Assembly: GCA_023444705.1 (NCBI GenBank)
Contig: JAEXMB010000033.1
Coordinates: 581-64,580, forward strand
Source: Pseudomonadota bacterium
GTDB lineage: Bacteria; Pseudomonadota; Alphaproteobacteria; Micavibrionales; UBA2020
DNA: 64,000 bases
Direction: 5' to 3'
Numbering within the stretch: position 1 is the stretch's first letter; every line of letters starts with the position of its first letter. The notes under the pieces were generated by a model. It worked only from the letters and a program-made list of their open reading frames with translations, was not told the origin of the DNA and did not search any database. Shown here in pieces: positions 1 to 64,000 of the stretch. The translations under genes were made by a program, and so were the position numbers.

Positions 1-1095
1 AACCACCGGGAACGCGCCAGCCTGCGATAAGGTTGAGGACCGCGCGCGCCGCATTCTTGCGCGCCGCATAGGGGCGGCGCTCGATCCAGTTTTGCTGGCC
101 CGCGCTCTTGGCAATGGCGTCTTCGCTGATAGGTGCCGCGCGCGGGCGGCCCATCATGTTATCAGCCATATGCTCGACTGCCTTCAGGTGACGGTCGTCT
201 TTATCGACAGGAATAGTCAGGGTGTTAAAGATACGGCCCGTGACTTGCGTATCAGCGTTGTAGAATTTTGAGTCAGAGGAACCGCAGTTGTTCTGTCCGC
301 CGTTATCTTTGGGGTTACAGAACAGGGCCTGGAATTCCTGTGCATGGACAGCGACAACCGCAGCAGGGCCGCGCGCGGAAGCGGTGCCGCGCCTATTCAG
401 CGCCACACCGTTTGAATCGTTTTGCCAAGCACCGCGCATCGCACGCGAAAAAGCATTAGCGCTGCCAAGGCTACCAGCAGACGTTGCGACGGCGCAGGCT
501 TCTTCGCCGGCGGCGTCGGATTGGGCGATGGCGCTGCGCGCATCCTGCGTCTGGATTTCAAGCGACGCGCGGGTTTGCTGTTCGGCATCGGTGATGGCGG
601 CGATCTGCTGCGCCTGGTCCATGCCAGCGATATTGGCCTGTTCGGTCATCGCCTGCAACGATGGCTTGTAGTTGTAATACCAATAGGTGTCAAACCAGTC
701 GGCGATATCCTGTTCGGCCTGCTCAAGACGGCTGAACACCGTTTGCACCAGCGTGTCGACCGACATGCTGATATAATTTTCAACGACTTCGGTTGATGCG
801 ACCAGCGCCTCGTAATAGGCACTCTCAACCGCTGCCGTCAAAAGCGCGGTCGAACCGGGCACCGTGCAAGGGACAGTATTGACGCCGGCACAGCCGCAGG
901 GGCTTGGCAAGACGGGTTGCAGGGGGGAGCCCGGGATAGGCGGCGTCACACTGTACTGCGCACTGCATGACTGCGTCGATGCCGTCATGCTGTTATAGCC
1001 GACCAGAAAGAAGACAATCACCAGCACAGCCGAGAAAGTCCGGCGCAACAGGCGGCGCGCGGTCAGTGGCGGTTTATATGAAGGGGCTTTTGCCA
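1..1095 (-). CDS. 3'-truncated (window edge) membrane-anchored Cys-motif protein, paralog of 1096..2430; possible T4BSS periplasmic component
   Basis: Absent from the ORF track because it has no stop inside the window. My reverse translation from ATG (complement 1093-1095) stays open to position 1: MAKAPSYKPPLTARRLLRRTFSAVLVIVFFLVGY...QDIADWFDTYWYYNYKPSLQAMTEQAN...FCNPKDNGGQNNCGS. It shares the DWFDT(F/Y)WYYN, TEQAN and C-x-P-x-DN-x-G-x-N-x-C blocks with the upstream 444-aa ORF. Its start abuts that ORF's stop. Confidence 0.7.
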
Positions 1096-2430
1096 TCAGT
1101 CGCTCCCCTGCCCTTTTTCGAGCCCTTTGCCGTCGCGCAGCTCGCGCGCCTCAAGCCCCATTTCCGCCGCTAGCATCAGGGCGTAGCGGTCTATCAACTC
1201 CAGATGATCGTGCATCTGCATAACCTGAAAGGCATTTTGCACCGCCAGTTCGCGGTCTGCGTTGGCGGGGGTGTCGATCTGCTCGACGGAATACTGGCCG
1301 TTGCGGAAGCGCTCGCTCAGCATCGCTTCCATGATTTCCTGATAGGACGGGTTATCCGACAAAAGGTCAGGCGGAATGCCCGCACTGTCGCGGATCGCCG
1401 CGATGAAGGCACCGTTGCTGCCGCTAGGCGCGCGGCGGGCGATTGTGTATTGCAGGGCAGTGTGGATTGTCTGACGTTGTGCGCGCAACTCGTCACGCGC
1501 AAGCGCGGCTTGGATACCCTGAGCTGTATTAAGGCTGGCAGGATTGATGTTGTTGCTGACAAAAGGCTCTGCCACGTTGATCACCAGCGCATCTGCAGCC
1601 GCCTTGCGCTGGGCATCGGTCAGGTCGACGGTATCACGGCTGAAGACAGTCCCCGCAACATCGATGTCGGCATTGACCAGTGCCCCGCCGCCGCTTTGGC
1701 ACGTATTGATACCGTTATTGTCAGCAGGGTCGCAATAAACTGCGCGCACCTGATCCCAACGCTCGGCGATATCAGCCGCGGCACCACGCGCTGCCGTGCT
1801 GCCGCGCGCGCCGCCGCTGCGCGGTGCGGCGTCGGCAGGTGCGGCGCGCGCATAGGCGTCGACGATCGCATTGGCGCGCGCGATACCGCCAACGGCAGTG
1901 GCGGCCATGCACACTTGCGTGCTGGGCGCGGCATTGCGCTCGCTTTCGAATTCAAGTTCACCCATCAGGTGATTGGCGCGCAGCACCTCGGCACCATCGC
2001 GGAAGGTACTCATAGCGGCAGCTTGCATGGAATCCATCACGTTGGCCTGTTCGGTCTGGCCCTGCATTGATGGTTTTTCGTTGTAATACCAGAAGGTGTC
2101 AAACCAGTCGTCAATGTCCATGACGATCTGGCCGAAGCGAATGGTCGCCTGCAGGGCAAAGGCCTCTGCCGCAAGTGCGTATTGCGCATTGATCAGGCCG
2201 GTGGCAACCCCGATCTGCGTGGCCGTCTGCCCCGCAACAACAGCGAAGAGCGCCGATACACTGGTCGGGCCCTGCGCCACGCAAATGCCGCAACTGCAGG
2301 CCTGCGCCTCTGCAGGGCAGGACGTCGCGACACTCATGGTTAGATAGCCAACCGTGATCATCGCCAGAAAAACGGCGACGATGGCGATCTTGCGCCATGA
2401 TCTGCGTAAATAAGTCCCGGCTGTGGTCAT
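1096..2430 (-). CDS. membrane-anchored Cys-motif protein; IcmX-like in size and position, family not confirmed
   Basis: 444-aa ORF with an N-terminal TM (IAIVAVFLAMITVGYLTM), the motif CPAEAQACSCGIC, and DDWFDTFWYYNEKPSMQGQTEQAN plus YCDPADNNGINTCQS. Clear paralog of 1..1095. Same strand and neighbourhood as the dot genes. Confidence 0.75.
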   Translation of the reverse strand: MTTAGTYLRRSWRKIAIVAVFLAMITVGYLTMSVATSCPAEAQACSCGICVAQGPTSVSALFAVVAGQTATQIGVATGLINAQYALAAEAFALQATIRFGQIVMDIDDWFDTFWYYNEKPSMQGQTEQANVMDSMQAAAMSTFRDGAEVLRANHLMGELEFESERNAAPSTQVCMAATAVGGIARANAIVDAYARAAPADAAPRSGGARGSTAARGAAADIAERWDQVRAVYCDPADNNGINTCQSGGGALVNADIDVAGTVFSRDTVDLTDAQRKAAADALVINVAEPFVSNNINPASLNTAQGIQAALARDELRAQRQTIHTALQYTIARRAPSGSNGAFIAAIRDSAGIPPDLLSDNPSYQEIMEAMLSERFRNGQYSVEQIDTPANADRELAVQNAFQVMQMHDHLELIDRYALMLAAEMGLEARELRDGKGLEKGQGSD

Positions 2431-2524
2431 TACACCCCTGAATTCCCTGACATTGGCGTCATATTCAGCCTATCCTGATAGTGTATCATATTTAGTTAAA
2501 ATGTGAGATATTTTCAGAATATTA

Positions 2525-2553
2525 AGGAAAATCAAGGGGCTGAAATCCAGCCC
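2525..2553 (-). terminator. putative rho-independent terminator after the TcpQ-like gene
   Basis: On the minus strand, GGGCTG-GATTT-CAGCCC hairpin (2537-2553) followed by a T-rich tract (CTTGATTTTCC). Confidence 0.4.
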
Positions 2554-2605
2554 TGCCGCCATTTTTTGCAACTGGCGGCGGTCATTCAGCCCGGAAAAGC
2601 GGAAA

Positions 2606-3829
2606 TCAGTAGCCGACTCCGTAAGCCTTGACCACCAGCGTGCGGGCCTGCCCGCCTTGCTGGTGCAGTTGCGCATAAGGGCGCGGCTTGGCATTGGCGA
2701 AGCGGTCCAGCAGTTGCGATGCGGCATCGCTGAAGGTGCCGTCGATGCTCACGCTCTGGCGCAGGCGGTAGTCGTAGTCGATCGACCAGTAAAGATCGAC
2801 ACCCGCGCGGTTGGCCCAGTCCTGCAAAACGTCGCGCAGAGTCATGCCTGCCTCGGCCTGCCAGCTGGCGGCAGGGGCGCTGACCACAGCGCGCGACGAC
2901 ATCGGCGGGCGCACCACAGGGGCTGCCGCGCGTGCCGCCGCTGGTGGTGTCGCGGGTGGCGCCATCGTCAGCGCGATCGGGGAGAGGTCTTCGCCGGGTG
3001 CGGTTGCCAGTTGCTCGTCATTATTAAGCGCGGATGCCGCAACATCGTTTTGCGCGTCGTCCCACTCTGCGGTCATTTGCTCGGCCGCGTTGCGCGGGGG
3101 TGCGCCAATGGTCGCCTCGACCGGCGTTTCCTCGCGCGAGAGCTGCGAGCGGATGCGCGAGATCAGGCCCGCGGGTTTTTTGCGGCGGATGTCAGCCGTT
3201 TCAACTGATGACGGTGCCGCAGGTACTGCGGGCGGTGTTACCTGCGCCGTTTGCAGCGCGGGTGCGCTTGCACCCTGCTCCATCACCATCAGGACGTTGT
3301 CGTCTTGCGTTTCAAAGGTCAGGCCCTTACTCGCCAGCATATCATGCGCGACGTCGCGCCAGGGCTTGCCGCCCTCCCACGATACGCGCTGGCCGAGATC
3401 GACACCCGGTGAAAACGCGAATTGATAACCCGGCGGCGCCACCTGTTGCAACGCGATCACCAGCGGCAGGTCGGTGCCAAAACCGCTGAGCATCCCGTCT
3501 GCCTGCGCAACAGCAAGTGGCGCGGCATCGACAGGCGCGGGTGCGTCGATCGGCACGGCAGTGACGGGAATGGTGGCCTGCCCGGCCGCATCGGGCATCA
3601 TGCCGATGGGCGCAAGGGTGCTGTCGCTCTGGATTGCGCCACCCGATTGGGGTTGCGCCTGCGGAATACCCGCGCCGCGAATTTCAAAGCCGGCATGTGC
3701 CGCCAGCGGCACCAGTACGACAGCCACAGCGACCGAGGCCGCAAGCAGGCGCGGCAGGCAGGGGAGCATTTGGGCGGGGCGGCGTGAGGTCATCGGGCGG
3801 GCCAGTGCTAAGGACGGGTTTATGCGCAT
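2606..3829 (-). CDS. secreted TcpQ/PilL-like domain protein (secretion or pilus outer-membrane accessory class)
   Basis: Signal-like segment LLAASVAVAVVLVPLAAHA. The C-terminus WQAEAGMTLRDVLQDWANRAGVDLYWSIDYDYRL...GTFSDAASQLLDRF resembles the TcpQ/PilL C-terminal domain. A weaker earlier copy is SWEGGKPWRDVAHDMLASKGLTFE. Start is ambiguous (3898, 3829 or 3793). Confidence 0.6.
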   Translation of the reverse strand: MRINPSLALARPMTSRRPAQMLPCLPRLLAASVAVAVVLVPLAAHAGFEIRGAGIPQAQPQSGGAIQSDSTLAPIGMMPDAAGQATIPVTAVPIDAPAPVDAAPLAVAQADGMLSGFGTDLPLVIALQQVAPPGYQFAFSPGVDLGQRVSWEGGKPWRDVAHDMLASKGLTFETQDDNVLMVMEQGASAPALQTAQVTPPAVPAAPSSVETADIRRKKPAGLISRIRSQLSREETPVEATIGAPPRNAAEQMTAEWDDAQNDVAASALNNDEQLATAPGEDLSPIALTMAPPATPPAAARAAAPVVRPPMSSRAVVSAPAASWQAEAGMTLRDVLQDWANRAGVDLYWSIDYDYRLRQSVSIDGTFSDAASQLLDRFANAKPRPYAQLHQQGGQARTLVVKAYGVGY

Positions 3830-3924
3830 GTGATGCCGGATTTCTATGACAGAATCCAGCCGCACAGCGGCTTTGCCGAAAGTACACCCGAAAGGCATGG
3901 AAAATCAATGCGGTTAGAGCGTGC

Positions 3925-3953
3925 TTGACAGGCTTCTTTGATTTTCATATTGT
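3925..3953 (+). promoter_or_regulatory. sigma70-like promoter for the two small plus-strand paralogs
   Basis: TTGACA (3925-3930), a 17-nt spacer, then TATTGT (3948-3953), about 37 nt upstream of the ATG at 3991. Confidence 0.4.
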
Positions 3954-3990
3954 GACTTAATTTTTCAGAATCTACAAAACTGAGCATCCT

Positions 3991-4245
3991 ATGGCCAAAA
4001 GCACAAAAACGACGCTCGACAAAATCGACTGGGACAGCATCGCAACCGAGCTGCTGGCCACATTCAATGCGGCCAATACGTTGCGCACCACTGCCTATGG
4101 CAACGACGACAGACGACACAATGCCGAGCTGGCTGTACAGGCCGCGCTTGCGCTTGCGCAAGTCAGCGCCGAAGCCCGCGCCGTGCGCGAAGAAAAAGAG
4201 CGCGACAACTTCACGATCAGCAAACCCAAAGGGCAGCAGGCATGA
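3991..4245 (+). CDS. small hypothetical protein, tandem paralog A
   Basis: 84 aa. Shares IDWD, AY-x-x-D, an A-rich helix and the C-terminal F-x-(I/L)-SKP-x-G with the next ORF. Confidence 0.6.
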   Translation: MAKSTKTTLDKIDWDSIATELLATFNAANTLRTTAYGNDDRRHNAELAVQAALALAQVSAEARAVREEKERDNFTISKPKGQQA

Positions 4246-4487
4246 GCAACCCCGTAAAATCAGCCAGCGAGATCGACTGGGATAAAATGGCCAAGCGTCT
4301 TGGCCGTGCCTTTGATGATGCGATGGACGAGGCAGAACAGTATGCGTATTCCGATCAGGATTCCTGCGCGCCGCTGATCGCCGCCAGCAAGGCGGCACAA
4401 GCACTGGTCAAAATTTCCGAACGCGCGCAGGCGCAAAAGGAAGCGGCTGAAAAGAGCGGCTTTAAACTCTCCAAGCCCGCAGGCTGA
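4242..4487 (+). CDS. small hypothetical protein, tandem paralog B
   Basis: 81 aa. ATGA start/stop overlap with paralog A. Sequence SEIDWDKMAKRL...AAQALVKISERAQAQKEAAEKSGFKLSKPAG. Confidence 0.6.
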   Translation: MSNPVKSASEIDWDKMAKRLGRAFDDAMDEAEQYAYSDQDSCAPLIAASKAAQALVKISERAQAQKEAAEKSGFKLSKPAG

Positions 4488-4504
4488 TTTCATTTCAGAA
4501 AAGG

Positions 4505-4777
4505 TTAGCGCGAACCGGTGTCTTGCAGACGGCGGCGGCGTGTCCATATCCATGCCGGACGGTACTTGCCGATCAGCCACAGGCGACCAGCACGCAAGGC
4601 AGAGGCGAACGACAGCCCTTTGCGCTCCAGCACCCAAAACGTCAGAAAAACGCCGATCAGCAAAAACAGCGTCCACAGGCGGAAGTGAACCAGCAGCAGG
4701 ATGACGAAAAACCCCGCACGCGCGTCAAAGGCAAAGAAGCGCACGGGCTTCATGGTATTGCGCCAATGCCAGCTCAT
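4505..4777 (-). CDS. icmT: IcmT/TraK-like small inner-membrane T4BSS protein
   Basis: 90 aa. WHWRNTMKPVRFFAFDARAGFFVILLLVHFRLWTLFLL matches my memory of the IcmT pattern (WR..ar..rFF.vDa.a.fp...fLlHir.WT). It lies immediately downstream of dotB. Confidence 0.7.
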   Translation of the reverse strand: MSWHWRNTMKPVRFFAFDARAGFFVILLLVHFRLWTLFLLIGVFLTFWVLERKGLSFASALRAGRLWLIGKYRPAWIWTRRRRLQDTGSR

Positions 4778-4798
4778 GATACTCCCCTTCCCTTGCCG

Positions 4799-6019
4799 TT
4801 AGTTGATTTCAGTGACGACTGCGTCGTCGTCGTCATCAGTGATGCCAAGCGCCGTCGCGGCGGCCTTGGTACCCTGCGCATAAAGAAGATAGTAGCGGTG
4901 TTCGATCAATCCAGCCTCGTAAGCATCGCGCGCGGATTTTTCCATCGTCTTGCCGTACTTGGGCACCATCGTCATCAGCTCGAACGGCCAGCGGTCGGCA
5001 GGCAGGTTGAGCATGCGCTCGCGGATTTCCTCGGTGAAAGGCATGTATTCGCGCAAGGCCACGCGTCCGCCGCCGATTCTCGGCACCAGCGTCTGCGTAA
5101 CGATCAGGCGCACGGTTTCCATCAGCGAATAGGCGCGCTCGGAGCGCTCGGACGGCTCGAACGTCGAGACCATGCGTCGGATGGTGGCGGCCACACCCGT
5201 GGTGTGGACGGTGGCGTAAACCGTGTGGCCGGTCTGCCCCGCTTCGATTGCGGCGTTGATGGTTTCGCGGTCGCGCGCCTCGCCCACCATGATGATCTCG
5301 GGCTTGCGGCGCAGGGCGTTGCGCACACCGGCGGCAAAGGTCGGCAAGTGGCGCGGAATTTCCGTCTGCGCGACCAATGATCTGCGCGAGGTGATGGTGT
5401 CGTAGGTGAATTCGATCGGCGCTTCGTACGTCAGCATCTTGCCGCAGCCGTGCGGGCTTTCGATCAGCATGCGGTTGCCAGCGGCCAGCAAGGTCGACTT
5501 ACCCGAACCGGTCGGCCCCGTCACCAGCACAAGCCCCTGACGCGGTTTCCAGTTTTCGATGATCTCGGGCTCGATGTTGAGCTGCTTCATCGTGGGCGGC
5601 GCCTGCGGCAGGGTACGCATGGTGACCTGCACGCCGTCGCGGCCATCGGCCAGAATCGCCGTCATGTTCACGCGAAAGCGCGTGCGCGTGAAACGATCAA
5701 CCATGATCTCGTAAGACAAGTCGATGTCCGCACCGCCGGCAAGGATGGCCAGTGCCTCCGTACCATAGAGGCGGGTGAGGATCGCCGTCATGTCGGCGGC
5801 GTCAAGCGCGCGGTGCGTGCCCGGATAAAGCGTGCCGTGAATTTCACAATAGACGGCGCGGTTGGATTGAAATGTGATGTCCGATGCGCCGCGCTTGACG
5901 CACCACAGCAGGAACGGGTCAATGTGATGCTCGAGAAAACGGTCCGGCTCGTTCGGCCAGGTTTCCTTGAGGTCATCGATACCCTTCTTGAGAAGGCTTA
6001 CCGGTCTGCCGGCTTCCAT
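4799..6019 (-). CDS. dotB: DotB/TraJ-type secretion ATPase (PilT/VirB11 superfamily)
   Basis: Walker A LVTGPTGSGKSTLL. Asp/His boxes IIMVGEARDRETINAAIEAGQTGHTVYATVHT. Sits in dotD-dotC-dotB order and overlaps dotC by 22 nt. Acidic C-tail DDDDDAVVTEIN. Confidence 0.85.
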   Translation of the reverse strand: MEAGRPVSLLKKGIDDLKETWPNEPDRFLEHHIDPFLLWCVKRGASDITFQSNRAVYCEIHGTLYPGTHRALDAADMTAILTRLYGTEALAILAGGADIDLSYEIMVDRFTRTRFRVNMTAILADGRDGVQVTMRTLPQAPPTMKQLNIEPEIIENWKPRQGLVLVTGPTGSGKSTLLAAGNRMLIESPHGCGKMLTYEAPIEFTYDTITSRRSLVAQTEIPRHLPTFAAGVRNALRRKPEIIMVGEARDRETINAAIEAGQTGHTVYATVHTTGVAATIRRMVSTFEPSERSERAYSLMETVRLIVTQTLVPRIGGGRVALREYMPFTEEIRERMLNLPADRWPFELMTMVPKYGKTMEKSARDAYEAGLIEHRYYLLYAQGTKAAATALGITDDDDDAVVTEIN

Positions 6020-7290
6020 TGCTGCGATCCTGTCAGGAATTCAGACGGGCCGGTGATACGCAGCGCGCGATCGCCCACCCGCATGAGGTTTTTGCCGCCG
6101 GTCACCCCGCGGTCTTCATGCATGGCGTAGGGTGCGGAAATCTTGCCCTCTGCCAGCAGGGTCCGGTAACGCACCATACCGTTATAGTCTGACACCAATT
6201 GGTTAAGATTGGTTTCAAAGGCTTCTTCACCCTGATTGTAGCCCGCTGTCCAGCCCTGCTTGACCCAGCTGTTCCATTCCAGCTGTTCCTTGTCATCCTT
6301 GGGCCACAAGACACGCGGCGGCGGCGTGATGTCGGTTTCGTATTCGGGCATCAGATAGGTGCGCCAGTCGCGCGGCGCGGCGACGATCTTCGCCTGCTTG
6401 TTGATGTCGAGGATCTGGTCGGCAACGGCGGCTTCGTTGCCGTCGTTGGTGATGAGGATATTGTCGAGCGATTCGCGCACGATCGGCGGTTCGATCAACA
6501 GGCCCGACGGCGCGCGCACCAAAAGCGCGCGGAAATTGAACACGCCGTCCATGACCTGTTCGTAATCTTCAAGACGTTCGGCCACCTGATACTGGCGCTT
6601 GGCAAGGCCGCCGCGCGCGCCGTACGACAAGGCCGCCTCGCGCTGGGCATCGCGGCGGATGTCGAGGTTGAGCAGTTCTTCCTCCACTTCCGCATCGGTG
6701 ACGTTATAGGTCGTGCCGTGCGTCTTGTGGACGTCTTGCAGGCGGTCAAGCTCGGGCGGGGTCGGCTCGTCCGTCACGGTCTGGCGCGGATCGACCACAG
6801 TCGCGCGCGCAAAGTTGGTGACGTCGCCGTCGCGCTTGGCCTTGTCGGCCAGCTTGTTCGCCTTGTATTGCGGGCTGTCGGGGTTTTTCAGCAGTGCATT
6901 CATCTCGTCGGATGAAATCTCGTCAGGTTGCTGGCCGGGCAGGACCATGCCGGGCGGATAGTAAAAACTCTGCACGCCCTGCGGCGTGACAAAGCCCTGC
7001 GGCACCATGATCTGGCCCTGCCCGTACTGACCTTGCCCGTACTGGCCTTGCATATAGGGCTGTTGCTGGCCGATCTGCTGGCCATAGCCGTATTGCTGTT
7101 GCGTGCCGCCCGTCGTCGTGCCCGATGACGGCGCGCCAAACATCTGCGCGATGGCGCTGGCGTTTGAATTGGGTTGTTGTTGCGTCGTGGTGGTTGTCGT
7201 CTGCGCATGGGCAGCCGTGTGCAGGGCCATCAGGGCGCCCGCCGCGACAATCATGAATGCTGTGCGTTTAACCGCCGGAAGCAGGCGCAT
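5998..7290 (-). CDS. dotC: DotC/TraI-type T4BSS outer-membrane-complex protein with an N-terminal Thr/Gln/Gly/Tyr low-complexity insert
   Basis: Signal peptide MIVAAGALMALHTAAHA. The conserved block EAALSYGARGGLAKRQYQV...FNFRALLVRAPSGLLIEPPIVRESL...AKIVAAPRDWRTYL fits the DotC family as I recall it. Lies between dotD and dotB. Confidence 0.8.
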   Translation of the reverse strand: MRLLPAVKRTAFMIVAAGALMALHTAAHAQTTTTTTQQQPNSNASAIAQMFGAPSSGTTTGGTQQQYGYGQQIGQQQPYMQGQYGQGQYGQGQIMVPQGFVTPQGVQSFYYPPGMVLPGQQPDEISSDEMNALLKNPDSPQYKANKLADKAKRDGDVTNFARATVVDPRQTVTDEPTPPELDRLQDVHKTHGTTYNVTDAEVEEELLNLDIRRDAQREAALSYGARGGLAKRQYQVAERLEDYEQVMDGVFNFRALLVRAPSGLLIEPPIVRESLDNILITNDGNEAAVADQILDINKQAKIVAAPRDWRTYLMPEYETDITPPPRVLWPKDDKEQLEWNSWVKQGWTAGYNQGEEAFETNLNQLVSDYNGMVRYRTLLAEGKISAPYAMHEDRGVTGGKNLMRVGDRALRITGPSEFLTGSQQWKPADR

Positions 7291-7801
7291 AGTTCAGCTC
7301 GACAACTTTCTGGTCGACATCGACCGAAATATCCGCGCGCGTGCCAGCCTGCAGGCCAACGTCGCGCAGCACCTCAACCACCGATTTCTGCTTGGCGATC
7401 ACATGCACAACCACGGGCGCGGGCGGCACATCGCCGTTGACGCGGAAGCGATAGCCCGCGCGGTCGGCCAGTTTTTGCGTCAGCGGTTCGATCGGGCCGA
7501 CCCACTCGACACTGACGCTGCGGCGCAGTTCCTGCGGTGCGGAGGGCACGGACTGGATGGCGACAGCGGGCGTGCGCGCCTGTTCGACCGACGCCAGCGT
7601 TTGCAGCGCAGCCGACGCGCGGTCGGCGGCGGATGCCAGACGCAGACTGACCGGATCGGGTTCGGCGACCATTTGCTGGTCGACCTTCTGGTTGAAATTC
7701 AGCGGCGCGCAGGCAGCCAGCGTGACGGCGAGCGCGGCGCACGCGACCAGCGCGGCAACGCGGCGGTATGGCAAGAGTGTGACAGCGGTATGTGACGGCA
7801 T
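7268..7801 (-). CDS. dotD: DotD/TraH-type T4BSS lipoprotein
   Basis: Lipobox-like LTLAAC after a hydrophobic stretch. The C-terminal domain VSVEWVGPIEPLTQKLADRAGYRFRVNGDVPPAPVVVHV...VLRDVGLQAGTRADISVDVDQKVVELNY resembles DotD. I chose the internal ATG at 7801 over the ORF-track start at 7906. Confidence 0.8.
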   Translation of the reverse strand: MPSHTAVTLLPYRRVAALVACAALAVTLAACAPLNFNQKVDQQMVAEPDPVSLRLASAADRASAALQTLASVEQARTPAVAIQSVPSAPQELRRSVSVEWVGPIEPLTQKLADRAGYRFRVNGDVPPAPVVVHVIAKQKSVVEVLRDVGLQAGTRADISVDVDQKVVELNYAPASGG

Positions 7802-8008
7802 GACGCCTGCGCTTCCCCTAATTTTTACCCTTGTGCAGGCGCGACGCCGTGCCAAAGGCATTTGGCGTGGCTGGCACCGGTCCCCCGACCGGACATCCCC
7901 ACGCATGAACCTATGTTTTTTAATTTTATGGGTTTACGCCGCCGCAAGCAAGCCTTTCGCGGACATGATGGCGGCAAAAGTCACAGTGTAATCTGGTAAA
8001 TGGAAACT

Positions 8009-8497
8009 TCAGCGCGTTTGCGCGCCCTGCGTCGTGCGGCTGGCGACGGCGGCACTGGCGCGCGCGTGCGCCGCGACAAGGTCGCTTGGCTGGCGCACAA
8101 GGCGGTAGTTCTGCATCGCGCGCAAAACTTTCTCGCGGTACTTGTGGCCGAATTTCGGCGTGGCGGAGTGATACCACGCAATCCCCTGATAAAGACTACC
8201 GGTATCGTTCATCTTTTTACGCAGGATCCACGCACCGACGCCGATGTTGATGCAGGCGTCGTCGCGCACCATCTGCTTGGCGCGGCTTTCCGACACGTTC
8301 CAGTGACGCGCCAGTTCGGGCATCCAGATGGTGTTGATCTGCATGGGGCCAAGGTCGTGCGTGCCGTTGGTGTTGGGCACCGCCTGACCGACGCGCCCGC
8401 CTTCGACATGCAGGATACCGAGAATAACGGGGGCAGGCACAGAATAGGTCTGTGCCGCAGCGAAGATACACATGGCAAGGGCCTGCGCGGTAATCAT
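8009..8497 (-). CDS. lytic transglycosylase (SLT domain; VirB1/TrbN-like specialised muramidase)
   Basis: Motifs LHVEGG (catalytic Glu context), GPMQIN and AWYHS. Signal-like N-terminus. ATGA-coupled to the upstream Dsb-like gene. Confidence 0.8.
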   Translation of the reverse strand: MITAQALAMCIFAAAQTYSVPAPVILGILHVEGGRVGQAVPNTNGTHDLGPMQINTIWMPELARHWNVSESRAKQMVRDDACINIGVGAWILRKKMNDTGSLYQGIAWYHSATPKFGHKYREKVLRAMQNYRLVRQPSDLVAAHARASAAVASRTTQGAQTR

Positions 8498-9429
8498 GGC
8501 GTGGCCTCCGGTTGCGGTGCCGGTGTATCTTCGGCAGGTGCCGAGGGCATTTCAGGCGGCAGCAAATCGGCCAGCAATGCCAGCGTGTTTTTCGGACGTC
8601 CCACCATCGCGGTCACCACGCCGTCAGCGGGGCGGCGGTAGATGGTAAAGGGCGGGCCTTGCAGTTTGTTCGTCGTGGCGAAGGCCGTATTGGCGGCGAT
8701 TTTTTCAAGCGCGCCGGCGGCGATCTTGTCTTTGCCAAGTGCTGCTTCGTCGCCATTGATATAAGCCTGCCATGCCGCAAAAGGATCGCTGACCGACAAA
8801 AGCGCCGCACCGCCGTCGCGGTTGGCATCCGCAGCACCAAAGGGCACCAGGCGGATCTGCATCTTGCCCGCCTTGACCAGAGGGGCCACGTCCATGAACA
8901 TCGCCTTGCAGTGGTCGCAGTTCACGTTCATGAACATGTATATATAAGGCGCATCGTCGTTGCCGACCTTGACCCATGCGGATTTTTCGGTGCCGCTGTA
9001 AACCTGTTCGGCCTTGGACAGCTTGCTGGCATCAGCGCCCGCAATAGCGGATTGATCGCCGCTCAGGCGCTTGCGATAGGCGATCAGCTGCGGGGCCGTC
9101 ATGTTCTGCCCTTGCTGGTCGACCATGATGCCCATGACCATCGTGTTTTCAGGCGTGACATAGACAGTCTTGACCGATTTATCGGCACCGATCAGCACGA
9201 AACCTTCAAGGCTGCCGCTGCGGCCCAGATAGTCGACGATGCCGCCGTTGCGCTCGAAATCGGCGAAGGCAGGGAATTTTTGCGCAAGCGCGGACACTTC
9301 GGCGCCAGCGTCTTGTTGCGCGGGGACAGCCGCAGCCGGTGCCGCCTGTTGCGCCTGTGCAGGCATGACCGCAACCAGCGAAAGCATCGCTGCGGGCAAG
9401 AGGACGGCATAACGTGGCAAAGCGGCCAT
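8494..9429 (-). CDS. periplasmic thiol:disulfide interchange protein (DsbC/DsbG/TrbB-like thioredoxin fold)
   Basis: Signal peptide MAALPRYAVLLPAAMLSLVAVMPAQA. CxxC active site in FMNVNCDHCKAMF. I chose the start at 9429, which has a GGGGGAA upstream. Confidence 0.75.
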   Translation of the reverse strand: MAALPRYAVLLPAAMLSLVAVMPAQAQQAAPAAAVPAQQDAGAEVSALAQKFPAFADFERNGGIVDYLGRSGSLEGFVLIGADKSVKTVYVTPENTMVMGIMVDQQGQNMTAPQLIAYRKRLSGDQSAIAGADASKLSKAEQVYSGTEKSAWVKVGNDDAPYIYMFMNVNCDHCKAMFMDVAPLVKAGKMQIRLVPFGAADANRDGGAALLSVSDPFAAWQAYINGDEAALGKDKIAAGALEKIAANTAFATTNKLQGPPFTIYRRPADGVVTAMVGRPKNTLALLADLLPPEMPSAPAEDTPAPQPEATP

Positions 9430-9667
9430 TGGCTGAAAAAGTTCCCCCGGAAAACAGCGCCCTGCACGGGCGCGGTGACACCTCACCATAGCGAAGGCGC
9501 GCATAAGAATCCAAGCTTGATTGCAAGATTGCCGCCCTGCACCGCGCCGCGCGCCTACCCTACATATCTTAACACAGCTTGGATAACACTTTGGATAAAT
9601 TCATTAACACGCGCATAAGTACACGCGGGGACATGCATTTTTATTCATGATAACAACACGATAAAGA

Positions 9668-10207
9668 TCACGGGGCCGGCGGCGGCGATTTTTTGTCGCC
9701 AGGTGCCGGTCCGTCGCTGGCGGGCTTTTCGATGCGCTCGGGCGCGCTGACCATATTGAATCGGGGCGCGATCAAGGTGCGGGTTTCGCTCAAGCCTTCC
9801 TCCTGCTGGCGCAGACGGTCGCGCGCGCTGGCGATATCGGGCATTTCCTCCATCACGCGCAGGCGGCATTTGCGCAGCATCTCGATATAAGCTTCGTGGC
9901 GGTAGGGAATAAGCTGGTCGTCGATCTTGTCGTCAAACAACGTGCGCCCCTTGGTATTGGCGACGAAAAGATCGTCTACATGGGGCAAAACATGCGTCAG
10001 CCAGTCGTATTTCTGGTCCTGAATGGCGCGCTTGATGCCTGCGTGCAATAACGGCAGGCCGTCGCCGTTGCGCGCATGGACATCAGCACCCTTGGCGATG
10101 GTCATGTCAAAAAGCTTTTTGTCGCCGTTCTGCACGGCGGCAAACATCTCGCCGGTCATCAGGGCGATTTGCTTTTTCAGGCCTTCTTCGGTGACGGGGC
10201 GGTCCAT
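9668..10207 (-). CDS. small ankyrin-repeat protein (candidate effector)
   Basis: DKKLFDMTIAKGADVHARNGDGLPLLHAGIKRA fits the ANK consensus. Basic/Pro C-tail GDKKSPPPAP. Confidence 0.75.
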   Translation of the reverse strand: MDRPVTEEGLKKQIALMTGEMFAAVQNGDKKLFDMTIAKGADVHARNGDGLPLLHAGIKRAIQDQKYDWLTHVLPHVDDLFVANTKGRTLFDDKIDDQLIPYRHEAYIEMLRKCRLRVMEEMPDIASARDRLRQQEEGLSETRTLIAPRFNMVSAPERIEKPASDGPAPGDKKSPPPAP

Positions 10208-10484
10208 AGGGCGTTATCGGGATTCTATATGCTGTTAATATGCCATAATACATAACAGGTCAGCGTGCAGGAGTCGACCTTCTTTTCGCGCCTAGATGAT
10301 GCGCCGCAACAGCGCGGCGCAATAAAATATCATTGAAAAATCAGGAAAATTTAACCTGCAGAGGGCTCTTTTCCCCTTGCCAGCCGATGTAGCGGCGTAT
10401 AAGTTTCTTTCCGTATCTAAACCCGAGTCTTTTTATTTATGTCGCAGGCGCGGCGATCAGCACGCGCAGGCCGGAGTAACGACC

Positions 10485-11117
10485 ATGAAGGTATCGCAGA
10501 TTTTCAAAGCCAGTGCTGCAGCCGTTGCCATCGGCGGTGCCGGGTATGGCGGCTATGTCGCCGCCGATCATGCGCACCAGTATCTGGCGAAAACCCCGAT
10601 GCCCGCGCTGAGCGCAAGCGCGCGTGACCGCGCCAAGGACTACAGCCTGCGCTTTACCACCGTGCTGGCGCAGCAACAACTGCTCGACAACACCACGGAC
10701 GAGGAAGAAGCCGGCAACACCCTGTTTGAAGCCAAGCGCGAACTGGCGACCGATGCCGTGCTGGACAGCACGCTGAGCGAAGCCGACCTGTCGCGTCTGG
10801 CGCGCGACTTCAACGCCATCAGCGAAGACGACGCCGTGCGCTTTCGCTCCTACGCCTACGACCCGCAAACCATCGCGCGCCGCAACGAATGCCTGCGCGT
10901 CACCCCCGCCACCAACGACAAGCACGGAGCCGACCGCTTTGCCTACGCGCAGCGTGTTGAAACCTGCATGATCGAAATGACCGACCAGACTCCGGCGACC
11001 AATACCATTGCCGCGCGCATAGGCGGCATGATGGGCGGCGGCATGGCTTTCACCTTCCTGCTGGGCTTTTCCGCGCGCCGCCGCATTCACGGCGCCAAGG
11101 CACCCAAGGCCGGTTAA
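10485..11117 (+). CDS. hypothetical protein with N- and C-terminal TM segments
   Basis: GGAG lies 8 nt upstream of the ATG at 10485. Sequence MKVSQIFKASAAAVAIGGAGYGGYV...IGGMMGGGMAFTFLLGF, tail GAKAPKAG. Confidence 0.6.
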   Translation: MKVSQIFKASAAAVAIGGAGYGGYVAADHAHQYLAKTPMPALSASARDRAKDYSLRFTTVLAQQQLLDNTTDEEEAGNTLFEAKRELATDAVLDSTLSEADLSRLARDFNAISEDDAVRFRSYAYDPQTIARRNECLRVTPATNDKHGADRFAYAQRVETCMIEMTDQTPATNTIAARIGGMMGGGMAFTFLLGFSARRRIHGAKAPKAG

Positions 11118-11176
11118 GCGCGCCTTCATTGCGTGTTTGACATCATCACACTCTTCGCAAAGGATCCCGCGCCAAG

Positions 11177-11698
11177 ATGCTGAAATCATCTGTCTCGCTG
11201 CTGCCTGTTCTGTTCGCCGCCTTTTCGGGCGCGCTGGTTACCGTGCAGGCGGGCTATAACGCCCAGCTGGGCAAGATGCTGGGCCATCCGCTGTGGGCGA
11301 CGCTGGCGTCCTTTGTCATCGGGCTGGTCGGCATCGTCGCCATCATGGGCGCGCTGCGCGTACCCGCCCCTGTGCTGGGCGGCCTGACGGGCGCGCCGTG
11401 GTATCTGTGGCTGGGCGGCTTTTTCGGCGCCATCTACGTCACCGCCGCGATTATGTACGCGCCGCAGCTGGGCGCTGCGGTCTTTATGGCCGCCGTGGTC
11501 GTCGGGCAAATGCTGGCGTCGCTGTTGCTGGACCATTACGGGCTTGCAGGATTCAGTGAACGTCCTGTATCACTGATGCGCCTGCTTGGCGCGGCGTTGC
11601 TGGTTGTAGGCTTGCTGTTGCTGCAGGCGCCCGCCAAAAAGGCATCGGGTGCCGCAGCGCCCGTTGTGCCCGCCCAGCAAGAGAACCCATTGCCGTGA
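11177..11698 (+). CDS. DMT-superfamily membrane protein, YdcZ/DUF606-like
   Basis: 173 aa with about 5 TM. GALVTVQAGYNAQLGKMLGHPLWATLASFVIG and GGFFGAIYVTAAIMYAPQLGAA are typical of the family. Confidence 0.75.
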   Translation: MLKSSVSLLPVLFAAFSGALVTVQAGYNAQLGKMLGHPLWATLASFVIGLVGIVAIMGALRVPAPVLGGLTGAPWYLWLGGFFGAIYVTAAIMYAPQLGAAVFMAAVVVGQMLASLLLDHYGLAGFSERPVSLMRLLGAALLVVGLLLLQAPAKKASGAAAPVVPAQQENPLP

Positions 11699-12258
11699 AC
11701 GAACCCCAAACTCCCCGTCAAAGCGCACCCGCAGGACTGATCCAGATCGAGATGGTCGAAACGCTGTCGCCCGCCGATCTCAACGATCTCTGCGACGCAA
11801 CCGATGCTGCCGTAGAAAGCGGCGGCGGCTTTGGCTGGATCACGCCGCCCGCGCGCGAAGTGATGGAGCGTTACTGGAAGGGTGTGATGGTCGTGCCCGA
11901 ACGCCACCTGATCCTCGCACGCCGCGACGAAGTAGTCTGCGGTGCCGTGCAGCTGGTCGAACCCAGCCGCCATAACGAAGCGCAATCGTTTTGCGCCAAT
12001 ATCCTTGCCTGCTTCACAGCGCCGTGGGCGCGCGGACAGGGTGCGGGGCGCAAACTGGTCGAAACGGCAGAGAAGCTTGCGCTTGAAATGGGCTACAAGG
12101 TCGTGCAGGTCGACGTGCGCGAAACACAGCAGCACGCGATTACGCTGTTTGAAAAAACCGGCTATGTGCGCTGGGGCGTGAACCCGGCCTATGCTTTCGT
12201 GCAGGGCCAGATGATCCGCGGCTTTTATTACACCAAGACGCTGGCAGCCGTCGGCTGA
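11695..12258 (+). CDS. GNAT-family N-acetyltransferase
   Basis: Acetyl-CoA motif ARGQGAGRKLVETAEKLALEMGY and a C-terminal FEKTGYVRWG. ATGA-type overlap with the upstream gene. Confidence 0.85.
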   Translation: MNEPQTPRQSAPAGLIQIEMVETLSPADLNDLCDATDAAVESGGGFGWITPPAREVMERYWKGVMVVPERHLILARRDEVVCGAVQLVEPSRHNEAQSFCANILACFTAPWARGQGAGRKLVETAEKLALEMGYKVVQVDVRETQQHAITLFEKTGYVRWGVNPAYAFVQGQMIRGFYYTKTLAAVG

Positions 12259-12277
12259 TTATTTTCTTTGCTGTTTA

Positions 12278-12907
12278 TCAGGGCTTGGGCGGCGCTTTGG
12301 GCGCGGCAGTCTTTGGCGTGGCCTGATCGTCATTGGCGCGCTTGCGGCCAAAAATGTTGCTGAGGCTGATCGACGCAGCTTTGCGTTCAGGCTGTGGCGC
12401 GGATGTAGGCGCAGGCGCTGCCGGTGCAGCGTTGCCAGCCTTTGCCGCACGTACGGCATCGCGGCGCGCACGCCATGCGCTGGCGATTTCTTCCATCTTG
12501 TAAGCGGCGTAGCGCTTGCCGATTTCTTCCTTGAGGACGGGCAGCGTTTCTCCCTGCGCGCGTGCCCATATTTTTTTACCGCGCCATGCGGCAAAACCGC
12601 ACCCTGCGGCCAGCACGCCAATAAGGCCGGCACCGCTGGCCAGCGTCAGTGCGCCGCCAACAGCAAGCGCAATCCCGCCGCCTGCGGACAGCAGCACACC
12701 GCCAATCGCCGCCGCTGCCGCAACACCCGCAGCGCGCACATCGCGTTTGAAGGGGGCCACGGTTTTATACATGTCCTTGAGCGTTGCGATGATCCAGGTA
12801 TCAGGCGGCAGCAACGCTGAATCCGACGCGATGAAGGGCATGACCTTGCGTGCAAGGCGGCGCGAGGGATCAAGCTTGGCTGGCGTTTGCGTCGGCTGGG
12901 TCATCAC
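12278..12907 (-). CDS. Gly/Ala-rich bilobed-hydrophobic membrane protein (Inc-like architecture), hypothetical
   Basis: One roughly 50-aa hydrophobic block, AAGVAAAAAIGGVLLSAGGGIALAVGGALTLASGAGLIGVLAAGCGFAAW, followed by an A/P/K-rich tail ending APKAPPKP. Confidence 0.6.
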   Translation of the reverse strand: MMTQPTQTPAKLDPSRRLARKVMPFIASDSALLPPDTWIIATLKDMYKTVAPFKRDVRAAGVAAAAAIGGVLLSAGGGIALAVGGALTLASGAGLIGVLAAGCGFAAWRGKKIWARAQGETLPVLKEEIGKRYAAYKMEEIASAWRARRDAVRAAKAGNAAPAAPAPTSAPQPERKAASISLSNIFGRKRANDDQATPKTAAPKAPPKP

Positions 12908-12915
12908 ATCAATCC

Positions 12916-13878
12916 TTATTTCTTTTTATTGTCGGGCGCGCACGCTTTGGGCGCGGCGCGATGATCGCTCGGGTTATCGTTGGCGCTGTCGCTGTCGGGT
13001 TTTGCGCCCTGCGCGAAATCCGCGCGCGCGCTAAGCTGGCTGACAGGCGCTTTGCCCGTTTGCGCGGGCGGTGCCATCTCGCGGTTGGCAACCATCGCGG
13101 CGGCGGCTTTTTCCGCACGCGACACACGGTGCCAGCGGATCAGCGATTTGCTGCCGAAGTAAAGCCCGGCACATCCGCTGACGACACCCGCAACGGCCCA
13201 CAGCGCAACGAAAGACACGGCACTGCCGATCGCAACGACAGGCAGAACGGCCAGTTGCGCCGCCAGCACCCACGCACTCATGCCGGTGGTCAGCGCCGCA
13301 CCGCTCAGTGCCGTGGTGCCAAGCATCCATTTTTTCTGTTCGCGGATGAAGCGTTCGGTCACTTGCCAGATGCGTGTCTGCCCGACGGCCTTGACGGCCT
13401 TAAGCTCTGCAATCTTGTTGACGGTGCGATAGAACGGGCGGTCCGATGCCGCGGGTACGGGCGGCGGCGGTACGGACGGATCGGCCGTCTCGCCGTTCTT
13501 CATTGAATCATAAGCGGCGCGCATGCGGCCCAGAATAAAACGTGTGCCGGCAATGATGCCCACGGTTGCAACGCCCGCCACCACGGCAACGCCGGTGATC
13601 ATCGTCGCCGCCAGCATGAAAGGCAGCGTCATCGCATAGGCGCAGGCACCGGCCACCGTCAGCGCCGTCATGGCGGCACCCGAGCGCACCGCCATCATGT
13701 GCAGCCAGAAGGTATGGTCGCGGCTCAGCTCGTTCATGAAGGTATAGATCGTATTGAAGGCGCGCTTGGGCGAACGCAGCGAGGCCAGCAGCGATTTCAG
13801 CCAGCGGCGTTGCACGGCAGAATCGCCCGCAGCGGCTGGGGTCTGGTTTTCCGTTTGTGTTTCAGGCGTTTGCGTCAT
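12916..13878 (-). CDS. Gly/Ala-rich membrane protein with two bilobed hydrophobic blocks, hypothetical
   Basis: Blocks AMTALTVAGACAYAMTLPFMLAATMITGVAVVAGVATVGIIAG and LSGAALTTGMSAWVLAAQLAVLPVVAIGSAVSFVALWAVAGVVSGCAGLYFG. Basic tail APDNKKK. Confidence 0.6.
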   Translation of the reverse strand: MTQTPETQTENQTPAAAGDSAVQRRWLKSLLASLRSPKRAFNTIYTFMNELSRDHTFWLHMMAVRSGAAMTALTVAGACAYAMTLPFMLAATMITGVAVVAGVATVGIIAGTRFILGRMRAAYDSMKNGETADPSVPPPPVPAASDRPFYRTVNKIAELKAVKAVGQTRIWQVTERFIREQKKWMLGTTALSGAALTTGMSAWVLAAQLAVLPVVAIGSAVSFVALWAVAGVVSGCAGLYFGSKSLIRWHRVSRAEKAAAAMVANREMAPPAQTGKAPVSQLSARADFAQGAKPDSDSANDNPSDHRAAPKACAPDNKKK

Positions 13879-14134
13879 TGAAAGGACATCGCTTGAATCT
13901 GGTGGGCGTTAAGACACAACTGGCGGACGTTTTTACTGTCGCAGAATATCAAAACAAATCAATGGTGTGTTGCGAAAAGGCGTTATCCGCCGGGGGTGTT
14001 AACATATTGTTCATGATATTTGCATAAAGTACATAGTGTGGAAAGCAAAAAACATGGGGCTACATAAGGTTTTTTGCCGGACCACACGGGAATATCCCAA
14101 GGGGCAAGCCCCTTTATAAGAGGAGAAGGCAACG

Positions 14135-14401
14135 ATGGAAAACGTGGTGGGTTTAAAATATACGGGCACGGGGTTCTTTGACCTCAGCGCCAATAACGGC
14201 CTCGGCGAATACAAAGGCTACTTTGTGGTGATGCGCCCCGGCCAGGAAAACGAGGCACAGGACAAGTTGCGCGCCTTTAGCTCGGCAGGTGCCAAAAACG
14301 CCATGCGCGTGCGCGACGGCGTCATCGCCCTGACGCGCAAACAGGCGGAAGAGCGTATCGCAGCCATCCGCCGCAAGCTCAGCGAAATCGAAGGGAACTG
14401 A
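14135..14401 (+). CDS. hypothetical small protein
   Basis: Strong RBS (AAGAGGAGAAGG) about 6 nt upstream. 88 aa. Confidence 0.55.
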   Translation: MENVVGLKYTGTGFFDLSANNGLGEYKGYFVVMRPGQENEAQDKLRAFSSAGAKNAMRVRDGVIALTRKQAEERIAAIRRKLSEIEGN

Positions 14402-14403
14402 CC

Positions 14404-14577
14404 ATGTCCAAGCAAACTGTTATCGACACCCTGCAAACATCCATCGACGGCTTGCAAGCCTTTGCACTGGATGCCGCCAACCCCGCAATCGTGGGCCCGG
14501 CGCGTGACGCGGCGCTTGCCAAGCAGGCAGGCGTTGACCACGTGGCCAACCGCGCGGTACACGTCAAGCTCGGCTAA
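14404..14577 (+). CDS. hypothetical small protein (57 aa, below the ORF-track cutoff)
   Basis: My translation: MSKQTVIDTLQTSIDGLQAFALDAANPAIVGPARDAALAKQAGVDHVANRAVHVKLG. It starts 2 nt after the preceding stop and is followed by a strong terminator. Confidence 0.45.
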   Translation: MSKQTVIDTLQTSIDGLQAFALDAANPAIVGPARDAALAKQAGVDHVANRAVHVKLG

Positions 14578-14596
14578 AACAGCCTCTATCAACAAC

Positions 14597-14640
14597 AAAA
14601 AGTCCCTGCAGGTCCATCGCTGCAGGGACTTTTTGTTGTT
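14597..14640 (+). terminator. rho-independent terminator
   Basis: AGTCCCTGCAG (14601-14611), loop GTCCATCG, CTGCAGGGACT (14620-14630), then TTTTGTTGTT. Confidence 0.85.
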
Positions 14641-14695
14641 GATGCGCCTTGCGCGCGGCGGCTAGAATCATCATGCATTTCAAGGGAGCGCTGCC

Positions 14696-15055
14696 ATGAC
14701 CTATGACACCAGCAATATCTTTGCCCGCATCCTGCGCGGTGAAATTCCGTGCAAGAAAATCCACGAAAGCGCGCATAGCCTTGCGTTTCACGACATCGCG
14801 CCACAAGCCCCCGTGCATGTGCTGGTCATTCCTAAAGGTGCCTATAGCGACATGAGCGATTTTGCCGCCAATGCCAGCGCCGAAGAAAAGGCGGATTACT
14901 TTGCTGCCATCGGCGCAGTGGCCGAGATGACCGGCCTGAAAGATGAGGGCTATCGCCTCATCAGCAATTGCGGCAGCAACGGCGGGCAGGAAGTGCCCCA
15001 CCTGCACGTCCATCTGGTGGGCGGCAAGAAACTCGGCAAGATGCTCGCGGGCTGA
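14696..15055 (+). CDS. HIT-family (histidine triad, Hint-like) nucleotide hydrolase
   Basis: IFARILRGEIPCKKIHE N-terminus and the histidine triad QEVPHLHVHLVGG. Confidence 0.9.
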   Translation: MTYDTSNIFARILRGEIPCKKIHESAHSLAFHDIAPQAPVHVLVIPKGAYSDMSDFAANASAEEKADYFAAIGAVAEMTGLKDEGYRLISNCGSNGGQEVPHLHVHLVGGKKLGKMLAG

Positions 15056-15331
15056 GCGCGACTCGCCCGCCGCCCCCCGCTTTCCCATACATGAATGCCG
15101 CATTGCGGCAAAAGGCGCTTTGGACGAAAAAACCCATTTTTTGTAATATTGTTTTAATATTTCAATCTGAACGGCCTTAAAATTGCCAAAGTATTAATTT
15201 TTCGGTAATTTTATCTTGTCGAGAATCCTGATCGCCTGTACCTTACGTAAACGATCTGACATCCAAATAACAAAAAAGGCTCCGGCCGTTTCTGGCGGTT
15301 GAGAGGCTTGTTTTCAGGAGGCCACTTTCCC

Positions 15332-17986
15332 ATGACCGATCACACTGGTTACACCGGCTACCGCTTTATGGTTGATGCCAAGACGTCGCGCCAATACGCC
15401 CTGCGCTATGTCGACGGCGCCCCCCAGCCCCCGGTGACCATCCACGCAACAGACGTGGCGGAAAGCAAACTCAAGCCCCATGAAACTGTTTTCGCCTTTG
15501 ACGACGAAATCCAGACCGAAAAGCGCGCCGACGGCGTCTATCTGTCGACCGTTGTCTGGCAGATGAAAGCCAACGCCAACGGCGATTTCGGCCAGGGCGC
15601 CGAAGGCAAGCGTTGCGCTGTTGAATACAAAGTCATCTTCAAGCCCGACGCCGAGCGCGAAGGTGCAGTGAACATCGAATACGTGCTGACCGATGAATCG
15701 CGCGCGGATCTTGATGAAAAAGGCTTCTCCGAAGACCTGCCGGAAATGTTCGTGGAAGAACTCGAACTCGACAACCCGGGCATCGACCGCGCACGCGGCA
15801 TCGTCAAGCCGGAAATCCTCTCCACCATCGCCTTCCCGCCGCATCACAACGGCAGCGCCACGATCGCGCGTTATAACGTCGAGCAAAACCCGCAGCCCGC
15901 GCCCAAGCCGGCCACTGTGAGCCAGCCCGCCGCCAATACCAATACCGCGCCGCGCCCGACCCCCGCGTTCCCCCGTCCGACGTCGACCACGTCGCCGCGC
16001 ACGCGCACTGTCGAGCGTCCGCGCGTTCCCGACAGCGCGATCGAGGCGATCATCAAGCAGTTCTGCGACGACCTCAGCGAAAAAGCCGCCAGCGGCAAGC
16101 TTGACCCCGTCGTTGGCCGCGATGGCGAAACCGATCAGGCGCTGAAAGTCATGAGCCGCCGTAAGCAGGCCAGCATGTGCTTCACCGGCGATGCCGGCGT
16201 GGGTAAAACCGCGATGTTCTCGGCCGTTGCGCAACGCCTGCACGACGATCGCGATAACCTGCCCGAAAGCCTGAAGGACGCGCGCGTTCTGGTGCTTGAC
16301 TTGCAGGCGATGAACGCGGGCGCGAAATTCCGCGGCCAGTTCGAAGAAAAGCTGAAACCGCTGATCGACGGCCTGAAAGAGCGCGAAGGCTACCTCAAAG
16401 GCCGCAAGGTTATCCTGGCGATCGACGAGATCCACAGCCAGCTGACCGCCGGTAAAGCCGAAGGCGGCTCTGACGCGGGCAACATGATGAAGCCCTTCCT
16501 GACCTCGCAGGGCATCTCCGTCATGGGCACCACCACGGCCGAAGAATACCGCAAGTACATCGAGAAAGACGGCGCGTTGTCCAGCCGCTTTGAACAACTC
16601 GTTGTCGGCGAGCCGAGCGCGAAAGACACCAAGCTCATCCTCAACAGACTGTGGCCGCTCTACCGCGATCACCACGGCCTGACGCAGGACCTGTCGGACG
16701 AAGACCTTGATTACATCGTCACCATGTCCAACCGCTACGCGCCCAACGAATCCCAGCCCCGCAAAGGCGAGAAAGTTCTCTCGACCGCAGCGGCTTCGGC
16801 TGAATTCCGCGGCTCGAGCAAGATCGAAAAAGAAGACATCATCTCCGCCGTTGCGCAGATGTCGAAACTGTCGGTCGACTTCCTCAACCAGAACGACCTC
16901 GAGCGTTTTGTGCAGATGGAAAAAGAGCTGCCGCAGAAAGTTCTCGGCCAGCCCGGCATCCAGAAAGTCGTCGACGGCCTCGTCGGTGCGCGCTCGGGCC
17001 TGAACGATCCCAACCAGCCCTGGGGCTGCTTCGTTCTGCAAGGTCCGACCGGTACCGGTAAAACCGAACTCTGCAAAGAGCTGGCACGTTACCTGTTCGG
17101 CACCGAGGAAGCGATGATCCACCTCAACATGGGTGAATACGCGCAAGAACATTCGGTCGCCCGCCTGATCGGCGCGCCTCCGGGCTATGTCGGCTTTGAC
17201 AGTGCCGAACCCGCCCTGACCGAAAAAGTCCGCCAGCGCCCCTATTCGATCGTCCTGTTCGACGAAATCGAAAAAGCGCACCCGAAAGTCTTTGACGTCC
17301 TGCTGCCCGTCCTCAACGACGGCAAGATGGAAGACAACCAGGGTAAAACCGTTCTGTTCAACAACTGCATCGTCGTCATGACCACCAACCTGGGTGCAAA
17401 AGACGCGATGGCGCTGGTGAAAAACGGCGGCACTGCAGGCATGGGCTTTGGCACCGAAACCAAGGCAAAAACGCCCGAAGAAATGCAGGACGATCTTGCC
17501 AAGGTCTACAAAAAGGCCCGGGGCGACTTCTTCCGCCCCGAAATGATCAACCGTATCGAGGAGCTGGGCGGTTTCGTGACCTTCCTGCCCCTGAGCCAGG
17601 TTGTCGTGTCCAAGCTGATCGACCGTGAAATCACCAAGGTCAGCGCGCGCCTGAGCAAAAACGACGGTGCAGGCCTGGCCGGTGTCAGCCTCGAGGTCGG
17701 CGAAGAAGTCCGCGCGAAACTGGCGAAAGACGGCTACGTGCCCGAAATGGGCGCGCGTCCGATGCGCAAAGTCATCCGCGAGCAGATCGCCAACCCGCTG
17801 GGCAAATGGCTGATGGTCAACAAGGAAGAGCTGATGACCTTCGTTGCCAAGAACGGCCCCGCGAAACTGGTCATCAACAAAGTCGGTGCCGATTTCGCAC
17901 CGAAGATCGAAAAGGCCGTCAGCAACACCAACGAAGTTGTTGCCAAGCCGGTCCGCAAAAAGGCAGCTGGCCCCAAACCGGGCTAA
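15332..17986 (+). CDS. atypical two-ring Clp/Hsp100 AAA+ ATPase (ClpA/ClpV-like, no long M-domain) with a non-canonical N-terminal domain
   Basis: D1 has Walker A FTGDAGVGKTAM and Walker B ILAIDEIH. D2 has VLQGPTGTGKTEL, IVLFDEIEKAHPKVFDVLLPVLNDG and sensor-2 GARPMRKVI. The first roughly 260 aa (MTDHTGYTGYRFMVDAKTSRQYALRYVDG... then a Pro/Thr-rich linker) do not resemble a Clp_N repeat. Start taken at ATG 15332, downstream of CAGGAG. Confidence 0.85.
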   Translation: MTDHTGYTGYRFMVDAKTSRQYALRYVDGAPQPPVTIHATDVAESKLKPHETVFAFDDEIQTEKRADGVYLSTVVWQMKANANGDFGQGAEGKRCAVEYKVIFKPDAEREGAVNIEYVLTDESRADLDEKGFSEDLPEMFVEELELDNPGIDRARGIVKPEILSTIAFPPHHNGSATIARYNVEQNPQPAPKPATVSQPAANTNTAPRPTPAFPRPTSTTSPRTRTVERPRVPDSAIEAIIKQFCDDLSEKAASGKLDPVVGRDGETDQALKVMSRRKQASMCFTGDAGVGKTAMFSAVAQRLHDDRDNLPESLKDARVLVLDLQAMNAGAKFRGQFEEKLKPLIDGLKEREGYLKGRKVILAIDEIHSQLTAGKAEGGSDAGNMMKPFLTSQGISVMGTTTAEEYRKYIEKDGALSSRFEQLVVGEPSAKDTKLILNRLWPLYRDHHGLTQDLSDEDLDYIVTMSNRYAPNESQPRKGEKVLSTAAASAEFRGSSKIEKEDIISAVAQMSKLSVDFLNQNDLERFVQMEKELPQKVLGQPGIQKVVDGLVGARSGLNDPNQPWGCFVLQGPTGTGKTELCKELARYLFGTEEAMIHLNMGEYAQEHSVARLIGAPPGYVGFDSAEPALTEKVRQRPYSIVLFDEIEKAHPKVFDVLLPVLNDGKMEDNQGKTVLFNNCIVVMTTNLGAKDAMALVKNGGTAGMGFGTETKAKTPEEMQDDLAKVYKKARGDFFRPEMINRIEELGGFVTFLPLSQVVVSKLIDREITKVSARLSKNDGAGLAGVSLEVGEEVRAKLAKDGYVPEMGARPMRKVIREQIANPLGKWLMVNKEELMTFVAKNGPAKLVINKVGADFAPKIEKAVSNTNEVVAKPVRKKAAGPKPG

Positions 17987-18003
17987 TCGCCAAGACCTTC
18001 TCC

Positions 18004-18041
18004 AAAAAATCCCCGGAAAGTCATTTCCGGGGATTTTTTGT
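18004..18041 (+). terminator. rho-independent terminator after the Clp-like gene
   Basis: ATCCCCGGAAA (18009-18019), loop GTCA, TTTCCGGGGAT (18024-18034), then TTTTTTG. Confidence 0.85.
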
Positions 18042-18152
18042 TTCATCACAAAGAGATAGCGCAAAAGCAGGCGGGCAAGAAAAGCTTGACTCTTTGTATT
18101 ATGGCTAATAAAGTCAGGGCATTCATTTCCGCCGTCTTTAGGAGAGTCGCTT

Positions 18153-18974
18153 ATGTCCGTCAGCTATAATGGCAAAAAACCCGGTGCCCTCTGGTACATG
18201 CGCAAGCGCACCGGCGCGTTAATTGCGGCCTGCAAAGACAAAAGCACACGCCATATCGCGCGCGCCATGCGCCGCGACGGCATGCTCAGCACCGCTGGCT
18301 TTGCCACCGCAGGCATCTTCCTCAAGGTTTCAGCCACTGCCATCACCGGCTTTATCTTCAGCTATGGCCTGCCCGTCGCGGCTGGTGCAGGCGTGCTGAT
18401 GGGGGCAAAAAGCTACATGTCCTATCGTAAATCCGCCAAGAGCGGCAAAAAATCCACGCACGTGCGTGACGGGCTGATTGCCGTCGGCGCAATTGGTGTC
18501 GGCGTATTCCTGCTCAGCTCCGGTGCCGCTGCCGTGGTGGCAATGGCCGTTGGCGTCGGCGCACCGGTCGCCGCTGGGGCAGGCATTTTGTTCGCGGGCA
18601 AGGGTTGGCTTGCCAGCCGCAAGCTTGGCAAATCAGCACCTGCGTATAATTACATGCGCAAGGCCGAGCAAAACTGGCTCGACAAAAAAGAACGCGCACC
18701 TCTTCACAAGCGCATCGGCGCAACGCTGGCGCGCATCGCAACCAGCCCTTTGCGTCTGTTCACCCGCAAAGGCGCGCAACAAGACACCGCACAGCAAGAT
18801 GCGCCCGCGCTGGAACAGCAAGGCCGCGCGCCTGCGCTTGAAGCCACCGCCGGTGATGCTTTTGCGAAAAGCGCGCCCGCGGGCGAGCAAGACCCGCAAC
18901 GCGCCGCTGCCGCGGCAGAACGCGCCGCCGCACGCCAGCGCCGCCAGCGCGATGGCGGTACGCGCTTTAACTGA
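18153..18974 (+). CDS. Gly/Ala-rich membrane protein with two bilobed hydrophobic blocks, hypothetical
   Basis: Blocks TAGFATAGIFLKVSATAITGFIFSYGLPVAAGAGVLMGA and GLIAVGAIGVGVFLLSSGAAAVVAMAVGVGAPVAAGAGILFAG, followed by an A/Q/R-rich tail. Same architecture as 12278..13878. Confidence 0.6.
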   Translation: MSVSYNGKKPGALWYMRKRTGALIAACKDKSTRHIARAMRRDGMLSTAGFATAGIFLKVSATAITGFIFSYGLPVAAGAGVLMGAKSYMSYRKSAKSGKKSTHVRDGLIAVGAIGVGVFLLSSGAAAVVAMAVGVGAPVAAGAGILFAGKGWLASRKLGKSAPAYNYMRKAEQNWLDKKERAPLHKRIGATLARIATSPLRLFTRKGAQQDTAQQDAPALEQQGRAPALEATAGDAFAKSAPAGEQDPQRAAAAAERAAARQRRQRDGGTRFN

Positions 18975-18992
18975 TCGCCGGATAGCGCGCAT

Positions 18993-19030
18993 AAAAAAGA
19001 GCGGCCTTGATAGGGCCGCTCTTTTTTATT
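18993..19030. terminator. bidirectional rho-independent terminator between convergent genes
   Basis: A-run, AGAGCGGCC (18998-19006), loop TTGATAG, GGCCGCTCT (19014-19022), T-run. Confidence 0.75.
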
Positions 19031-19060
19031 CAATCGCAGTGCAGCAGTGCAGCGGCGCGA

Positions 19061-19708
19061 TCATCCGCGCCCGACGATACTGTGCAATGCCGCGACATCG
19101 CGCGCGGGCAGTTCCTCCAGCCGCGCGGGATTAAAGGCCTGCACCACGATTTTGTCGGCGGATTTTTGCGCAAGACGGCGCAACAGCACACGTCCGTCGG
19201 TGAATTCGACCACGCAGTCGCTGCCCGTCATGACCGGTTTGGCCGGATGCACATAGACCAGCTCGCCGCGGAAATAGCGCGGCTGCATATCTTCGCTGTC
19301 GACATAGAGGGCATAGGCATCGCGCAGCGCAAACTGGTGCGGATGGCGCACGGCCCAATCAATCACCTCAGCCGTGCGGCGGTCGCGGTAAACAGGTACG
19401 GGAGGCGGCATGGCATGCGCGGCAGCGTCGCGGCCGTCAATCTCTGTCCTGCGCACGTCGGAAAAGCCGCGCGCGGGCGTGCGGGCATTTTGCTGATACT
19501 CGGCAGAGGTCGCGCGGCCAAGGTCAAGCGTGACACCAAGATAGTCTTCAATCACCGGCAGCTCGTCCGCCATGATGTTGCGGCGGCCATAAAGCATGCG
19601 GTTCACAGCGGCGGGATTGACCCCCATACGCTCGGCAAGGCCGCGTTGCGTCAGGCCAGGCGTGCTTTCAAGGTAGTGACGGATTTTTTCGTGCAAACGC
19701 ATATTCAT
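19061..19708 (-). CDS. CI/LexA-like repressor (XRE HTH plus S24-like domain with apparently degenerate catalytic dyad)
   Basis: HTH GLTQRGLAERMGVNPAAVNRMLYGRRNIMADEL. C-terminal domain YALYVDSEDMQPRYFRGELVYVHP...GRVLLRRL. Start is ambiguous among TTG 19750 and ATGs 19732, 19720, 19708 and 19702. Confidence 0.75.
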   Translation of the reverse strand: MNMRLHEKIRHYLESTPGLTQRGLAERMGVNPAAVNRMLYGRRNIMADELPVIEDYLGVTLDLGRATSAEYQQNARTPARGFSDVRRTEIDGRDAAAHAMPPPVPVYRDRRTAEVIDWAVRHPHQFALRDAYALYVDSEDMQPRYFRGELVYVHPAKPVMTGSDCVVEFTDGRVLLRRLAQKSADKIVVQAFNPARLEELPARDVAALHSIVGRG

Positions 19709-19832
19709 GGCACCGAGCATAAGCGATTTCATAAAATGATAAAAGTGCAATTTTTAAAAGAAATAATAATTCTTTTATATCATTAGTTTAATAACATAAA
19801 TTGCGAAAATCAAATTATATATAGACTTTTAA

Positions 19833-19847
19833 TTGCGTATATCGCAA
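19833..19847. promoter_or_regulatory. candidate operator palindrome in the AT-rich divergent repressor/early-gene intergenic region
   Basis: TTGCG-TATAT-CGCAA is a perfect inverted repeat. Another TTGCG half-site is at 19801-19805. The surrounding 19751-19860 is very AT-rich. Confidence 0.35.
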
Positions 19848-19957
19848 TATTGTCAGGATCGCGATTCGACAGTTCCTGCGCACTCCGGCCATCCCTGATG
19901 GCGCGGCGTACAGGCCGACGAAACGCTCGCGCATAACAAGACAAGGAACGCCGACAG

Positions 19958-20455
19958 ATGACACGCAGAAAGTGGTTTAGAGTTTATCACGGCCTTGCCA
20001 GCGATATGACGCTGGCCGTCGCAGCCGAGCAGGCGGCCATCACCCGCGCGGACATGATCGCGCTGTGGCTCTGCCTGCTCGACCATGCCAGCCGCGCCAC
20101 TCCTGCGGGTAGCATCGCGCAATTTGAAAAAGAAGAAACCGCCTTGTTGCTCGGCCTGCCGCTGGCACGCGTTGAAGCCGCCCTTGCCGCCTTGCACGCG
20201 CGCAAAAAAATCGATACCCACCAGCGCATCACCGGCTGGGACAAGTACCAGCCAAGTTCAACCGCGCGCGTGCGTGCCCTGCGCGCGCGACGCCAGACAA
20301 CGCCAAAGGCACCGCAGGCCGCAACCCCTCCTGCCCCACCACGCACGCCGGTGCGCGATGCGGATCATGACAGCCCCGCCGCGATTGCCGCACGGCGCGC
20401 ACGTCTGCAGCACAACAACGCGCTCATCATCGGCCAGCCTGCACGCAACGCCTGA
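19958..20455 (+). CDS. phage early-region hypothetical protein
   Basis: AAGGAA RBS. Divergent from the repressor. 165 aa with a basic, Pro-rich C-half. Confidence 0.6.
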   Translation: MTRRKWFRVYHGLASDMTLAVAAEQAAITRADMIALWLCLLDHASRATPAGSIAQFEKEETALLLGLPLARVEAALAALHARKKIDTHQRITGWDKYQPSSTARVRALRARRQTTPKAPQAATPPAPPRTPVRDADHDSPAAIAARRARLQHNNALIIGQPARNA

Positions 20456-20493
20456 ATTTCCGCTACGTCACGTGTTTTAACGGATGTCATCTT

Positions 20494-21090
20494 ATGTGCC
20501 AGACAACGTCTCTTCCGCCCCGCCCTCACGCTAAAAAGAAATCAACCCCGCGCAAGCCCGTGGCAGCACCGCTTGATCCGTGGCATGACTGGCAACCGCA
20601 ATGGCATGGCAAGAAAACAGGCGAGACACCCCATAGCCTTCAGGAAAGACACGCGCCCACCGTCGCCGTTACCATGCGTATCAGTGCAGAGCGTGCAGAT
20701 TACGTCTGCCAGCGGCGCATGCTGGATGCGCGCCTCTGGGACAGCCTGCCGCGCGAGGCACAGGATGCCGCCACCGACATCGCCGCATCCTACGAGGCCC
20801 TGACCAGAGGCATGGGGGCAGCCACGTCGAACTGGGCGCGCGTTCCCGGCGCGCGCAACCCGGGCGCCGTATCAAATGGCTATGGCCGCCTGAGCGGCAC
20901 TTACATGGATTGGGCCCGCGCCTGCCACGGCGCGGGGATCAGTCATTCAATGATCATCGATGTGCTGTGCCTTGGTATCAGTTGCGCCGCTCTTGACCGC
21001 GACCGCCGTGTGCGCAAAGGCACGTCGCGCCAGAACCTGCACGACGGGTTGATGCTTTATGCACGTCAGCGCGGCTGGGTGCGCAACTGA
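20494..21090 (+). CDS. phage early-region hypothetical protein
   Basis: 198-aa ORF on the same strand as its neighbours. No motif recognised. Confidence 0.5.
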   Translation: MCQTTSLPPRPHAKKKSTPRKPVAAPLDPWHDWQPQWHGKKTGETPHSLQERHAPTVAVTMRISAERADYVCQRRMLDARLWDSLPREAQDAATDIAASYEALTRGMGAATSNWARVPGARNPGAVSNGYGRLSGTYMDWARACHGAGISHSMIIDVLCLGISCAALDRDRRVRKGTSRQNLHDGLMLYARQRGWVRN

Positions 21091-21127
21091 AAATTGAGGC
21101 TTGGATTGACCACTGCGCGGCGCTAAC

Positions 21128-21433
21128 ATGAACACCATGTCAGCTTCTAAAAAACATACGCCGGCGTATACCCCCTATACCACGCGCCCCGTGCTGCCGG
21201 CCGGGCTGGCGGCGTTCTTCAATGACGTTGCACCGCAGGGATCCATCCTGCCCGCGCGCAAATGCACCACCCCCGCCGAGCGGCCGTCTGCCGCGCCTGC
21301 CATGCCTTATACGACGCATGGCAACGAGGTCAGTCAGATGGCCGAGCTGCGCATCCGCCAATGGATCGTCCAGCAGGAACAGGATTTGCGCAAACAGCAC
21401 CACCAGCGCCTGTTCGGTCAGCCCAAGGGCTAA
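21128..21433 (+). CDS. phage early-region hypothetical protein
   Basis: 101-aa ORF. No motif recognised. Confidence 0.45.
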   Translation: MNTMSASKKHTPAYTPYTTRPVLPAGLAAFFNDVAPQGSILPARKCTTPAERPSAAPAMPYTTHGNEVSQMAELRIRQWIVQQEQDLRKQHHQRLFGQPKG

Positions 21434-21552
21434 AAACGTCATAAAATTACCCTGTTGTTACAGGCAGTTGGTTTTTATCGGCCCTTTAACCTGCCTTTAA
21501 CCACCACCTGATAGGGTTGAAACTGAGGGATTATTTTATTGAGGGTTTATTC

Positions 21553-21870
21553 ATGATCGAGTCGACAGTGTCCTTGTCCGCTACCTTTCGCAACGCTTTT
21601 GACAAACGCGTCGCCGATGCGGCAGGGGAAGTCGGCCGCGCCGAAGACCTGATCTCAAACTTCGAACAGCACCTCAAAACCGGCCAGCGCGTCGATACCG
21701 ATGCCGTCAAGGACGCGCGCAAGCTGGTCAGCGATCTCAACATGACAGGCAGCGCGATGGCCCTTGAAGGCCTCAACGGCAATATGTCCGATGACGAGCT
21801 GCAGACCAGCATCACCAAGGTCGAACGCGTGGCCGAACGCCTGACAGGCGTGCTGGCGCGCATCCGCTGA
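21553..21870 (+). CDS. hypothetical helical protein
   Basis: GAGGG RBS 7 nt upstream of the ATG at 21553. 105 aa. Followed by a strong terminator. Confidence 0.55.
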   Translation: MIESTVSLSATFRNAFDKRVADAAGEVGRAEDLISNFEQHLKTGQRVDTDAVKDARKLVSDLNMTGSAMALEGLNGNMSDDELQTSITKVERVAERLTGVLARIR

Positions 21871-21883
21871 AGATCCGCAAACG

Positions 21884-21918
21884 AAAAAAAGCCCCCGGCT
21901 TTCACCGGGGGCTTTTTT
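21884..21918. terminator. bidirectional rho-independent terminator
   Basis: AAAAAAA, GCCCCCGG (21891-21898), loop CTTTCA, CCGGGGGC (21905-21912), TTTTTT. Confidence 0.85.
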
Positions 21919-21939
21919 ATCGTATTGATCTACGCCTGC

Positions 21940-22425
21940 TTAAAACTTGAAGCCGTCGCCGTTATCCTTGGGCGGCTTGCGCGCGGGCGGTGCCGGCGGC
22001 GTGGGGGGCTTTGGCGGTGCGGGCGGCTGCTTGGGCAGGCCAAAATCCATGCCCGGCAGTTTGGGCAGGCCGGGAATACCGGGCAGGTTGCCCAGCATCG
22101 GCAGCAGCGTTTTCATTTCATCCTGAATGTCGCGCGCCAGGTCAGCCAGCACGCTGGCGACTGCAGGATTGGTCTGCGCTTCGCGCTTGAGCTGCGACAG
22201 CGTCATTTGCAGATCCATGATTTGCGGCAGCATCTTCATCATCATGCGCTTGGGATCGCTGTCCTGATTGCGCGGATCCATTGATTGCGTGATCAGGTTG
22301 TCGATCTTGGTAGCCAGTTTCTTGAAGCTGCGTTGCGCGCTGCCGCTGTCGGCCTCGGCTGCGCGGTTGAAAGCCTCGCGGATACGCTCAACGGCTTTGA
22401 GGATTTCTTCGGGATCAAAACTCAT
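21940..22425 (-). CDS. hypothetical protein with a polyproline C-terminal region
   Basis: 161 aa. Helical N-part, then GIPGLPKLPGMDFGLPKQPPAPPKPPTPPAPPARKPPKDNGDGFKF. Confidence 0.6.
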   Translation of the reverse strand: MSFDPEEILKAVERIREAFNRAAEADSGSAQRSFKKLATKIDNLITQSMDPRNQDSDPKRMMMKMLPQIMDLQMTLSQLKREAQTNPAVASVLADLARDIQDEMKTLLPMLGNLPGIPGLPKLPGMDFGLPKQPPAPPKPPTPPAPPARKPPKDNGDGFKF

Positions 22426-22621
22426 CGTCTACTCTCCATGCCTGGACCGGTGCTGAACTTGCAAACGGCCATTATTATTCAGAAACAAAGTATCTGAGCA
22501 TCCCCCAGATGGCGGGCAGGGTCAATACGTTCGATGACCATAATCGCAGCGCAGCATGCAGTTTTTTCTTTCGTCTGCCATGCGCAGTTACGCTCATATG
22601 GAAATAATCTATACAGGAACT

Positions 22622-22664
22622 AAAAAAGGCCCTGCGCCGTTTATCAGGCACAGGGCAATAAAAC
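22622..22664 (-). terminator. orphan rho-independent terminator-like hairpin (minus-strand orientation)
   Basis: Minus strand reads GCCCTGTGCC, loop TGATAAAC, GGCGCAGGGC (one mismatch), then TTTTTT. It lies inside the doubtful ORF 22475..22681. Confidence 0.5.
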
Positions 22665-22765
22665 GAGACGACGTTAACCATTCATTCAGTATTTGGTGGT
22701 GTAGAATGTAAACACCTACCACATCTCGTAGAAGCGACCATTTCCTCACCCCCTAGGAGGCACCC

Positions 22766-23371
22766 ATGGCAGCACCGACGCACACCATCGATCTGATCGC
22801 CTACAACTTCAATATCGAAAGCACCGATTTCTTCACCACCCTGCAAAAAGCCGCGCGCCCTTCGCTGGTCGGCGAAAGCTACCTGCACACCCTTGCGCGC
22901 GAAGGTGACGCGCTGACAATCGACCTGCTCTTGCAAGACGGCGCGGATGCCGATGCTGTTGACGCACAAGGCAATCGTCCCCTGCACGAAGCCGCCCGGT
23001 GCGGGCATGCCGATGTCGTGCAGTTGTTGCTCGACCACGGCGCGAAAATCGACGCCAAATCCGACCCGCTTGGGGTCAGCGCCCTGATGCTGGCGATTGA
23101 GCAGGGCCATGACGATGTCGTACGCCTGCTGGTATCGCGCGGGGCAAGCCTTGCCGCCCGCAATCGCCTTAATGGCTATGGCGTGCTACACCTTGCCGCG
23201 CAACGCGGCGACCTGACGACGATCGGCCTGCTGGTCAGTGCCGGCGCGGGCGTCTTCATGGAAGACCGCCAGGGCCAAACCCCGCGCGACCATGCGGCGC
23301 GCACGCGCAATCGCGCGGCCGAGCAAGCCCTTGTCAAGGTGATGACCCACCAGGCCCGCTATCTTCACTGA
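22766..23371 (+). CDS. ankyrin-repeat protein (cargo gene of the phage-derived element)
   Basis: AGGAGG RBS. About 5 ANK repeats, e.g. GNRPLHEAARCGHADVVQLLLDHGAKIDA and GVLHLAAQRGDLTTIGLLVSAGAGV. Confidence 0.85.
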   Translation: MAAPTHTIDLIAYNFNIESTDFFTTLQKAARPSLVGESYLHTLAREGDALTIDLLLQDGADADAVDAQGNRPLHEAARCGHADVVQLLLDHGAKIDAKSDPLGVSALMLAIEQGHDDVVRLLVSRGASLAARNRLNGYGVLHLAAQRGDLTTIGLLVSAGAGVFMEDRQGQTPRDHAARTRNRAAEQALVKVMTHQARYLH

Positions 23372-23597
23372 TCGCGCAAAGCTGCCACCAGACAGCATTG
23401 TTGACGTCCGCCTGCGCGCGCGTTTGCGTGGTATCCAGCCCGTCCGTATAGACGGGCTGGTAAACCGCGCAAAAGCTATCGTGTGAAGCGCGCACGCACG
23501 CGGCGGGCAAAAACAGCGTCGCGCAACAGGCGATCGCGCACATGTGCGGCCTGTATGACCGTTTTTCTTTGCTCTTCGTCATTGTCATGGCGTTCAT
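23334..23597 (-). CDS. o-spanin (Rz1-like outer-membrane lipoprotein), overlapped architecture
   Basis: Basic n-region, hydrophobic MCAIACCATLFLPAAC ending in Cys, and a mature part containing CAVYQPVYTDGLDTTQTRAQADVNNAVW. It starts in a different frame inside the i-spanin ORF and extends past that ORF's stop. Confidence 0.55.
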   Translation of the reverse strand: MNAMTMTKSKEKRSYRPHMCAIACCATLFLPAACVRASHDSFCAVYQPVYTDGLDTTQTRAQADVNNAVWWQLCAISEDSGPGGSSP

Positions 23598-23691
23598 CCA
23601 GCTGACCGTTGTGATAACTGGCCCTGACGACCATCCACAGCAGCAACGCGCAGGCGCAGCATAAAACGGCGAGCGCTATTGTAGCGCTCAT
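23476..23691 (-). CDS. i-spanin (Rz-like, N-terminal TM plus charged periplasmic domain)
   Basis: MSATIALAVLCCACALLLWMVV TM followed by a charged helix. Positioned after the holin and endolysin genes. Confidence 0.55.
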   Translation of the reverse strand: MSATIALAVLCCACALLLWMVVRASYHNGQLDERHDNDEEQRKTVIQAAHVRDRLLRDAVFARRVRARFTR

Positions 23692-23873
23692 GCCTTTTTA
23701 TCCGGCGTCAGTGCGGCGATCAGTCCGGCCACAGCACTGCCCGCCGCGATGATTGCTTCCTGTTGCACGTCACTGATGACAAGCCCCGCTGCCGTTACCA
23801 GCGAAATCAGACCAATCCAGGTCGAACGTTCGCGCAGGCGCAACAGGATAAACTCCAGCACATCGTGGATCAT
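23688..23873 (-). CDS. holin-like small membrane protein
   Basis: MIHDVLEFILLRLRERSTWIGLISLVTAAGLVISDVQQEAIIAAGSAVAGLIAALTP. Its ATG overlaps the endolysin-like gene's stop (TAATG). Confidence 0.5.
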   Translation of the reverse strand: MIHDVLEFILLRLRERSTWIGLISLVTAAGLVISDVQQEAIIAAGSAVAGLIAALTPDKKA

Positions 23874-24349
23874 TATACATTTTCCTTCTGTTTGATTTCG
23901 CTCATCACCATCGCGCACGCCGCTGTGTAGACGCTGTTGGCGTACCAGTCGGCGGGATAGTCTTTGGGTGCCGGTCCGTTTTCATGCCGCGTAATGGCGC
24001 GCGCCAGCGTGACCAGCACATCACTGCGACGCAGATCAAGCGGTGTCATACGCTCCACCCCCAAGCGCCGCGCAACCTGGTGGATATAGGCATCCGTTGC
24101 ATTTTCATGCGGCGGGGCATAGCGGTTGATCAAAGCCGTCACGCTGTCGAGGCCGTATTTGAAATGATACGTCAGCAACAGGCGCATCATGGCGCGCAAT
24201 CCCAACATGGGCGTTTCGAATTCGACAAAAGCCGGATCGAACTGAAAATTGCGCTGCCCCTTCCACCGCGTGGACGACAGGCGAATATTGCCGGGATTGT
24301 TGTTGCGGATACCGCGCGGCAAAACCGGCGGCATTTTTGGTGCCGTCAT
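23873..24349 (-). CDS. putative endolysin or cell-wall hydrolase (RNNNPGNIR-motif phage protein family)
   Basis: GIRNNNPGNIRLSSTRWKGQ motif and its position in the lysis cassette. The enzymatic class is not determined. Confidence 0.45.
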   Translation of the reverse strand: MTAPKMPPVLPRGIRNNNPGNIRLSSTRWKGQRNFQFDPAFVEFETPMLGLRAMMRLLLTYHFKYGLDSVTALINRYAPPHENATDAYIHQVARRLGVERMTPLDLRRSDVLVTLARAITRHENGPAPKDYPADWYANSVYTAACAMVMSEIKQKENV

Positions 24350-24373
24350 ACTCGTTTGTCCTTGTGATAAGCG

Positions 24374-24601
24374 TCAGGTGCGCTGGCGCAACAGGGTCTC
24401 GATGCGCAAGACGCCACCGTTCAAACCGGCGATTTGCTGTTCCAGCGCGGCCAGCCGTTCGCCGGTATGCTCGTGGCTTGAAATCCACTTTTCGATGTAG
24501 TCGACGCGCTTGGTCATCGATGCCGCCCACCAGGCCGTTGCGATGAGATGCACTGACAATGTCATCGAAATCGTGGCAAGACCGATCAGATCGCCCGTCA
24601 T
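24374..24601 (-). CDS. small membrane/coiled-coil protein (possible second holin or antiholin)
   Basis: TM LIGLATISMTLSVHLIATAWWAA followed by a heptad-like helix. Confidence 0.4.
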   Translation of the reverse strand: MTGDLIGLATISMTLSVHLIATAWWAASMTKRVDYIEKWISSHEHTGERLAALEQQIAGLNGGVLRIETLLRQRT

Positions 24602-24783
24602 GCCGGCACCAGTTCAAGCGCGGCCAGTTGCTGCCACAGGCCTGCGTTGTCCAGACGGCACACCATGACAGGTCCGTCATCTGCGGTTTCAACGATAACG
24701 CTATCGGGATCTTCAGTCGCGGCGACTGAAACGACTGTCAGCGTGCGCGCAAGGGCATTGGGATATGTGTAAATGATTTGCAT
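24598..24783 (-). CDS. hypothetical phage protein (possible fiber assembly factor)
   Basis: 61 aa, coupled on both sides by overlapping start and stop codons. Confidence 0.4.
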   Translation of the reverse strand: MQIIYTYPNALARTLTVVSVAATEDPDSVIVETADDGPVMVCRLDNAGLWQQLAALELVPA

Positions 24784-25772
24784 TATTGTGAATACTCCTC
24801 GACAACCATTTGCCAGCGTGCGATGCCGCCAAACATGCGCCCGGCACCATTGCTGTTGGGACGCGACCAGCCCGATCCGGCGCCGACGCGCAGTTTGTAG
24901 GTTATGGGTGAAAGACTGCCCGGAACATGCTCTGTCAGGATAGACAGGCCGTTCGTATAGTTCGTATCCGGCGCATAGACAGTAGATGCCGCGAATGCGC
25001 TGGACTCGCCATGTACGACAACAGAGCAGGAAAAATTGGTGGCCAGTCCGCAGGCGCCAAAACCCGCGGCCCTGATAACCATTTTACTGGTCGCAGTCAT
25101 TGGCGTGATGCTGACACTCATGATCTCCGTACCTTCGGTCGAAGTCGGGATCGTATCATCGAACGGCAAAGTCGTCGCCAGAAGCGCATAGCTGCTATAT
25201 GTCGCGGTTTGCGTCTGCAAAACGGCCGGCGTTTGTGCCTGCGATGGATTGAGAAGTTTGAAGTTCGCACCGTCGTAACACAGCAGATAGATGCCGTTTG
25301 CGCGCAAAGCGCCCGCAATGGCATTTCCACCGTCAGGCATCTTGACTGCCACTGCGGATAAACCGTCAATGGCCAGTGTGCAGGCACCGGTATTGGTGTG
25401 CGCTGCCTTCAGCAAAACCGTCAGGCCCGCCGTATAGCTACTGACCGTGGGCGACAACGCCGCCGCATAGGCGTTAAGCGACCCGCTGTCGTCATGCAAA
25501 TGCAGGCCGCGCGACGCCTGCACCCCCGCATAGGGAAGCACGGTATTCGATCCGGCATTGATCTGTGACAGACAAATCCAGTCAACGCCGTCATACATCT
25601 TGAGCAACCACGGGGTCGCCGCATCGTCAAGCCAAAGCGTGCCGGCCTGCGCGTATGTAGGGGCCGACGGCCCCTTGTGATGGGTCAGCAAGGCCTGCTT
25701 GCCGTCGTTGTCTTCCTGGCGATAGGTCAGGCCGCTTTTATTCGGGCCGATCAGGGGGGGTGCCTGCGACAT
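24783..25772 (-). CDS. tail fiber / receptor-binding protein
   Basis: 329 aa directly after the host-specificity protein. The N-terminal GTLWLDDAATPWLLKMYDGVDWI motif is typical of fiber N-termini. Ser/Thr/Gly/Ala-rich beta-type C-half. Confidence 0.55.
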   Translation of the reverse strand: MSQAPPLIGPNKSGLTYRQEDNDGKQALLTHHKGPSAPTYAQAGTLWLDDAATPWLLKMYDGVDWICLSQINAGSNTVLPYAGVQASRGLHLHDDSGSLNAYAAALSPTVSSYTAGLTVLLKAAHTNTGACTLAIDGLSAVAVKMPDGGNAIAGALRANGIYLLCYDGANFKLLNPSQAQTPAVLQTQTATYSSYALLATTLPFDDTIPTSTEGTEIMSVSITPMTATSKMVIRAAGFGACGLATNFSCSVVVHGESSAFAASTVYAPDTNYTNGLSILTEHVPGSLSPITYKLRVGAGSGWSRPNSNGAGRMFGGIARWQMVVEEYSQ

Positions 25773-25796
25773 TGTATTCTCCTCTTTTTTTGAAAA

Positions 25797-28700
25797 TTAG
25801 GCGTGTAGACGCCCATAACCTTTGGCGACGTAGTCGAACCGACGGCTGACGCCCTCACCCGCCGCGTTGAAAAACCGCAGGTAAAAGCCCGACGGGCCAA
25901 TATCTTCAACGCGGTAGTAATCGCCGCTACTCAGGTCATGCGGCGTAATCTGGATCGCCGGGACATCACGAAACGCATGCGCGAATGAAACCACCGCGCC
26001 GCCAGCGTCAAAGCCGCCGATACTGGCGCTTTCATAGCGGTCAGGCATGTCGATGCACACCCGCAGGGTTTCGACCACAGGCGTTATTGTTGCGTCACTG
26101 CTGCCCAGCAACAGGCGGAAACGAAAGGCGCGCGCCGTGTAATCACCGACTGTCAGATCCGACCATGCCGACCATCCGCCTTCCGCCTCCGGTGTATCGA
26201 CAGTCGTGGAGATTTGCAGACGAACCGACCATGCGACAGGATCAACCGTTGAATCCCATGACTCACCCGCATCGACATCGCCCCACTGGTCGACCGATGT
26301 ACTCATATCAAGACCCTGCGCACCAATGACGGCACTCACCCGCGAAGTGTAAACCTCACCCAGATCATGGATCGCCATGAACGCATACGCGCCTTCGGCG
26401 CGCAGGCCTGCGATGCCGGTATCAAGCGAGACAACCGCATCGATATTTTCCAGGTCGTCCATCTCGTCCGCGCCATCCAGACGCAATGCGCCTTCGATAC
26501 GCGCCAGACCTGTCTTGGTACCGACAAAATGATGAGCTGCCTCATCTATAGCGATAACAGCGTTATACCCCTGAAGCACGCCCATCGGCGATTTAGCCAC
26601 GGCGGCCCGCACGCTGGCGCGTCCGCCGACATCGACGGCTTTGATCAGATAACTTCCCGGCAGAGCGGGCAGCGCGATTGTCGTCGCATCAAGCGGGACG
26701 ATCTGCGCGATATCAAGCGCATTTGACCACTCGGCACCTTCTGTTTGCGCGCTATGCCTGATGCAGTAATGCGAAAGGTCAATATCACTGACCGCTGGCC
26801 AGCGCAGGTAAGCGACATCGCCCACCACACTGATATCAAGCGCTTCGACATCCGATGGCAGGGCAGAGGTCCCTGCTACCTGATAGCCGCCGATCAGACG
26901 CGGCAGGGAGCGCGTGTTATTGGCCGCGAGATAGCGGAGCTGGATGTCATAGCGTTGCCCCTCTTCCACACCCACGATCGAGATTTGCGTTGGCCCTTCG
27001 CTTAAAATATCGGCAGGAACAAACTTGCTCTCGCCCTCACCACGGATCAGCACCTGCGTTGTCAACGGATGGCTGTAAGCAGGCGGAATCAACGTGACAA
27101 CGATACGCGTGGTCAGTGAACCATCCGCATTGCGGATCAGCGATTCTTCACCCGACTGCACCTCCGCAACATCGGGCGCGGGCGGCAGGCGCGCCGCATC
27201 ATCAAGTGTAATATTGCTCTTGAAGGGCGGGATCACCCCCTGATCGGCCTGATAAATCTCCGGTGCCGCGTCAACGCATGTCAGACGCGCGCTCAGGTCA
27301 CCCTGTGGCTCGATCGACTTAACGACCAGCGCAACGCTTTCCTGACCACTTTCGCCAAACATGACAAGGTCACCCGCTTGCGGTGCCTGCTCCGCTTCAA
27401 GTGGCTGCGCCAGCTGTAGCGTTTTGGACTTGCCCGCAAGTGTTTGCAACCCCACCAGCAGACTGCCGCCTGTTTTGGTGCGGCAACGCAGGCTATAGGA
27501 CTTTCCGGCCTCTTGGCTTGTTTCAGTGTCAAGAGCGATAGCGGTAACTTTGCCGTCCTCGTCCGTCTCCAAGCCTGTGATGCGCGCCGATGACAAGCCG
27601 AACATCGGCACGTCATGCGTCAGACGGATTAGATCCCCGCGCGTGCAAACCAGATGTTCGATATCTGCATTGAATTGATAGGTTTCGGGGCGCAGCAACG
27701 CCGTGGCCAGATGGTAGCGCCCGTGCTTCCATGCCTGTTGCGCACTGGTCACACCAGCCAGTTCCAGCGTTTCGTAATGACTGGCCGTGCTTTCGCTAAA
27801 GCCATCGGCGAAAACCAGACGTTCATCTGCTGTCCACCCCTTGTCGCGGTTGACAAAGCGCACGCGCAGGGCCTGCGGCTGCTCGTCAAAGGCCTTGTGC
27901 GCCTCAAAAGCGAAGCTGTTGCGTGGCGTAAAATGCTGCACAGGGACAGATTGCGCGATATCCTCGACCACCGACCACTTGCCGTCGACAATCGCGGGAC
28001 TGGCACGGCCAAGCGCTGCCACATCTTGCAATACCTCGCGCACCGATGTGTCATAGTTGATGATTGCATCATAGGCATAGCCTGCCTCGCGGCAGCGTCC
28101 GTGCCAATCCTCGATTTTCTGTACGTCCAGGCGCAGGTCGGCCAGCGGGCGGTTGTTGCCCGCCCCCTGCAACACATGGCGATAGATGGCGGCAGGGTTG
28201 GACGTCGGCTGCACGATCCATTCACTGCCGGTAAAATCAGGGATCAAGGCCTGCACCACACCGTTAAAGCGGTCGACAATGCCGTTGAGCTGGTCGGTCG
28301 CCTTGATGCGCAGTGCCGTCATCGCCAGTCCCTGCATGCGCACCGGCGCGCTTGAGCGCACGCTGCGCAATGCCGTCCACATGCACTCGTCGAAAATATC
28401 GTCATTGGCCGCATCCGCCGTCAGACGGCGCAGACGCACATCGTATTGGCCTTTTGGCACCTTGAAGCTGACGGCACGGCGTAAAGTCGTGGCCTGTTTG
28501 GCCGTGATCGACAGCGGGTTATATTTCAGCTTGCCCACCGCAATGGCAAGCTGATCAGCAGCCACGCCTGCACTGACAAGAAAGTCGCCTGATGTTTCAA
28601 ACGTAACGCCCGCCGCCGACGGCAGGCGCTCATCCATCAGCGCGCCGGCAGCAATGACACCCGCAGCGTCAGAGCGGCGCATAACTTTCGCAAGACTGAT

Positions 28701-29882
28701 ATACCCCGCAGGCACCGCAGGGGGCAGCGCCTCCCCGCTATCAAGCCCCTGACGATGCACATCGCCCGCCAGCACTTTCAGACTGGCCGCAGCGGGGTCG
28801 AGGACGACCCGGTCGATGCGCGTTGTCAAATAACCAATACCGCCACTCACATAAGCCGCAGGCGCTGGCGCCAGCGTGACTGTAGCCGCATCGACCGCAC
28901 GGAATTCCTGCGCGCCCGTACTCCAGTTTTCCGTCCCCGCTGGGGCGTACTGCACTTCGACTTCGACCGTGGCGGGTACCTTGGTACTGCCCTTGAATTT
29001 GAACAGACCACGCGCAAACGTGATGTCAACGGAAAGCTCCTCCGCATCCGCCTCGCTTGTGCGGGTGACATAGCCCGCGCTGTTGCGCAGCACGACCTGA
29101 AGGTCATTTTGCAACACAGCGTTGCTATATAACGTCAGCGGCAGGTCATCCACATACCCCTGCCGCGTTTCGATTTCAACGCCTTCAAATTCGGATAGCG
29201 GCGTTTCACCGATACGCAGGTCGGTAATTTCAAGCGGCCCATAGCCCCAAACAAACAGCATGCGCAGGTATTGGTCGCTGCCCAGCGTTTCGGTATAGGG
29301 CAAGGCACCCAGCGGCGGCACAAAGCGGTGGCGCCCCAAGACCTTGGGGACACGGGCAAATGCCTCCACGCGGTTTTGCGCGCCATAGATGCTGTAAACC
29401 GGCGCGTCTTTCTGGCCCATGTTATAGCGTGGCCGGGGCGGCGGCGCGAGCGCGTTCACCGCAAGACGGCCCAGCAGGTTGACGCCGCCCAGAATCAGCC
29501 GTGCCGTGCTGATACCAAGGATCGAGCCTGTGGCACCCAAGGCCCCGGCCAGCGAAGTCGCCAGCATCGGACTGGCCGCCAGCACCGCAATCGACAACAG
29601 CGTGCGCAACGGGTTCTTACCCCCGCCGCCACCCTGCGGCACCATACGCACGGTCAGGGTCGTACCCGCCTTGGGGTACACGCGCGCCCAGTCGGATTGC
29701 GCGACTACATGGCCGTCGAGCAACACATGCGCGCACCCGCGCAATACGGGGTCGGGCTGGATGTGCGCCAGCATCGCCGCGAGCGAGGCACCGGCCGTAG
29801 CCGTATGCGTCACACGCTCAAGCGAAAACGGGTGCGGCGCGACGTTGAGCGTAATGTCACTCTGCGGCGTGGTCATCGGCAT
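25797..29882 (-). CDS. host-specificity / central tail-tip protein (lambda gpJ / GTA g15 class) with a gpI-like N-terminal segment
   Basis: About 1360 aa, positioned after the NlpC/P60 gene. The N-terminus (LDGHVVAQSDWARVYPKAGTTLTVRMVPQGGGGGKNPLRTLLSIAVLAASP) looks like tail assembly protein I fused to the J-like body. Start is 29882 or 29876. Confidence 0.7.
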   Translation of the reverse strand: MPMTTPQSDITLNVAPHPFSLERVTHTATAGASLAAMLAHIQPDPVLRGCAHVLLDGHVVAQSDWARVYPKAGTTLTVRMVPQGGGGGKNPLRTLLSIAVLAASPMLATSLAGALGATGSILGISTARLILGGVNLLGRLAVNALAPPPRPRYNMGQKDAPVYSIYGAQNRVEAFARVPKVLGRHRFVPPLGALPYTETLGSDQYLRMLFVWGYGPLEITDLRIGETPLSEFEGVEIETRQGYVDDLPLTLYSNAVLQNDLQVVLRNSAGYVTRTSEADAEELSVDITFARGLFKFKGSTKVPATVEVEVQYAPAGTENWSTGAQEFRAVDAATVTLAPAPAAYVSGGIGYLTTRIDRVVLDPAAASLKVLAGDVHRQGLDSGEALPPAVPAGYISLAKVMRRSDAAGVIAAGALMDERLPSAAGVTFETSGDFLVSAGVAADQLAIAVGKLKYNPLSITAKQATTLRRAVSFKVPKGQYDVRLRRLTADAANDDIFDECMWTALRSVRSSAPVRMQGLAMTALRIKATDQLNGIVDRFNGVVQALIPDFTGSEWIVQPTSNPAAIYRHVLQGAGNNRPLADLRLDVQKIEDWHGRCREAGYAYDAIINYDTSVREVLQDVAALGRASPAIVDGKWSVVEDIAQSVPVQHFTPRNSFAFEAHKAFDEQPQALRVRFVNRDKGWTADERLVFADGFSESTASHYETLELAGVTSAQQAWKHGRYHLATALLRPETYQFNADIEHLVCTRGDLIRLTHDVPMFGLSSARITGLETDEDGKVTAIALDTETSQEAGKSYSLRCRTKTGGSLLVGLQTLAGKSKTLQLAQPLEAEQAPQAGDLVMFGESGQESVALVVKSIEPQGDLSARLTCVDAAPEIYQADQGVIPPFKSNITLDDAARLPPAPDVAEVQSGEESLIRNADGSLTTRIVVTLIPPAYSHPLTTQVLIRGEGESKFVPADILSEGPTQISIVGVEEGQRYDIQLRYLAANNTRSLPRLIGGYQVAGTSALPSDVEALDISVVGDVAYLRWPAVSDIDLSHYCIRHSAQTEGAEWSNALDIAQIVPLDATTIALPALPGSYLIKAVDVGGRASVRAAVAKSPMGVLQGYNAVIAIDEAAHHFVGTKTGLARIEGALRLDGADEMDDLENIDAVVSLDTGIAGLRAEGAYAFMAIHDLGEVYTSRVSAVIGAQGLDMSTSVDQWGDVDAGESWDSTVDPVAWSVRLQISTTVDTPEAEGGWSAWSDLTVGDYTARAFRFRLLLGSSDATITPVVETLRVCIDMPDRYESASIGGFDAGGAVVSFAHAFRDVPAIQITPHDLSSGDYYRVEDIGPSGFYLRFFNAAGEGVSRRFDYVAKGYGRLHA

Positions 29883-30306
29883 ATTCCAGATCGTCAAGGT
29901 AAGTACGATAGCGATAGATGGCATCGATGCGTGACGCCCATCGCGCGCCTGTATAGCGTTCAAGCGCGCTGTTCACCCCGCGCTCCACGTGCAGCATCTG
30001 GCCATCGCCCGCAACTAGCCCCACATGCATGGGCTGCCCGCGCATGCGCATGACCAGCACATCGCCAAGACTTTCGTCACCGCGCGCTACACTGCGCCAG
30101 TCAAGCGCCTCGCGGCTGATCAACTTGCTGATAGAGGCCGCATCAGTGGTGCGGGTATAGTCGGCGACGTAGGACGGCACATGAAAGCCAAACTGCTCGG
30201 CCAGCACCAGGCGCACCAGTCCCCAGCAGTCCAGCCCTGTGCGCTCACGCCCATGTTCCTTGAACGGCAGGCCTATATAGTGGCCAAGCCAGATCGGTAT
30301 CGCCAT
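29857..30306 (-). CDS. NlpC/P60-family tail peptidase (lambda gpK / GTA g14 class)
   Basis: Catalytic Cys context GLDCWGLVRLVLAEQFG and His context GQPMHVGLV. I chose the start at ATG 30306 (MAIPIWLGHYIGLPF). Confidence 0.8.
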   Translation of the reverse strand: MAIPIWLGHYIGLPFKEHGRERTGLDCWGLVRLVLAEQFGFHVPSYVADYTRTTDAASISKLISREALDWRSVARGDESLGDVLVMRMRGQPMHVGLVAGDGQMLHVERGVNSALERYTGARWASRIDAIYRYRTYLDDLEYADDHAAE

Positions 30307-30340
30307 GACGGATGCTCGCTGTGTGCAAAAGTGAAACGCG

Positions 30341-30375
30341 CAACAAAAAACCCGCCAGATCATGGCGGGTTTTTC
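30341..30375 (-). terminator. rho-independent terminator after the small cargo ORF
   Basis: AAACCCGCCA (30348-30357), loop GATCA, TGGCGGGTTT (30363-30372), flanked by an A-run and a T-run. Confidence 0.75.
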
Positions 30376-30396
30376 GGGGAAGAAACTTGAAGCGTA

Positions 30397-30645
30397 TTAA
30401 CGTCCGCCGGGACGGGGACCTGCGACAGATTTATTCGCAGCCGCTTGTGCGACCGGCTCTTCGCCACGCTGGACAAAGAAGGCGCTGAGCGTATCCATCG
30501 AGCGGCTGTTGTCTGCATAGGCGCTGATCAATCTTTCGCGCGCACCTTGCTCGCCAACCGCGTGGTCAAGAGAAGCAAACAGCAGGTTGCCCACCTTTGC
30601 GGTGTCGGGAGCTTGCTGATTGATGAACTGCGATGTCAGTACCAT
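30397..30645 (-). CDS. small hypothetical cargo protein (moron) inside the tail module
   Basis: AAGAGG RBS 7 nt upstream. It has its own AT-rich upstream region (30700-30840) and its own terminator. Tail AGPRPGGR. Confidence 0.6.
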   Translation of the reverse strand: MVLTSQFINQQAPDTAKVGNLLFASLDHAVGEQGARERLISAYADNSRSMDTLSAFFVQRGEEPVAQAAANKSVAGPRPGGR

Positions 30646-30840
30646 TCTCGACCTCTTGTGTAGTCCCTTCGCATAACCAACGCATCGGCTGGTGTTTAAG
30701 TGCCAGCGGGCGGCGTAGTCTGCGTCAGGAAGGCTATCAATTTAACCGATTTTTAATAGCCTAGCTGATTTATTTTCACTTTACCATAAGAAAATGAACA
30801 GATGGTTTACATAGTAATTTATGTGTGGAAAATCATGCTC

Positions 30841-31314
30841 TTAAAATATACCCGGAAACAGGCTGGGGCAAAAACTCCCTGCCGGATAGGGCTCCGCCGT
30901 GAAGTCTTCTATGGTTAAATCCGCCTCGATCACATGCGAATCATAGCGCACGTTGCGCAGGCGAAAGTCGTGAAAAACAGCCTCCACCACATCTGGCTCG
31001 CTTGCGCGCACTACCTCCAGCGTCAATACGGGCGAGGTCGTCAGCTCGCGCAAAACGGCAACAATCTGCCGGTCCACGTTGTCAATGATCAGACGTGCGC
31101 GCGGGGCGCGGCTTTCGTCGTCATCCGGCAGGGTCAGTTCAAAGGGATAGGCCACATATATGTGGCCACGGCTGACCGTATCGACAGCGTCGCTGCTCAC
31201 GCGGATAGGTTCGGCAAGGCTTGCGTGCGTAAAAGTGAGCAAGATGACAAAGGCCTCGCCACTGTCGGCGGCAAAGATCGCCTGACGCGCGCTGGCGGAA
31301 AGATTACGGCTCAT
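30841..31314 (-). CDS. minor tail protein, DUF1833/gpL-like
   Basis: EAFVILLTFTHASLAEPIRVSSDAVD...YVAYPFELTLPDDDESRAPRARLIIDNVDRQIV fits the DUF1833 pattern as I recall it. Confidence 0.6.
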   Translation of the reverse strand: MSRNLSASARQAIFAADSGEAFVILLTFTHASLAEPIRVSSDAVDTVSRGHIYVAYPFELTLPDDDESRAPRARLIIDNVDRQIVAVLRELTTSPVLTLEVVRASEPDVVEAVFHDFRLRNVRYDSHVIEADLTIEDFTAEPYPAGSFCPSLFPGIF

Positions 31315-31667
31315 GGCAAAATCTCAAGCTCAAGGCGCACAGTATAATACTGGCCGTTGCATGCGACCAGCTGAGGCGGCTTGCGAAAGCGCGCGCTGAC
31401 TTCGACATCGCGGCGTGGGTGAATATAAGCAAACCGCGCACTGCCGCCTGCCAGCGTCGTCATGTAAAACGCCTCCAGCACCCCGGTCTGTGCGCCGGAA
31501 AGCAAATAGCTCACCGTCAGCTCGCTCACGCCCGCACTGCTCCGCTGGCGTGTTTTGGCCGGACCCTGATCCATTTTGGAGCGAATAACCGTATCGGCAA
31601 AGTTTTCCTGATAACGGTCAACCAAAGGCTTGGCCGGCAGATCAGCCGGCCATGATGGCATCGTCAT
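31311..31667 (-). CDS. minor tail protein (gpM-like position)
   Basis: 118 aa, ATGA-coupled to the DUF1833-like gene. Confidence 0.5.
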   Translation of the reverse strand: MTMPSWPADLPAKPLVDRYQENFADTVIRSKMDQGPAKTRQRSSAGVSELTVSYLLSGAQTGVLEAFYMTTLAGGSARFAYIHPRRDVEVSARFRKPPQLVACNGQYYTVRLELEILP

Positions 31668-31687
31668 GTTCTCTGTCCCTTCCCTGC

Positions 31688-32002
31688 CTAACGGCCGATC
31701 AGCCCGGGCGCCAGCCCGAACAGGCTGCGCAACACGCCGGTTGTCTGGCGGCCCTGTGCCAGCGATTGCGCCACCATCTGGTCAATGGTGATCTCAAGCT
31801 GCTTTTGGTTCATGACCCCGGTGGTTTCCCGCGCTGTCACCTGTGCCGAACTGTTGTTGTTCACAATAACCTGCACACCGCCACCTTGCCCCTGCCCCAG
31901 CAGGTCTTCGAACACTCCCCGCAGACCTTGCGTCAACTCCTGGCGCAAAATACGGTTGAGTTCCGTCGTCACGATATCTTCTATGGGCCTGCCTGTACTC
32001 AT
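31688..32002 (-). CDS. short tape-measure-like / tail assembly protein
   Basis: 104 aa. It is the only ORF in the slot where a tape-measure gene is expected, between the chaperone-like gene and the tail-tip genes. Confidence 0.4.
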   Translation of the reverse strand: MSTGRPIEDIVTTELNRILRQELTQGLRGVFEDLLGQGQGGGVQVIVNNNSSAQVTARETTGVMNQKQLEITIDQMVAQSLAQGRQTTGVLRSLFGLAPGLIGR

Positions 32003-32007
32003 AACTG

Positions 32008-32424
32008 TTATCCTTTGTCATCGGGGAACAAAGCCTGCATCTCTGCCAGAAAAGCAGACGACGGGGCGGCGTGCGCACCCGCTTTCGGTGCCAGACGGCG
32101 GTGATGCAATGCCAGTTCATGCAGTGTGAGTTCATACAGCGCCGCATGACGCGACAGCCCGCAGGCGACGATAGCAAAATCGCAAAGGGCCTGACGGTCG
32201 ATTTTCCTGCACCCCGCTGCATCCGTATAAAATCCACCCATGTCAAGCAACGGCGCGATAATATCGCACAGCAACCTGCCAAGGGGCGCCGCCTGCGCGT
32301 CGGCCTGCCCGCTGTCGGCGACCGCGCGCGCAGCAGCGAACAAATCGCCGCAGTCTTCAAGCGCACAGGCCAGTGCAAGCGTGACCGGCAAATATGTTTT
32401 TGGCGTAGTCAGGCGCTCGTCCAT
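32008..32424 (-). CDS. tail assembly chaperone-like protein (GTA g10/g10.1 class)
   Basis: Lies immediately after the major tail gene. The C-terminal LSRHAALYELTLHELALHHRRL resembles the GTA 'lTp.El' motif. Confidence 0.45.
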   Translation of the reverse strand: MDERLTTPKTYLPVTLALACALEDCGDLFAAARAVADSGQADAQAAPLGRLLCDIIAPLLDMGGFYTDAAGCRKIDRQALCDFAIVACGLSRHAALYELTLHELALHHRRLAPKAGAHAAPSSAFLAEMQALFPDDKG

Positions 32425-32822
32425 GTACCCGCCCCGCTGCGCGTCAGGGACGCGCTGAACATTTCAAGCCCGTCATAACTGCCTTCGCGGCGATAGGTTT
32501 CCACCACGAAGTTTGCTTCGTAAGTATCCCCGTTGGGAAACACCATACGGTAGCACCTGATCGCACCACTCTCCGCCGCGTGCCTCAGCAAAGCTTCGGC
32601 GGCACTATCCTTGAAAATCCCCTGTAGCGCGATACGTGCGCTGCGGTTGCCCGCCGCTGCGCAATAGGCCGCCTCGCCCGTGCTGCCAAGTGCCGTTGTG
32701 CCTGCAAGGTCGTTTGCGAAATCAAACGCCGTCGCACGCGCGGCACCCAGTGTCAGAAACGTCATCGGCTCGCCATCATCCGCGATTTTCAGCAATAGCC
32801 CACGGCCTGCATAGCTCGTCAT
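32409..32822 (-). CDS. major tail protein (small GTA g9 / TP901-1-like class)
   Basis: 137 aa. Sequence GRGLLLKIADDGEPMTFLTLGAARATAFDFAND...YEANFVVETYRREGSYDGLEMFSASLTRSG. Sits between the tail terminator and chaperone genes. Confidence 0.6.
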   Translation of the reverse strand: MTSYAGRGLLLKIADDGEPMTFLTLGAARATAFDFANDLAGTTALGSTGEAAYCAAAGNRSARIALQGIFKDSAAEALLRHAAESGAIRCYRMVFPNGDTYEANFVVETYRREGSYDGLEMFSASLTRSGAGTWTSA

Positions 32823-32825
32823 ATC

Positions 32826-33245
32826 CTAACCCTCGTCTTTTTCGATCACGACACGCAGTGCATAGGTGCCGCGGTATGTCTTGCCGTCGCCCATCAGCTG
32901 CACCTGCGCCGCCCCGCCCTGCTGAAGAACAACCCGCTGCCCTTCAATAGTAAGCGGGTTTGACAGCGCGCTTGCCACACCGGCAAGAACATCGCGCGCC
33001 TGCGCACCACCCGCCTGATCGCTATAGACCGCGCAAACCACCTGACAATCATCAAGCGTGTCAGCCTGGGTCGATAGCGGGCTGCTGGCGATCGACTCGA
33101 TCACGACATAAGGAAATTTGCCTTTCGCAGGCGCATAGGCACCAATACCCTGCTCTGCGTCCAGCAATAGCGACACCAGCGGCGCATGGCCTTGCAATGC
33201 CAGAAATACAGCCGCCTGCACGGCAGCATGATCGGGAACAGACAT
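32826..33245 (-). CDS. tail terminator/completion protein (DUF3168-like, GTA g8 class)
   Basis: AVFLALQGHAPLVSLL...KFPYVVIESIASSPLSTQ... pattern and its position. Confidence 0.55.
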   Translation of the reverse strand: MSVPDHAAVQAAVFLALQGHAPLVSLLLDAEQGIGAYAPAKGKFPYVVIESIASSPLSTQADTLDDCQVVCAVYSDQAGGAQARDVLAGVASALSNPLTIEGQRVVLQQGGAAQVQLMGDGKTYRGTYALRVVIEKDEG

Positions 33246-33331
33246 AAAGCCGCCTTCTCCTTGCTGTTGGCAATTTTGCCGAAAAGCTCTAAAATAAAGG
33301 GACCATAGACAGCGTCACCACAGGGGTACCC

Positions 33332-33982
33332 ATGACACGTTTTCCGCTTCTGGCCTTTGCCATCGCCCTTGTTCTTGCAACACCGGCCTATGCCGACTTC
33401 GCCGCCGGAAAAAACGCCTATGACACCAAAAAATGGGAACAGGCCATCATCAACCTGCGCCCGCTGGCCGAAAGCGGCGACGCACGCGCGATGGTCTTGC
33501 TCGGCAACATGTACGCGCAGGGTTATGGCGTCACCAAGGACGACAGCGAAGCCTACAAGCTCTACCGCCGCGCGGCACTGGCCGGCAATAACGAGGCAAT
33601 GGTCGTCACTGCCGCAATGCTGCAACAAGGTCTTGGCGTACCAACCGATGTCGCCACTGCGGTGCAGTGGTACAAGCGCGCGGCACAAACCGGTCAGCCC
33701 GGCGGCGCTTTCTTTTATGCGCTTTATCTGTTTCGCGGCAACAACGTCAACGACGCCAGCAAAAACCTGCTGCCCGACGCCCCCCAGGCCTATCAGTGGA
33801 TGCGCATCTGCGAGAAAATCAGCAAAGACCAGAAAATGAAGACAACGGCTGGCAAGATCGCCGATGAAATCGCCAAAAAGATCACGCCGGAGCAAGTCAG
33901 CGCCGCCGATGCCGCCGCCGCAGCGTGGAAACCAACACCCGTCAGTGAACTCGGCCCTGCGCCCGGCATCACCGTACCTTAA
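33332..33982 (+). CDS. secreted Sel1-repeat (SLR/TPR-like) protein; cargo gene on the opposite strand
   Basis: Signal peptide MTRFPLLAFAIALVLATPAYA. Sel1 repeats GDARAMVLLGNMYAQGYGVTKDDSEAYKLYRRAALAGNNEAMVVTAAMLQQGLGVPTDVATAVQWYKRAAQTG. Confidence 0.85.
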   Translation: MTRFPLLAFAIALVLATPAYADFAAGKNAYDTKKWEQAIINLRPLAESGDARAMVLLGNMYAQGYGVTKDDSEAYKLYRRAALAGNNEAMVVTAAMLQQGLGVPTDVATAVQWYKRAAQTGQPGGAFFYALYLFRGNNVNDASKNLLPDAPQAYQWMRICEKISKDQKMKTTAGKIADEIAKKITPEQVSAADAAAAAWKPTPVSELGPAPGITVP

Positions 33983-34362
33983 TCAAGGCGCGCGCCGAAT
34001 ATCCTGCGTCCCAAGAGAAAAATCGCATATTGGCGTGTGGCTGCATCGATGCGTGTCTGCGCGACAAACCATTTCAAAAAAACAGCCGCCGTGTATAAAA
34101 CCGCCGGTGCCCAGTAACGAAACACCACCAGCCAGACAAACAAGAAAACCACAGGCAAGGTATAGCGCAAAAGATCACCGCGATCGGTGATTTTAAAGGC
34201 ACGCTTCAGCGCAACACCACCGTTGCCGGCTGTCACCTCGCGCCAGTCGCCGCCGCGCGCACCGTCCATATAACGCTGCACATCACGTTCAAAACGACGG
34301 TGGTCCCACAGGTGGAAAATAGCCACCAGCCATAAAAACCCGCTGAAAAGAACAAACTTCAT
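33979..34362 (-). CDS. hypothetical 3-4 TM membrane protein inserted in the head-tail joining module
   Basis: 127 aa with FVLFSGFLWLVAIFHLW and LPVVFLFVWLVVFRYWAPAVLYTAAVFLKWF. No counterpart in canonical GTA/HK97 modules. Confidence 0.5.
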   Translation of the reverse strand: MKFVLFSGFLWLVAIFHLWDHRRFERDVQRYMDGARGGDWREVTAGNGGVALKRAFKITDRGDLLRYTLPVVFLFVWLVVFRYWAPAVLYTAAVFLKWFVAQTRIDAATRQYAIFLLGRRIFGARLD

Positions 34363-34371
34363 GCCCGACCG

Positions 34372-34704
34372 TCATTCGCTGCGCACCTGGATCTCAAGAT
34401 ATTCCTTCCGGTGGCCGACATCAAGGACACTCTCCACGATATAAACGGCATTGTCACCCAGCAGCCGCATATCCTCCCTGACATCGGTGCGATAAGCGAT
34501 GGTGATTTTATGGCGCGTGCGGGTTTTCAGCGCCCCGGCCTCCACGCCCCGCGTAACAGCAATATCATCAATTGCCGCATAGACAACCGGACATTCCTCC
34601 GGCTCTTGCCACATCACAGTAGTGCCGCCCTTGCCGTCGGCCACCAGCGTGAAGCCCTGCAGTTTCAAGACATGGCGCAAAGCGCCGCGTGGTTTTTTAC
34701 TCAT
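34372..34704 (-). CDS. head-tail adaptor / head closure protein (GTA g7, SPP1 gp16 class)
   Basis: LRHVLKLQGFTLVADGKGGTTVMWQE...TRHKITIAYRTDVREDMRL...YIVESVLDVGHRKEYLEIQ. ATGA-coupled to the connector gene. Confidence 0.65.
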   Translation of the reverse strand: MSKKPRGALRHVLKLQGFTLVADGKGGTTVMWQEPEECPVVYAAIDDIAVTRGVEAGALKTRTRHKITIAYRTDVREDMRLLGDNAVYIVESVLDVGHRKEYLEIQVRSE

Positions 34705-35348
34705 CGCAGCGATACCTCGCGAAAGGGCGCCAGCAAGGCCGCAGCACCGCACCGTGCCAGCGCGCTATCGCCGCCATCACCACGGTTTGCGTAAAGATAC
34801 GCCGTCAGCTGGCGGATGGCCTGTTTGTAAACCAGCGGTACCGCGCTTGCATCGCCATACCCCGCCACTATGCGGATTTCGATGGCGTTCATTGTGCGCA
34901 GATCCGCAAATCCCGTATCAGCCAGCGACAGCCGCGCGCCAAGGGCATCAAAAGCGTAATCTGTCGGTGCGATGGTGCGCGCGCCACCAGCAACGTCATG
35001 CAGGTAAATCGCCTCGATCGCCTGCACCGGCGCCACAGGCAGGCGCACGGCCAGATTGTCCTGCAACGCCGCACCCTCGCGCACGCCGTCCCACCACACC
35101 ACATTGGTGTCAAGCGGCCAGCGGTCCAGAAACAACGCCAGCGTGCGCGTAACCAGCACTTTGCCGGCGTAGCTTTCACACAGCACACGCGCCGTTTGTA
35201 GCAGCGTGGCAAGTTCGTCATCCTGCACCGTATCGCTTATACGCAGGTGCGTCTTGATCGCCGCCAGTTCAACCGGCTCTTGCCCGGGCGCGGTCAGTTC
35301 CTGCACGCGGTATTCATGGGGTGCCAGTATTTTCAAATGTGGCGGCAT
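34701..35348 (-). CDS. head-tail connector protein (gp6-like)
   Basis: ELAAIKTHLRISDTVQDDELATLLQTARVLCESYAGKVLVTRTL is the typical gp6-like N-terminal motif. Confidence 0.7.
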   Translation of the reverse strand: MPPHLKILAPHEYRVQELTAPGQEPVELAAIKTHLRISDTVQDDELATLLQTARVLCESYAGKVLVTRTLALFLDRWPLDTNVVWWDGVREGAALQDNLAVRLPVAPVQAIEAIYLHDVAGGARTIAPTDYAFDALGARLSLADTGFADLRTMNAIEIRIVAGYGDASAVPLVYKQAIRQLTAYLYANRGDGGDSALARCGAAALLAPFREVSLR

Positions 35349-35417
35349 AGCCTCTCTCCTGCTTGATCAATCGTGCAAAAAGGGCAGGCAGGGCCCCCCG
35401 CCCGCCCTTTTGCCGTT

Positions 35418-35861
35418 TTACGCCTGCGGCTTTTGCGCAAGGTTGCCTTTGATGGCCAGCACAGCGAGCGCACCGCCACTTTCCAGCGACACCGGTGTTG
35501 CGCTCACGCGCACAAAACGCTTGCCGCCCTGATAGGCCAGCGTGTGGCGTTTGTTGGTCTTGCCCGCCGCATCGATAGACAAAAAGATGCCATTGGCCAG
35601 GCCGCTTGCGCCCAGCACATCGGCATCGCCGCAAGCAGCATAGGCGCCTGCGTTGCCGCTGCCGTCGTCATCGGCATGTTCGATCTTCACATCAATGCGG
35701 TTATCCGCGTCGAGCGCATCGCCAACCGCGCCGACAGCCACGATGAAGGCCAGATTTTCCGCGCCCTGCATGTCGATGGCGGCACCGGCCACAGGTGCCG
35801 AGAGTACCGTTTGCGGCGCAACCGCCTGAATGACGGCCAGAGAGTTGATAAGGTCGTGCAT
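35418..35861 (-). CDS. head-associated hypothetical protein (possible decoration/cement protein)
   Basis: AGGA RBS. 147 aa, between the capsid and connector genes. Gly/Ala/Asp-rich. Confidence 0.5.
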   Translation of the reverse strand: MHDLINSLAVIQAVAPQTVLSAPVAGAAIDMQGAENLAFIVAVGAVGDALDADNRIDVKIEHADDDGSGNAGAYAACGDADVLGASGLANGIFLSIDAAGKTNKRHTLAYQGGKRFVRVSATPVSLESGGALAVLAIKGNLAQKPQA

Positions 35862-36076
35862 AGTTATTTTCCTTTCGTGAAAAGAGGGGCATACAGGCCC
35901 GCACGTTCTGGCGGCGCAGAACCACACAGGGGAGATGCGGTTTTTCTGCGCCAAAGGCATGATGCGGGAGGGGAGCCCGAAAACTCATGCCGGACTGCGG
36001 CGGCAAACGCCGGTCATATTCGCCATGATGGCGGGCCTGTATGCAGACGGGAGCGCTATCAACGTCCCGCCAAGGC

Positions 36077-37363
36077 TTAGGCGCTGAATTTCATCAGCTT
36101 GATGGCCTCGAAGTTGACAACATCGCCGCCGACACGCTTCGTCGTATAGAACTTGACGTAGGGCTTGGCAGTGAAGCTGTCGCGCAGGATGCGGATACCT
36201 TGGCGGTCAACGATCTGATACCCCGCCTTGAAATCGCCAAAGGCGACAGACAGGCTGCCGCTGGCGATATCGGGCATATCTTCAGCCTCGACGACGTCAA
36301 AGCCCAGCAGTGTTCCGCCCTGCTTGAGCTGGAAGTCAGGCTGCCACAGATAATTGCCGTCGCCATCCTTGAGCTTGCGCACCTCGGCCAGCGTCGAGCG
36401 CTTCATCATGAAAACCGCGTTTTCGCGATAGGCCGACTTCAGCGCAAAGACCAGATTGATCAGACGGTCGCCAGGGTCTTCGTCGTCAAAGGCACCATTG
36501 GCGCCCGACGCGATCTGCTCGATCACGTTGAAAGCCGACGCCGTCGGCGTACCCGCAGCATAGGTCAGGAAACCGCGCGGCTTGCGCACGCCGTTGCCGG
36601 TGACGAAGGCCTCGTTTTCCATGCGCGCCATGCGCTCGGCAATCTTGCCGGCCAGCCATTCTTCGACGTTGAACATCGCATCGTCGAGCAGTTTTTGCGT
36701 CGCACGCGGCTCGGCATATTGCTCATGCACGGGAATGCGGTATTCGCCGATCTTGGGGCTTGTGGTTTCGCTGCGCGCCTCGTTCTCGCCCACCCAGCCC
36801 GATGTTGCTTCGTTGACATCATGGATGCCTTCAAGTGCGTCGGTACCGATGGTTACCACATTGGCGACCTGACGCAGGGGCGAGGTTTCGCGCACCAGCT
36901 GCGCAATGCGGCCCGACATATCCGGCGTGACGGTATAGCCACCATCGGGATCCGACCCGACGGAGAGCGCCTTGATCTCGTCCACCGCGCTGCCGGCGTT
37001 ATTCTTGCGCACATAGCTGCGGAAAGCCGATTTATAGTTGCGGTAGGCATCGATGCCAAGATCGGCAATGCCGCTGCCTTTGCGCTCCAGCGCGAAGGTT
37101 TCCGCTTCTTTCCACTCATCACCCGCGCTCAGGCGCGAGCCGCGGCTGATTGCGGTTTCCATCTGGTCCAGACGGCGTTTGGCGTTGTCCGCAGCATCGA
37201 TTGCGCGCGTGATTTCACCGTTGAGACGGTTGACCTTCATATCCGTCAGCGGATCAGCGTGCCCGCGGCGCTCGATCTCGCGCAGGCGTTGGTCGTTGGC
37301 ATCCTTGAATGCCTCAAAGGCGCGGCCGAGGTCATAGACCGCCGTTTGAACGTCGTTGCTCAT
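36077..37363 (-). CDS. major capsid protein, HK97 family
   Basis: 428 aa. N-terminal coiled delta-like region. C-terminus NYLWQPDFQ...LLGFDVVEAEDMPDIASGSLSVAFGDFKAGYQIVDRQGIRILRD...YVKFYTTKRVGGDVVNFEAIK. Confidence 0.9.
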   Translation of the reverse strand: MSNDVQTAVYDLGRAFEAFKDANDQRLREIERRGHADPLTDMKVNRLNGEITRAIDAADNAKRRLDQMETAISRGSRLSAGDEWKEAETFALERKGSGIADLGIDAYRNYKSAFRSYVRKNNAGSAVDEIKALSVGSDPDGGYTVTPDMSGRIAQLVRETSPLRQVANVVTIGTDALEGIHDVNEATSGWVGENEARSETTSPKIGEYRIPVHEQYAEPRATQKLLDDAMFNVEEWLAGKIAERMARMENEAFVTGNGVRKPRGFLTYAAGTPTASAFNVIEQIASGANGAFDDEDPGDRLINLVFALKSAYRENAVFMMKRSTLAEVRKLKDGDGNYLWQPDFQLKQGGTLLGFDVVEAEDMPDIASGSLSVAFGDFKAGYQIVDRQGIRILRDSFTAKPYVKFYTTKRVGGDVVNFEAIKLMKFSA

Positions 37364-37390
37364 GTCTTGTTCCTTTTATGCTGTGAATGT

Positions 37391-38083
37391 TCAGGTCAGC
37401 GCGCGGATGCGTGCCGCCAGGTTGCGCAATGCCGCAACCGCATCAGTACCGCCGTCGCACGTCGCAGGCACGGCATCCCGCCAGGCCTCACCATCCGCGC
37501 AAAGCGACTTGTAGCCATCGGCCAGCAGGGCCTTGGCTTGTTTGCGGCTTAGCCCTGCATCCCGCAGGAACGCCTCAAATTCTCTTTCCGTCGGCATCTC
37601 GCCGGTGGCCAGCGCCGACTTCACGCGGACAATGCGCGCGCTGTCGTTGGCCGGAAATGTCACCATCGACACCTCCAGAAGGTCTACATCGGTCAGAACA
37701 CGCACGCCGCTTTTCTGGTCGCGGTGGGATTGTCGCACGCGGTAGCCGATGGACAGGCCATTGACGACTTTTTCCTGCATAAGCTTATACGCCTCGCGCG
37801 CACGTGCGATATCGGCGACGAACAGGTCGCCTTTGACGTAGAGGCCGCGGCTGTCCTCGTACATCTCCCGCCATGCGCCGATGGGTTGTGCCGTATCATG
37901 CTGCCATAACAGTGGCGGCAGGCGTTGCCCGCTTTTCATTTCTGCAAGACAGCGGCGAAACGCCCCGGGCGAAATGCTGTCGCGCACGGAGTCAACAACA
38001 TTGAAAACCGACGCATATCCTTCGAACTGCCCGCTTTCCGCCTGAAATTTGACCTCAAAGCGGCTTTCCATCTGCTTGTGCAT
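37391..38083 (-). CDS. prohead protease, HK97 family
   Basis: GQFEGYASVFNVVDSVRDSISPGAF...PLLWQHD...IGAW...GLSIGY pattern. Confidence 0.85.
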   Translation of the reverse strand: MHKQMESRFEVKFQAESGQFEGYASVFNVVDSVRDSISPGAFRRCLAEMKSGQRLPPLLWQHDTAQPIGAWREMYEDSRGLYVKGDLFVADIARAREAYKLMQEKVVNGLSIGYRVRQSHRDQKSGVRVLTDVDLLEVSMVTFPANDSARIVRVKSALATGEMPTEREFEAFLRDAGLSRKQAKALLADGYKSLCADGEAWRDAVPATCDGGTDAVAALRNLAARIRALT

Positions 38084-38086
38084 CGC

Positions 38087-38386
38087 TTATCCCTCGTCCG
38101 TTGTAAAGACCCGCGCCAGCAACGACGCCACCGCACTGCGGTAACGCTCAAAACCCTGCGCAACCATGTCCTGCCCAAGCGCCATATAGTCGCAGGAACA
38201 TCCCGCGCGCGCCAAAAGGATATGGCAGAGGCTGACCAGCTCACCCGCCGTCCACGCACCCTGCGTCAGGCGCGCATACACCATGCCAAGACTGCCCATT
38301 TCATCTTCGATCTCGCAGATCGTGGCGAAATCAAGCGTGACACGATACAGCCGCTGCGCATACGCCAAAGCAATATCCGCACTCAT
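38087..38386 (-). CDS. small GTA g3.5-like protein between portal and protease
   Basis: I chose the start at ATG 38386, which is ATGA-coupled to the portal stop. 99 aa. The position matches the small ORF of GTA clusters. Confidence 0.45.
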   Translation of the reverse strand: MSADIALAYAQRLYRVTLDFATICEIEDEMGSLGMVYARLTQGAWTAGELVSLCHILLARAGCSCDYMALGQDMVAQGFERYRSAVASLLARVFTTDEG

Positions 38387-39675
38387 GACAAGCGGTCTCC
38401 GTCGGGTAGCGGTCCCATGCCAAGGGCCTGGCGTTTTTCGTTGATGGTCATGAATGATGCGCCGGATATACGCGTCCATACTTTTTCGCGGCGCGGGGCC
38501 AGCGCCTCGATATGGTCGAGGTCATAATCGATGTGGATATCGTTACCGAATTGCGGCGCCAGCCATGCGTTCAGCTCTGCCTTCATATGTTCGACCAGCG
38601 GCAGGATAGCGTCATCATAAAGTGCCAGCCGCGCCTGCTCGAAATTGGCGAAGGTCAGCGATCCTTCAATGCCGATCAGCTGCGGCGGCACATGAAAGGC
38701 CAGCGCAATCTCGCGCGCCGATACGTCCTTGCCCGCCAGCCAATCCATATCCTTGGGGCTCAGCGACATCTCGCGCCAGTCAAGCCCGCCTTCCAGCACC
38801 AGCGGGCGGCCCGCGCGGTCACTGCCGGTATAGTATTGCTCAAGCTCGCTGCGCAGGCTGGCGCGTTGCGCCTCGGTCAGCGTATCAGGTGCATCGGCAT
38901 GGGCAGGCTTGAAGACAAGCGCACCCGACGGGCGGCCCGACGCCTGCAACAGGCTGGCGTTCCAGCGCGCGGCGTCGTTGTGCTGGTCAACGGATACCGC
39001 TGCGGCTTCAAGCGGGCTCATGCCGTACCAGTCATCAAGCGGGTGAAAGGTCTTGAGATGCAAGACATCCGCATAGCCGCTTACCGCATTGACGGGATAG
39101 TCAACGTGTTGCTGGCCCATCTGACAGCGGTAGGCGCCGACCACGCCTTGCGCCGTGGGAATAACGCGCATACGGTCAGGGCGCAGTGTCCACAATTCGC
39201 GCACGCCGCCGTCAAGCCCCCGAATGGCCTCAAGATAGCTGTTACCCGCGATCAGGTAATAGGCATAGACGCTTTCGAAAAACTCCGCCCCCGCCTGCAT
39301 GGGGTTGGGCTGGCGCAGCAGATCCACCAGCGGATGGTCCTGCACCTTGAACCTGCCCTCGCCCGTGCCGCGATAGACAACAAACGGCACACAGGCCGCA
39401 TTACGGCTCACCAGCTGGATAGCACGGTAGGCGACCACATTCTTGCGGTACCCCTCGTCGGCCAGCGTATCATACTGGCGCGGGGTAAAACGCGGCTGGC
39501 CCGCGCCAAACGGCACCATCAGCGTCGCGCTGTGCGAGGCTTTCTGCTCCGGCGCGCGGTGCAAAACCTGTCCATCCATCCGCTCCACAGTATGCGCGGC
39601 GCGCGTAAACCACCCGCGCCAGCCGGTTTTCTTTTCTGCCGTCATCGACATGATCCTTCCTGTTATATTCGCCAC
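38383..39675 (-). CDS. portal protein, HK97 family
   Basis: 430 aa. NSYLEAIRGLDG...LWTLRPDRM...AAVSVDQHNDAARWNASLLQ...LEGGLDWREMSLSPKDMDWL. Confidence 0.85.
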   Translation of the reverse strand: MANITGRIMSMTAEKKTGWRGWFTRAAHTVERMDGQVLHRAPEQKASHSATLMVPFGAGQPRFTPRQYDTLADEGYRKNVVAYRAIQLVSRNAACVPFVVYRGTGEGRFKVQDHPLVDLLRQPNPMQAGAEFFESVYAYYLIAGNSYLEAIRGLDGGVRELWTLRPDRMRVIPTAQGVVGAYRCQMGQQHVDYPVNAVSGYADVLHLKTFHPLDDWYGMSPLEAAAVSVDQHNDAARWNASLLQASGRPSGALVFKPAHADAPDTLTEAQRASLRSELEQYYTGSDRAGRPLVLEGGLDWREMSLSPKDMDWLAGKDVSAREIALAFHVPPQLIGIEGSLTFANFEQARLALYDDAILPLVEHMKAELNAWLAPQFGNDIHIDYDLDHIEALAPRREKVWTRISGASFMTINEKRQALGMGPLPDGDRLS

Positions 39676-41138
39676 ACGGTCGGCTTGGCAGGCGCCATGC
39701 GGCCCAGTAAAAGCTCGCTCACCGCCCAGGTGCGCGCATCCATGCGGTCAGGGCTGCCCGCCGGCATCTGCGGGTCAAAACTGCACATCTGGTCTTCGAG
39801 TTTTTCAAACAGGCCGGCGTGGTGTACGCGGCCACTGCTGTCAAGGGCTGCCACCGGCTCCGCACGCGCGACTTTGCCGCGGCTGGCACGCACAGCCTTA
39901 TAAGATACGCCCGGGTCAATCGCGCGCAGTGTTTGTTCGACCAGGTCACCACCCTGATTGACCTCGGCCACCACACGGTCGGCCTGATAGGTGTGATAGG
40001 CATCAATCGCGCGCTGCGCCCACAGGACCGGCGGCATGACACCGCTGAGGTCATCCAGCACATAGGCGTGTCCGTGCGCGTCGCACCCCGCCACGATAAT
40101 GCCCGTTTCATCGCTGCCCGCATGCGCCGTCACTGCGGGATCAACCGCGACGACAATACGCGTCAAGGTTGGAACATCGGCGCGCGTCATGCGGTTGCGC
40201 GCGATCGTTTCGCGCGACCATAGCGCACGCGGATGATCGGCCTGAAAGGCCTCGTCCGGATCACAGGGATATTCGCGGCGAAAACGGTGCGCACCACCCA
40301 GCTCGGCGATTTTCGCGCGCCGCCAGAACACCTGCGCTTCGTCAAGACCATAGCGCTGCATCAGCGCCTTTTCATCTTCGCCCAGAATGAACAGCGCCGG
40401 TGGCGTTTTACGGTATTCGTCCTGCCAGAACCACGGCACGAAGATAAAACGATACGGCGAATTACCCTGCCGTGCGCGCTGGCACAAATCATAGAACAGC
40501 CCGGCCGGACCGGCCGAGGTGCTTTCAAGAATAATCTCCGTCCCCGCGACATCGGGCACAGCTTGCAAAACACCGGCCATATGGCGCTCTGCATGCGGCC
40601 AGTAGGCGACTTCGGAGCCGTGAAAAAGCTGTACGGTATCCGAACGCCCCACATCCTGGGAGCGCGCCGTACCAACACGGTAACTCGCGTCCAGACGGTC
40701 AAAGACAAGTGCCCTTGCGTTCAGCTGGCCCGCATGCGGCTTGACCACTGCCGGACAGTGTTCGTGAAAGCGCCGCACAATCTGGTAGACGTTGCGGCTG
40801 GCATCCTCAAGATGCGTCAGGATAAAAGCGCGCATACCGCGTTGATGCGTCAGGCGCCAGTAAAACCGCCCCTGCACATAAGTCGAACAGCCTTGCTGAC
40901 GGCCCTTGAGAATGATCGCGCGCACGCGCCCTTCCTGCCGCCGCTGTTCTTCCAGCACGTGATGGATATATGCCTGCGCCGCATTCAGCGTAAACGGCAA
41001 TACCCAGCCCTGCTTGCTGCGCAATTTGAGACATTTTTGCGCATAATGCGCGAAGTCGTCGCGCAGGCGCTGGCGCAGCGCACGTTCATCCGGCGTCATG
41101 CGTGTCAGGCAAGCTGTTGCAAAGCGTCTTCGTGGCAA
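39663..41138 (-). CDS. terminase large subunit
   Basis: 491 aa. ATPase motif AIILKGRQQGCSTYV. Nuclease-half acidic motifs VAVDPA...GSDETGIIVAG and ADRVVAEVNQGGDLV. Confidence 0.85.
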   Translation of the reverse strand: MPRRRFATACLTRMTPDERALRQRLRDDFAHYAQKCLKLRSKQGWVLPFTLNAAQAYIHHVLEEQRRQEGRVRAIILKGRQQGCSTYVQGRFYWRLTHQRGMRAFILTHLEDASRNVYQIVRRFHEHCPAVVKPHAGQLNARALVFDRLDASYRVGTARSQDVGRSDTVQLFHGSEVAYWPHAERHMAGVLQAVPDVAGTEIILESTSAGPAGLFYDLCQRARQGNSPYRFIFVPWFWQDEYRKTPPALFILGEDEKALMQRYGLDEAQVFWRRAKIAELGGAHRFRREYPCDPDEAFQADHPRALWSRETIARNRMTRADVPTLTRIVVAVDPAVTAHAGSDETGIIVAGCDAHGHAYVLDDLSGVMPPVLWAQRAIDAYHTYQADRVVAEVNQGGDLVEQTLRAIDPGVSYKAVRASRGKVARAEPVAALDSSGRVHHAGLFEKLEDQMCSFDPQMPAGSPDRMDARTWAVSELLLGRMAPAKPTVWRI

Positions 41139-41347
41139 TAAGCCGAAGCGTCATCCGCCCCTGATACCGGCGGCTTGACCGCATAGATCTTGAGCAATGA
41201 CAGCGCGACGTTCACCTGCGTCGGCGTCATTTCATGTTCGCCCAGCGCATGCGCCTGCAACACGGCAACAAGCGCCGCCGTATCGGGAACGATATGCACA
41301 GGCGGCTGTCTTCGCGCGGGCGAAGCCGTTTTTTTGCGTGATGTCAT
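41105..41347 (-). CDS. small protein upstream of TerL (possible small terminase / g1-like)
   Basis: 80 aa from ATG 41347. Assigned on position only. Overlaps the TerL start. Confidence 0.35.
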   Translation of the reverse strand: MTSRKKTASPARRQPPVHIVPDTAALVAVLQAHALGEHEMTPTQVNVALSLLKIYAVKPPVSGADDASAYCHEDALQQLA

Positions 41348-41515
41348 GGGAAAATCTTTTCGGTTGGCAGGTCGGTGTGGCTGAACCTGATAAGCGATGA
41401 TGAACAAAACCTATCAAACATGACCCCGCAGCACCAGCACAAACGCACACACGCCAGCATCACGGCATGTAATCGCTTTACGTGCCAACGCTTTAGACAC
41501 GAAACTTTTTCTCCG

Positions 41516-41552
41516 TGCAAAAAGTAACGCCGGATACATCGCAACCGGCGTT
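41516..41552 (-). terminator. rho-independent terminator ending the long ankyrin operon
   Basis: Minus strand reads AACGCCGG, 11-nt loop, CCGGCGTT, then ACTTTTTGC. Confidence 0.6.
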
Positions 41553-41588
41553 ACAATCATGAATTGATGTTGAGTAAGAACGTCTTGC

Positions 41589-42218
41589 TTACTTCTTGCC
41601 TTCCTCGACGGGGACAATCTGGACCTGCTGCGGCTGCTTGGGTGCAGGGGCAACTTGTCCCGGACGGCGCATCTTCGGCTGGTTGGCGCGGCGTTCGCGC
41701 GCTTCTTCCTCGGCTTTTTTGCGGTCTTCGATTGCTTTGCGGCGTGCCTCGGCCTCGGCTTCGCGCTTGGCCTTGAGGTCCTGCATGCGCTCAAGGCGTT
41801 TTACACGGTCCTGGCAAACAGCATAGATGTCGTATGAATTCAGGTATGCCGCACACGGATCGGTGGGCAAACTGCTGGCATCAAGTTGTCCCGGCGCTGT
41901 GGCAGGTGCGTTGCCTTGTACAGGCGCTTGCGCCTGTGGCTGGGTCACCGGCACTGTCGGCGCGACAGGTGCCGACGGCAGGGCCGGAGGAACCGTTGAA
42001 GCTTGCGACGGCGTGTCAGTGCCCTGGAATACCGGCGGCAGCGTTTGCGCCTGCGGCGCAGACGGAGTCGTCACACCCGTGATGGGCGACGGCGTACCGC
42101 TTGTTCCCGCACTGTCGGTGCCGGTCGTGCCGCTAAAAGCCTGCGCCTGCGCAGGTTGCGCAGCGAGTGGCATGGATAGCATCGCAAGGACAGCAAAAAT
42201 ACCGAATGAAACGCGCAT
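41589..42218 (-). CDS. secreted Pro/Thr/Gln-rich protein with a Cys pair and a Lys/Glu-rich tail
   Basis: GGGGAA RBS. Signal peptide MRVSFGIFAVLAMLSMPLAAQPAQA. DPCAAYLNSYDIYAVCQDRVKRLERM followed by KAKREAEAEARRKAIEDRKKAEEEARERR. Confidence 0.65.
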   Translation of the reverse strand: MRVSFGIFAVLAMLSMPLAAQPAQAQAFSGTTGTDSAGTSGTPSPITGVTTPSAPQAQTLPPVFQGTDTPSQASTVPPALPSAPVAPTVPVTQPQAQAPVQGNAPATAPGQLDASSLPTDPCAAYLNSYDIYAVCQDRVKRLERMQDLKAKREAEAEARRKAIEDRKKAEEEARERRANQPKMRRPGQVAPAPKQPQQVQIVPVEEGKK

Positions 42219-42368
42219 ATTATTCCCCGTAGACATGGTCCAATGTGCCGACGGCCATTGCATGAAACCACCTGATATTATTAATTTTAGGCCTGTTGGC
42301 GGAATTTGAAAAGGGCGCAGGCGGTCAAAACCACCCTAAATATCCCCGTTCTTGTTGTTTTATAATGA

Positions 42369-42815
42369 TTATTTCTTTTTTGACGGCTTGGCGGCGCCGC
42401 TTTTGTCGCGCGGCGAATCCGCGGGCATCGCGTCATCGTCTTCATCATCGCTGACGCGCTTGTAATTACGCGGGGTTTCCTCAACCGGCGCGTTTTTGAC
42501 GGCTTTTTTTTCGACCGCGCGCTCGCGCAGGCGTTTTTGGCAATCGGCATAAGGGGTCAGGGAATTGCGCTTGATCTCTGCCGACTCGTCCGGTCCAAGC
42601 TCTTCAAAGCATTTGCTGACCGAGGTCACCACATGCGACCCAGCCACGGGTACCTCGGCCTGCGCGGGTGCGGGGGCTTGCGGCGCTGCAGGCGGTTCGT
42701 ACTGCGCAGGTTGCTGGCGGTAATACTGCTCAAGCGCGGGTTGCTGTGCCACTGCCGCGGTGGCGAAAGCAACGCAGAAGAAAACAGCACCGGTAAGAAA
42801 ACGCATTAAGGCCAT
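42369..42815 (-). CDS. secreted protein, architectural paralog of 41589..42218
   Basis: Signal peptide MALMRFLTGAVFFCVAFATAAVA. P/Q/A-rich stretch. SKCFEELGPDESAEIKRNSLTPYADCQKRLRERA. Basic/acidic tail ending AAKPSKKK. Confidence 0.65.
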   Translation of the reverse strand: MALMRFLTGAVFFCVAFATAAVAQQPALEQYYRQQPAQYEPPAAPQAPAPAQAEVPVAGSHVVTSVSKCFEELGPDESAEIKRNSLTPYADCQKRLRERAVEKKAVKNAPVEETPRNYKRVSDDEDDDAMPADSPRDKSGAAKPSKKK

Positions 42816-44689
42816 GACGGCGGATACCCATAGGGATAGATTGGCACCTGACGCGGCGTATGCGTGCGGCCTGTTTTCTTAAGGTGCGCGTTAAACACCT
42901 CCATCAAGCGTTCCAGACGATAGCTATAGGCGATGTCATAGGGCGTGATGCTGTTCTGGTCGCGTGCCAGCGGGTCAAAGCCGTTATCAAGCAGATGACG
43001 CACTACGCCTTCCGCCCCTGCCGCGCGCGTGATCGCCATATGCAGCGGCGTGCGGCCATTGCTGTCGCGGGCATGCCTGTCACTGCCGTGGAACATCAAA
43101 CGGCGCACTTCCGCCAGCTGGCCGCTTTGCGCCGCCAGATGCAACGGCGTACGGCGGTTGCTATCGCGGGCAGAAACATCGGCCCCTTTGTTGACAAGCG
43201 CCGCCGTTACGTCTGCGCGCGCCATTGCGATTGAAAGGTGCAACGGCGAAAAACCGCTGTCATCCTGCACCTTGACGTTAGCGCCCGCCTTGATGAGTTC
43301 ATGCGCAACGCCCGCGTGTTCGGCGTGCAATGCCGCCAGCAGCGGTGTGCGCTGATATTTGTCGCGCGCCTCAAGCTCCGCCCCCGCCAAAACCAGACGC
43401 GCCAGCAACGAGGCCGACAGGCCATCGCCACCCCAATGCAGCACGTTGCGCTCTATTTTATCCTTGAGCGCAGGATTGGCACCTTGCTCGAGCATGATTT
43501 CGACCAGGTCGTAAAGGCTGTTGCTTGCCGCCATCATCAAAGGCGTCACGCCGTTTTTGTCCGCACGGTTGCCGTCGGCACCCTGCCCGAGCAAAATGCG
43601 TGCCGTGGCGCGCTGGCCTGCATTGACAGCTACCAGCAACGCACTGGCCCCATCCTTGCCGTCGGCGGCATCAAGCGTGGCGCCGTTTTCCAGCAGCAGA
43701 TAGACCAGTCCGGCTTTACCCGCCTTGGCCGCGATGTGCAGCGGCGTCATGCCTTTGTCGTCGTAGTGATTGGTCAGCGCGCCCTGCGTCAGCATTTCCT
43801 GCGCCAGCGCCTCGTGGCCAGCCTCGACCGCCAGATGCAATGGCGTGCGGCCTTCGTGATTGACGGCATTCAGCAGCTCCGCCGTCCAGCCCTGCAACAA
43901 GGTCATGGCACAGGCCGTGTCGCTGCGCTTGACTGCTTCGTGCAGGCAGGTCTGGCCGTCGTGCGTGGCGGCGTGCGGATCAAGACGGTAGTAAAGCAGT
44001 TTTTCAAGTGCGGCCTGATGGCCGCCGCGCACCGCGTAATGCAGTGCCGTCGCCCCCTTGCCGTCGCGCCGGTTGGGATCAGGCGTCGCTTCGACGATGC
44101 GCGCCAGCAGGTCAAGCGCGTTATTGACATTTCCAAGTTGCGCCGCCGCATGCAAGGGCAATACGCCGGCCTTGTTGGCCAGCGTCACGTCCGCGCCGGC
44201 ATCAAGCAGGATGGCAGCCAGACCTGCCGTTTCCGGTTTGGCCAATGCAACGTGCAAGGGTGTATCTGTGTTCTTGGCGGCCGTATTGGGATTGGCACCA
44301 CGTTCCAGCAACAACGTAACCAGCGGCAGCGAGCCCTGTTGAAGCGCGTGATGCAAAGCCGTCTGGCCCAGCTTGTCGGCGCGCTCGACATCCGCACCGC
44401 TTCTGACGATGCGTGTGGCAAGGTCGATATTGCCCGCGATGACCGCATCCATCAAAATGGTGCGCCCGCTGGCAGCGTCAGAGATACGGTCCGCATCACG
44501 CACAAACCCGCGGTTGCGCGGGGTCAGGCGGTCGTTATCATTGAGGGCAGCCGGCAGCGGCAACATATCCTTGCCGTCCGCTGCGCCAGTGCGCGCGGTC
44601 TTGTTCTTTGCGCTGCGCGTGCGCGGCTTGGCCGCGCGGCGGCTGTGCGTATTAAAGATATGCCGGTTTTTTCTGTGACGCATGGCCAT
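42806..44689 (-). CDS. large ankyrin-repeat protein (about 15 repeats), candidate effector
   Basis: Repeats such as GQTALHHALQQGSLPLVTLLLERGANPN, GRTPLHLAVEAGHEALAQEMLTQGA and GRTPLHMAITRAAGAEGVVRHLLDNGFDP. Confidence 0.9.
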   Translation of the reverse strand: MAMRHRKNRHIFNTHSRRAAKPRTRSAKNKTARTGAADGKDMLPLPAALNDNDRLTPRNRGFVRDADRISDAASGRTILMDAVIAGNIDLATRIVRSGADVERADKLGQTALHHALQQGSLPLVTLLLERGANPNTAAKNTDTPLHVALAKPETAGLAAILLDAGADVTLANKAGVLPLHAAAQLGNVNNALDLLARIVEATPDPNRRDGKGATALHYAVRGGHQAALEKLLYYRLDPHAATHDGQTCLHEAVKRSDTACAMTLLQGWTAELLNAVNHEGRTPLHLAVEAGHEALAQEMLTQGALTNHYDDKGMTPLHIAAKAGKAGLVYLLLENGATLDAADGKDGASALLVAVNAGQRATARILLGQGADGNRADKNGVTPLMMAASNSLYDLVEIMLEQGANPALKDKIERNVLHWGGDGLSASLLARLVLAGAELEARDKYQRTPLLAALHAEHAGVAHELIKAGANVKVQDDSGFSPLHLSIAMARADVTAALVNKGADVSARDSNRRTPLHLAAQSGQLAEVRRLMFHGSDRHARDSNGRTPLHMAITRAAGAEGVVRHLLDNGFDPLARDQNSITPYDIAYSYRLERLMEVFNAHLKKTGRTHTPRQVPIYPYGYPPSWP

Positions 44690-44713
44690 GCCTCCATAAA
44701 AAACAATCGCGCG

Positions 44714-45826
44714 TCAGCGCCCGAAACGCGGTGGTGCCTTGGGGCCGACGAATTTCTTTTCCTCAATCAGGGCACGGTGCGCCTTCTCGAAATGGTCGCG
44801 CAGCCGGAAAGATTCTTCGCTCTTCATGAAATCGTAAAGCTCGCGATGGTTCTGCTGGCTGACAAGGTCAGCGGCGGTTTGCCCGCTTTTGTTTTGCGCC
44901 AGCGCATCAGCACCCGCGACCAAAAGCTCGATCGCAATTTCGTCATAACCGCGTCGCGCCGCGGCCATCAATGCTGTTTCGTCATACATGTCAGGCATCG
45001 GCGCATCCACCGTGGCGCCTGCTGCCAGCAAAATTTTCACGCAATCAATCTGCTTTTTGATCACGGCGGTATGCAACGGTGTATGGCCGCTGGCATTGCG
45101 TGCATCAATATCGACACCATGATCGATCATGGCCTGCAAAACAGCGATACGCCCGTCCGCCGCCGCCAGATGGAACGGCGTCTGCCCTTCGTTATTCCTG
45201 CATGTCGCATCAGCACCCGCCTGCAACAGCGCAACGGCATGATCGGAGGTATTGCGCCCCGCCGCCAGATGCAAGGCCGTCGCGCCGTCCTTGGTACGGC
45301 GCAGTTCAACCAGCGCACCGGCATCAAGCAAGGCCGCAATCATATCCTCGCGCGGGGCCGACAATGCCGCCAGCAAGGGCGTATCGGCACTGATGTCCTT
45401 GTTGACCAGAAGGCCGCCGGTGTTCACACCCATGCCACGGCCTGTGCGTAACAAGACGCCAAGCGCTTCGGGCTTGTTGGCATCCACCGCATACAGCACG
45501 GCGTTAAAATCACCCGTGACGATGCTTGCACCAAGGTCGCGCAGGCAGGCGACGGTTTCACTATCGCCGTCGCTGATCGCATAGGCCAGCGCGGGCAGAC
45601 CTGCGGCGTTTGGCATATCGGGTACCGCGCCCAGCGTTTTAACCGCCTCGACGATGCGGGCCTTGCCTGCCTTCTGACGGCACAATTCGTGCAAATAGGT
45701 ATTGCCTTCGGACGTAACAGGCTCGTTGACCTGTTCAGGCAGAGGGCGCGGCACAGTGACCGCCGCCGTCTCGGGGGCGGTATCGGGGGCGGTGGTCTCT
45801 GCCGGTTTGTTGTCTTCTTCTTGCAC
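44714..45826 (-). CDS. ankyrin-repeat protein, candidate effector
   Basis: GQTPFHLAAADGRIAVLQAMIDHGVDIDARNASGHTPLHTAVIKKQIDCVKILLAAGATVD. Confidence 0.9.
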   Translation of the reverse strand: MQEEDNKPAETTAPDTAPETAAVTVPRPLPEQVNEPVTSEGNTYLHELCRQKAGKARIVEAVKTLGAVPDMPNAAGLPALAYAISDGDSETVACLRDLGASIVTGDFNAVLYAVDANKPEALGVLLRTGRGMGVNTGGLLVNKDISADTPLLAALSAPREDMIAALLDAGALVELRRTKDGATALHLAAGRNTSDHAVALLQAGADATCRNNEGQTPFHLAAADGRIAVLQAMIDHGVDIDARNASGHTPLHTAVIKKQIDCVKILLAAGATVDAPMPDMYDETALMAAARRGYDEIAIELLVAGADALAQNKSGQTAADLVSQQNHRELYDFMKSEESFRLRDHFEKAHRALIEEKKFVGPKAPPRFGR

Positions 45827-45869
45827 AGTGTGCCGTCCTTGCTTTATCGGTTCATCAGTATGGTTTATT

Positions 45870-47111
45870 TCAGCGCGGCTTTGAAGGGTAAAAACCCCCG
45901 CGCCCGCGTCTGGTGCGCACGGGTGCCGCGCGCATATTTCTTCTGCCGCGGCGCAGTTTGGCAGAATCCGGCCATTTGCGCTGTGCGTCCATAACGATCT
46001 TGCGCGTCATCTGCTGCATCGGCGCCTGGCACACCATATCGGGTGTGCGCATTCTGCTGTCGGCGATCGTCGGGTCAGCACCCGCATCAAGCAAGGCGAT
46101 CACCGTGTCGCGGCGGTTATGGTGCGCTGCCAGCCACAAGGGCGTCTGGCCCAGGTGATTGCGCGCATTGAGGTCATGCGGCGCCAGCGCCAGCACGCGC
46201 AGGAACAGATCATGGCGCATGCCGCGCGCCGCGATATGCAGCAGTGTGGTGCCATCATTGCGTCTGGCCTGTGGCGGCACGCCCGCCGCCAGCAAATAAT
46301 CAAACGCCTGCACCCAGCCTTTCTCTGCCGCGAGCATCAGCAAGGTTTCCCCGCCCGCGCTGGCGGTTTGCAACATATCCGCCCCCGCATCATGCAGACG
46401 GCGCAGCAAATCAGCGCTTTCAACCATGCTGGTGCGGTGGCAGATCAGGAATTGCACCGGTGTCTGCCCGTCGCTGCCGCGGGCATTGATGTTGATCCCG
46501 TAGTCGATCAGCACATCAAGAAGATCCGCGCGTTGCGCCGCCAGCACGGCGCGCAAAGTATCAATGCGCAGGCCTTTTCGCGCATATGTCGTGTGGACTG
46601 CCAGCGCCTGCGGACTGCGCAACAGCAGGCGCAGGATTTCCGGCGTGCTGTCCGCCGCCAGATGAAAGGCATTCATCTCGTTACGGTCGATGTCATAGGC
46701 CGCCAGTGCGGGGTTGGCGCCGTAATGGAGCAGCCATGCCACCGCTTTTGCATCGCCCGCTATCACCGCCTGATGCAACATGGTCAAACCGCGCGGACCA
46801 TAAGCGTCGATATCTGCCCCGTGGTCGAGCAACATGACCGCACTGCCGCTTTGCCCCGCACGCAACGCCGCATGCAACGGCGTCAGGTGGCTTGCGCACC
46901 GCGCATCGGCGTCACAACCCGCGCGCAGCAGCGGTTCGATCAGCGCCGTACAGCCGCGCCGCGCTGCCACATGCAAAACGCTTTCACCGTTGTCATAGCG
47001 ATAGCTTGCCACATCGCCACGCTCTGCAGGCGCAAGCGCCTGCCATATGGCCATGATATCATCAGCACTCTGGCTTGTCAGTGCGCGCGCAAACGCCGCC
47101 ATAGTATTCAT
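45870..47111 (-). CDS. ankyrin-repeat protein, candidate effector
   Basis: GESVLHVAARRGCTALIEPLLRAGCDADARCASHLTPLHAALRAGQSGSAVMLLDHGADID. Confidence 0.9.
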   Translation of the reverse strand: MNTMAAFARALTSQSADDIMAIWQALAPAERGDVASYRYDNGESVLHVAARRGCTALIEPLLRAGCDADARCASHLTPLHAALRAGQSGSAVMLLDHGADIDAYGPRGLTMLHQAVIAGDAKAVAWLLHYGANPALAAYDIDRNEMNAFHLAADSTPEILRLLLRSPQALAVHTTYARKGLRIDTLRAVLAAQRADLLDVLIDYGININARGSDGQTPVQFLICHRTSMVESADLLRRLHDAGADMLQTASAGGETLLMLAAEKGWVQAFDYLLAAGVPPQARRNDGTTLLHIAARGMRHDLFLRVLALAPHDLNARNHLGQTPLWLAAHHNRRDTVIALLDAGADPTIADSRMRTPDMVCQAPMQQMTRKIVMDAQRKWPDSAKLRRGRRNMRAAPVRTRRGRGGFYPSKPR

Positions 47112-48547
47112 GGCTGGCGGCCGCCCGGCCCGTAATGCCCACGAAACAGCGGTTTGACGTCACGGCGCAGCGCTTCGGCAAGTATGGGAACGGTCTGCTC
47201 TTTGGCGCGCATATTGACTTGCGCGTAATACATCGCTGAATGCCCGTTGTTATCGAGCAGGCGCGGATTGGCCCCCGCCTGTAACAGCTCGCGCATCGTG
47301 TCGCCCTGCCCCAATGCTGCCGCAATCATCAGCGGCGTGCGCGCATCATGGTCATGGCGCGCGTTGGGGTCCGCACCGGCGGATAAAAGATTGGTGATTT
47401 CATGCAGGCTCGACCCTTCGATCGCCAGCATCAACGCGGTGGCGCCGTCGCGGCTGCGTACATTCACACGCGCGCCATAGCGCAAAAAGACCGACAGCGT
47501 TGCTGTCACGCCGCCAAAAGACATCAGGCGGTGCAACGGCGTTGCACCGCTGTGCGGGTCGTGCGCATTGACATCCGCACCCGCTTCGATCAGCAGGCGC
47601 GCGATCTGCGCGCGCACGTCATCGTTCATGCTGCGAATACCCGCCAGATGCGCAAGCGGGGTCGTCTGCAATTGTTTAAGCACCCCCTGGCCCGTTGCCA
47701 TCACCGGACGGCAGGCATCTGCCCCCTTGGCCAGCAGGACCGCAACCAATGCCGCGTCAGCGCGGTTGATCGCCAGCAACAGCGGCGTCATGCCGTCATC
47801 GCGCGCAAGATTGACCAGCGCGCCGTCATCGATCATGGCATCGACCAATGCCGCATCCGCGCGCATGACCGCAAGGTGGAACAGCGTGCGTCCCTCGCGG
47901 TCGCCGGGCAGGCGCGCGTTAAGGTCGGCGATAATTTCGCGCTGGCGCAACAAGCTTTGCGCGGCAACGGTTTTTTTGGCATTGAGAGCGGCCATCATCG
48001 GCGTGACGTGCAGCGCACTTGGCGTGCGCAAATCCACGCCCGCCGCGGCAAAGGCCAGGATGACATCACCCATGTCTTTTTCGCAGGCGCGGTGCAACAG
48101 GTCTTGCGTGGCCTGCATATTGTCGGGGCAACCGCCACATGTGATCAGCGTGGCGGCGGCGGCGGCCTTGCCGAAATGAATCGCGTCTTGCAGCGGTGTG
48201 CGGCCTGCATCGTCAGCGATACCACGGCGCACATCCGCACCGGCGCGCGCCAGCAGGGCGATCATGTCGGCGCGGTCAGCGCGCGCTGCGATATGGATGG
48301 CGCTTTCGCCGCTGGCGTTGGTCGCATTGGGGGACATTCCCGCCGCCAGTTGCGCGCGCACCCCTGCGCTATCACCGTTTTTCACCATGCGAAAGAAGGC
48401 ATCAACATCGCTTTGCGGGGTCAGCGCGGCGGTTTTCAAACGGTTGAACAGACTGCCCAGCACGCCTTCACTTTTTGGTTGCGCGTCGTCACCACCCGAA
48501 GGGGCGGCACTGTTTTTCGGGTCTGGCGGTCGTGGTGTAAATGACAT
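47108..48547 (-). CDS. ankyrin-repeat protein, candidate effector
   Basis: GESAIHIAARADRADMIALLARAGADV and GATPLHRLMSFGGVTATLSVFLRYGARVNVRSRDGATALMLA. ATGA-coupled to the next gene. Confidence 0.9.
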   Translation of the reverse strand: MSFTPRPPDPKNSAAPSGGDDAQPKSEGVLGSLFNRLKTAALTPQSDVDAFFRMVKNGDSAGVRAQLAAGMSPNATNASGESAIHIAARADRADMIALLARAGADVRRGIADDAGRTPLQDAIHFGKAAAAATLITCGGCPDNMQATQDLLHRACEKDMGDVILAFAAAGVDLRTPSALHVTPMMAALNAKKTVAAQSLLRQREIIADLNARLPGDREGRTLFHLAVMRADAALVDAMIDDGALVNLARDDGMTPLLLAINRADAALVAVLLAKGADACRPVMATGQGVLKQLQTTPLAHLAGIRSMNDDVRAQIARLLIEAGADVNAHDPHSGATPLHRLMSFGGVTATLSVFLRYGARVNVRSRDGATALMLAIEGSSLHEITNLLSAGADPNARHDHDARTPLMIAAALGQGDTMRELLQAGANPRLLDNNGHSAMYYAQVNMRAKEQTVPILAEALRRDVKPLFRGHYGPGGRQP

Positions 48548-48548
48548 C

Positions 48549-48625
48549 GCTTGAACACTGAAAAGACGCGCATGACGCGCATGATGCGCGCGGGGCGTGA
48601 CGGCAATAACGTAGAGTGTTCAAGT
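48549..48625 (-). promoter_or_regulatory. long-range hairpin with nested GC palindromes in the leader of the 479-aa ankyrin gene
   Basis: CTTGAACACT (48550-48559) is the exact reverse complement of AGTGTTCAAG (48615-48624). The proximal arm ends 2 nt before the start codon at 48547. Inside, GCGCATGA occurs as a direct repeat, with a GCGCA/TGCGC palindrome followed (on the minus strand) by TCTTTTC. Confidence 0.45.
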
Positions 48626-48706
48626 CATAGCACCCGCGGCTGGGGGTGACAACCGTTTATGACAAGATTATCCGCTGATTTGTAATTATATTATAGTGTT
48701 ATGTTA

Positions 48707-49237
48707 TTATGGTGCGGGTTTTTGGCCAGCACCTTTGAATGCCGCCTGCGGCGCGCGCAAGGTCACTTCTTTTTTAAGCGCCATGTCTTCTTCACCTTGC
48801 GGATCGGGCAAGGCCGCCAGCAAGCGCGTGCTGAGTTTCTTTTGCCCTTCGTTAAGGTCCCATCCCTCGGATTTGCGTTTACGCATTTGCGTTAGCAGAA
48901 TTTCAAGCGCGCTTTCCTTGCCGAGAGTAAGGTTCGGGTCCGCGCCACGGTCCAGCAAGGATTGCGCAGCACTCAGATGGTCGTTGCGGACATAAGAAAT
49001 CAAAAACGTATCGCCGTCAGGCTTGCCGTTGACACTGGCATTGATGTCCGCGCCTGCCGCCAGCGCAAGATCGATCATATCCCAGTGGTGGGTGGCGTGG
49101 CCCTGCCGCAAGACCGCCTGCGCATCCGCACCTTTATCAAGCGCCTGTTTAAGCATCGTCAGATCCTTGGTTGCAAAACAAACATCAAGCGCAAGGGCAA
49201 GCGCGCGCTTCACATTTTCGGGGTTGGCGGTATTCAT
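48707..49237 (-). CDS. short ankyrin-repeat protein, candidate effector
   Basis: I chose the start at ATG 49237, which is ATGA-coupled to the upstream HExxH gene. Sequence LKQALDKGADAQAVLRQGHATHHWDMIDLALAAGADINA. Tail GAGQKPAP. Confidence 0.7.
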   Translation of the reverse strand: MNTANPENVKRALALALDVCFATKDLTMLKQALDKGADAQAVLRQGHATHHWDMIDLALAAGADINASVNGKPDGDTFLISYVRNDHLSAAQSLLDRGADPNLTLGKESALEILLTQMRKRKSEGWDLNEGQKKLSTRLLAALPDPQGEEDMALKKEVTLRAPQAAFKGAGQKPAP

Positions 49238-50229
49238 GCGACCCTCATGCTGAAACTGTAGCCGGACATTTTGGGGTCGCGCGCCCTTTGCCGCGGAACG
49301 CGGATATTCGACAGGCGTAAAATATCCTGCCACTCCTCGCTGTGCCGCGCCTGGTCCTTGATGAATTCTTTGACCGGCGGATAGTTCAAGAACCGCTTTC
49401 CTGCCTTGATCACGTCGGCGTTATCTGCGGATGCATGCATGACCTTGGCCGTTTCGCGGCAGAACAGCGCATACGCCTCCTCATCACGGCCATAGAGCGC
49501 CCTGACAATGTTGTGCGGCGTTTCATAGCGTTGGTGATATGCTTGCGCCGCATCGTTGAACTTCATGGCAAGCAGATGGTGCGATATGCGCGTATGCATA
49601 TGTCTGCCCACGATATCGTGCGCCAGCGCCGCTGTTTCGTCGAGCGATAGCGCGCTGATGTCGTGCTTGCACGCATGCCTGCGCACAGCCGCCAGAATAT
49701 CGTCGGTATAATGAATAGGCGAGGTACCAAGCACCAGCGTACTGGCCTTGTTCGCGTATTTGAAAAAGTCGCTATCAAGACCAAAGCGCTGGATGTGGCG
49801 CAGGGCCGCAAAAGCATCGGCACGGCATTCGCCTTCATGGCCGCCGATCATCCCGCGCTCCATCACCTGATGGCCGATTTCGTGGTCGAGTACATAGAGC
49901 GTGCGCATTTCAAGCGTATAGCGCGGCGTGAACACCCCGGGCATCTCGCGCAACAGGCCGATCATCTTGATCCCCGCCACGCCGCCCAGTACGGTGGGAT
50001 GATACGCCATGCCCGCAGCGTTGCGTTTTTTGATATATGCGCTTTCCTGATGGATGCGTGCGCGCAGGGCACGCGTTTTCTCGCTCAGGTCATCGGCGAT
50101 CGCGCTCGAGATAAAAACAGGCGCGTCGCTGTCGGTGACGAAAACGACCAGACGCTGCAGACGCTCGGGAAAGCTCTGACAGGCATCGCGCAGGGAGTGC
50201 TGCACTGTGGTGTGAAGATCGTTTTGCAT
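49234..50229 (-). CDS. HExxH-motif protein (putative zinc metallopeptidase), paralog 1
   Basis: YVLDHEIGHQVMERGMIGGHEGECRADAFAALRHIQRFG. Alignable along its whole length with 50385..51341. Confidence 0.7.
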   Translation of the reverse strand: MQNDLHTTVQHSLRDACQSFPERLQRLVVFVTDSDAPVFISSAIADDLSEKTRALRARIHQESAYIKKRNAAGMAYHPTVLGGVAGIKMIGLLREMPGVFTPRYTLEMRTLYVLDHEIGHQVMERGMIGGHEGECRADAFAALRHIQRFGLDSDFFKYANKASTLVLGTSPIHYTDDILAAVRRHACKHDISALSLDETAALAHDIVGRHMHTRISHHLLAMKFNDAAQAYHQRYETPHNIVRALYGRDEEAYALFCRETAKVMHASADNADVIKAGKRFLNYPPVKEFIKDQARHSEEWQDILRLSNIRVPRQRARDPKMSGYSFSMRVA

Positions 50230-50235
50230 GCGGCA

Positions 50236-50264
50236 AGAATAAACGATTCTTGTTTATATGTAAA
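50236..50264 (-). promoter_or_regulatory. promoter positioned for a leaderless mRNA (HExxH paralog 1)
   Basis: Minus strand reads TTTACA (50264-50259), 17 nt, TATTCT (50241-50236), 6 nt, ATG. No Shine-Dalgarno sequence. The 13-mer TTTATATGTAAAA (50253-50265) is shared with paralog 2. Confidence 0.5.
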
Positions 50265-50384
50265 ATAATAAAAGGGCAGGCGGGTTGTGTTAAATTATTG
50301 AATATAATCAATGGATTATCTATTAATTCGGTTTGTGCAACGCTGGGTTTTACTCATCGCGTCACCTTGTATCTGCGTCTTGTC

Positions 50385-51341
50385 TCACGCACCGTGTTTT
50401 TTCATGGCTGGCGTTGGGGCTTTCGAAAGGTCGGCGATGCGCCGCCACGCAGGGTCGGCTTTGGCACGGGCAGTGATAAAATCATGCACTGGCGGGAAAT
50501 TTAAAAAGCGTTGTCCGGCACTTATAACACGCGCATCGGCAGGGTGGGCACGCATCACGCTTGCCGTTTCACGGCAGAAAACTTCATATGCGTCATGGTC
50601 CCTGTCATAGAGCGCGTCAACAAGCTCTTTCTTGCCGCCACAATGGCGCACGGCCATGCGCGCAGCTGGCCTGAATTTCTTTGCCAAGCGGTGAATGTCA
50701 GCAGAGCCAACAGGCAACGAGCGGACAAGACGGTCGGCTAAACGCGCAGTTGCCGCAAGCGGTAAGCCGCTAATATCATTGTCGCGTGCATAAGCGCGCA
50801 CCGCTTCCATGATGTCAGTCGTGTAATGGACAGGCGATGTCCCCAGCACGACCGAATGCGCACGCGTCATCAAGACAAAATAATCCGTGTCAAAGCCATA
50901 GCGCTGAAGATGGCGCAACGTTGCAAAAGCATCCGCGCGGCATTCGGCTAAATAACCGCTGACCATCCCCCGCGGCACAACCTGATGACCGATCTCATGG
51001 TCAAGGACGTAAACGCTGCGCATGTCCTTGGTATAGCGTTTGTTGAAAACGCCTGACACATCGCTGTGTACACCAATCATCTTCACCATATGCCCTGCAA
51101 CACGCATCGGATGATAGGCCATGCCAACACAGTTGCGACGCTTGATATAGGCTGTTTCCCGCGCGATCACACGACTGACTTCCTGCGTCGCCGAAGACAG
51201 CTTTGCCGCTGTTGCAGGTGCGAGATATACCGGCGTTTTTGCATCGGTCATAAAAAGAAACAACGTGCGCAACTGCCGCGGAAAAGCGTCATAAGCTTCG
51301 CGGGCGGTTTGTTCGAAAATGGCGCCGAGCTCTTTTTGCAT
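50385..51341 (-). CDS. HExxH-motif protein (putative zinc metallopeptidase), paralog 2
   Basis: YVLDHEIGHQVVPRGMVSGYLAECRADAFATLRHLQRYG. Further shared blocks are ETAYIK(K/R)RN..GMAYHP and VLGTSP(I/V)HYT.DI..AVR. Confidence 0.7.
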   Translation of the reverse strand: MQKELGAIFEQTAREAYDAFPRQLRTLFLFMTDAKTPVYLAPATAAKLSSATQEVSRVIARETAYIKRRNCVGMAYHPMRVAGHMVKMIGVHSDVSGVFNKRYTKDMRSVYVLDHEIGHQVVPRGMVSGYLAECRADAFATLRHLQRYGFDTDYFVLMTRAHSVVLGTSPVHYTTDIMEAVRAYARDNDISGLPLAATARLADRLVRSLPVGSADIHRLAKKFRPAARMAVRHCGGKKELVDALYDRDHDAYEVFCRETASVMRAHPADARVISAGQRFLNFPPVHDFITARAKADPAWRRIADLSKAPTPAMKKHGA

Positions 51342-51347
51342 CAGGCT

Positions 51348-51377
51348 ATATTACCCGATTCATTTTTTATATGTAAA
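51348..51377 (-). promoter_or_regulatory. promoter positioned for a leaderless mRNA (HExxH paralog 2)
   Basis: Minus strand reads TTTACA (51377-51372), 18 nt, TAATAT (51353-51348), 6 nt, ATG. The identical 13-mer TTTATATGTAAAA is at 51366-51378. Confidence 0.5.
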
Positions 51378-51434
51378 ACATTTATAGGGAGATTTTGTCG
51401 GCTAAAAAAGTATTTTAAATCAGCACTATAGGTA

Positions 51435-51959
51435 TCAATTGGGTTTTCGCGGCGGCGGTTTTGCACCACTCTTGAGGTTCTGGCGGCCCGTCATCATCAC
51501 GCGCAGGCGCTCGGCGGCGGCGGGGTTGTCGTCCCACAACGCCATGTAATCGCGTGCGGTCCAGCCCTGCTTGTCGGCGATATCGTCACGTGCGCCCGCA
51601 TCCTTGAACAACGCGATGATGTCCGCACGCGTGCGCAGGCCGCCCGACACGGCCGCCGCATGCAGCGGCGTCCAGCCGTGATCGTCCACCCGCGCAACGT
51701 CGGCACCGGCCTTGAGCAACAGACGCACAATATCGCTTTCACCCCAATAGGCTGCTTCGTGCAGGGGTGTGGTGCCGCCATCCGCCGCCTGATTGGGATC
51801 GGCGCCGCGGCGCAAACGGTCGCGCACTTCACTGCGGTTTCCCGCACGCACCGCACGATAGAGCGCGCTTTCACCGCGCGCATTGCGCGGGTCGCGCCCG
51901 CCATGCGTCATGCGGTTAAAGCGGTCGGTGATGGTGTCAAGAAACGAAAGTGGTTTCAT
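51435..51959 (-). CDS. ankyrin-repeat protein, candidate effector
   Basis: AGAGGA RBS before ATG 51959. Sequence GTTPLHEAAYWGESDIVRLLLKAGADVARVDDHGWTPLHAAA. Tail AKPPPRKPN. Confidence 0.85.
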   Translation of the reverse strand: MKPLSFLDTITDRFNRMTHGGRDPRNARGESALYRAVRAGNRSEVRDRLRRGADPNQAADGGTTPLHEAAYWGESDIVRLLLKAGADVARVDDHGWTPLHAAAVSGGLRTRADIIALFKDAGARDDIADKQGWTARDYMALWDDNPAAAERLRVMMTGRQNLKSGAKPPPRKPN

Positions 51960-52128
51960 GGCGCAAAAAAGTCCTCTGGCCATTACTCTACGCGAAAAAA
52001 GACAGTATCACCAAGCTTTGCCCGATCTGAACACCGCGCAGACCAGCGCGATGTTGCAGTGCATGCACCACAAACTCTTGACGGTGCCTTGATTGACGGC
52101 TGATTTTTTCGCAATGCAACAGCGTGGA

Positions 52129-53118
52129 TTATTGCTCCGGGCTGACCGCCGCAAATTCGCTGTCGTTGAACAGTTGCGCCGAATCGGCAATGAAATCCTG
52201 CGCGCTTTGCGCCACGGCAAAGCGCGACAGACCCGGCGACAGCGTGCTTGAAAACGGCGGTACCGGGTTAAAACCCATGTTGCTGATCGCCGACAGACTG
52301 ATAACGCTGATCATCAGACCGACCGCAAACGATAGCGCCGCCTGCCTGCGCTTGCGCGCGGACAGCATTGTCGCCGCCGCAAGACAGGCCGAGGTCAGCG
52401 TCGCAAGCAATACCGTCTGTGTCAATATGGTCGCCGCTTGCGATGCCAGACTACCGCTCAGCAAAAAGTCAACGCCGCGCAGCGCCATGCCCGTCACCAG
52501 CGAGGCGATGACATAGACGCTGGCCAGCGACAGCTGTTGCGCAAAGCGCGAGCGATGCGTCAGCAACCGCCCCACCACCGACCACATCGCCGCCCAGACC
52601 ACGATAATCATGAATACGGCCGCCACGCTCATGGCGGCGGTCATTGCGGCTTCGCTGCTCCAGATTTCAAGGTATGACCATCCCGCCGTCAGCGCCAGCG
52701 CCAGCGCGAACAACGCGGCCGCCACCGGCATGCGCCCCAGCGAGGAGCGAAGCCCCCCGTTCTGCGCCATCGGCAACGCCGCCGCAACGGCGTAATCGCT
52801 GGCATAGGCCGCGATGACGGTTTCCCCCGCTTCGACTACATCGCCCGAGGCCAGCGGCGTCCATTGCCCCGCCGTCAACACGCGTGCGTTGAGCAAGGTG
52901 GGATTGACGCTGTCAAGCGCACAGATTTCCCACGGCGTTTTGGCATCCGCCGCATCGTTGGCGCGAATGATGTATTGGCGTGCCGCCAGATAGGGATCGG
53001 CGACGATAACGTCACAGGCAGGGCTGCGGCCCACAACCACGGGCAGGGACGTGATCTTTTCGTGATGCGTGCGCACGCTGTCAGTCAGGGGCGCGATTGC
53101 AAGGACCATCATGCTCAT
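52129..53118 (-). CDS. FHA-like domain protein with a polytopic membrane C-half
   Basis: The N-terminus VVVGRSPACDVIVADPYLAARQYIIR...WEICALDSVNPTLLNARVL...LASGDVVEAGET follows the FHA pattern, with substitutions at the usual Ser/Asn positions. About 6 TM segments follow. Confidence 0.65.
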   Translation of the reverse strand: MSMMVLAIAPLTDSVRTHHEKITSLPVVVGRSPACDVIVADPYLAARQYIIRANDAADAKTPWEICALDSVNPTLLNARVLTAGQWTPLASGDVVEAGETVIAAYASDYAVAAALPMAQNGGLRSSLGRMPVAAALFALALALTAGWSYLEIWSSEAAMTAAMSVAAVFMIIVVWAAMWSVVGRLLTHRSRFAQQLSLASVYVIASLVTGMALRGVDFLLSGSLASQAATILTQTVLLATLTSACLAAATMLSARKRRQAALSFAVGLMISVISLSAISNMGFNPVPPFSSTLSPGLSRFAVAQSAQDFIADSAQLFNDSEFAAVSPEQ

Positions 53119-54560
53119 GGCGCCACCATCCCGTCCGGCGACTTGTCCATCACGCTGTCGCCTGCAGGCGCGACGACGTCGCGGACATCCGGCGCATCCC
53201 CGCGTGCGGGTGCGATTTCAGAGATAAACCGCGACATGAATGCCTGCGCGTTGTCGCGCGTCACCCCGAGCGCATTGACGGTGATGACGACACCGGTGCG
53301 CGGCGCATCGACCATCGCCATATAAAGATGCGCGTCGAACAACGACGGATATTTGGTGTATTGGCGCACGCAATACGATGTCTTGAAGCGATGGCCCGCC
53401 TGATCGACGAAGCCGTCATGGCAGGCAAAGTTGCCGACATCGCCTTCGCCTGCGTTGCTTGATTCAACGCTATTTGAATACAGCCCTTCGTAAAAGCTGT
53501 AAAAACGCGCCGTCCACATCTCAGGCGACGGTGTCACCAGGTCATAGCGGTAAAAGTACACGCCCGTTTCAAACGTATCACTGAGGAACAAGCTGTCCTC
53601 GTTATAGCAGGTCGACCAGAAATGCGTGTAGGGGTCCTTGTCTTCATGCGCGGGCGCACCCCAGCATTTCAATGCAGGATGCAGACGGCCCGGCAGCGAC
53701 AGCGGCCCAAAAGTCATGCTGTCCCACGTGTGCGCGGGGTCGAGCATGGTCTTGATGATCGACGACTGGCTGGCGTCAAGCTGTGCTTCGATATCGGCAT
53801 GCGCACGCGTCAGGAAATCGCCCGCCATATCACCCGTCATATCACCCGTTTGGCCGCTGTTGCGGTATTTTGCGACCAGTGCGGCAAGCGCTTCGACCGG
53901 CACCAGAAAACCGATCTGGTTGCCGCCCGTCATGACGTTGATCCCCACAACGCGGCCATCGCCTGACAGGGCGGGCCCGCCGCTCATGCCCTGGTTGATC
54001 GCACCGGAAAAGTGAATCTTGTCGTGGAACGTATCCGAAGCCATGCCATTGTGGATACCCTCGACGATCGTAAAGCCGATGTCGTGCGGGTTGCCAAGCG
54101 CAAAGACGCGCGTGCCCTTGCGCAGGTCGGACGTGCCGAGCATGACAAAAGCCGGCCCCGCCTTGTCCATGCGCAACAGCGCAAGATCATTGACGACATC
54201 AACACCCACCAGCGACAGCGCGCCGCGCGTGCCGTCCTCGTGCAGGTATTCTAGGCGGTTGTTGGCCGGGCGGTTGATCATGTCGGACACGACATGGTAG
54301 TTCGTCGCCAGCAAGCCCTGCGCATCGATCTGAAACCCGCTGCCAATCGCGGCTTTCTTGCCCGAGGCGCGGTCGATGACCTGTACCTGATAGACGGCCG
54401 CGCCATGATCCTGATACATGCGCTCCGCCGCATCCGTCAGCGGCGGTTGCGGCGCGGTGACGCCTTGCGCCGGTGTGTCCGTTTGCGCACGCGCGGGCGG
54501 GGACAAGAAAGTTGCAGCCAAAAGCAAAGCACAGGCAAGTGATCGTGTGTATGTGGTCAT
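53115..54560 (-). CDS. secreted trypsin-like (S1/HtrA-class) serine protease with an unknown Cys-containing C-terminal domain and no PDZ recognised
   Basis: Signal peptide LACALLLAATFLSPPARA. Triad contexts ATNYHVV (His), NDLALLRM (Asp) and GMSGGPAL (Ser). About 250 extra C-terminal aa. ATGA-coupled to the FHA gene. Confidence 0.8.
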   Translation of the reverse strand: MTTYTRSLACALLLAATFLSPPARAQTDTPAQGVTAPQPPLTDAAERMYQDHGAAVYQVQVIDRASGKKAAIGSGFQIDAQGLLATNYHVVSDMINRPANNRLEYLHEDGTRGALSLVGVDVVNDLALLRMDKAGPAFVMLGTSDLRKGTRVFALGNPHDIGFTIVEGIHNGMASDTFHDKIHFSGAINQGMSGGPALSGDGRVVGINVMTGGNQIGFLVPVEALAALVAKYRNSGQTGDMTGDMAGDFLTRAHADIEAQLDASQSSIIKTMLDPAHTWDSMTFGPLSLPGRLHPALKCWGAPAHEDKDPYTHFWSTCYNEDSLFLSDTFETGVYFYRYDLVTPSPEMWTARFYSFYEGLYSNSVESSNAGEGDVGNFACHDGFVDQAGHRFKTSYCVRQYTKYPSLFDAHLYMAMVDAPRTGVVITVNALGVTRDNAQAFMSRFISEIAPARGDAPDVRDVVAPAGDSVMDKSPDGMVAP

Positions 54561-54865
54561 GGACCCTGATATTTCGCGGAGGATAGACAGCTTGCGCCAG
54601 TCTGCACGTCCCGGTCTTTAATGTATACAGCCGCGTCCATACGGGGCACCTCGCCGGATTGTTTACAGAATCTGGTATTTTTCCATTTTCTGCGTGCAAC
54701 GCGTCAATTTTTTGCATTGATTGCGCCTGCGGTTATCCAAACGTAGCAAGATTACACTTTTCCGCCTTTTTTCGTTTTTACGGGGTTGTCCACAGGTCGC
54801 CTGCTTGCTACGGTTTTGCGGTATTCAAAACGGGACCCGCCGACGTGAAAAAGTTTTTCAACGCC

Positions 54866-56284
54866 ATGTCCGACCGCACCAGCCGCGATCTTGACCGGAT
54901 CGGCAGCAAGGGTCTGACGCGCCTGCAACAGGCCGCGGATGAAAACGACACCGACCGCATCCGCCTGCTGTTGCGCCGCAAAGCCGACATCAACGAAACC
55001 GGCCTGTGCGGCGAAACCGCCCTGCACCGCGCCGCGCGCCACAACAACTACAGCGCCGCGCGCCTGCTGGTCGATATGGGTGCCGATGTCAACCTGCCTG
55101 ACGCGCAGGGGCAAACAGCGCTCCACAATGCCGTCCTGCATGGCAACACGATGATCGTCGCCCGCCTGATCGAAGCCGGCGCAGACGTCAACATCGCCGA
55201 TCACGAGGGCCGCACCGCCATGCATATGGTGCCGCGCGGGTGCGAGGATATTTTCACCCAGCTGGTGGCGCAGGGCGGCGACGTCAACGCGCTCGACAAG
55301 CAAGGCTATCCGCCGCTCAACTACCATCTGCGCCACGACAGGCTGGTCACGGCCATCATCAATCTTGGTGCCGACCCCAATCTTTCGACGACACAGCCAT
55401 CGCCACTGGTCACCGCACTGAGCATCCCTTTGCTGGCCACACATCCCGCAATCATCAGAAGCCTGCTGGCAGGCGGCGGCGACGTTAACGCGCGCAGTGC
55501 GTCAACGGGCGAACCGCTGATCCACCTTGCCGCACGCAGCGGCCAAAACGCCCTGCTGGTCGAAGCCCTGGCGCGCAAAGCCGACGTCACCGCAACCGAT
55601 CCCGCGGGCATGACCGTCGCGCATGCGCTGGCGCAACTGCCCCAGCCCGACCTGATGCGCCTTGTACTGTTGCGCGCGCCCGATCTTGCGCGCACACGCG
55701 CCAAGGACGGCACCACGCCGCTGCATCTGGTCGTGCAGCATCTGACGCAAACGCCGTTGCGCGGTGCCGAAACCCATGTCGCAACGCTGGTGCAACTGGC
55801 GCAACTGCTGATCGAATACGGTGCCGATCCTTCGACCGCCACCACCAACGGCACGACCCTGCTGCACGAGGCCACGACGCGCAACATGCCGGGCTTCATT
55901 GATTTCCTTGCCAAGCATAAGGCGGATTTCAACCTGCGCGACCAGCAGGGCAACGCCGCGCTCAATGTCGCGATCACCGCGCGCAATGTGGAACTGCTCG
56001 ACCGCTTGCTCGACCACGGCGCCGATCCGGACCTTACGGATGCACGCGGCTGGACAGTGCTTGACCGCCTTGCTGAAAAGAAAGACCGCGAAAGCCCGAT
56101 CGTGCAACGCCTGATCGTGGCGGGCGGGCAATACAACAAACAGTTGCCCCTCTACCCCGATCTGATCCGTCCGCGCAAAAACACAGCTCCGGCCCCCGCC
56201 AATGACACCGCGCCCAAGCCAGCGCCCGAGACTATTGTCTCGCCGATCAAAAAGATCATCAAGCGCCAGCCACCAACAAATTAA
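54866..56284 (+). CDS. ankyrin-repeat protein (about 12 repeats), candidate effector
   Basis: GETALHRAARHNNYSAARLLVDMGADVNLPDAQGQTALHNAVLHGNTMIVARLIEAGADVN. I chose the start at ATG 54866. Tail KIIKRQPPTN. Confidence 0.9.
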   Translation: MSDRTSRDLDRIGSKGLTRLQQAADENDTDRIRLLLRRKADINETGLCGETALHRAARHNNYSAARLLVDMGADVNLPDAQGQTALHNAVLHGNTMIVARLIEAGADVNIADHEGRTAMHMVPRGCEDIFTQLVAQGGDVNALDKQGYPPLNYHLRHDRLVTAIINLGADPNLSTTQPSPLVTALSIPLLATHPAIIRSLLAGGGDVNARSASTGEPLIHLAARSGQNALLVEALARKADVTATDPAGMTVAHALAQLPQPDLMRLVLLRAPDLARTRAKDGTTPLHLVVQHLTQTPLRGAETHVATLVQLAQLLIEYGADPSTATTNGTTLLHEATTRNMPGFIDFLAKHKADFNLRDQQGNAALNVAITARNVELLDRLLDHGADPDLTDARGWTVLDRLAEKKDRESPIVQRLIVAGGQYNKQLPLYPDLIRPRKNTAPAPANDTAPKPAPETIVSPIKKIIKRQPPTN

Positions 56285-56392
56285 TACAAAACAACAACTT
56301 AACCGTTCACCGTGCGGCCAATCCGCTGTTGACGCAGTTCTGCTTTATGACTAAACTCTGTTTTACCTAATAACAAAGCAGATTCTTGCCCC

Positions 56393-57403
56393 ATGTCATC
56401 CAGCGAAAACGACAGCACCGGCGGCTCCGCGCGCAGTGCCTATAACAGTGCCGCCATAAGCGGCGACGACGGCACGACCAGCGTTGACCCCCTGGCCGAT
56501 CTGCCGCCGCGCGTGCGCGACTTTTTGCGCAATGCCGATGTCGCGCAACCGCTCAAGGATCTGTGCCTGCACATTCTCCCTGCTGCCGATTTTGCAACTT
56601 TCAAAAGACGTCTTGATCGCGGTGACTTTGACGCCCACCTGACCTGTGATGCGCACCCAATGGGCGGTCTGCTTGCGCAACTGGCGGCGGCCCCCAAGGA
56701 ACTTGGCAACGACTGGCTACAAGCCGTGGCACAACGCGAGGCTTTCGCCGTCGATGCGCTCAGCGTCCCCTACTATTACACGGGAAGTTATTACAGCAGT
56801 CACATCAAGGACTATACCGGCCAAAGCGTGTCACAACGCCCGCTTGGCAGCTGGATGCTCGGCCATCGCAGCATGAAATACCCCGATCTCGCGCAATTCT
56901 GCGCGCGCCTGCTTGCACATGAATACAAAGCCAATGACGTATCGCAACCGATCGCCCATCACGCGATTTACGGCACGCCGACGCTTGAATACCTGCGCGA
57001 CTTCGCCGACAAGGCAGGCACGCTTGACTTCATCAACGTAAAAAACGCCAATGGCGAAAGCGTTTTTTACCGCCTTGCAACCAATAAAAACCTCTATAAC
57101 CACGCATCGACGCTGAATGTGCTGAGCTGGCTGCTGGAGCGCAAGCCCGAGCTGATCCACACCACCGACGATGCCGGCTGGACGGCGCTTGACCGCTATG
57201 TCCTGCAGATGACGGTGCAAAGCGGCGTCTCGCAAGCCGTCACCACCGAAAGCGGTATGCTGCGCCTGTTGCTTGCATCGGGCGCGCAGTTCCGCCGGCA
57301 AACGCCGCCGGGCATGTCACTGGTGGACTATCACAATAATCAGCAGACGACCACGCTGCTCGGCAAACCGGCAGCGGCAGGCCCGATCAAACGCAAACCC
57401 TAA
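56393..57403 (+). CDS. hypothetical protein with 2-3 C-terminal ANK-like repeats, candidate effector
   Basis: NANGESVFYRLATN...LNVLSWLLERKPELIHTTDDAGWTALDRYVLQ. Tail AAGPIKRKP. Confidence 0.6.
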   Translation: MSSSENDSTGGSARSAYNSAAISGDDGTTSVDPLADLPPRVRDFLRNADVAQPLKDLCLHILPAADFATFKRRLDRGDFDAHLTCDAHPMGGLLAQLAAAPKELGNDWLQAVAQREAFAVDALSVPYYYTGSYYSSHIKDYTGQSVSQRPLGSWMLGHRSMKYPDLAQFCARLLAHEYKANDVSQPIAHHAIYGTPTLEYLRDFADKAGTLDFINVKNANGESVFYRLATNKNLYNHASTLNVLSWLLERKPELIHTTDDAGWTALDRYVLQMTVQSGVSQAVTTESGMLRLLLASGAQFRRQTPPGMSLVDYHNNQQTTTLLGKPAAAGPIKRKP

Positions 57404-57415
57404 GGCCCGCGTTTA

Positions 57416-57676
57416 TCACAGCGTTGCTTGCGCGTCGTCCAGATGGCGGTGCAGTTGCAGCGGCTTGAGTACGGGATTTTTCAGCACCTCGGGCGCGCTG
57501 AGGTTGGCAAGGCGCAATGCCGTCGCCACATGTGCGCCTGTTTCCATCAGAAAGCGCACGCGGATGCTGTCGATGCGGGGCTGGGTCAGCTCCCATGCCA
57601 GTTCGCGGGTTTCGTAATTGATATCATCGTTGGGCGAAATCACAGGCTGGCCAAACGAAGCGTCGTGCTGTCCCAT
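57416..57676 (-). CDS. hypothetical small protein
   Basis: AAAGG RBS about 10 nt before ATG 57676. 86 aa. No confident family. Confidence 0.45.
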   Translation of the reverse strand: MGQHDASFGQPVISPNDDINYETRELAWELTQPRIDSIRVRFLMETGAHVATALRLANLSAPEVLKNPVLKPLQLHRHLDDAQATL

Positions 57677-57792
57677 CGGAAAATAACCTTTCAAGTATAC
57701 AGGTGGCTGTTGCAAGCGCATGCGAAAGCCCTGCGGCCCTACGACCGCACGTCACCGCGCCGCTTTCACATACGTGCATCCCTCTATGCTAG

Positions 57793-57817
57793 TTCGAAAA
57801 TATGAAAATTTTCTGAA
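57793..57817. promoter_or_regulatory. imperfect palindrome, candidate TetR operator
   Basis: TTCGAAAAT-ATGAAA-ATTTTCTGAA in the AT-rich divergent intergenic region. Confidence 0.3.
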
Positions 57818-57999
57818 ACCATTGCCAGCGAGGCATTTTTTAAACCAGACAGACGAAAAACATCGCAAAATCGCTTATTTTATTGCTTTTTTGAACAGCC
57901 ATTCACATGAAATGTTTGCACTGGCGTCCCCCCGCCTGCTATACCCCTAAGCGCATTTTTATTTTCCGAGAATCATTTAAGCACCAAAGGCTAACGACA

Positions 58000-58590
58000 A
58001 TGGGACGCAAGCTGGAATTCAGCAAAGACAAGGCGCTGTTACAGGCAATGGAAAGTTTCTGGGCGCAGGGCTACGACGCCACCTCGATGCGCGACCTCGC
58101 CCAGCGCCTTAACCTTCACCTCGGCTCGGTCTATAACGCCCTCGGCGACAAGGAAGAAGTCTTCGAGCAATCCCTGCGTCTCTACCTCAAGCACAAGGTC
58201 GTCCCTGTGATGTCGGCACTGGAAAGCAGCGAAGACCCGCGCGCCGCACTGTCGCAGTTCATCGACAAAATCATGGTTGACTGCCGTGCGGACAGTACTT
58301 CGCCCGGTTGCTTCATCGTCAACTCCCTGCTGTGCATCACCCGCATCAATGACAAGATCACCTCTGCCGTCCACGAATACATGCAGGTGCAGGAAGCCGC
58401 CATTTCCGCCTGCATCGCGCGCGCGCAGGCCGCCGGACACATTGACCGCGACGAGCGGCCCCAGCAACTAGCGCGCTTCGTCATCGCCTCGCTGAAATCC
58501 ATGCATGTGATGAAAAAGATCGGCGTCAATGACGACTATCTGCAGGACATCCGCGATACCGTCGACCGCCGCCTGTTTCAGGCCGCCTGA
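58000..58590 (+). CDS. TetR-family transcriptional regulator
   Basis: N-terminal HTH AMESFWAQGYDATSMRDLAQRLNLHLGSVYNALGDKEEVF. Start at ATG 58000. Confidence 0.85.
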   Translation: MGRKLEFSKDKALLQAMESFWAQGYDATSMRDLAQRLNLHLGSVYNALGDKEEVFEQSLRLYLKHKVVPVMSALESSEDPRAALSQFIDKIMVDCRADSTSPGCFIVNSLLCITRINDKITSAVHEYMQVQEAAISACIARAQAAGHIDRDERPQQLARFVIASLKSMHVMKKIGVNDDYLQDIRDTVDRRLFQAA

Positions 58591-58611
58591 CGCACGTCAC
58601 CGCCTGCCCCC

Positions 58612-59550
58612 CTATAATTTGAATTTATCGGGCCGCTGCGCCTGCTGTCGCGCGTTGATGTCTTCGCGCTTGAGCGCCGCCACGAAAGGTGCGAGGCTGA
58701 CTTTGTCTTTCATGCCAAAGGCCTCAAGCGCCTCGTGCAGCTTGAACGCATCCTCGCGCGCCGCGCGCCAGTGACGCGCATCAAAAACCTCCGTCAGCCG
58801 TCCGCGGGCGGCCAGAATACCAAGCAAAGTAACAGGCGCACCGGTGCGGTCATAGCTGATCGGATTAATGAATGCCGCCGCACGCCACTGGTTGCCGGCA
58901 GCGCGCATATGGTCAAACCGCGCCAGTGCCGTGCGCGCATCACCATGTGCGCAGGCCGCCTGCCACCACACCCTGTGCGTGTCTTCGTCACGGCGTTCTT
59001 CGTCAAAAACCTCGCGCAGCATCCTGGGCGCAAAGGGCGACATGCCCTGTTCGATCAGCAATTGCATCAGCTCGGGGCGGCATTCGTCGATGGCGATTTC
59101 TACCGCATCGCCGCCCAGTAACACATCAAACCCCGCCGCTGCCAGTTGCGGCACCACTACGGGGGCTGCAGCTTGCCGCCACGCATCGCCGATCAGCGTG
59201 CGCACATCGATTTCAGGCGCGGCAGCCACCACAGGCGCGAAAGCCTGCGCCACCGCTTCCTGTTCGGCCCCATCCACAAATTCAAGCTTGTCGACGATCG
59301 CCTTGAGGTCCTCGCGCTTTGGCACATAGCCGCGTGACAGGATATCCGCCGTCAGGGCGGATTTTCCGGCCAGAACCGCGGCCTCAAGCACAGCAATGGT
59401 CAGGGTATGGCGCGGTGTTTTCTGCGCGGGCGAAGCATCAAGGTATTCCTTGAGCAACGGCCAGTCCTTGGCATCCGCCGCGCGGTTGAGCGCAAACCAA
59501 AAACTGAAATCATCCGCAGGCAATTCTTTGTCGTCATCAGGCATGTTCAT
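58612..59550 (-). CDS. degenerate ANK/helical-repeat protein with a shared C-terminal module ending FKL
   Basis: Start at ATG 59550, ATGA-coupled. C-terminus PVTLLGILAARGRLTEVFDARHWRAA...RQQAQRPDKFKL. Confidence 0.6.
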   Translation of the reverse strand: MNMPDDDKELPADDFSFWFALNRAADAKDWPLLKEYLDASPAQKTPRHTLTIAVLEAAVLAGKSALTADILSRGYVPKREDLKAIVDKLEFVDGAEQEAVAQAFAPVVAAAPEIDVRTLIGDAWRQAAAPVVVPQLAAAGFDVLLGGDAVEIAIDECRPELMQLLIEQGMSPFAPRMLREVFDEERRDEDTHRVWWQAACAHGDARTALARFDHMRAAGNQWRAAAFINPISYDRTGAPVTLLGILAARGRLTEVFDARHWRAAREDAFKLHEALEAFGMKDKVSLAPFVAALKREDINARQQAQRPDKFKL

Positions 59551-60743
59551 GCGCCATTGCTCCCGCCTGCGGGTGCCAGCTTGAAGCAAGGCATCGGCGT
59601 TCCGATGCGATGGCGGCCAAACGCTGACCTGACCCTGCCGAGATCGACCTGCGCCTGCAGGTGTTGTGGTAATTGTCCGTGCATAGCCGCCGCCAGTGCG
59701 AAATCGCCGCGCCATGCCGCAGGATCAAAGGCCTGCGCCAGTTCCCCCCGCACGGCCAGCACCTCGGCCAGCGTGGCGCCATGTTCGTCTTGCGCTTGCA
59801 ACAGGTTGATGCCCGCCTGCGGCAACAGCGGCGCAACCACGCGCAGAAACGCGCCGCTGCGCGTCAGCGCAAATGCGGCCTGCGCACCCTCGGCACTGTG
59901 CAGGCTCTGCGCTGCCAGCACGCGACAGCTATGCGCCAGTGTTTGCGCATCAAGCACTTGGTGATTATCTGCATGCACCCAGGCTTGCATCAGCTCGCGC
60001 ACGCGCGCCGCGCGCATATTATCTGCGCCTGCTTCTTCAAGAAGGGCGAGATGCGCGGCTTTTTGTGCTGCATCGGGGCGGTAGCCTCTCTCGTAAAGAT
60101 CGCGCAAAATCGCGTAGGCGTGCTTTTTCATTGCTACGTCGTACAACGTATGCGCGGGCAGGCCTTCTTGCAGCGCGATGGCCGCATCGTCCGCATATTC
60201 GTTGTGGGCGATGGCTTCCAGCGCCGCCAGCAGTGCATCGGCCATCGCTTTTTCATCCATGCCGGTGCGCAACTCCGCCGGTTTTTCCAGCGACGCGATA
60301 TAGGGTAATTCATGCAGCATGTGGCGAAACAGCACGGGTGCTGCGTTGACCATGTTACCCAGTACGCGCGGCATATGCATGACCTTGGCGCCGCACGCGA
60401 TCAGCCATTGCGCAACCTCCCAGCGGCTGTTTTCAAGCGCGCAGTGCATGGGGTATTGCGCGATAGTCACGGCAGGATTGCTGTCGTCGAACAGGAACCC
60501 GTCGACCTTCACACCCAGCGCATGCAAACGTTGCGCAACAGCCAGATGGCCTTTGGCGCAGGCCGCGGCCAAGGCATCCTCGCCAGCGGCGCGCACAATC
60601 GCGGGCTCTGCCGTGATCAGCTTTTGCAGGCCGTCAATGTCGTTGCCGTCCGCACAAGCGATCAGCATTTGCTTGCGCTGCGCCTGTGTTGTAGAGGCCA
60701 GCAGGAAATCAATTGTCGCTGTCGGAAGGTCTTGCGCGTTCAT
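59547..60743 (-). CDS. degenerate ankyrin-repeat protein with a shared C-terminal module
   Basis: ACADGNDIDGLQKLITAEPAIVRAAGEDALAAACAKGHLAVAQRLHALGVKVD. C-terminus GATLAEVLAVRGELAQAFDPAAWRGD...MPCFKLAPAGGSNGA. Confidence 0.65.
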   Translation of the reverse strand: MNAQDLPTATIDFLLASTTQAQRKQMLIACADGNDIDGLQKLITAEPAIVRAAGEDALAAACAKGHLAVAQRLHALGVKVDGFLFDDSNPAVTIAQYPMHCALENSRWEVAQWLIACGAKVMHMPRVLGNMVNAAPVLFRHMLHELPYIASLEKPAELRTGMDEKAMADALLAALEAIAHNEYADDAAIALQEGLPAHTLYDVAMKKHAYAILRDLYERGYRPDAAQKAAHLALLEEAGADNMRAARVRELMQAWVHADNHQVLDAQTLAHSCRVLAAQSLHSAEGAQAAFALTRSGAFLRVVAPLLPQAGINLLQAQDEHGATLAEVLAVRGELAQAFDPAAWRGDFALAAAMHGQLPQHLQAQVDLGRVRSAFGRHRIGTPMPCFKLAPAGGSNGA

Positions 60744-62245
60744 AGCTTGAACTGCCCGTTGCTGGCGCGCTGGCGTGCTTCGAGCGTATCCAGCTGGACC
60801 TTGTGCAACAACGCGTGGCGCGCTTGGGGCGGCAGATATTTATCGTCAATCACCGACAGTAGCGCGCGCAGCGGTGCAACCCTGCCTGTCCAGAAATCCG
60901 GCGACAGCAGGATATCAAGCTGCCCGCTGGCCGCTGCCAGGTCGACCAGCCGCACACCGGCGGGGTTTTTAGCTGTCCATACCACACTATCAGGCAGCGC
61001 GATCATTTCACGGCGCAACAGAATATCAAGAACGCGATGGCGCGCGGCGTGGTGCAGCAGGCCTTCGTAGCAGCCCTTGACGGTGGGAACATGCGGATCG
61101 CGATAGACCTGCGGCGCCAGCGCGGCATCATCGTCAAGTGTTTGTTGCGGCATCAGCCGAGCTGCATTGCGCGCGCGCAGGTTTTGGGTGCTGGCATCGA
61201 TGCGCGCAATCGTTTCAGCGCACAGATCGGGGCGAACCCATTGCCCGACCGCCTGGATTGCCGCCACGGGATTGGCGCCAGTGGCCAGCAACGTATCGAC
61301 AATGCCCATGCGGCGTTCGATTTCATCCGCGCGTGCATCGGCATGGGCGTCACGCGCGTTCAGTGCGGTGGCAAGGTTGCGCACGGCATGGCGGATGGCG
61401 GCATTGTCAAAAGCCAGCGGATCACCGCCAAAGCGCTGCGCAATGCGCGCGCATTCGATATTGTTTTTATCAAGCGCCGCCACAAGCATCTGGCCGATAT
61501 GATCGTCGTTGAGGTAGTCGATCCCATGATCGAGCAATGCCTGAAACGTGCGCGCATGGCCTTCGGCAGCCGCGCGGATGGCGATGTTGTGAAAGGCGTT
61601 GTTGAACGGCGAAAACACGCCATCCGCAGCGCTGAAATGCGCCGTAAGAATTTCAAGCGCGAGTTCCGCGCGGTTATTGGCACTGCAGGCATGCAGGTAG
61701 TTGACTAGCAGCTTGATCTTTTTTTCCGCCAGTTGCGGGCCAAGCCCGCAGGCAGGCGCAATCAATGCGCGCGCCAGCGCCGCATGGCCTTCGCGCACGG
61801 CCAGTCCGGCCAATGCCGCCTTTTCCTCGTAATTGGTATAGGCGGCATCACAGGCCGCAAGCCATGTCAGTGCCGCATCATTGTGCGCAATGACAGCACC
61901 CTGCCAGGCGGCGTGACACAGGCTGGCGATATCGCGGCGTTGTCCGTGCGTGTCGTAAAGTGCCGCCAGTACCGCGCTGTCGCCCTGCCCGCCGGCGGCG
62001 CGCCAAAGAATTTCCGCCGGTGCGGGCACGTTGTTTTCGGCGATGATGACCAGCGTATCGCGCAACGCGCGCGCGTCTTGTGCGGCAATCGCGCGCAATG
62101 CCGCATCAACGCGTGCCTGATGCGCGGCCGCCACCTGAAAGGGCAGACGCGAGCTGGGCGACAAACGTGTACGCGCGGCGCGGGAGCGCATGGGCCAAAT
62201 ACCGGAAAAACAAGTTAACTCAATGGGTTCGCGCAAGTCTTGCAT
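60740..62245 (-). CDS. degenerate ANK/helical-repeat protein with a shared C-terminal module ending FKL
   Basis: C-terminus GVRLVDLAAASGQLDILLSPDFWTGRV...RQRASNGQFKL. The start may instead be the internal ATG at 62191. Confidence 0.6.
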   Translation of the reverse strand: MQDLREPIELTCFSGIWPMRSRAARTRLSPSSRLPFQVAAAHQARVDAALRAIAAQDARALRDTLVIIAENNVPAPAEILWRAAGGQGDSAVLAALYDTHGQRRDIASLCHAAWQGAVIAHNDAALTWLAACDAAYTNYEEKAALAGLAVREGHAALARALIAPACGLGPQLAEKKIKLLVNYLHACSANNRAELALEILTAHFSAADGVFSPFNNAFHNIAIRAAAEGHARTFQALLDHGIDYLNDDHIGQMLVAALDKNNIECARIAQRFGGDPLAFDNAAIRHAVRNLATALNARDAHADARADEIERRMGIVDTLLATGANPVAAIQAVGQWVRPDLCAETIARIDASTQNLRARNAARLMPQQTLDDDAALAPQVYRDPHVPTVKGCYEGLLHHAARHRVLDILLRREMIALPDSVVWTAKNPAGVRLVDLAAASGQLDILLSPDFWTGRVAPLRALLSVIDDKYLPPQARHALLHKVQLDTLEARQRASNGQFKL

Positions 62246-62353
62246 AGTTATTTTGTTATGTCAACACAACCGGCTTTATTCTACGCAAGCCATTGAAAGT
62301 GGTGACTTTTACCCCCGTGCCGCCTAAACTGGTGAAAACGGGAGAAAAGCGCC

Positions 62354-62569
62354 ATGAATCCAACAGAAGTCAAACGCCTGCAAACCTACCTGCAGACCAA
62401 ATTCGGCAATACCAAGCTGACCCTCAACGTCCGCAAGGAAGATAAAAATTCGCTCGAGGTCATGCTGGCTGGCGAGTTCATCGGCACCATCTACCGCGAC
62501 GAAGACGAAGGCGATGTGTCTTACGACTTCAACATGGCCATTCTCGACATGGACCTGCCCGCCGCCTGA
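62354..62569 (+). CDS. DUF3126-like small conserved protein
   Basis: EVKRLQTYLQTKFGNTKLTLNVRKEDKNSLEVMLAGEFIGTIYRDEDEGDVSYDFNMAI matches my memory of this alphaproteobacterial family. GGGAGAA RBS. Confidence 0.75.
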   Translation: MNPTEVKRLQTYLQTKFGNTKLTLNVRKEDKNSLEVMLAGEFIGTIYRDEDEGDVSYDFNMAILDMDLPAA

Positions 62570-62606
62570 GCATCGCGGCCTCTGAATCACGACAAGGTCA
62601 GGGTTC

Positions 62607-63779
62607 ATGCGTCTTTACAACAAAACGTTGCGCGAGATTTGGGACGACCTGCCGTTGCCCTACCGCATCGTCGTGGTTGCGGGCGCACTGTTCATCGTCT
62701 TTACCCTGATCTTTTTGTTGTTTCTGACCGCATCGGGCCTTGGTCGCGCAATGAACGCGGGCAAGGGGCAGCTTGAAATCAACGCCGCGCGCGCCGTTGG
62801 CCTGCTCGATCCATCGATGGCCAGCGATGGTAAAACTATCAGTGCGCTGGCCTATACCAGCCTTGAAGCGCAAAACGGCATTCGCATCAGCCTTGCCACC
62901 ACCGGTTTTCCCTGCCAGCGCTGGCGTTGGAACCAGGATATTTTCGAAGAGCGCCGCGAAACGCTGCTCGCACCCGATGGCACCACCACGCTGTCACAGG
63001 GCATGACGCGCTATGAAACACCCGCCCTCGTCTACGATCCGCAAGACAGCGCCGCACCGTGGAAGATCTTCGCCTACCGCTATTTCTGGATGGGCAATGC
63101 CGATTTCGCGCAACGCTACAGCACCATTGTCATGCGCACCGCACCCGCCGTCACCGGCCCGTGGAGCAAGGAAGAATGGATATTGGGCACCGCGCCCGAC
63201 TATCCCCCGCCGCCCTATCAGGGACTGGTGCGCGCACATATCAATCCGATGAGCGCGCAATTGTCTGGCATCACCGGCTACGCACGGCCAAGCGTCGTTG
63301 AAGACCGCGGGGTTTTGCTGATGTCGCTTGCCGCATTCAAAGGCCCCGCCGATATCGAGCGCATCGTCCTGCTGGCCTCACTTGATCACGGCAAGCGCTG
63401 GGTTTACGCCGGCACGCTTCTCACGCGCGCGCAACTGGCGCAAATTGGCGCCTTTACGCGTATCAGCGGCGCTTCTCTGCTCAAGCAAGGTCAGGCGATC
63501 TATCTCGCGGCCGTTTTCGGCGATGCGCAGACCAGTGCCAACGGCACCTATCTTTTCCGCATCAGCGACCCCGCCAAGGCCAAGCTGGTCAGCAATGACA
63601 ACGGCGTGCCGGCACCCGTGCTGTTTATCGACCGCCAGTCCGCGGCCCCCACGCCCCAGGGCGGCGGCTATGCGGCATTTGACGAGAGCTGCCCCCTTGG
63701 CATCGTTACGTCGGAATATTCGGGCTTGCTCAACAACTACCGACTGTTCAGCACACTGGTCATGCCGGCAGGCAAATAA
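62607..63779 (+). CDS. membrane-anchored hypothetical protein (beta-rich ectodomain)
   Basis: N-terminal [24 protein letters not shown]. 390 aa. No catalytic motif recognised. Confidence 0.55.
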
Positions 63780-63802
63780 CAGACAGGATAGACGCACACG
63801 CT

Positions 63803-64000
63803 ATGGCTTCTCTTTACTTCAAATACGCCGCCATGAACTCCGGCAAGTCGACGCAACTGCTGCAGGCGCATTACAACTATGCGGAGCGCGGGATGAACCC
63901 TGTCGCCATGACTGCGGCCATCGACAACCGCAGCGGCCACGGCAAGATTTCATCGCGCCTTGGCATCGACAGCGCGGCCCGCACCTTCAGCGCAACGACA
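63803..64000 (+). CDS. tdk: thymidine kinase, 5' part (truncated by the window end)
   Basis: My translation: [55 protein letters not shown]. This closely parallels the E. coli Tdk N-terminus, including the P-loop MNxGKST. Confidence 0.85.

Follow-up and report, generated by a model that had tools for sequence, protein, structure and literature searches.

A Dot/Icm-like type IVB secretion module in the chromosome of a Micavibrio-type alphaproteobacterium

Genes of the module

The window, the whole 64 kb stretch of DNA analysed here, carries at positions 1-9429 a set of minus-strand genes in the order DsbG-like, SLT, DotD, DotC, DotB, IcmT, PilL/TcpQ-like and Cys-containing paralogs. A preliminary description had read this set as a Dot/Icm-type (type IVB) sub-cluster of an apparently alphaproteobacterial genome, and suggested searching its ORFs with profile HMMs. 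In that search DotD, DotC, DotB and IcmT all matched T4BSS families, in agreement with the description, and the E-values of the gene assignments predicted for 1-9429 are far beyond chance.

The predicted DotD/TraH outer-membrane lipoprotein (7268-7801, minus strand, with an ORF reaching 7906) matches PF16816 (5.8e-35) and NF033882 (4.3e-33), has the lipobox L-A-A-C, and is 40% identical to L. adelaidensis DotD. The DotC/TraI core-complex protein (5998-7290, minus strand) matches PF16932 (8.7e-71) and the solved Legionella DotC 6x62 (5.2e-33), and has a Gln/Gly-rich linker in its N-terminal part. The DotB/TraJ hexameric secretion ATPase (4799-6019, minus strand) has the Walker A motif GPTGSGKST, and matches L. 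pneumophila DotB 6geb (2.6e-100) and the DotB model TIGR02524 (2.7e-112), although its 375 bits fall short of that model's equivalog cut-off of 463 bits. The small inner-membrane protein IcmT/TraK (4505-4777, minus strand) scores 87 bits against NF038220 (6.8e-25, cut-off 40) and carries PF28014 IcmT_2 in the contig record.

The dotD-dotC-dotB-icmT series had been described as co-directional and overlapping. The four genes do share one strand, and DotD/DotC and DotC/DotB overlap by 23 and 22 nt (DsbG/SLT by 4 nt), but DotB and IcmT are separated by a gap of 21 nt. The wider series is also not strictly co-directional, because two small plus-strand genes of 84 and 81 aa (3991-4487, contig gene calls) lie between icmT and the PilL-like gene, with a promoter-like site nearby at 3925-3953. 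They are specific to this species and not kept in the other loci compared. Both products end in ..F-x-[LI]-SKPxG tails, and BLASTP detects no similarity between them once the tails are removed.

The companion genes were also recognised correctly in the preliminary description: a lytic transglycosylase and a CxxC DsbC-like protein before dotD, and a TcpQ/PilL-like protein with two Cys-motif paralogs after icmT. The first gene of the cluster encodes a DsbG/DsbC-like periplasmic thiol:disulfide isomerase (8494-9429, minus strand, extendable to 9504; NCBIfam DsbG 9e-28, weak Pfam Thioredoxin_4) whose translation shows a signal peptide and the CxxC motif C-D-H-C. It adjoins the specialised lytic transglycosylase gene in 42 related loci. 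This transglycosylase (SLT, TrbN/IagB-like; 8009-8497, minus strand) matches Pfam SLT (2.7e-8) and NCBIfam TrbN (1.7e-28), and is 48-79% identical across related loci. The PilL/TcpQ-like exported protein (2606-3898, minus strand) matches PF10671 TcpQ at 1.4e-15, its orthologue in one related locus (L076) has an additional faint STN match, and there is a terminator-like hairpin at 2553-2537.

The Cys-motif paralogs, here called PARA, number two in the window and four in the contig. PARA-1 (1096-2430, minus strand, 444 aa) is all-alpha with an N-terminal membrane helix and six conserved Cys; it had no matches in Pfam, NCBIfam or PDB searches, and its AlphaFold2 model is all helical at low confidence. 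PARA-2 (1-1096, minus strand) is cut by the window edge and is 491 aa long in the contig gene table. The outer pair, of 430 and 405 aa, is followed by RNase J. This lineage-specific family of exported proteins has 113 members in 35 loci, occurs in three to five tandem copies per module, and is linked to T4BSS genes.

Could these be type IV pilus genes, PilT and unrelated lipoproteins, which have been mistaken for Dot/Icm genes? DotB does match PilT-family models and a TcpQ/PilL domain is present, but the NCBIfam DotB model gives 375 bits vs 229 for TraJ and 213 for PilT. The solved Legionella DotB gives 339 bits vs 148 bits for PilT, and in a separate comparison Legionella DotB gives 338 bits (46% identity) vs 184 bits (30.6%) for IncI1 TraJ. 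DotD, DotC and IcmT match T4BSS-specific families at 1e-25 to 1e-71, and the window has no pilin, PilC-type platform or secretin genes. The family scores refute the pilus assignment.

Chromosomal setting and conservation

The genes gyrB, recF and dnaN, preceded by a ClpB-like gene and thymidine kinase, lie just past the right edge of the window and place it on the chromosome. RNase J lies past the left edge. The comparison with plasmids gave no near matches to the window.

DotB relatives, collected with one query, come from 61 GTDB species genomes, all of them Micavibrio/Micavibrionales-type alphaproteobacterial MAGs, and DsbG-SLT-DotD-DotC-DotB-IcmT is kept in all 61 loci. The closest clade also keeps the housekeeping flanks (GNAT, RNase J), and within it the identity is 82-92% for DotB but only 53-62% for RNase J, which indicates strong purifying selection. 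The earlier expectation that such a system would be unusual for this lineage is therefore not borne out. NCBI annotation already labels such proteins DotH/IcmK, and a TXSScan survey mentions in passing that seven marine Micavibrionales carry relaxase-less pT4SSi (PMC9418006). The Dot/Icm-like module is an ancestral, order-wide and vertically inherited feature of Micavibrionales, not a plasmid leftover, and it has hardly been studied so far.

The dotD-dotC-dotB order had been named as the hallmark of Legionella/Coxiella region I and of IncI traH-I-J, and this needs correction: dotD-dotC-dotB-icmT is the general plasmid order traH-I-J-K. It is not peculiar to Legionella, in which icmT lies at another place. 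The same order is found in conjugative MPF_I plasmids, where DsbC-like, SLT and PilL-like proteins are typical companions, which raises the idea that this is an IncI-like conjugative module of an integrated element or old plasmid insertion, still used for DNA transfer. In some relatives a full R64-type thin-pilus cluster adjoins the module: PilN, O and P come after the PilL/TcpQ-like gene in loci L043, L034 and L062, PilQ, R and S are also resolved in L043, and PilR/PilS homologues are also found in L062. In a quick NJ tree DotB is not inside the Legionellales group, and the nearest outgroup of Micavibrionales is a plasmid-borne system, that of a Bosea megaplasmid, with 100% bootstrap.

Genes for DNA transfer are nevertheless missing around the module. 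As the preliminary description had noted for the relaxase, no relaxase, coupling protein (T4CP) or integrase is annotated in the 64 kb and about 15 kb beyond its ends, and no such family is among the Pfam matches of the window's genes. There are likewise no rep/par genes or flanking tRNA in the 64 kb and flanks, and no NikB-type relaxase, oriT proteins, plasmid or ICE backbone at the window locus. The GC content of the module matches the surrounding DNA, the constant chromosomal site and housekeeping flanks across the clade are unlike those of mobile elements, the cluster is in 61/61 species genomes, and Micavibrionales systems have been classed as relaxase-less (PMC9418006). A module for conjugation is on this evidence very unlikely.

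The preliminary description had placed the remaining core genes outside the window, and had suggested inspecting the flanks for them. Neither DotA, nor a DotL-type coupling protein, nor the icmL/K/E/G/B locus is present in the window or in its flanks, and none of them was found for the window's own clade. More distant Micavibrionales carry a second locus, with icmL-K-E-G-C-D-J-B, between housekeeping genes. There IcmL scores 202 bits (cut-off 175), IcmK matches PF12293 at 6.6e-75, IcmJ/DotN matches at 4.5e-25, and IcmE, IcmG and a TraQ-like IcmC are also present. The icmB position holds an ORF of about 1000 aa with a marginal TraC match and no PDB matches. DotA/TraY (253 bits) was found in L077, a related alphaproteobacterial locus of unplaced lineage. 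No DotL/DotM or IcmS/IcmW homologues occur among the related loci collected, and no IcmV/IcmX, DotK or IcmQ/R were detected in the DNA examined. The genome studied here would, by analogy with its relatives, carry a second locus of its own.

The second locus was not recovered for the window's own clade, so its module might instead be a stand-alone remnant, or might have been re-used without the IcmB/K/E/G core in another envelope machine (pilus-like, or for adhesion) built of DotB/C/D/IcmT, the PilL-like protein and PARA. DotB is a member of the PilT-like ATPase family, and in the closest clade PARA and the PilL-like gene remain linked to dotB-icmT, while PARA is beside icmL in other lineages. 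The missing locus, however, reflects the limited extent of the search rather than a negative genome scan, and icmL-B exists in every lineage seen with larger context. DotC, DotD and IcmT are not known to have a role outside T4BSS, and the strength of their conservation favours an intact set of partners. We consider a remnant or re-used module unlikely, if somewhat less so than a conjugative one.

Proposed function and candidate substrates

The best explanation, with a probability of roughly two in three, is that positions 1-9429 are the outer-membrane and ATPase module of a Dot/Icm-like type IVB secretion system that is chromosomal, inherited vertically and characteristic of Micavibrio-type alphaproteobacteria. 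The plasmid-like gene order, the Bosea outgroup and the DotB score below the equivalog cut-off stand on the other side. Judging by its relatives, this genome probably encodes a complete system. What the machine translocates into a contacted cell is most likely protein rather than DNA, and an effector-translocating rather than conjugative function, as first proposed, is still the best reading. The contacted cell would be bacterial prey or a eukaryote. The window had been described as containing many eukaryote-like ORFs; it is rich in ankyrin/Sel1 proteins, but these do not demonstrate a eukaryotic target, and cultured Micavibrio prey on bacteria.

In such a machine, DotC and DotD would nucleate the outer-membrane core, and the peptidoglycan-cutting SLT would open the cell wall so that the machine can be assembled. 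The DsbG-like enzyme may make or repair disulfides of exported parts, with the PARA proteins and their six conserved Cys as obvious putative clients. At the cytoplasmic face DotB would power either assembly or the loading of substrates, in concert with the IcmB/IcmL/K/E/G/C/D/J module of the second locus. Substrates might be the ankyrin/Sel1 and unknown proteins of the window which have no signal peptide and end in a G-x-F-[KR]-[LF] or Lys/Pro tail.

At least nine ankyrin/Sel1 proteins without signal peptides are encoded in the window. Next to the cluster is a small ankyrin-like protein (9668-10207, minus strand; weak Pfam Ank_4), which is 29-34% identical to members of family F1 in related loci and belongs to the tandem ankyrin family found ahead of the cluster in the closest clade. 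Four consecutive ankyrin-repeat proteins of 625, 370, 413 and 479 aa (42806-48547, minus strand; Pfam Ank families in the contig record) are candidate substrates: none has a signal peptide, and three have Lys/Pro-rich C-terminal tails. The 625-aa protein is also ankyrin-like by BLAST. Three consecutive gene calls (58612-62191, minus strand) encode further candidates of 312, 398 and 483 aa, ending in ..DKFKL, ..CFKLAPAGGSNGA and ..GQFKL. The middle product is weakly ankyrin; with tails removed, the three show no homology to the other tail carriers, except that the 483-aa protein has a weak BLAST match through ankyrin repeats.

A C-terminal G-x-F-[KR]-[LF] or Lys/Pro tail is common to many window proteins, from families which are unrelated after tail removal. 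It is enriched (9/69 proteins vs 1.9% background, and 17/53 vs 4%), with p-values that are inflated because the motif was defined after inspecting the data. In sister genomes, 38 of the 62 proteins in the ankyrin family beside the cluster end in ..GGGF[KRTNSE]L, and in sister loci the motif is confined to one paralogous family. The shared tail may be a translocation signal.

Comparison with known systems

The system resembles Dot/Icm in its DotD, DotC, DotB and IcmT, in the IcmL, IcmK, IcmE, IcmG, IcmC-like, IcmJ/DotN and IcmB-sized products of Micavibrionales relatives and their order, and in the DotA/TraY of L077. It is also chromosomal without a nearby relaxase, its DotB scores best against Legionella DotB (46% identity), and genes for ankyrin/Sel1 proteins are numerous in its surroundings. 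It differs in its host, a Micavibrio-type alphaproteobacterium whose cultured relatives prey on bacteria, whereas known Dot/Icm hosts are intracellular gammaproteobacteria. Its icmT directly follows dotB, plasmid-style, its DotB is below the equivalog cut-off and outside the Legionellales group, IcmS/IcmW/IcmV/IcmX, DotK, IcmQ/R and DotL/M were not detected in the DNA examined, and Micavibrionales have the extra conserved DsbG-like, SLT, PilL/TcpQ-like and PARA parts.

The IncI1 (R64/ColIb-P9) Tra/Trb and PilL-V thin-pilus system (MPF_I) shares the traH-traI-traJ-traK order and the accompanying DsbC-like and PilL-type proteins, and a few relatives of the Micavibrionales module have adjoining PilN/O/P. 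Its TraJ and the window DotB share only about 31% identity, it has the relaxase, oriT proteins, coupling protein and mobile backbone that the window lacks, and the window-type system is instead a fixed chromosomal feature of an entire order. Another alphaproteobacterial system, the MPF_I-type cluster on megaplasmid pANAM02 of Bosea sp. ANAM02, has the DotD/TraH-TraI-ATPase-IcmT order and a DotB that groups with Micavibrionales. Unlike the window module it lies on a plasmid, with ParM/StbA after it, its DotB identity is 41%, and the DsbG-SLT prefix and PARA genes are absent from the 31 kb inspected.

The X-type T4SS of Xanthomonas/Lysobacter, which kills bacteria, has a VirB/D4 type IVA architecture and was compared by function only. 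Should the Micavibrionales system inject proteins into bacterial prey on contact, the X-type T4SS would be its analogue in function. The substrates of the X-type T4SS are recognised via a C-terminal signal, although a different one, the XVIPCD domain of about 120 aa.

The type IVB gene module at positions 1-9429

Profile searches and PDB matches agree with the preliminary description of a dotD-dotC-dotB-icmT sub-cluster at positions 1-9429, accompanied by a lytic transglycosylase, a DsbC-like protein, a PilL-like protein and cysteine-containing paralogs, all on the minus strand. The series opens with a DsbG-like CxxC protein carrying a CDHC motif (8494-9429) and an SLT/TrbN-like lytic transglycosylase (8009-8497), both recognized by profile searches. 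These are followed by the DotD/TraH lipoprotein (7268-7801; PF16816, 5.8e-35, with a lipobox), DotC/TraI (5998-7290; PF16932, 8.7e-71), the DotB/TraJ ATPase with its Walker A motif (4799-6019), and IcmT/TraK (4505-4777; 87 bits, cut-off 40). Beyond them lie a protein that ends in a TcpQ/PilL domain (2606-3898; profile searches) and two paralogs without a family match, at 1096-2430 and at 1-1096, the latter truncated by the window edge. For DotB, the DotB model was the best-scoring family (375 bits), yet this score is under the equivalog cut-off of 463. In the PDB search, the solved Legionella DotC (5e-33) and DotB (6geb, 2.6e-100) were the top matches, with PilT far behind. The family scores thus match type IVB secretion families and rule out reading the module as a type IV pilus.

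The series had been described as co-directional and translationally overlapping. Three overlaps bear this out (DsbG/SLT by 4 nt, DotD/DotC by 23 nt and DotC/DotB by 22 nt), but DotB and IcmT are separated by a gap of 21 nt, and two small opposite-strand genes stand between icmT and the PilL-like gene. An additional ORF at 3844-4404 on the minus strand (186 aa) is rich in Arg, runs antisense to a pair of called genes and was treated as spurious.

The PilL/TcpQ-like gene is the only member of the R64-type thin-pilus (type IVb, PilL-V) set in the window, where PilN, PilO, PilP, PilR and PilS of the related locus L043 found no tblastn match. In L043 the PilL-like gene is followed, at 12966-20196, by the PilN secretin, PilO, PilP, the PilQ ATPase, the PilR platform protein and the PilS pilin. 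PilN, PilO and PilP also occur in two other related loci, L034 and L062, and homologues of PilR and PilS in L062. The full set was seen in L043 only, and most related genomes, like the window, retain only the PilL-like gene.

Conservation in Micavibrionales and the remaining core genes

The window sits within a 98-kb metagenomic contig, and the same proteins are also found on a 213-kb NCBI contig. The left flank holds two further paralogs followed by RNase J; the right flank holds thymidine kinase, gyrB, recF and dnaN, which place the region on the chromosome near the replication origin. No tRNA, Rfam match or near plasmid match was found for the window.

A DotB scan covering one genome per GTDB species returned 61 loci with DotB identities of 62-92%, all from MAGs titled Micavibrio, Alphaproteobacteria, Rhodospirillaceae or Bdellovibrionales/Pseudobdellovibrionaceae, the last following NCBI's older placement. 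The order DsbG-SLT-DotD-DotC-DotB-IcmT is intact in every related locus where the fetched sequence spans the cluster, usually followed by the PilL-like gene and 3-5 paralogs. The closest clade, with DotB identities of at least 82% and a GC content of 54-64%, also retains GNAT and RNase J as flanking genes; DotB identity there is 82-92%, versus 53-62% for RNase J. The preserved order and flanks, with DotB more conserved than RNase J, argue for an old, vertically inherited chromosomal system under selection rather than a mobile element. The module is normal equipment of Micavibrio-type bacteria and detectable with standard models, so the earlier expectation that such a system would be unusual for this lineage has to be dropped. 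It has also been noted before, in passing: a TXSScan survey of marine genomes reported, in one sentence, relaxase-less pT4SSi in seven Micavibrionales (PMC9418006). No other paper linking Micavibrio with Dot/Icm was found in the literature, and the ARL-13 genome paper reported no evidence for a type III or IV system.

The distant-clade locus L028 (6028-7041) and 19 others carry a conserved protein of 310-350 aa without a family match (family F9), encoded between the DsbG-like gene and the transglycosylase. It is kept in Micavibrio proper and missing from the window's clade.

The remaining core genes had been placed outside the window. In agreement, icmL, icmK, icmE and icmG gave no tblastn match in the window and its flanks, and IcmB/DotO, the VirB4-family ATPase, was found in neither; a second locus carrying such genes was seen in relatives only. 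In Micavibrio proper the order icmL-K-E-G-C-D-J-B either adjoins the cluster or occupies this second locus, which is bounded by housekeeping genes (guanylate kinase to Tim44/SecB). Among the Micavibrionales relatives IcmL exceeds the NCBIfam equivalog cut-off, IcmK matches PF12293 at 6.6e-75, and IcmE matches DotG/TraO. IcmE is followed by a weakly matching IcmG, a TraQ-like IcmC, a small ORF and IcmJ/DotN (4.5e-25). At the icmB position is an ORF of 995-1003 aa with a marginal TraC match (E 0.002) and no PDB match. NCBI annotation already labels some such proteins "DotH [Micavibrio aeruginosavorus]". The eight IcmK genomic contexts inspected all come from Micavibrionales lineages other than the window's clade, and amino-acid composition does not discriminate the high-GC IcmK candidates. 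The DotA/TraY family appears in just one related locus, the alphaproteobacterial L077 (253 bits). DotA of L. adelaidensis found no tblastn match among the related loci examined, nor did its IcmV, IcmX and IcmW, the last a member of the IcmS-IcmW(-LvgA) adaptor set, in the window or any related locus examined. From the relatives, and from the strong conservation of DotB, DotC, DotD and IcmT, we infer a complete machine in the window's genome.

In the high-GC relative L078 (14034-18257), the TraQ/IcmC-like gene and the small ORF after it (526 and 129 aa) are tandemly duplicated within the icmL-B locus.

Putatively exported paralogs and candidate substrates

The paralogs (PARA) are proteins of 400-500 aa that begin with a membrane helix or signal, contain six conserved cysteines and are predicted to be all-helical; they are encoded in 3-5 tandem copies. 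In the window's clade they adjoin dotB-icmT-pilL, and at least four other loci (L072, L073, L076 and L078) have them next to icmL. No Pfam, NCBIfam or PDB-sequence match was found for them, and a homologue search returned 22 orthologues, none of them named. Foldseek with the AlphaFold2 model gave nothing below E=2, a result that is uninformative because the model, with a pLDDT of 56, is too poor for fold comparison. Against IcmX of L. adelaidensis (IcmX/TraW), BLASTP gave E>1 and hhalign a 27% probability over only 28 columns, at a comparable position. The constant linkage of the paralogs to the machine, together with a dedicated DsbG-like enzyme, suggests that they are exported structural parts of it.

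The window had also been said to contain many eukaryote-like ORFs. At least nine ankyrin or Sel1 proteins are indeed encoded there. The ankyrin proteins all lack an N-terminal signal peptide, and the lone Sel1 protein appears to have one. Ankyrin proteins alone are no pointer to a eukaryotic target; in Bdellovibrio an ankyrin protein acts as a self-protection factor.

When the C-termini of all genes were read, two types of tail recurred, in many proteins that are otherwise unrelated and lack signal peptides. The first, ..G-x-F-[KRTN]-[LFI], stands at the C-terminus or close to it and sometimes precedes SKPxG; the second is a short Lys/Pro-rich ending. Tail-bearing regions of the window are 3991-4487, 21940-22425, 42806-48547, 51435-51959, 56393-57403 and 58612-62191; others were found at 15559-19326 of the related locus L004 and upstream of the DsbG gene in the sister loci L007-L026. 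Against a background of internal windows of the same proteins, the tails are enriched (9 of 69 proteins against 1.9%, and 17 of 53 against 4%), figures that are indicative only, since the data had been seen before the motifs were drawn up. Once their tails are cut off, the carriers that are not ankyrin proteins have no BLASTP homology to one another. In sister genomes, a tandem ankyrin family directly upstream of the DsbG gene ends in ..KK.GGGF[KRTNSE]L in 38 of its 62 members. A hydrophobic residue at position -3 matters for Dot/Icm export of Legionella RalF. Judged by sequence, the shared tail may be a translocation signal, at this stage an unvalidated candidate.

Several other genes of the window deserve mention. 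Just upstream of the cluster, at 10485-13878, three membrane-helix-rich proteins (210, 208 and 320 aa) with Lys/Pro tails surround a DMT transporter and a GNAT gene; the trio is not conserved in other loci. At 15299-17986 on the plus strand is a ClpB-like double-AAA+ protein (884-895 aa) with no Clp_N match in the contig record and the tail ..AAGPKPG, whose orthologue in the sister locus L007 instead begins with ~270 aa of unrelated sequence. This family (F12) is kept near the cluster in 12 sister loci and is not obviously the housekeeping ClpB. Amid the ankyrin genes, at 52129-54560 on the minus strand, lies a translationally coupled pair that encodes a secreted trypsin-like protease of 481 aa and an FHA-domain protein of 329 aa. 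A phage-like block at ~24783-41347 encodes a Pgp3-C-domain protein, a 1388-aa GpJ-like tip attachment protein, DUF1833, an HK97-type capsid protein, an S78 protease, a portal protein and a large terminase, with no integrase seen. Given the GpJ-like tail protein, a lambda-like prophage is at least as likely as a gene transfer agent.

Probable protein translocation and the relation to known systems

The absence of relaxase and oriT genes had been taken as a sign of effector translocation rather than conjugation. The gene order does recall conjugation: with icmT next to it, the dotD-C-B series of the window has the order general to conjugative MPF_I plasmids. The other attributes of such a system (a relaxase, a coupling protein, oriT and a mobile backbone) were not found in the window and flanks. 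Pfam matches across the 64-kb window and ~15 kb flanks include no relaxase, coupling-protein, integrase or replication/partition family. The outcome that would have spoken for the opposite view, a pilus or IncI-like module with a relaxase alongside, was thus not encountered in this stretch. The fixed chromosomal position further argues against a mobile element, and an origin on a plasmid or ICE was rejected on the lack of a near plasmid match, the lack of mobility genes in the window and flanks, and the conserved chromosomal position. With no local transfer genes and a fixed place on the chromosome, effector translocation is a reasonable reading.

Micavibrio in culture live as obligate epibiotic predators on Gram-negative bacteria, and phylogenomics puts them in the Alphaproteobacteria (PMC3189940). 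The Micavibrionales Dot/Icm-like system might be a contact-dependent injector of these predators that delivers proteins with G-x-F-[KR]-[LF] or Lys/Pro tails into bacterial prey, goes back to an alphaproteobacterial MPF_I plasmid whose domestication was independent of the Legionellales system, and uses the paralogs as new extracellular or periplasmic parts. We give this reading as a whole about one chance in five. If true, this would be the first known case of a type IVB system directed at bacteria. A conserved translocator, candidate substrates and a candidate signal make the breaching and draining of prey by "leeching" predators testable in a culturable organism, and the window offers concrete candidates for asking whether the target is bacterial prey or a eukaryote.

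Among known systems, the one whose DotB is much the closer by score to that of the window is Legionella, with 46% identity and 338 bits; IncI1 TraJ reaches 30.6% and 184 bits. The dotD-dotC-dotB order, regarded in the preliminary description as a hallmark, is shared by Legionella and plasmids alike; in Legionella, however, dotD-C-B adjoins dotA-icmV-W-X and icmT is located elsewhere, so that with icmT included the order is that of the MPF_I plasmids. In a small DotB tree built by the simple neighbour-joining method, Micavibrionales form a monophyletic group (79%) with the system of the Bosea megaplasmid pANAM02 as sister (100%), followed by Legionella plus Piscirickettsia (60%). The gene order and the Bosea sister position temper the label "Legionella-like" and hint that this system and the Legionellales one were domesticated separately. 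Effector-translocating Dot/Icm has been reviewed as a hallmark of intracellular gammaproteobacteria, namely Legionellales, Piscirickettsia and Fangia (PMC11338181). Contrary to that picture, a chromosomal Dot/Icm-like machine, with no relaxase seen, is conserved across a Micavibrio-type order. It is possibly a second, perhaps independent, case of a conjugation-type machine turned protein injector. We class it as a new member of the type IVB family that has hardly been studied and that carries lineage-specific additions.

Follow-up and report, generated by a model that had tools for sequence, protein, structure and literature searches.

Short, basic tails rich in Pro, Lys and Gly recur at the C-termini of ankyrin (ANK) and orphan proteins encoded in the window studied here (the whole analysed stretch of 64,000 nucleotides), which raises the question of whether they constitute a shared export signal or merely reflect a GC-rich genome. 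The carriers belong to a lineage of Micavibrio-like alphaproteobacterial MAGs with a chromosomal Dot/Icm-type type IVB secretion system (T4BSS), in which the genes for the T4BSS and for a Clp-like AAA+ ATPase lie in conserved synteny with tandem small ankyrin genes. The same order of Dot/Icm-type genes recurs in at least 12 loci of related MAGs, and type IVB is the only secretion system seen; no gene for DotL or DotM was found in the window or the other DNA examined. In relatives, dotD-dotC-dotB-icmT has as its direct neighbours tandem small ANK genes whose products end ...K/R-P-G...GFxL. The two orphans beside icmT in the window (3991 and 4242) are small paralogues and lie outside the range stated in the sequence-only reading.

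Occurrence and anatomy of the C-terminal tails

Every C-terminus quoted in the sequence-only reading was confirmed in the sequence, and the gene calls made here match those made independently for the source contig; they depart from the coordinates of the reading only for the ankyrin gene placed at 54866, where the stop and the tail were right, but the start belongs at 54845. Comparing the last 10 residues of 74 window ORFs with protein interiors gave enrichments of 2.47-fold for K, 2.01-fold for P and 1.51-fold for G, with D, M and C depleted. Tails with 'KP' were found on 12 proteins against 1.35 +/- 1.1 expected (maximum 7 in 3000 draws of interior windows), the dipeptides KP or PK fell within the last 10 residues of 16/72 window proteins against 2.3 expected from interior windows, and the final residue was Pro in 15.3% of proteins, compared with 4.1–5.2% in controls. 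The earlier claim that the tails are recurrent and shared thus stands, the enrichment over interiors and controls being non-random and specifically C-terminal.

Control DNA was passed through the same home-made gene caller as the window. KP|PK tails were carried by 4.9% of 829 genes from proteobacterial gyrB loci with GC>=0.58 and by 4.5% of 751 genes from Chloroflexi loci, the figures being 22% for the window and 23.6% for loci of related MAGs. Because interior draws and GC-matched loci score far lower, the tails exceed both chance and GC composition, and the compositional alternative raised earlier is rejected. Among window genes there was no codon bias (the K, P and G codons of the tails follow interior usage), no excess of RNA hairpins (p=0.21 for folding energy) at the 3' ends of genes with tails, and no DNA repeat or shared DNA motif beneath the tails. 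With codon usage normal and 3' ends not extra structured, the tail is a protein-level feature.

The tail core, anchored at the C-terminus, consists of Lys/Arg, next Gly, next Pro, and acidic residues are almost absent; peaks lie at -1, -3 and -4 for Pro and, for K/R, at -2 and from -6 to -11. In some proteins a hydrophobic F/W/L-x-L element ('GFKL') stands just upstream of the core or in its place, and in some there is an [A/P]-x-N-D-[N/D] box 5–25 residues upstream of it. A C-terminus-anchored matrix was built out-of-sample from 75 orthologues in other genera, the 95th and 99th percentiles of 1,873 control C-termini serving as cut-offs. The 99th percentile was exceeded by 12/74 window proteins (0.74 expected), with the 9668 protein scoring highest (17.5). 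Above the 95th percentile lay 8/11 ANK proteins compared with 2/26 of known function (p=1.6e-4), as well as 7/21 non-prophage and 2/14 prophage orphans, in a window sample that is small and with families in relatives that are not independent. Most tail-bearing ANK and orphan proteins have no signal peptide or TM segment.

Table 1. Dot/Icm-type genes and tail-bearing genes of the window, with C-terminal ends and supporting scores
Feature	Position	Strand	C-terminus	Tail (nt)	Basis or score
TcpQ-like gene	2606-3829	-			Precomputed Pfam, source contig
Orphan beside icmT	3991-4245	+	...NFTISKPKGQQA	4207-4242	Matrix just below 95th percentile
Orphan beside icmT	4242-4487	+	...SGFKLSKPAG	4449-4484	Matrix above control 95th percentile
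IcmT	4505-4777	-			Precomputed Pfam, source contig
DotB-like ATPase	4799-6019	-			Precomputed Pfam, source contig
DotC/TraI-like gene	5998-7290	-			Precomputed Pfam, source contig
DotD	7268-7801	-			Precomputed Pfam, source contig
SLT lytic transglycosylase	8009-8497				Pfam; adjoins Dot/Icm-type genes
Small weak-ankyrin protein	9668-10207	-	...GDKKSPPPAP	9671-9706	Pfam Ank_4 E=5e-4
Membrane protein	10485-11117	+	Hydrophobic helix, then RRRIHGAKAPKAG	11079-11114	
Two-TM orphan	12278-12907	-	RANDDQATPKTAAPKAPPKP	12281-12340	Matrix score 14.1
Four-TM orphan	12916-13878	-	SANDNPSDHRAAPKACAPDNKKK	12919-12987	Matrix score 6.4
Divergent Hsp100/Clp-like double AAA+ ATPase	15332-17986	+	...VSNTNEVVAKPVRKKAAGPKPG		Tail above 99th percentile
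Orphan	21128-21433	+	...QRLFGQPKG	21395-21430	
Orphan, Pro-rich C-terminal region	21940-22425	-	...KQPPAPPKPPTPPAPPARKPPKDNGDGFKF	21943-22032	Matrix score 14.0
Orphan, N-terminal Sec-type signal peptide	42369-42815	-	...SGAAKPSKKK	42372-42407	Matrix score 5.1
Ankyrin-repeat gene	44714-45826	-	...FVGPKAPPRFGR		Pfam Ank; matrix above 95th percentile
Ankyrin-repeat gene	45870-47111	-	...RGRGGFYPSKPR		Pfam Ank; matrix above 95th percentile
Ankyrin-repeat gene	47108-48463	-	...HYGPGGRQP		Pfam Ank; matrix above 95th percentile
Small ankyrin protein	48707-49237	-	...AAFKGAGQKPAP	48710-48745	Pfam Ank E=3.4e-5; matrix above 99th percentile
Ankyrin protein	51435-51959	-	...NLKSGAKPPPRKPN	51438-51473	Pfam; matrix score 11.2
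Ankyrin protein, 479 aa	54845-56284	+	PAPANDTAPKP...IKKIIKRQPPTN	56135-56281	
Weak-ankyrin orphan	56393-57403	+	...LLGKPAAAGPIKRKP	57365-57400	BLAST/Pfam and matrix
Orphan/weak-ankyrin operon, 3 genes	58612..62245	-	Hydrophobic variant		

Proteins that carry the tail

The small gene at 9668 sits where relatives have their tandem small ANK paralogues, and BLAST ties it to the ANK family; 44714, 45870 and 47108 form a tandem trio. In an AF2 model of the 54845 protein, made with 62 orthologues, a solenoid (aa 20-430, pLDDT >90 to about residue 430) is followed by a disordered segment of 45-50 aa, the tail (aa 431-479, pLDDT 46-57). Members of this family carry KP|PK in the last 10 aa in 53/83 orthologues compared with 4/36 other ANK matches (p=7e-8). 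Across the 83 orthologues the residue profile is position-specific and D/E fall to about 0 over the final 9 positions, the last 12 aa being only 16% identical, so that composition is kept and sequence is not. The orthologue of 56393 in a 94%-GyrB relative ends ...VLAKPSAVKRAP. The hydrophobic variant is seen in the operon genes 58612 (...RPDKFKL), 59547 (...PCFKLAPAGGSNGA) and 60740 (...SNGQFKL), orthologues of which elsewhere end ...RWSLKPPKH, ...RWSLSPNAPNKKAGGKP and ...RYKLGL.

Tails also occur on proteins of other kinds. The 10485 protein has a C-terminal TM helix, then RRR, then the tail, and its orthologues end ...GLRRRKQEPKPGA and ...GRKRKPNGPQNA; the 12278 protein combines an ND[ND] box with a K/P end, K/P tails being present in 8/8 members of its family, as are P/K-rich tails in 8/8 members of the 12916 family; and 21940 has a K/P stretch with a terminal G-F-K-F. 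In relatives, tails are found on PBP2, the C-terminus of which is periplasmic, in 3/3 checked, on CYTH and one FGase, and weakly on RNase J.

The ATPase encoded at 15332 has a novel, beta-rich N-domain (aa 1-205), the AF2 model of which has no fold match in the PDB, neither Clp_N nor an M-domain, and, by PDB alignment, an extension of roughly 55 aa past D2-small (nt 17816-17983). Its NCBIfam bit scores fall short of the cut-offs for ClpB (534/1232), ClpA (487/993) and ClpV (448/885), and its identification as a housekeeping ClpB is rejected. It resembles ClpV (TssH), the Clp/Hsp100 dedicated to type VI secretion, in being a ClpB-family double AAA+ protein with a specialised N-domain and a secretion-linked gene, but is tied to the T4BSS, with which it is syntenic in at least 12 genomes, rather than to a T6SS. 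The sequence-only reading had cautioned that a Clp-like ATPase and a phage head protein end similarly; both points lose weight, the ATPase being T4BSS-linked and not a housekeeping ClpB, and the phage protein 35418 (LAQKPQA) not exceeding the control 95th percentile, with tails on prophage genes at the background rate (3/25).

Comparison with known secretion signals

The substrate signals of VirB/D4 (type IVA) systems, such as those of Agrobacterium VirE2/VirF, Bartonella Beps and Anaplasma/Ehrlichia effectors, are, like the window tails, short, hydrophilic and unstructured, and both are net-positive extreme C-termini on effector-like, often ankyrin, proteins. The Arg-rich signal of the VirB/D4 type is R-x7-R-x-R-x-R; the window tails, in contrast, are rich in Lys, Pro and Gly, with Pro at the three positions named above, the apparatus beside them is type IVB, and a BID-like domain is absent from the proteins that bear them. 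By the S4TE charge thresholds for effectors of alphaproteobacterial T4SSs (PMC3814349), which ask for >=3 basic residues and a net charge >= +2 within the last 25 aa, 11/12 ANK proteins qualify, compared with only 9/32 known-function proteins and 27% of controls.

The Dot/Icm system of Legionella and Coxiella is the same kind of machine, homologues of DotB, DotC, DotD, IcmT, DotI, DotH and DotG being found in the DNA examined, and its C-terminal signals have an E-block or Glu-rich motif and a hydrophobic residue at -3/-4. There, as with the putative signal here, the element lies in the disordered C-terminal 20-40 aa, and the FKL-ending subset of tails shares the hydrophobic residue at -3. The charge, however, is opposite, the tails being nearly devoid of D/E in the last 9 residues, and their pattern is far more uniform than that of Legionella.

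Other explanations of the tails

It is unlikely, if still worth weighing, that the tails are a general trait of a clade that tolerates or favours short basic Pro/Gly-rich disordered C-terminal extensions with no dedicated export role, ANK and orphan proteins merely having freer C-termini, a part of the idea that we doubt to the same degree; such extensions might aid solubility, shield the C-terminus from proteolysis, or serve contact with nucleic acids or acidic membranes. Tailed proteins do span all compartments and classes (TM, Sec-signal, PBP2, CYTH, FGase and the AAA+ ATPase), the motif is a matter of composition and holds only about 5 bits of information, window orphans do not differ significantly from known-function proteins by simple criteria (p=0.27-0.37), and KP|PK tails on the latter (12%) lie somewhat above the 4.9% baseline. 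Yet the tail is missing from most clade core proteins (GyrB, DnaN, RecF, RodA, MreD, TK, DUF1428, FlgK, TetR, DotB and DotD), prophage orphans, which are equally unconstrained, lie near background, K/P-rich windows inside proteins are not raised (3.1% versus 2.6-2.9% in controls), and the pattern is strictly anchored at the C-terminus and retained over 83 diverged orthologues.

A short linear motif acting only after delivery into a eukaryotic host, and not in export, appears improbable, whether it were a proline-rich ligand of SH3, WW or EVH1 type or a basic patch that targets the nucleus or a membrane. The carriers include eukaryote-like ankyrin and Sel1-type proteins, and the tails are disordered, as is usual for such motifs, with PxxP-like and K/R clusters (KPPPRKPN, APKAPPKP, IKRKP, PSKKK); an extreme C-terminal site is nonetheless unnecessary for host binding, most tails fit no single SH3 or EVH1 consensus on inspection, and a tag on a bacterial AAA+ ATPase and inner-membrane proteins would be hard to explain.

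There is similarly little likelihood that the tail is read by the co-encoded Clp-like machine or an adaptor, as is the adaptor-binding half of SsrA, and we consider it just as doubtful that the ND[ND] box and basic end mark proteins for unfolding or turnover, either upstream of secretion or apart from it. Within their last 40 aa, 20/286 clade proteins have the bipartite module ND[ND]...[KR]P, where 0.77 would be expected, compared with 1/1029 and 0/697 in controls; the [A/P]ANDD/ANDN of several tail-bearing proteins resembles the start of proteobacterial SsrA tags (that of Caulobacter being AANDNFAEEFAVAA; PMC9393093, PMC1233412), and an ATPase with a novel N-domain is encoded nearby, in synteny with the T4BSS. 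The box is absent from most window tails, however, and the hydrophobic LAA/VAA end, the LAA type of which ClpX requires, is lacking; the tag here is genome-encoded whereas SsrA is added by tmRNA, the ATPase bears the tag itself, no SspB or other adaptor was identified in the DNA examined, and the likeness could be chance in low-complexity sequence.

That the tails arise artefactually, from composition, chance, wrongly called ORFs or a DNA repeat or terminator overlapping the 3' ends, is refuted and has negligible probability: a genome of ~60% GC favours Pro, Gly, Ala and Arg codons, and A-tract/GC-stem terminators could in principle yield K-K-P-G-G-F-type peptides, but the most enriched residue is Lys, which is AT-encoded, orthologues at 34-80% identity keep the tails, and the GC-matched controls, independent gene calls and DNA and RNA tests described above all speak against it.

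A candidate tag for type IVB secretion

The proposal that the K/R-P-x tail is a lineage-specific translocation signal holds in part. The tails cluster on ANK and orphan proteins of cytoplasmic type among Dot/Icm-type genes; against it count their charge, which is opposite to that of known T4BSS signals, the little information that the motif holds, and the similar tails on 12278, 12916, 10485, 42369, PBP2, CYTH and FGase, which are unlikely to be cytoplasmic T4SS substrates, the Sec-type signal peptide of 42369 arguing against a purely cytoplasmic signal. The signals known for Dot/Icm are acidic and rich in Glu, as are the peptides that DotM binds; in favour of the proposal, Meir et al. suggest that in other species the interfaces of DotM co-evolve with tails that are not acidic (PMC5802825).

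From the sequence evidence, we tentatively regard the tails as a lineage-specific, disordered C-terminal tag that is most likely, though far from assuredly, related to the T4BSS, and infer that this system may recognise and export the proteins that bear it. At the cytoplasmic face of this machine, the exposed basic tail would be the element that marks its carriers for recognition, by a coupling complex or an accessory factor; it would act in the manner of the positively charged C-terminal signals on VirB/D4 substrates in Alphaproteobacteria, with a chemistry differing from that of the acidic E-block signals that Legionella Dot/Icm substrates carry.

Gene content and organism

The window has a GC content of ~60% and holds 76 genes (named here by their start coordinates, such as 9668 or 54845), called with a simple home-made caller self-trained on codon usage; the calls match independent calls on the 97,955-bp source contig (ENA ERZ24927784 NODE_143; also assembled from SRR13366722), and the C-termini, which depend on stop codons alone, are the same in both. 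GyrB, whose gene lies just beyond the window, shares 88-94% identity with proteins encoded on other metagenome contigs and 75-79% with those of MAGs whose deposited names are 'Micavibrio sp.' or 'Alphaproteobacteria bacterium'; the organism is thus an uncultured relative of Micavibrio. Megablast searches of plasmids and phages with the window returned short clpB-like matches or none. The prophage tail module is interrupted, on the opposite strand, by a Sel1-repeat gene that encodes a signal peptide and sits there as moron-like cargo, and among the ankyrin genes two paralogous orphans without a Pfam match adjoin each other, one ending ...SKAPTPAMKKHGA and the other ...YSFSMRVA.

Features of the window and of loci fetched from relatives (L numbers)
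Feature	Location	Remarks
T4BSS genes	2.6-8.5 kb	TcpQ-like, IcmT, DotB-like (T2SSE), DotC/TraI-like, DotD, then SLT
Clp-like AAA+ ATPase	15332-17986 (+)	
S24 repressor	in window	
Prophage	24-42 kb	
Sel1-repeat gene	33332-33982 (+)	
Ankyrin-repeat genes		at least 8 clear, four weaker (Pfam)
Paralogous orphans	49234-50229; 50385-51341	
10485 family	10485-11117; orthologues in L004, L005, L015	
ND[ND] box sites	12281-12340; 12919-12987; 17921-17983; 56190-56281	also in clade loci
Tandem small ankyrin paralogues	L004:3186-7088; L005:3153-7058; L015:4226-8079	and others
dotI-adjacent tandem paralogues	window 2-2430 with L085:10001-15316; L170:3791-9742; L186:2433-9623	
PBP2 with basic extension	L167:547-2481; L168:676-2661; L169:2389-4317; L175; L176; L178; L180	

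Besides the set listed above, the Dot/Icm apparatus genes include DotI, encoded in the flank, and DotH and DotG, seen in relatives. DotL and DotM were recognised neither in the window and its flank (~100 kb of genome) nor in the T4BSS clusters of relatives, including two further clusters retrieved with DotI as bait. Loci fetched from public genomes by means of the Clp-like ATPase are syntenic with the window over 4.5-22 kb and share the order IcmT, DotB, DotC, DotD, SLT, a ~300-aa protein, tandem small proteins, a GNAT-like protein, the ATPase and HIT. In three genomes dotI adjoins a tandem array of four to five paralogues; these proteins, 405-590 aa long, have a hydrophobic segment at the N-terminus, match no Pfam family and may form an uncharacterised T4BSS-associated family.

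A basic Pro/Gly tail at the C-terminus

All of the C-termini quoted in the sequence-only reading were found in the sequence. Relative to protein interiors, the last 10 residues of the window proteins are enriched 2.47x in Lys, 2.01x in Pro and 1.51x in Gly; KP occurs there in 12 of 74 proteins, against 1.35 +/- 1.1 expected, and KP or PK (KP|PK) in 16 proteins against 2.3 expected, while Pro is the final residue of 15.3% of window proteins and of 4.1-5.2% in controls. Unbiased motif discovery by ZOOPS-EM recovered no more than x-[KR]-[KP]-P-[GA]-[PG], a diffuse pattern with an information content of about 5 bits, and an ad hoc regular expression for 'hydrophobic-x-L + KP' gave too few matches to be useful. 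The composition of a GC-rich genome had been named as a live alternative. With the same gene caller, however, KP|PK tails occur in only 4.9% of 829 genes from proteobacterial gyrB loci of GC>=0.58, these GC-matched controls being loci of other Alphaproteobacteria and the sole return of a GyrB bait search of genome contigs; for Chloroflexi loci the figure is 4.5% of 751 genes. Moreover, Lys, the most enriched residue, is encoded by AT-rich codons. Composition or artefact as the origin of the tail is therefore effectively excluded. A terminator or DNA repeat was likewise rejected as the source: tail DNA has no common nucleotide motif, folds no better than other 3' ends and uses the same Lys, Pro and Gly codons as interiors, and the tail is thus a protein-level feature.

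The tail is retained among orthologues without being conserved residue by residue. A search with 54845, a 479-aa ankyrin protein, yielded 83 orthologues at 34-100% identity. KP|PK falls within the last 10 residues of 53 of them and of 4 of the 36 other ankyrin matches (p=7e-8). Across these orthologues Pro occupies positions -1, -3 and -4 in 46%, 47% and 45% of cases, Lys or Arg position -2 in 37% and positions -6 to -11 in 25-40%, and Gly positions -4 to -9 in 20-27%; Asp and Glu make up 0-7% in the last 9 positions, and the mean identity of the last 12 residues is 16%. In an AlphaFold model of 54845, built with the orthologues, the ankyrin solenoid extends to about residue 430 (pLDDT >90) and gives way to 45-50 unstructured, low-confidence residues that include the tail.

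Other genera supplied the 75 orthologues of 54845 from which a C-terminus-anchored matrix of 12 positions was derived; the genus of the window was excluded, and thresholds came from 1,873 control C-termini. Among 74 window proteins, 12 score above the 99th percentile of controls (0.74 expected) and 21 above the 95th (3.7 expected). With class labels that rest on Pfam, the 95th percentile is exceeded by 8 of 11 ankyrin proteins vs 2 of 26 non-ankyrin proteins of known function (Fisher p=1.6e-4), as well as by 7 of 21 non-prophage and 2 of 14 prophage orphans. A simpler class comparison, on precomputed Pfam labels alone, is weak (p=0.03-0.37); direct Pfam scans relabelled 42806, 48707, 9668, 56393 and 60740 as ankyrin proteins, in part weak ones. 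Prophage genes carry [KR]P-type tails at the background rate (3/25), and the phage protein 35418 (...LAQKPQA), cited earlier as a caveat, scores below the control 95th percentile.

Tails recur in the T4BSS neighbourhoods of relatives. Every ATPase orthologue has a K/R/P-rich tail, as do the membrane-protein families of 12278, 12916 and 10485; as related loci are syntenic, families rather than genes are the independent units here, and the fetched ATPase loci therefore supply no independent 'core genome' controls. The tandem small proteins of relatives are ankyrin proteins by Pfam, in which a basic Pro/Gly stretch precedes a terminal G-[FL]-x-L. Proteins ending in G[FL]x[LF] number 26 against 0.37 expected, with none among 1,122 control proteins. 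These paralogues adjoin T4BSS genes and end ...K/R-P-G-G-G-[FL]-x-L. Window proteins with such hydrophobic ends are 58612, 60740 and 21940. In orthologues the F/W-x-L element is either terminal (FKL) or extended by K/P (WSLKPPKH).

A second recurrent element is the ND[ND] box, [A/P]-x-N-D-[N/D], which precedes the basic end by 5-25 residues. The box followed by [KR]P within the last 40 residues occurs in 20 of 286 clade proteins vs 0.77 expected, and in 1/1029 and 0/697 control proteins. Carriers of the box are the ATPase, two families of transmembrane proteins and ankyrin proteins; many proteins with the N-domain of the ATPase start MA-NDN-like.

Comparison with known signals and tags

The tail resembles the C-terminal signals of type IV secretion substrates in position, disorder and charge, and it is neither of the Arg-rich VirB/D4 nor of the acidic E-block type, since each of these fails in at least one defining feature tested. 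These three properties are shared with the VirB/D4 (type IVA) signals of alphaproteobacteria, whose Arg-rich consensus is R-x7-R-x-R-x-R. The tails are rich in Lys, Pro and Gly instead and do not follow this consensus, the sole resemblance being 45870 (...RTRRGRGGFYPSKPR), which sets them apart from the Arg-rich type; no VirB/D4 genes were found in the ~100 kb of genome examined. Tags of the SsrA/SspB type, added by tmRNA, combine an AAND-type adaptor box with a hydrophobic LAA-type end. A subset of tails has an AAND-type box similar to the residues with which proteobacterial SsrA tags begin, but the tails lack the hydrophobic end and are encoded in the genome; neither the window nor 30 loci yielded a tmRNA gene.

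Known Dot/Icm substrate signals are acidic, Glu-rich sequences, to which DotM binds through its basic patches (PMC5802825). The window tails, in contrast, are net positive, with no Glu-rich stretch or E-block (EExxE) in the last 30 residues, so that their chemistry is opposite to that of the E-block type. A hydrophobic residue at -3 or -4 is present in the FKL- or FKF-ending 58612, 60740 and 21940 and in the 26 GFxL-ending ankyrin paralogues, and absent from K/P-ending tails. The S4TE thresholds of at least 3 basic residues and a net charge of at least +2 in the last 25 residues (PMC3814349) are reached by 11 of 12 window ankyrin proteins vs 9 of 32 (28%) proteins of known function and 27% of 1,122 controls.

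Candidate functions of the tail

The sequence-only reading suggested that the K/R-P-x tail may be a lineage-specific translocation signal. A non-random, C-terminus-anchored and ankyrin-biased tag is indeed present; the opposite chemistry of acidic Dot/Icm signals and the occurrence of membrane and Sec-dependent carriers weigh against the remainder of that reading. In the best-supported explanation, to which we give slightly less than an even chance, the tail would be a lineage-specific, disordered basic Pro/Gly tag anchored at the C-terminus of ankyrin and orphan proteins, by which the co-inherited Dot/Icm-type system would recognise its carriers on the cytoplasmic side. It would act in the manner of the positively charged C-termini that serve as signals on type IVA substrates of alphaproteobacteria. 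The analysis shows the tail's statistics, position, disorder, conservation and genomic association; recognition and export are inferred.

The main rival, unlikely though it appears, is a general habit of the clade to add basic disordered C-terminal extensions that serve no role in export. It would account for tails on PBP2, CYTH and membrane proteins. In the gyrB neighbourhoods of the clade the tail is absent from the majority of core proteins, among them MreD, RodA, DnaN, RecF, GyrB, TK, DUF1428, DUF3126 and TetR, but present on CYTH, one FGase, more weakly RNase J, and PBP2 in 3 of 3 genomes checked. The PBP2 extension of the clade is strongly basic and rich in K/P/R (...APKKQAPRNKRKKRQ), although this C-terminus should be periplasmic. 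With RNase J as the query for the lineage's core loci, no relatives were retrieved, and a clade-specific protein alignment retrieved more clade loci, with Micavibrio aeruginosavorus not among them. Tail carriers in the window include three membrane proteins (10485, 12278 and 12916) and a protein with a Sec-type signal peptide (42369). The 10485 family alone has a hydrophobic helix and an RRR(K) cluster before the K/P tail, similar to C-terminal sorting anchors (e.g. PEP-CTERM-like) and not comparable with the other tails; neither a signature motif of such anchors nor a Pfam match was found in it. A general habit nonetheless leaves the strong class bias, the background level of prophage orphans and the strict anchoring unexplained.

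The Clp-like ATPase, a divergent Hsp100/Clp-like double AAA+ protein, had been cited as a caveat for its similar end. Its NCBIfam equivalog scores lie below the cut-offs for ClpB (534/1232 bits), ClpA (487/993) and ClpV (448/885); a Clp_N domain gave no match, and there is no counterpart of the coiled-coil M-domain (E. coli ClpB residues 425-528), which rules out a housekeeping ClpB. It is syntenic with dotD-dotC-dotB-icmT in at least 12 MAGs (L001-L018, L179), and this conserved position beside T4BSS genes marks it as linked to secretion and not as a counter-example from among core proteins. Its own tail exceeds the control 99th percentile of the matrix. The ~205-residue N-domain is also found as stand-alone proteins that themselves end in K/P tails; its fold is predicted with confidence to be mostly beta (pLDDT 88.6), and a fold search against the PDB returned no match. 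That the tail is a tag for this ATPase is nevertheless quite improbable. In the corresponding mechanism, likewise a long shot, the tails with their ND[ND] box and K/P end would serve as degron-like handles, recognised by the novel beta-rich N-domain of the T4BSS-linked Hsp100-type ATPase, which would unfold stably folded ankyrin effectors and feed them to the Dot/Icm channel; if true, a type IV secretion system would here have a 'ClpV-like' unfoldase dedicated to it, acting on substrates that carry a defined tag. A linear motif directed at the host is also a very unlikely role for the tail.

Significance

In the literature searched, neither a Dot/Icm-type system nor the tail nor the linked Clp-like ATPase is described for Micavibrio relatives, which is absence of evidence only; nothing specific turned up on T4BSS in Micavibrionales or on unfolding requirements. 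A bacterial predator was reported to be without a T4SS (PMC3189940); a Dot/Icm-type system and many ankyrin genes are now placed in its relatives, and a secretion-linked Clp-like ATPase has been uncovered alongside the tail. The tail, returning to recognition by the Dot/Icm-type system as the favoured role, would be a compact candidate for engineering. Type IVB secretion signals are diffuse, and effector prediction beyond Legionella and Coxiella is poor; for such a system the tail signature is unusually crisp. If most candidate effectors carry the tag, effectors could be listed simply in uncultured Micavibrio-related bacteria, and a lineage with such a tag would offer a natural test of whether the interfaces of the coupling complex co-evolve with tail chemistry.

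Follow-up and report, generated by a model that had tools for sequence, protein, structure and literature searches.

A candidate new class of double-ring Hsp100 ATPase with its own N-terminal domain, encoded head-to-head with Dot/Icm-type genes in two families of uncultured Micavibrio-type bacteria

The window (the whole stretch of DNA that was analysed, 64,000 nucleotides long) carries a gene for an Hsp100-type ATPase, here called P0001, and, on the opposite strand, an operon of a Dot/Icm-type T4BSS; the coordinates of these genes, of the transcript signals and of the regions of the protein are collected in Table 1. The homologues of P0001 begin at the same residue as P0001 itself. A preliminary description, made from the sequence alone, had called the gene monocistronic and placed it between AT-rich DNA and a strong terminator, in agreement with the gene's own RBS, the promoter-like site in the AT-rich upstream DNA and the perfect-stem terminator that we find; the latter was read from the letters, the consensus scan having left the hairpin unflagged. 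In the stretches of the window that were scanned (approximately positions 1100-21100) the ATPase gene is surrounded by genes of dot/icm type, by HIT and GNAT genes and by genes for membrane proteins, and no T6SS genes were found there.

Table 1. Features of the ATPase locus, with positions counted from the first nucleotide of the window
Feature	Position	Strand	Basis or remark
dotB	4799-6019	-	Pfam T2SSE
dotC/TraI-type	5998-7290	-	Pfam T4SS_TraI
dotD	7268-7906	-	Pfam DotD; dotD-dotC-dotB form the T4BSS operon 4799..7906
Two membrane-protein genes, products ending in ANDD/ANDN plus basic tail	12278-12907, 12916-13878	-	C-terminal tail match
Promoter-like TTAATA-18-TAAAAT in AT-rich upstream DNA	15154..15183	+	Consensus scan; pattern match only
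RBS AGGAGG, 10 nt 5' of the ATG	15316..15321	+	Direct reading
CDS of the 884-aa Hsp100-type ATPase P0001	15332..17986	+	Start ATG at 15332; stop codon counted in
N-terminal domain, beta-rich, residues 1-186	15332..15889	+	Family conservation and AlphaFold
Pro-rich variable disordered linker, residues 187-233	15890..16030	+	Many gaps, low conservation, low pLDDT
D1 AAA+ module and small domain, without M-domain, residues 234-520	16031..16891	+	Pfam, alignment, model
D2 AAA+ module and ClpB_D2-small, residues 521-850	16892..17881	+	Pfam, alignment, model
Gly-rich flexible loop, MGF tip, residues 696-712	17417..17467	+	Alignment with Clp references, pLDDT
C-terminal extension, residues 851-884	17882..17983	+	Ala-rich stretch, then N-x-N motif, then Lys/Arg/Pro tail
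Intrinsic terminator: A-run, perfect 10-bp stem TCCCCGGAAA/TTTCCGGGGA, loop GTCA, T-run	18004..18043	+	Direct reading

Pfam assigns to P0001 the domains AAA (residues 282-401), AAA_lid_9 (430-516), AAA_2 (563-744) and ClpB_D2-small (754-826). D1 contains the Walker A motif GDAGVGKT, the Walker B motif ILAIDEIH and the pore loop AKFRG, and D2 the Walker A motif GPTGTGKT, the Walker B motif VLFDEIEKAH, the pore loop GYVG and the sensor-2 motif GARPMR. An alignment of 86 family members shows conservation of Walker A and B, sensor-1, the Arg-finger, sensor-2 and the pore-loop motifs of both modules; with few exceptions the D1 pore loop reads AKFRG or AKYRG and that of D2 GYVG or GFVG. Both AAA modules are thus intact, as previously described, and by these sequence criteria the new family belongs to the class I (double-ring) Hsp100/Clp AAA+ unfoldases. 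The D1-D2 junction, which had been called short and free of a long M-domain, indeed measures only 141 aa in P0001, a length close to that of ClpA (144 aa) but not to those of ClpB (261 aa), ClpV (240-276 aa), ClpK (201 aa) or ClpL (192 aa), and the D1-small domain is plain helical, with no long helices, in the full-length AlphaFold model of P0001.

The tripeptide MGF, which had been likened to the ClpP-docking loops of ClpA and ClpC, lies in a Gly-rich loop within the segment between the D2 sensor-1 and the Arg finger that matches the IGL/IGF segment of ClpA; residues 701-708 of this loop have a pLDDT < 50. The likeness holds as to position. A strict [LIVM]-G-[FLM] tripeptide is present in only 19 of the 86 family members, others having LAL, MEL, SFD, ATF or GID instead, and ClpP docking can therefore not be inferred from the MGF.

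The N-terminal domain (~185 aa) is predicted by AlphaFold to adopt a beta-rich fold (pLDDT 93.4, pTM 0.86) and is conserved in the 86 family members, with the motifs RF[LM]xDAxxxRQYA, ETxFAFDDE and FPPHHxGxAxxAR. The preliminary description had regarded the first ~190 aa as an unrecognised domain and had proposed structure prediction and Foldseek as a check, with a known Clp_N variant as the outcome that would speak against it. We found nothing in Pfam at E ≤ 10, no match in a profile search of the PDB, and no hit at E ≤ 0.001 in Foldseek searches of the PDB and BFVD with the model. P0001 has no match to PF02861 (Clp_N) and the family members are without Clp_N, whereas ClpB homologues carry it. 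As modelled, the N-domain has a fold not seen before, which replaces the usual Clp_N domain. The Pro-rich linker that had been noted after the domain is present in P0001, where residues 191-223 have a pLDDT < 50 in the full-length AlphaFold model and are predicted to be disordered; its sequence varies across the family.

Carriers of the N-domain are rare, numbering only 65 among 1.84 billion (1.84e9) representative proteins. Within the order the domain was detected in 36 of 41 genomes of one family of the order (f1), in 4 of 9 genomes of another (f8; weak matches) and in 0 of 150 genomes of the other families, and none of the plasmids searched carries it. The N-domain family shows paralogue expansion, modular C-terminal parts and basic ends, and tandem copies of the domain also exist. 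Since some carriers are short proteins without an ATPase, the N-domain is a portable module, conserved and occurring also apart from the ATPase.

Against the NCBIfam equivalog models P0001 scores 534.5 bits for ClpB (TIGR03346, cut-off 1232 bits), in two pieces, 487.5 bits for ClpA (TIGR02639, cut-off 993), 447.9 bits for ClpV (TIGR03345, cut-off 885), and 382 and 387 bits for the ClpK/ClpG models NF033606 and NF033607 (cut-off 1900). The list of homologues shows a sharp gap in score, the last full-length family member scoring 772 bits and ClpB following at ~460 bits. In a tree with ClpA, ClpB, ClpV, ClpK and ClpL as references, the new family and the f8 proteins form a single clade (SH-aLRT 100) outside these references. 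The ClpA clade (E. coli, Legionella, the own genome and the f6 copies) and the ClpV clade, each with a support of 100, exclude the new family; ClpK groups apart from it and ClpL groups with ClpA. A common origin with the second ClpA of family f6, which bears a tail in genome G110 (see below), was considered and the joint clade rejected (AU p 3e-53). In phmmer searches of the PDB P0001 scores 428 bits to ClpB chains, ~403 bits to S. aureus ClpC and 350 bits to ClpE. Pfam detects in P0001 neither the Clp_N and short M-domain of ClpC nor the zinc-ribbon N-domain of ClpE, and the junction is too short. We found no description of such an ATPase in the literature. Judged from its sequence, and from a tree of the five reference classes named above, with ClpC and ClpE compared by PDB scores and domain content, the family is a separate, previously undescribed class of double-ring Hsp100 with a new N-domain.

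The genome also encodes the canonical ClpB, an 869-aa open frame on contig C2 that falls in the ClpB clade, and the canonical ClpA, which is split across the ends of contigs C37 and C85 and falls in the ClpA clade; P0001 is therefore a third paralogue. Phylogenetic placement and a search for clpA and clpB had been suggested earlier, and their outcome, a clade of its own and two separate housekeeping genes, is that expected of a specialised extra Hsp100 and not of the sole orthologue of ClpA or ClpB.

The new clade is limited to f1 and f8, two families of uncultured bacteria in a Micavibrio-type order. All 9 genomes of f8 have the ATPase; it was found neither in 41 genomes of f6 nor in the dotD flanks searched in f3, f5, f6 and f7. 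DotD, by comparison, is present in 195 of the 201 genomes of the order. Because the T4BSS is order-wide and the ATPase is confined to f1 and f8, the secretion system does not need the ATPase; for the same reason a presence/absence correlation between the two is uninformative and was not used.

In all 23 genomes that have the ATPase and dotD on one contig (20 of f1, 3 of f8) the two are divergent and 1.9-8.6 kb apart; in several genomes they lie on different contigs. In f8 and in the f1 subgroup f1-g4 the start of the ATPase gene faces the first gene of an unknown-SLT-dotD operon across a spacer of 200-320 bp. In the other genomes the gap between ATPase and dot genes holds ankyrin and other variable genes, and in at least one case, member P0073, the ATPase has a housekeeping neighbourhood. 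The ancestral arrangement is one in which the ATPase gene stands head-to-head with the (unknown gene)-SLT-dotD-dotC-dotB operon of the Dot/Icm-type T4BSS. The two may have stayed together through inherited synteny and not because they are functionally coupled. That the ATPase nearly always adjoins Dot/Icm genes points, short of proof, to an unfoldase linked to secretion, and the earlier proposal of an action on secretion substrates is indirectly supported by the conserved arrangement with dotD-dotC-dotB, from which we infer a function of this kind.

The C-terminus carries a further family trait. The tail motif, SNTN in P0001, has the family consensus [ASTV]-N-D-[ND] with N865 nearly invariant, and the alignment shows no such tail in the ClpA, ClpB, ClpV, ClpK and ClpL references. 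It is predicted to be disordered and shows no sign of docking on the N-domain in the full-length AlphaFold model. The tmRNA tag of the genome reads ANDNAPATAKVALAA (the tmRNA was negative with ARAGORN and positive with the Rfam alpha_tmRNA model), and SspB is present, encoded beside the tmRNA gene. Besides the ATPase, the tail is found on a second ClpP, a patatin phospholipase, T4BSS-adjacent membrane proteins and unknowns, as well as on a FadB-type housekeeping enzyme, which has it in every f1 orthologue examined. Most plausibly the carriers are controlled alike through the tail, whether by SspB/ClpXP-type turnover or by shared targeting. Tails are also found in f6, on the second ClpA (ClpA2) of G110 and in one further clear instance out of 42 sites sampled. 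A ClpA2 that bears the tail is encoded by a cultivable Micavibrio strain. As f6 has no N-domain, the N-domain cannot be the sole tail reader, and the idea that it reads the tail specifically is weakened further by the disorder of the tail in AlphaFold. Two counts were set aside: a census of "basic + Pro" C-termini (104 vs 28), because the crude longest-ORF set takes wrong-strand frames in this GC-rich genome, even over the Clp gene itself, and a count of AND[ND]-coding 12-mers in G110 (75 vs 12), since its reversed-pattern control takes no account of codon usage and the sites are mostly internal. The SsrA-like tail and the matching second ClpP had both escaped the preliminary description.

The reading that we favour, if tentatively, is that of a lineage-specific Hsp100/Clp unfoldase class beside ClpA and ClpB, with clients selected by the N-domain in the sphere of the secretion system. 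The hexamer would thread client proteins chosen by the N-domain, directly or via partner proteins, and these clients would belong to the sphere of the Dot/Icm system, so that the motor might unfold or strip effectors ahead of export, or remodel or recycle parts of the machine, in a role resembling that of ClpV for type VI secretion. The ANDN plus basic tail would place the ATPase in a small tagged set together with the second ClpP, the patatin and the T4BSS-adjacent membrane proteins. A bolder version, which we hold to be rather unlikely, takes the tail as an SsrA-mimic address label by which the Hsp100 couples labelled proteins to Dot/Icm or to a private ClpP complex. If it were true, the label would be common to accessory Clp parts (the ATPase, the second ClpP and the ClpA2 of another family) and effector-like proteins, and the ATPase would be the first AAA+ unfoldase dedicated to a type IV secretion system and would have a substrate code to itself.

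P0001 could instead be the motor of a second Clp protease with a dedicated role, its long Gly-rich loop docking ClpP, maybe as a mixed ClpP/paralogue complex, and clients chosen by the N-domain being degraded. The ClpA-like layout, the hydrophobic-tipped flexible loop at the ClpA IGL/IGF segment, which ClpB, ClpV, ClpK and ClpL do not have, and the MGF of P0001 itself are all consistent with this. So is the second ClpP, a catalytically intact, lineage-specific paralogue found in 34 of 41 f1 genomes and in 0 of 160 elsewhere in the order, whose gene lies just upstream of clpP-clpX, in tandem with the canonical clpP, and whose homologues bear the same tail in 103 of 120 cases; it occurs together with the new ATPase in 31 of the 41 f1 genomes. 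However, kinship among the f1 genomes confounds this co-occurrence, the genes of the ATPase and the paralogue lie unlinked in the genome, and in f8 the ATPase is present in 9 of 9 genomes and the paralogue in 0 of 9. The strict docking tripeptide, to our knowledge near-invariant in known ClpP partners, is moreover restricted to the 19 members mentioned above, and we regard a protease ATPase as unlikely, if by no means negligible.

Two other readings appear less probable still. One is a disaggregase acting on its own, or a general stress chaperone, in the manner of ClpG, ClpK and ClpL, whose atypical N-domains can bind aggregates directly. It would fit a monocistronic gene with its own promoter-like site and terminator and a T4BSS that exists without the ATPase in most families of the order, and the proximity to dot genes would then be a historical accident. 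This is improbable given that the head-to-head position has been kept in two families although the genes in between have turned over heavily, that the new family clusters with neither ClpK nor ClpL, that it lacks both an M-domain and small heat-shock genes as neighbours, and that the N-domain occurs also without any ATPase. The "disaggregase" of the preliminary description finds no specific support; an M-domain for Hsp70 coupling is absent. Alternatively, the ATPase might itself be Dot/Icm cargo, with the tail as translocation signal for the Dot/Icm coupling complex, its carriers injected into prey or host cells as a digestive toolkit and the N-domain directed at a target-cell protein. Positively charged C-termini are type IV signals in Alphaproteobacteria (Agrobacterium, Bartonella), the tail carriers include effector-like proteins (the patatin, the T4BSS-adjacent membrane proteins and unknowns), the N-domain family expands in an effector-like manner, with modular C-terminal parts and basic ends, and the gene adjoins dot genes. 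Yet a tailed FadB-type housekeeping enzyme would be odd for export, the ankyrin genes next to the ATPase locus did not come up as carriers of the tail, the resemblance to the head of the SsrA tag would be coincidental, and we know of no injected AAA+ unfoldase, which makes cargo a quite improbable role.

What characterises an Hsp100 motor is the set of clients that its N-domain picks, and a new class whose N-domain has a new fold would add a new selection principle to this heavily studied family. Dot/Icm substrates must be unfolded to pass, and we know of no unfoldase dedicated to type IV secretion; an Hsp100 kept beside dotDCB across two families is a concrete candidate in this question. In Legionella the loss of ClpP impairs effector translocation (PMC4969725). 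That the ATPase, the second ClpP and effector-like proteins all bear the SsrA-like tail is a hint of a hitherto unrecognised code for targeting or turnover in predatory or host-associated Alphaproteobacteria.

Among known systems, ClpB/Hsp104 gives the best overall sequence scores and has pore-loop and catalytic motifs in common with P0001, which in contrast lacks the coiled-coil M-domain and Clp_N, the alignment breaking where the M-domain is missing. ClpC and ClpE of Gram-positive bacteria and cyanobacteria, which are ClpP partners via a [VLM]-G-F loop, score nearly as high as ClpB but have a Clp_N and short M-domain (ClpC) or a zinc ribbon (ClpE), neither of which is found in P0001. The second ClpP recalls the two-ClpP systems (ClpP1P2) of Mycobacterium, Listeria and Chlamydia in being catalytically intact and in tandem with the canonical ClpP; it differs in having ~50 extra N-terminal and ~100 extra C-terminal residues that end in the ANDN plus basic tail, and in its limitation to one family of the order, and a hetero-oligomer with ClpP is hypothetical.

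The tail of the new family resembles the SsrA/SspB/ClpXP system in that it opens with A-N-D-N/D, as does the genome's own tmRNA tag, and in that the motif lies 12-25 residues before the C-terminal end, where a tagged protein would also have it. The A-N-D-N/D part of the SsrA tag is read by SspB in E. coli and Caulobacter. Unlike the SsrA tag, however, the tail is genome-encoded and not trans-translated, and its end is rich in Lys, Arg and Pro in place of ALAA. In this basic end it is like the MuA-type C-terminal ClpX degrons (C-motif 2), although binding by SspB or ClpX is hypothetical; basic C-termini are said to have been described as a ClpX signal class by Flynn and co-workers in 2003.

ClpA, which carries an intrinsic C-terminal degradation tag, is like P0001 in its two AAA+ rings without M-domain, in its junction length and in the flexible loop at the IGL segment, and the ClpA model aligns in one piece (residues 233-827). 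P0001 has no Clp_N double repeat, and hence no ClpS site, its loop is ~20 residues longer with a tripeptide that is unconserved in the new family, and the family bears the SsrA-like tail and sits outside the ClpA clade. The best functional analogy is ClpV/TssH, likewise an accessory Hsp100 encoded with a secretion system, which picks machine or substrate proteins via a specialised N-domain and works without ClpP. ClpV retains an N-domain of the Clp_N type, has a middle-domain insertion, forms its own clade and serves the contractile T6SS, whereas P0001 adjoins a Dot/Icm T4BSS.

The ORF encoding P0001, the Hsp100-type ATPase of the window, is real and its bounds are good, the proposed gene being borne out by a ribosome binding site and by the strong downstream terminator that the preliminary description had claimed, a perfect hairpin overlooked by the consensus scan and evident on reading the sequence. 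The claim that both AAA modules are intact was likewise confirmed, as Pfam detected AAA and AAA_2, and alignment revealed family-wide conservation of Walker A/B, sensor-1, Arg-finger, sensor-2, and both pore loops, suggesting that the family ATPase is an active threading motor. In an alignment with reference proteins the stretch reaching from D1-small to the D2 P-loop comprises 141 aa in P0001 and 144 aa in ClpA vs 261 aa in ClpB, 240-276 aa in ClpV, 201 aa in ClpK, and 192 aa in ClpL. The short D1-D2 junction described before thus has the length of that of ClpA. The AlphaFold model of full-length P0001 (mean pLDDT 83) exhibits D1-small as a plain helical domain, along with three disordered regions, i.e. 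the Pro-rich linker already recognised (residues 191-223), a Gly-rich loop in D2 (701-708), and the C-terminal tail (864-884).

Coordinates of the features (C, contigs; L, loci; G, genomes, G000 being the source genome; f, families of the order; g3, a genus of f1; unprefixed positions refer to the window)
Feature	Location	Strand	Remarks
ATPase ORF	15332-17986	+	884 aa, ATG start
RBS AGGAGG	10 nt before ATG	+	read from sequence
Promoter-like TTAATA-18-TAAAAT	AT-rich stretch upstream of ATPase ORF	+	consensus pattern match
Perfect 10-bp hairpin, A-run and T-run at flanks	18004-18043	+	sequence; 18 bases past stop
dotD, TraI/DotC-type gene, dotB	7906-4799	-	window
Two membrane proteins	12278-12907 and 12916-13878	-	between dot genes and ATPase
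541-aa ORF	54659-56284	+	
AAA	P0001 residues 282-401		Pfam
AAA_lid_9	P0001 residues 430-516		Pfam
AAA_2	P0001 residues 563-744		Pfam
ClpB_D2-small	P0001 residues 754-826		Pfam
N-domain without ATPase	L009:2576-3490	-	g3
N-domain without ATPase	L010:2678-3535	+	g3
N-domain without ATPase	L011:2502-3395	-	g3
N-domain without ATPase	L012:1821-3290	-	g3
C-module without N-domain	L010:22-888		neighbouring gene
f8 clade member of ATPase	L014:2947-5643	+	G026
f8 clade member of ATPase	L029:4195-6888	+	G051
Second ClpP	L059:1198-2151 = G000 C75:12161-13114	-	
Canonical clpP	G000 C75:11341-11880		
tmRNA	L048/L057 = G000 C92:18463-18837		
sspB	L048/L057 = G000 C92:18965-19372		
FadB-type enzyme	G000 C8:19517-22093		3-hydroxyacyl-CoA dehydrogenase/enoyl-CoA hydratase
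Patatin-like phospholipase	G000 C71:3019-4527	+	PF01734
Tandem ClpA, second copy	L090:799-3174	-	G110, f6
Tandem ClpA, second copy	L091:694-3147	-	G148, f6

P0001 reached none of the curated NCBIfam equivalog cut-offs, all scores being far under (ClpB, 534 vs 1232; ClpA, 487 vs 993; ClpV, 448 vs 885; ClpG and ClpK, ~385 vs 1900). Searching 5.8 billion protein clusters, we obtained ~86 full-length relatives (45-92% identity), all lacking Clp_N and, where named, from uncultured Alphaproteobacteria ('uncultured Micavibrio sp.' and Alphaproteobacteria MAGs), with scores falling from 772 bits to ~560 and to ~460 for ClpB. For phylogenetic placement of the AAA modules we calculated a maximum-likelihood tree with references from annotated records (ClpA of E. 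coli and Legionella, ClpB of E. coli and Rhodococcus, three TssH, ClpK, and ClpL). The family and the dotD-adjacent proteins of f8 form a single clade (SH-aLRT 100) on a long branch outside ClpA, ClpB, ClpV/TssH, ClpK, and ClpL; by PDB sequence scores ClpC and ClpE are no closer to P0001 than ClpB. The source genome (2.1 Mb, 107 contigs, 85% complete) encodes a canonical ClpB with M-domain (869-aa open frame on contig C2) and a ClpA split between the ends of contigs C37 and C85. As both group in their expected clades, P0001 is not the sole housekeeping orthologue and represents a third paralogue. The family, which we did not find described in the literature searched, is a new class within the known Hsp100 superfamily; its motor is intact, its architecture resembles that of ClpA, and its N-domain is novel at the level of the fold.

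This domain (residues 1-186) is conserved family-wide, with the motifs RF[LM]xDAxxxRQYA, ETxFAFDDE, and FPPHHxGxAxxAR. Residues 1-230 of P0001 gave no Pfam match, Clp_N included, and for the N-domain a Pfam scan at E<=10 and a PDB-sequence profile search were empty. Its model, based on a 49-sequence alignment, is mostly β (pLDDT 93.4, pTM 0.86), and Foldseek returned no match at E<=0.001 from the PDB (best E 0.36, TM 0.23) or BFVD, in agreement with its initial description as unrecognised. Exhaustive HMM searching of 1.84 billion representative proteins retrieved only 65 carriers, either of ATPase size (~850-917 aa) or short (~220-310 aa), the latter consisting of the N-domain followed by a conserved ~90-aa module (DAQTL...FNFE.RRVTE...LGG.P) or by shorter ends. 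Since it is found on short proteins and also in tandem, the N-domain is a portable module, as expected of a recognition or adaptor domain. Genomes of g3 contain two to three additional copies without ATPase, joined to the ~90-aa module (DAQTLVEKK.LGDG.TLK.VFNFESRRVTE...LGG.PRP) and a basic end; one g3 protein comprises two N-domains in tandem, and a neighbouring gene has the C-module without N-domain. The f8 members keep only the motif endpoints (RYFVDA..QY, AVDDE, QHPTGADAARR) within ~110 aa, followed by a Gly/Asp-rich linker, as if the N-domain had been reduced in these proteins.

Across the order (201 genomes) the N-domain occurs in 36/41 of f1, weakly in 4/9 of f8, and in 0/150 of six other families. 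Searching with an f8 protein identified a clade member in 9/9 f8 genomes, and in 41 f6 genomes no clade member, the best matches being ordinary ClpA (38-42% identity). [quoted passage not shown] Comparison of coordinates in genomes having both genes on one contig (20 from f1, 3 from f8) showed that ATPase and dotD always lie within 1.9-8.6 kb of each other, with divergent transcription. In f8 and the f1 genus g4 the ATPase is head-to-head with an (unknown)-SLT-dotD operon, its start being separated from the operon's first gene by a 200-320 bp spacer; in other genera ankyrin, GNAT, HIT, and membrane-protein genes occupy the gap. The dotD flanks of f3, f5, f6, and f7 contain no Clp gene. The persistent head-to-head linkage with dotDCB, found in f1 and f8 but not for the family member P0073, which lies in a housekeeping-gene neighbourhood, is therefore ancestral and not universal.

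Past D2-small nearly all family members carry a tail, consisting of an Ala-rich stretch, [ASTV]-N-D-[ND], and 10-25 Lys/Arg/Pro-rich residues, with SN[TSN]N at the motif position in P0001 and its genus. The genome contains 12 tail-motif matches vs 1.2 expected from internal windows, the carriers including an uncharacterised 404-aa protein, a patatin phospholipase, a FadB-type enzyme, a ClpP-family paralogue, and the two membrane proteins upstream of the ATPase, which end ...SANDNPSDHRAAPKACAPDNKKK and ...RKRANDDQATPKTAAPKAPPKP (ANDD/ANDN and a Lys/Pro tail as in the ATPase family). Comparing FadB-type orthologue ends (L062-L068, f1; L069-L072, f8; L073-L076, f3, f5, f6), we found that ...GKPLRN is the end in f3, f5, and f6, that f1 adds ~60 residues ([AV]NDN...KVNWP, then basic residues), and that f8 has a related N-x-N extension. 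The second ClpP (317 aa), located directly upstream of canonical clpP, has N- and C-terminal extensions and, with Ser/His/Asp motifs present, is catalytically intact; it ends ...SASNDDKKPAVRSSRKAQGPSA, occurs in 34/41 f1 genomes and 0/160 elsewhere in the order, and its tail is kept in 103/120 homologues. The patatin-like phospholipase, with two ANDD motifs and the basic end ...KKAPWWQRKRGS, has the look of either an effector or a toxic enzyme under tight control. The 541-aa ORF ends ...ANDTAPKPAPETIVSPIKKIIKRQPPTN, a near-variant of the tail.

The tag of the alpha-type tmRNA (Rfam RF01849, 241 bits; missed by ARAGORN) is ANDNAPATAKVALAA, and sspB follows ~130 bp downstream. As the tails share ANDN/ANDD with this tag, they copy its head, the part of the SsrA tag bound by SspB in E. 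coli and Caulobacter. The SsrA tag ends in ALAA, whereas the tails have a basic end, basic C-termini being a known ClpX signal class. The tail is thus SsrA-like and shared with the second ClpP and effector-like proteins. The tail is found independently of the N-domain. In several f6 genomes ClpA is encoded by two genes in tandem, and in G110 the product of the second copy, the start of which is of the normal Clp_N type, ends ...VANDNSPEAAKPERQRRRSRTPAPK (ANDN and basic residues). This protein has no recognisable GYVG and KYRG pore-loop motifs; its G148 counterpart keeps GYVG and an MGF loop and has a basic tail without NDN. That the family shares its origin with these f6 proteins was rejected (p-AU 3e-53). 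The A-N-D-[ND]-coding 12-mer is found 75 times in the whole G110 genome vs 12 in the reversed control (G026, 38 vs 14), an excess for which codon usage alone may be the explanation; the majority of the sites sampled lie inside ORFs, and the 42 from G110 included one more clear tail.

We suggest that the motor serves the sphere of the secretion system, where it might unfold or strip effectors or remodel machine parts, and that the tail would put it under control shared with the other tagged proteins. SspB-assisted ClpXP turnover is the most economical form of such control, the main alternative being that the tail is a T4BSS address. We regard it as improbable that the ATPase is itself an injected effector, and likewise that it is a general stress chaperone.

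If the ATPase and the second ClpP made up a private Clp protease, the ATPase would have to dock onto ClpP. The MGF tripeptide noted at the docking position does lie in a Gly-rich loop in the same inter-motif segment as the IGL/IGF loop of ClpA, a loop ~20 residues longer than that of ClpA and absent from ClpB, ClpV, ClpK, and ClpL, but the motif is not conserved, strict [LIVM]-G-[FLM] occurring in only 19/86 members and LAL, MEL, SFD, ATF, or GID in others. ClpP docking is possible but does not follow from this loop; the private protease is rather unlikely. With the fold-level novelty of its N-domain and its genomic setting, P0001 should interest AAA+ and secretion specialists. For the remodelling or unfolding role proposed for the family ATPase at the Dot/Icm system, the analogy is ClpV, which serves the T6SS.
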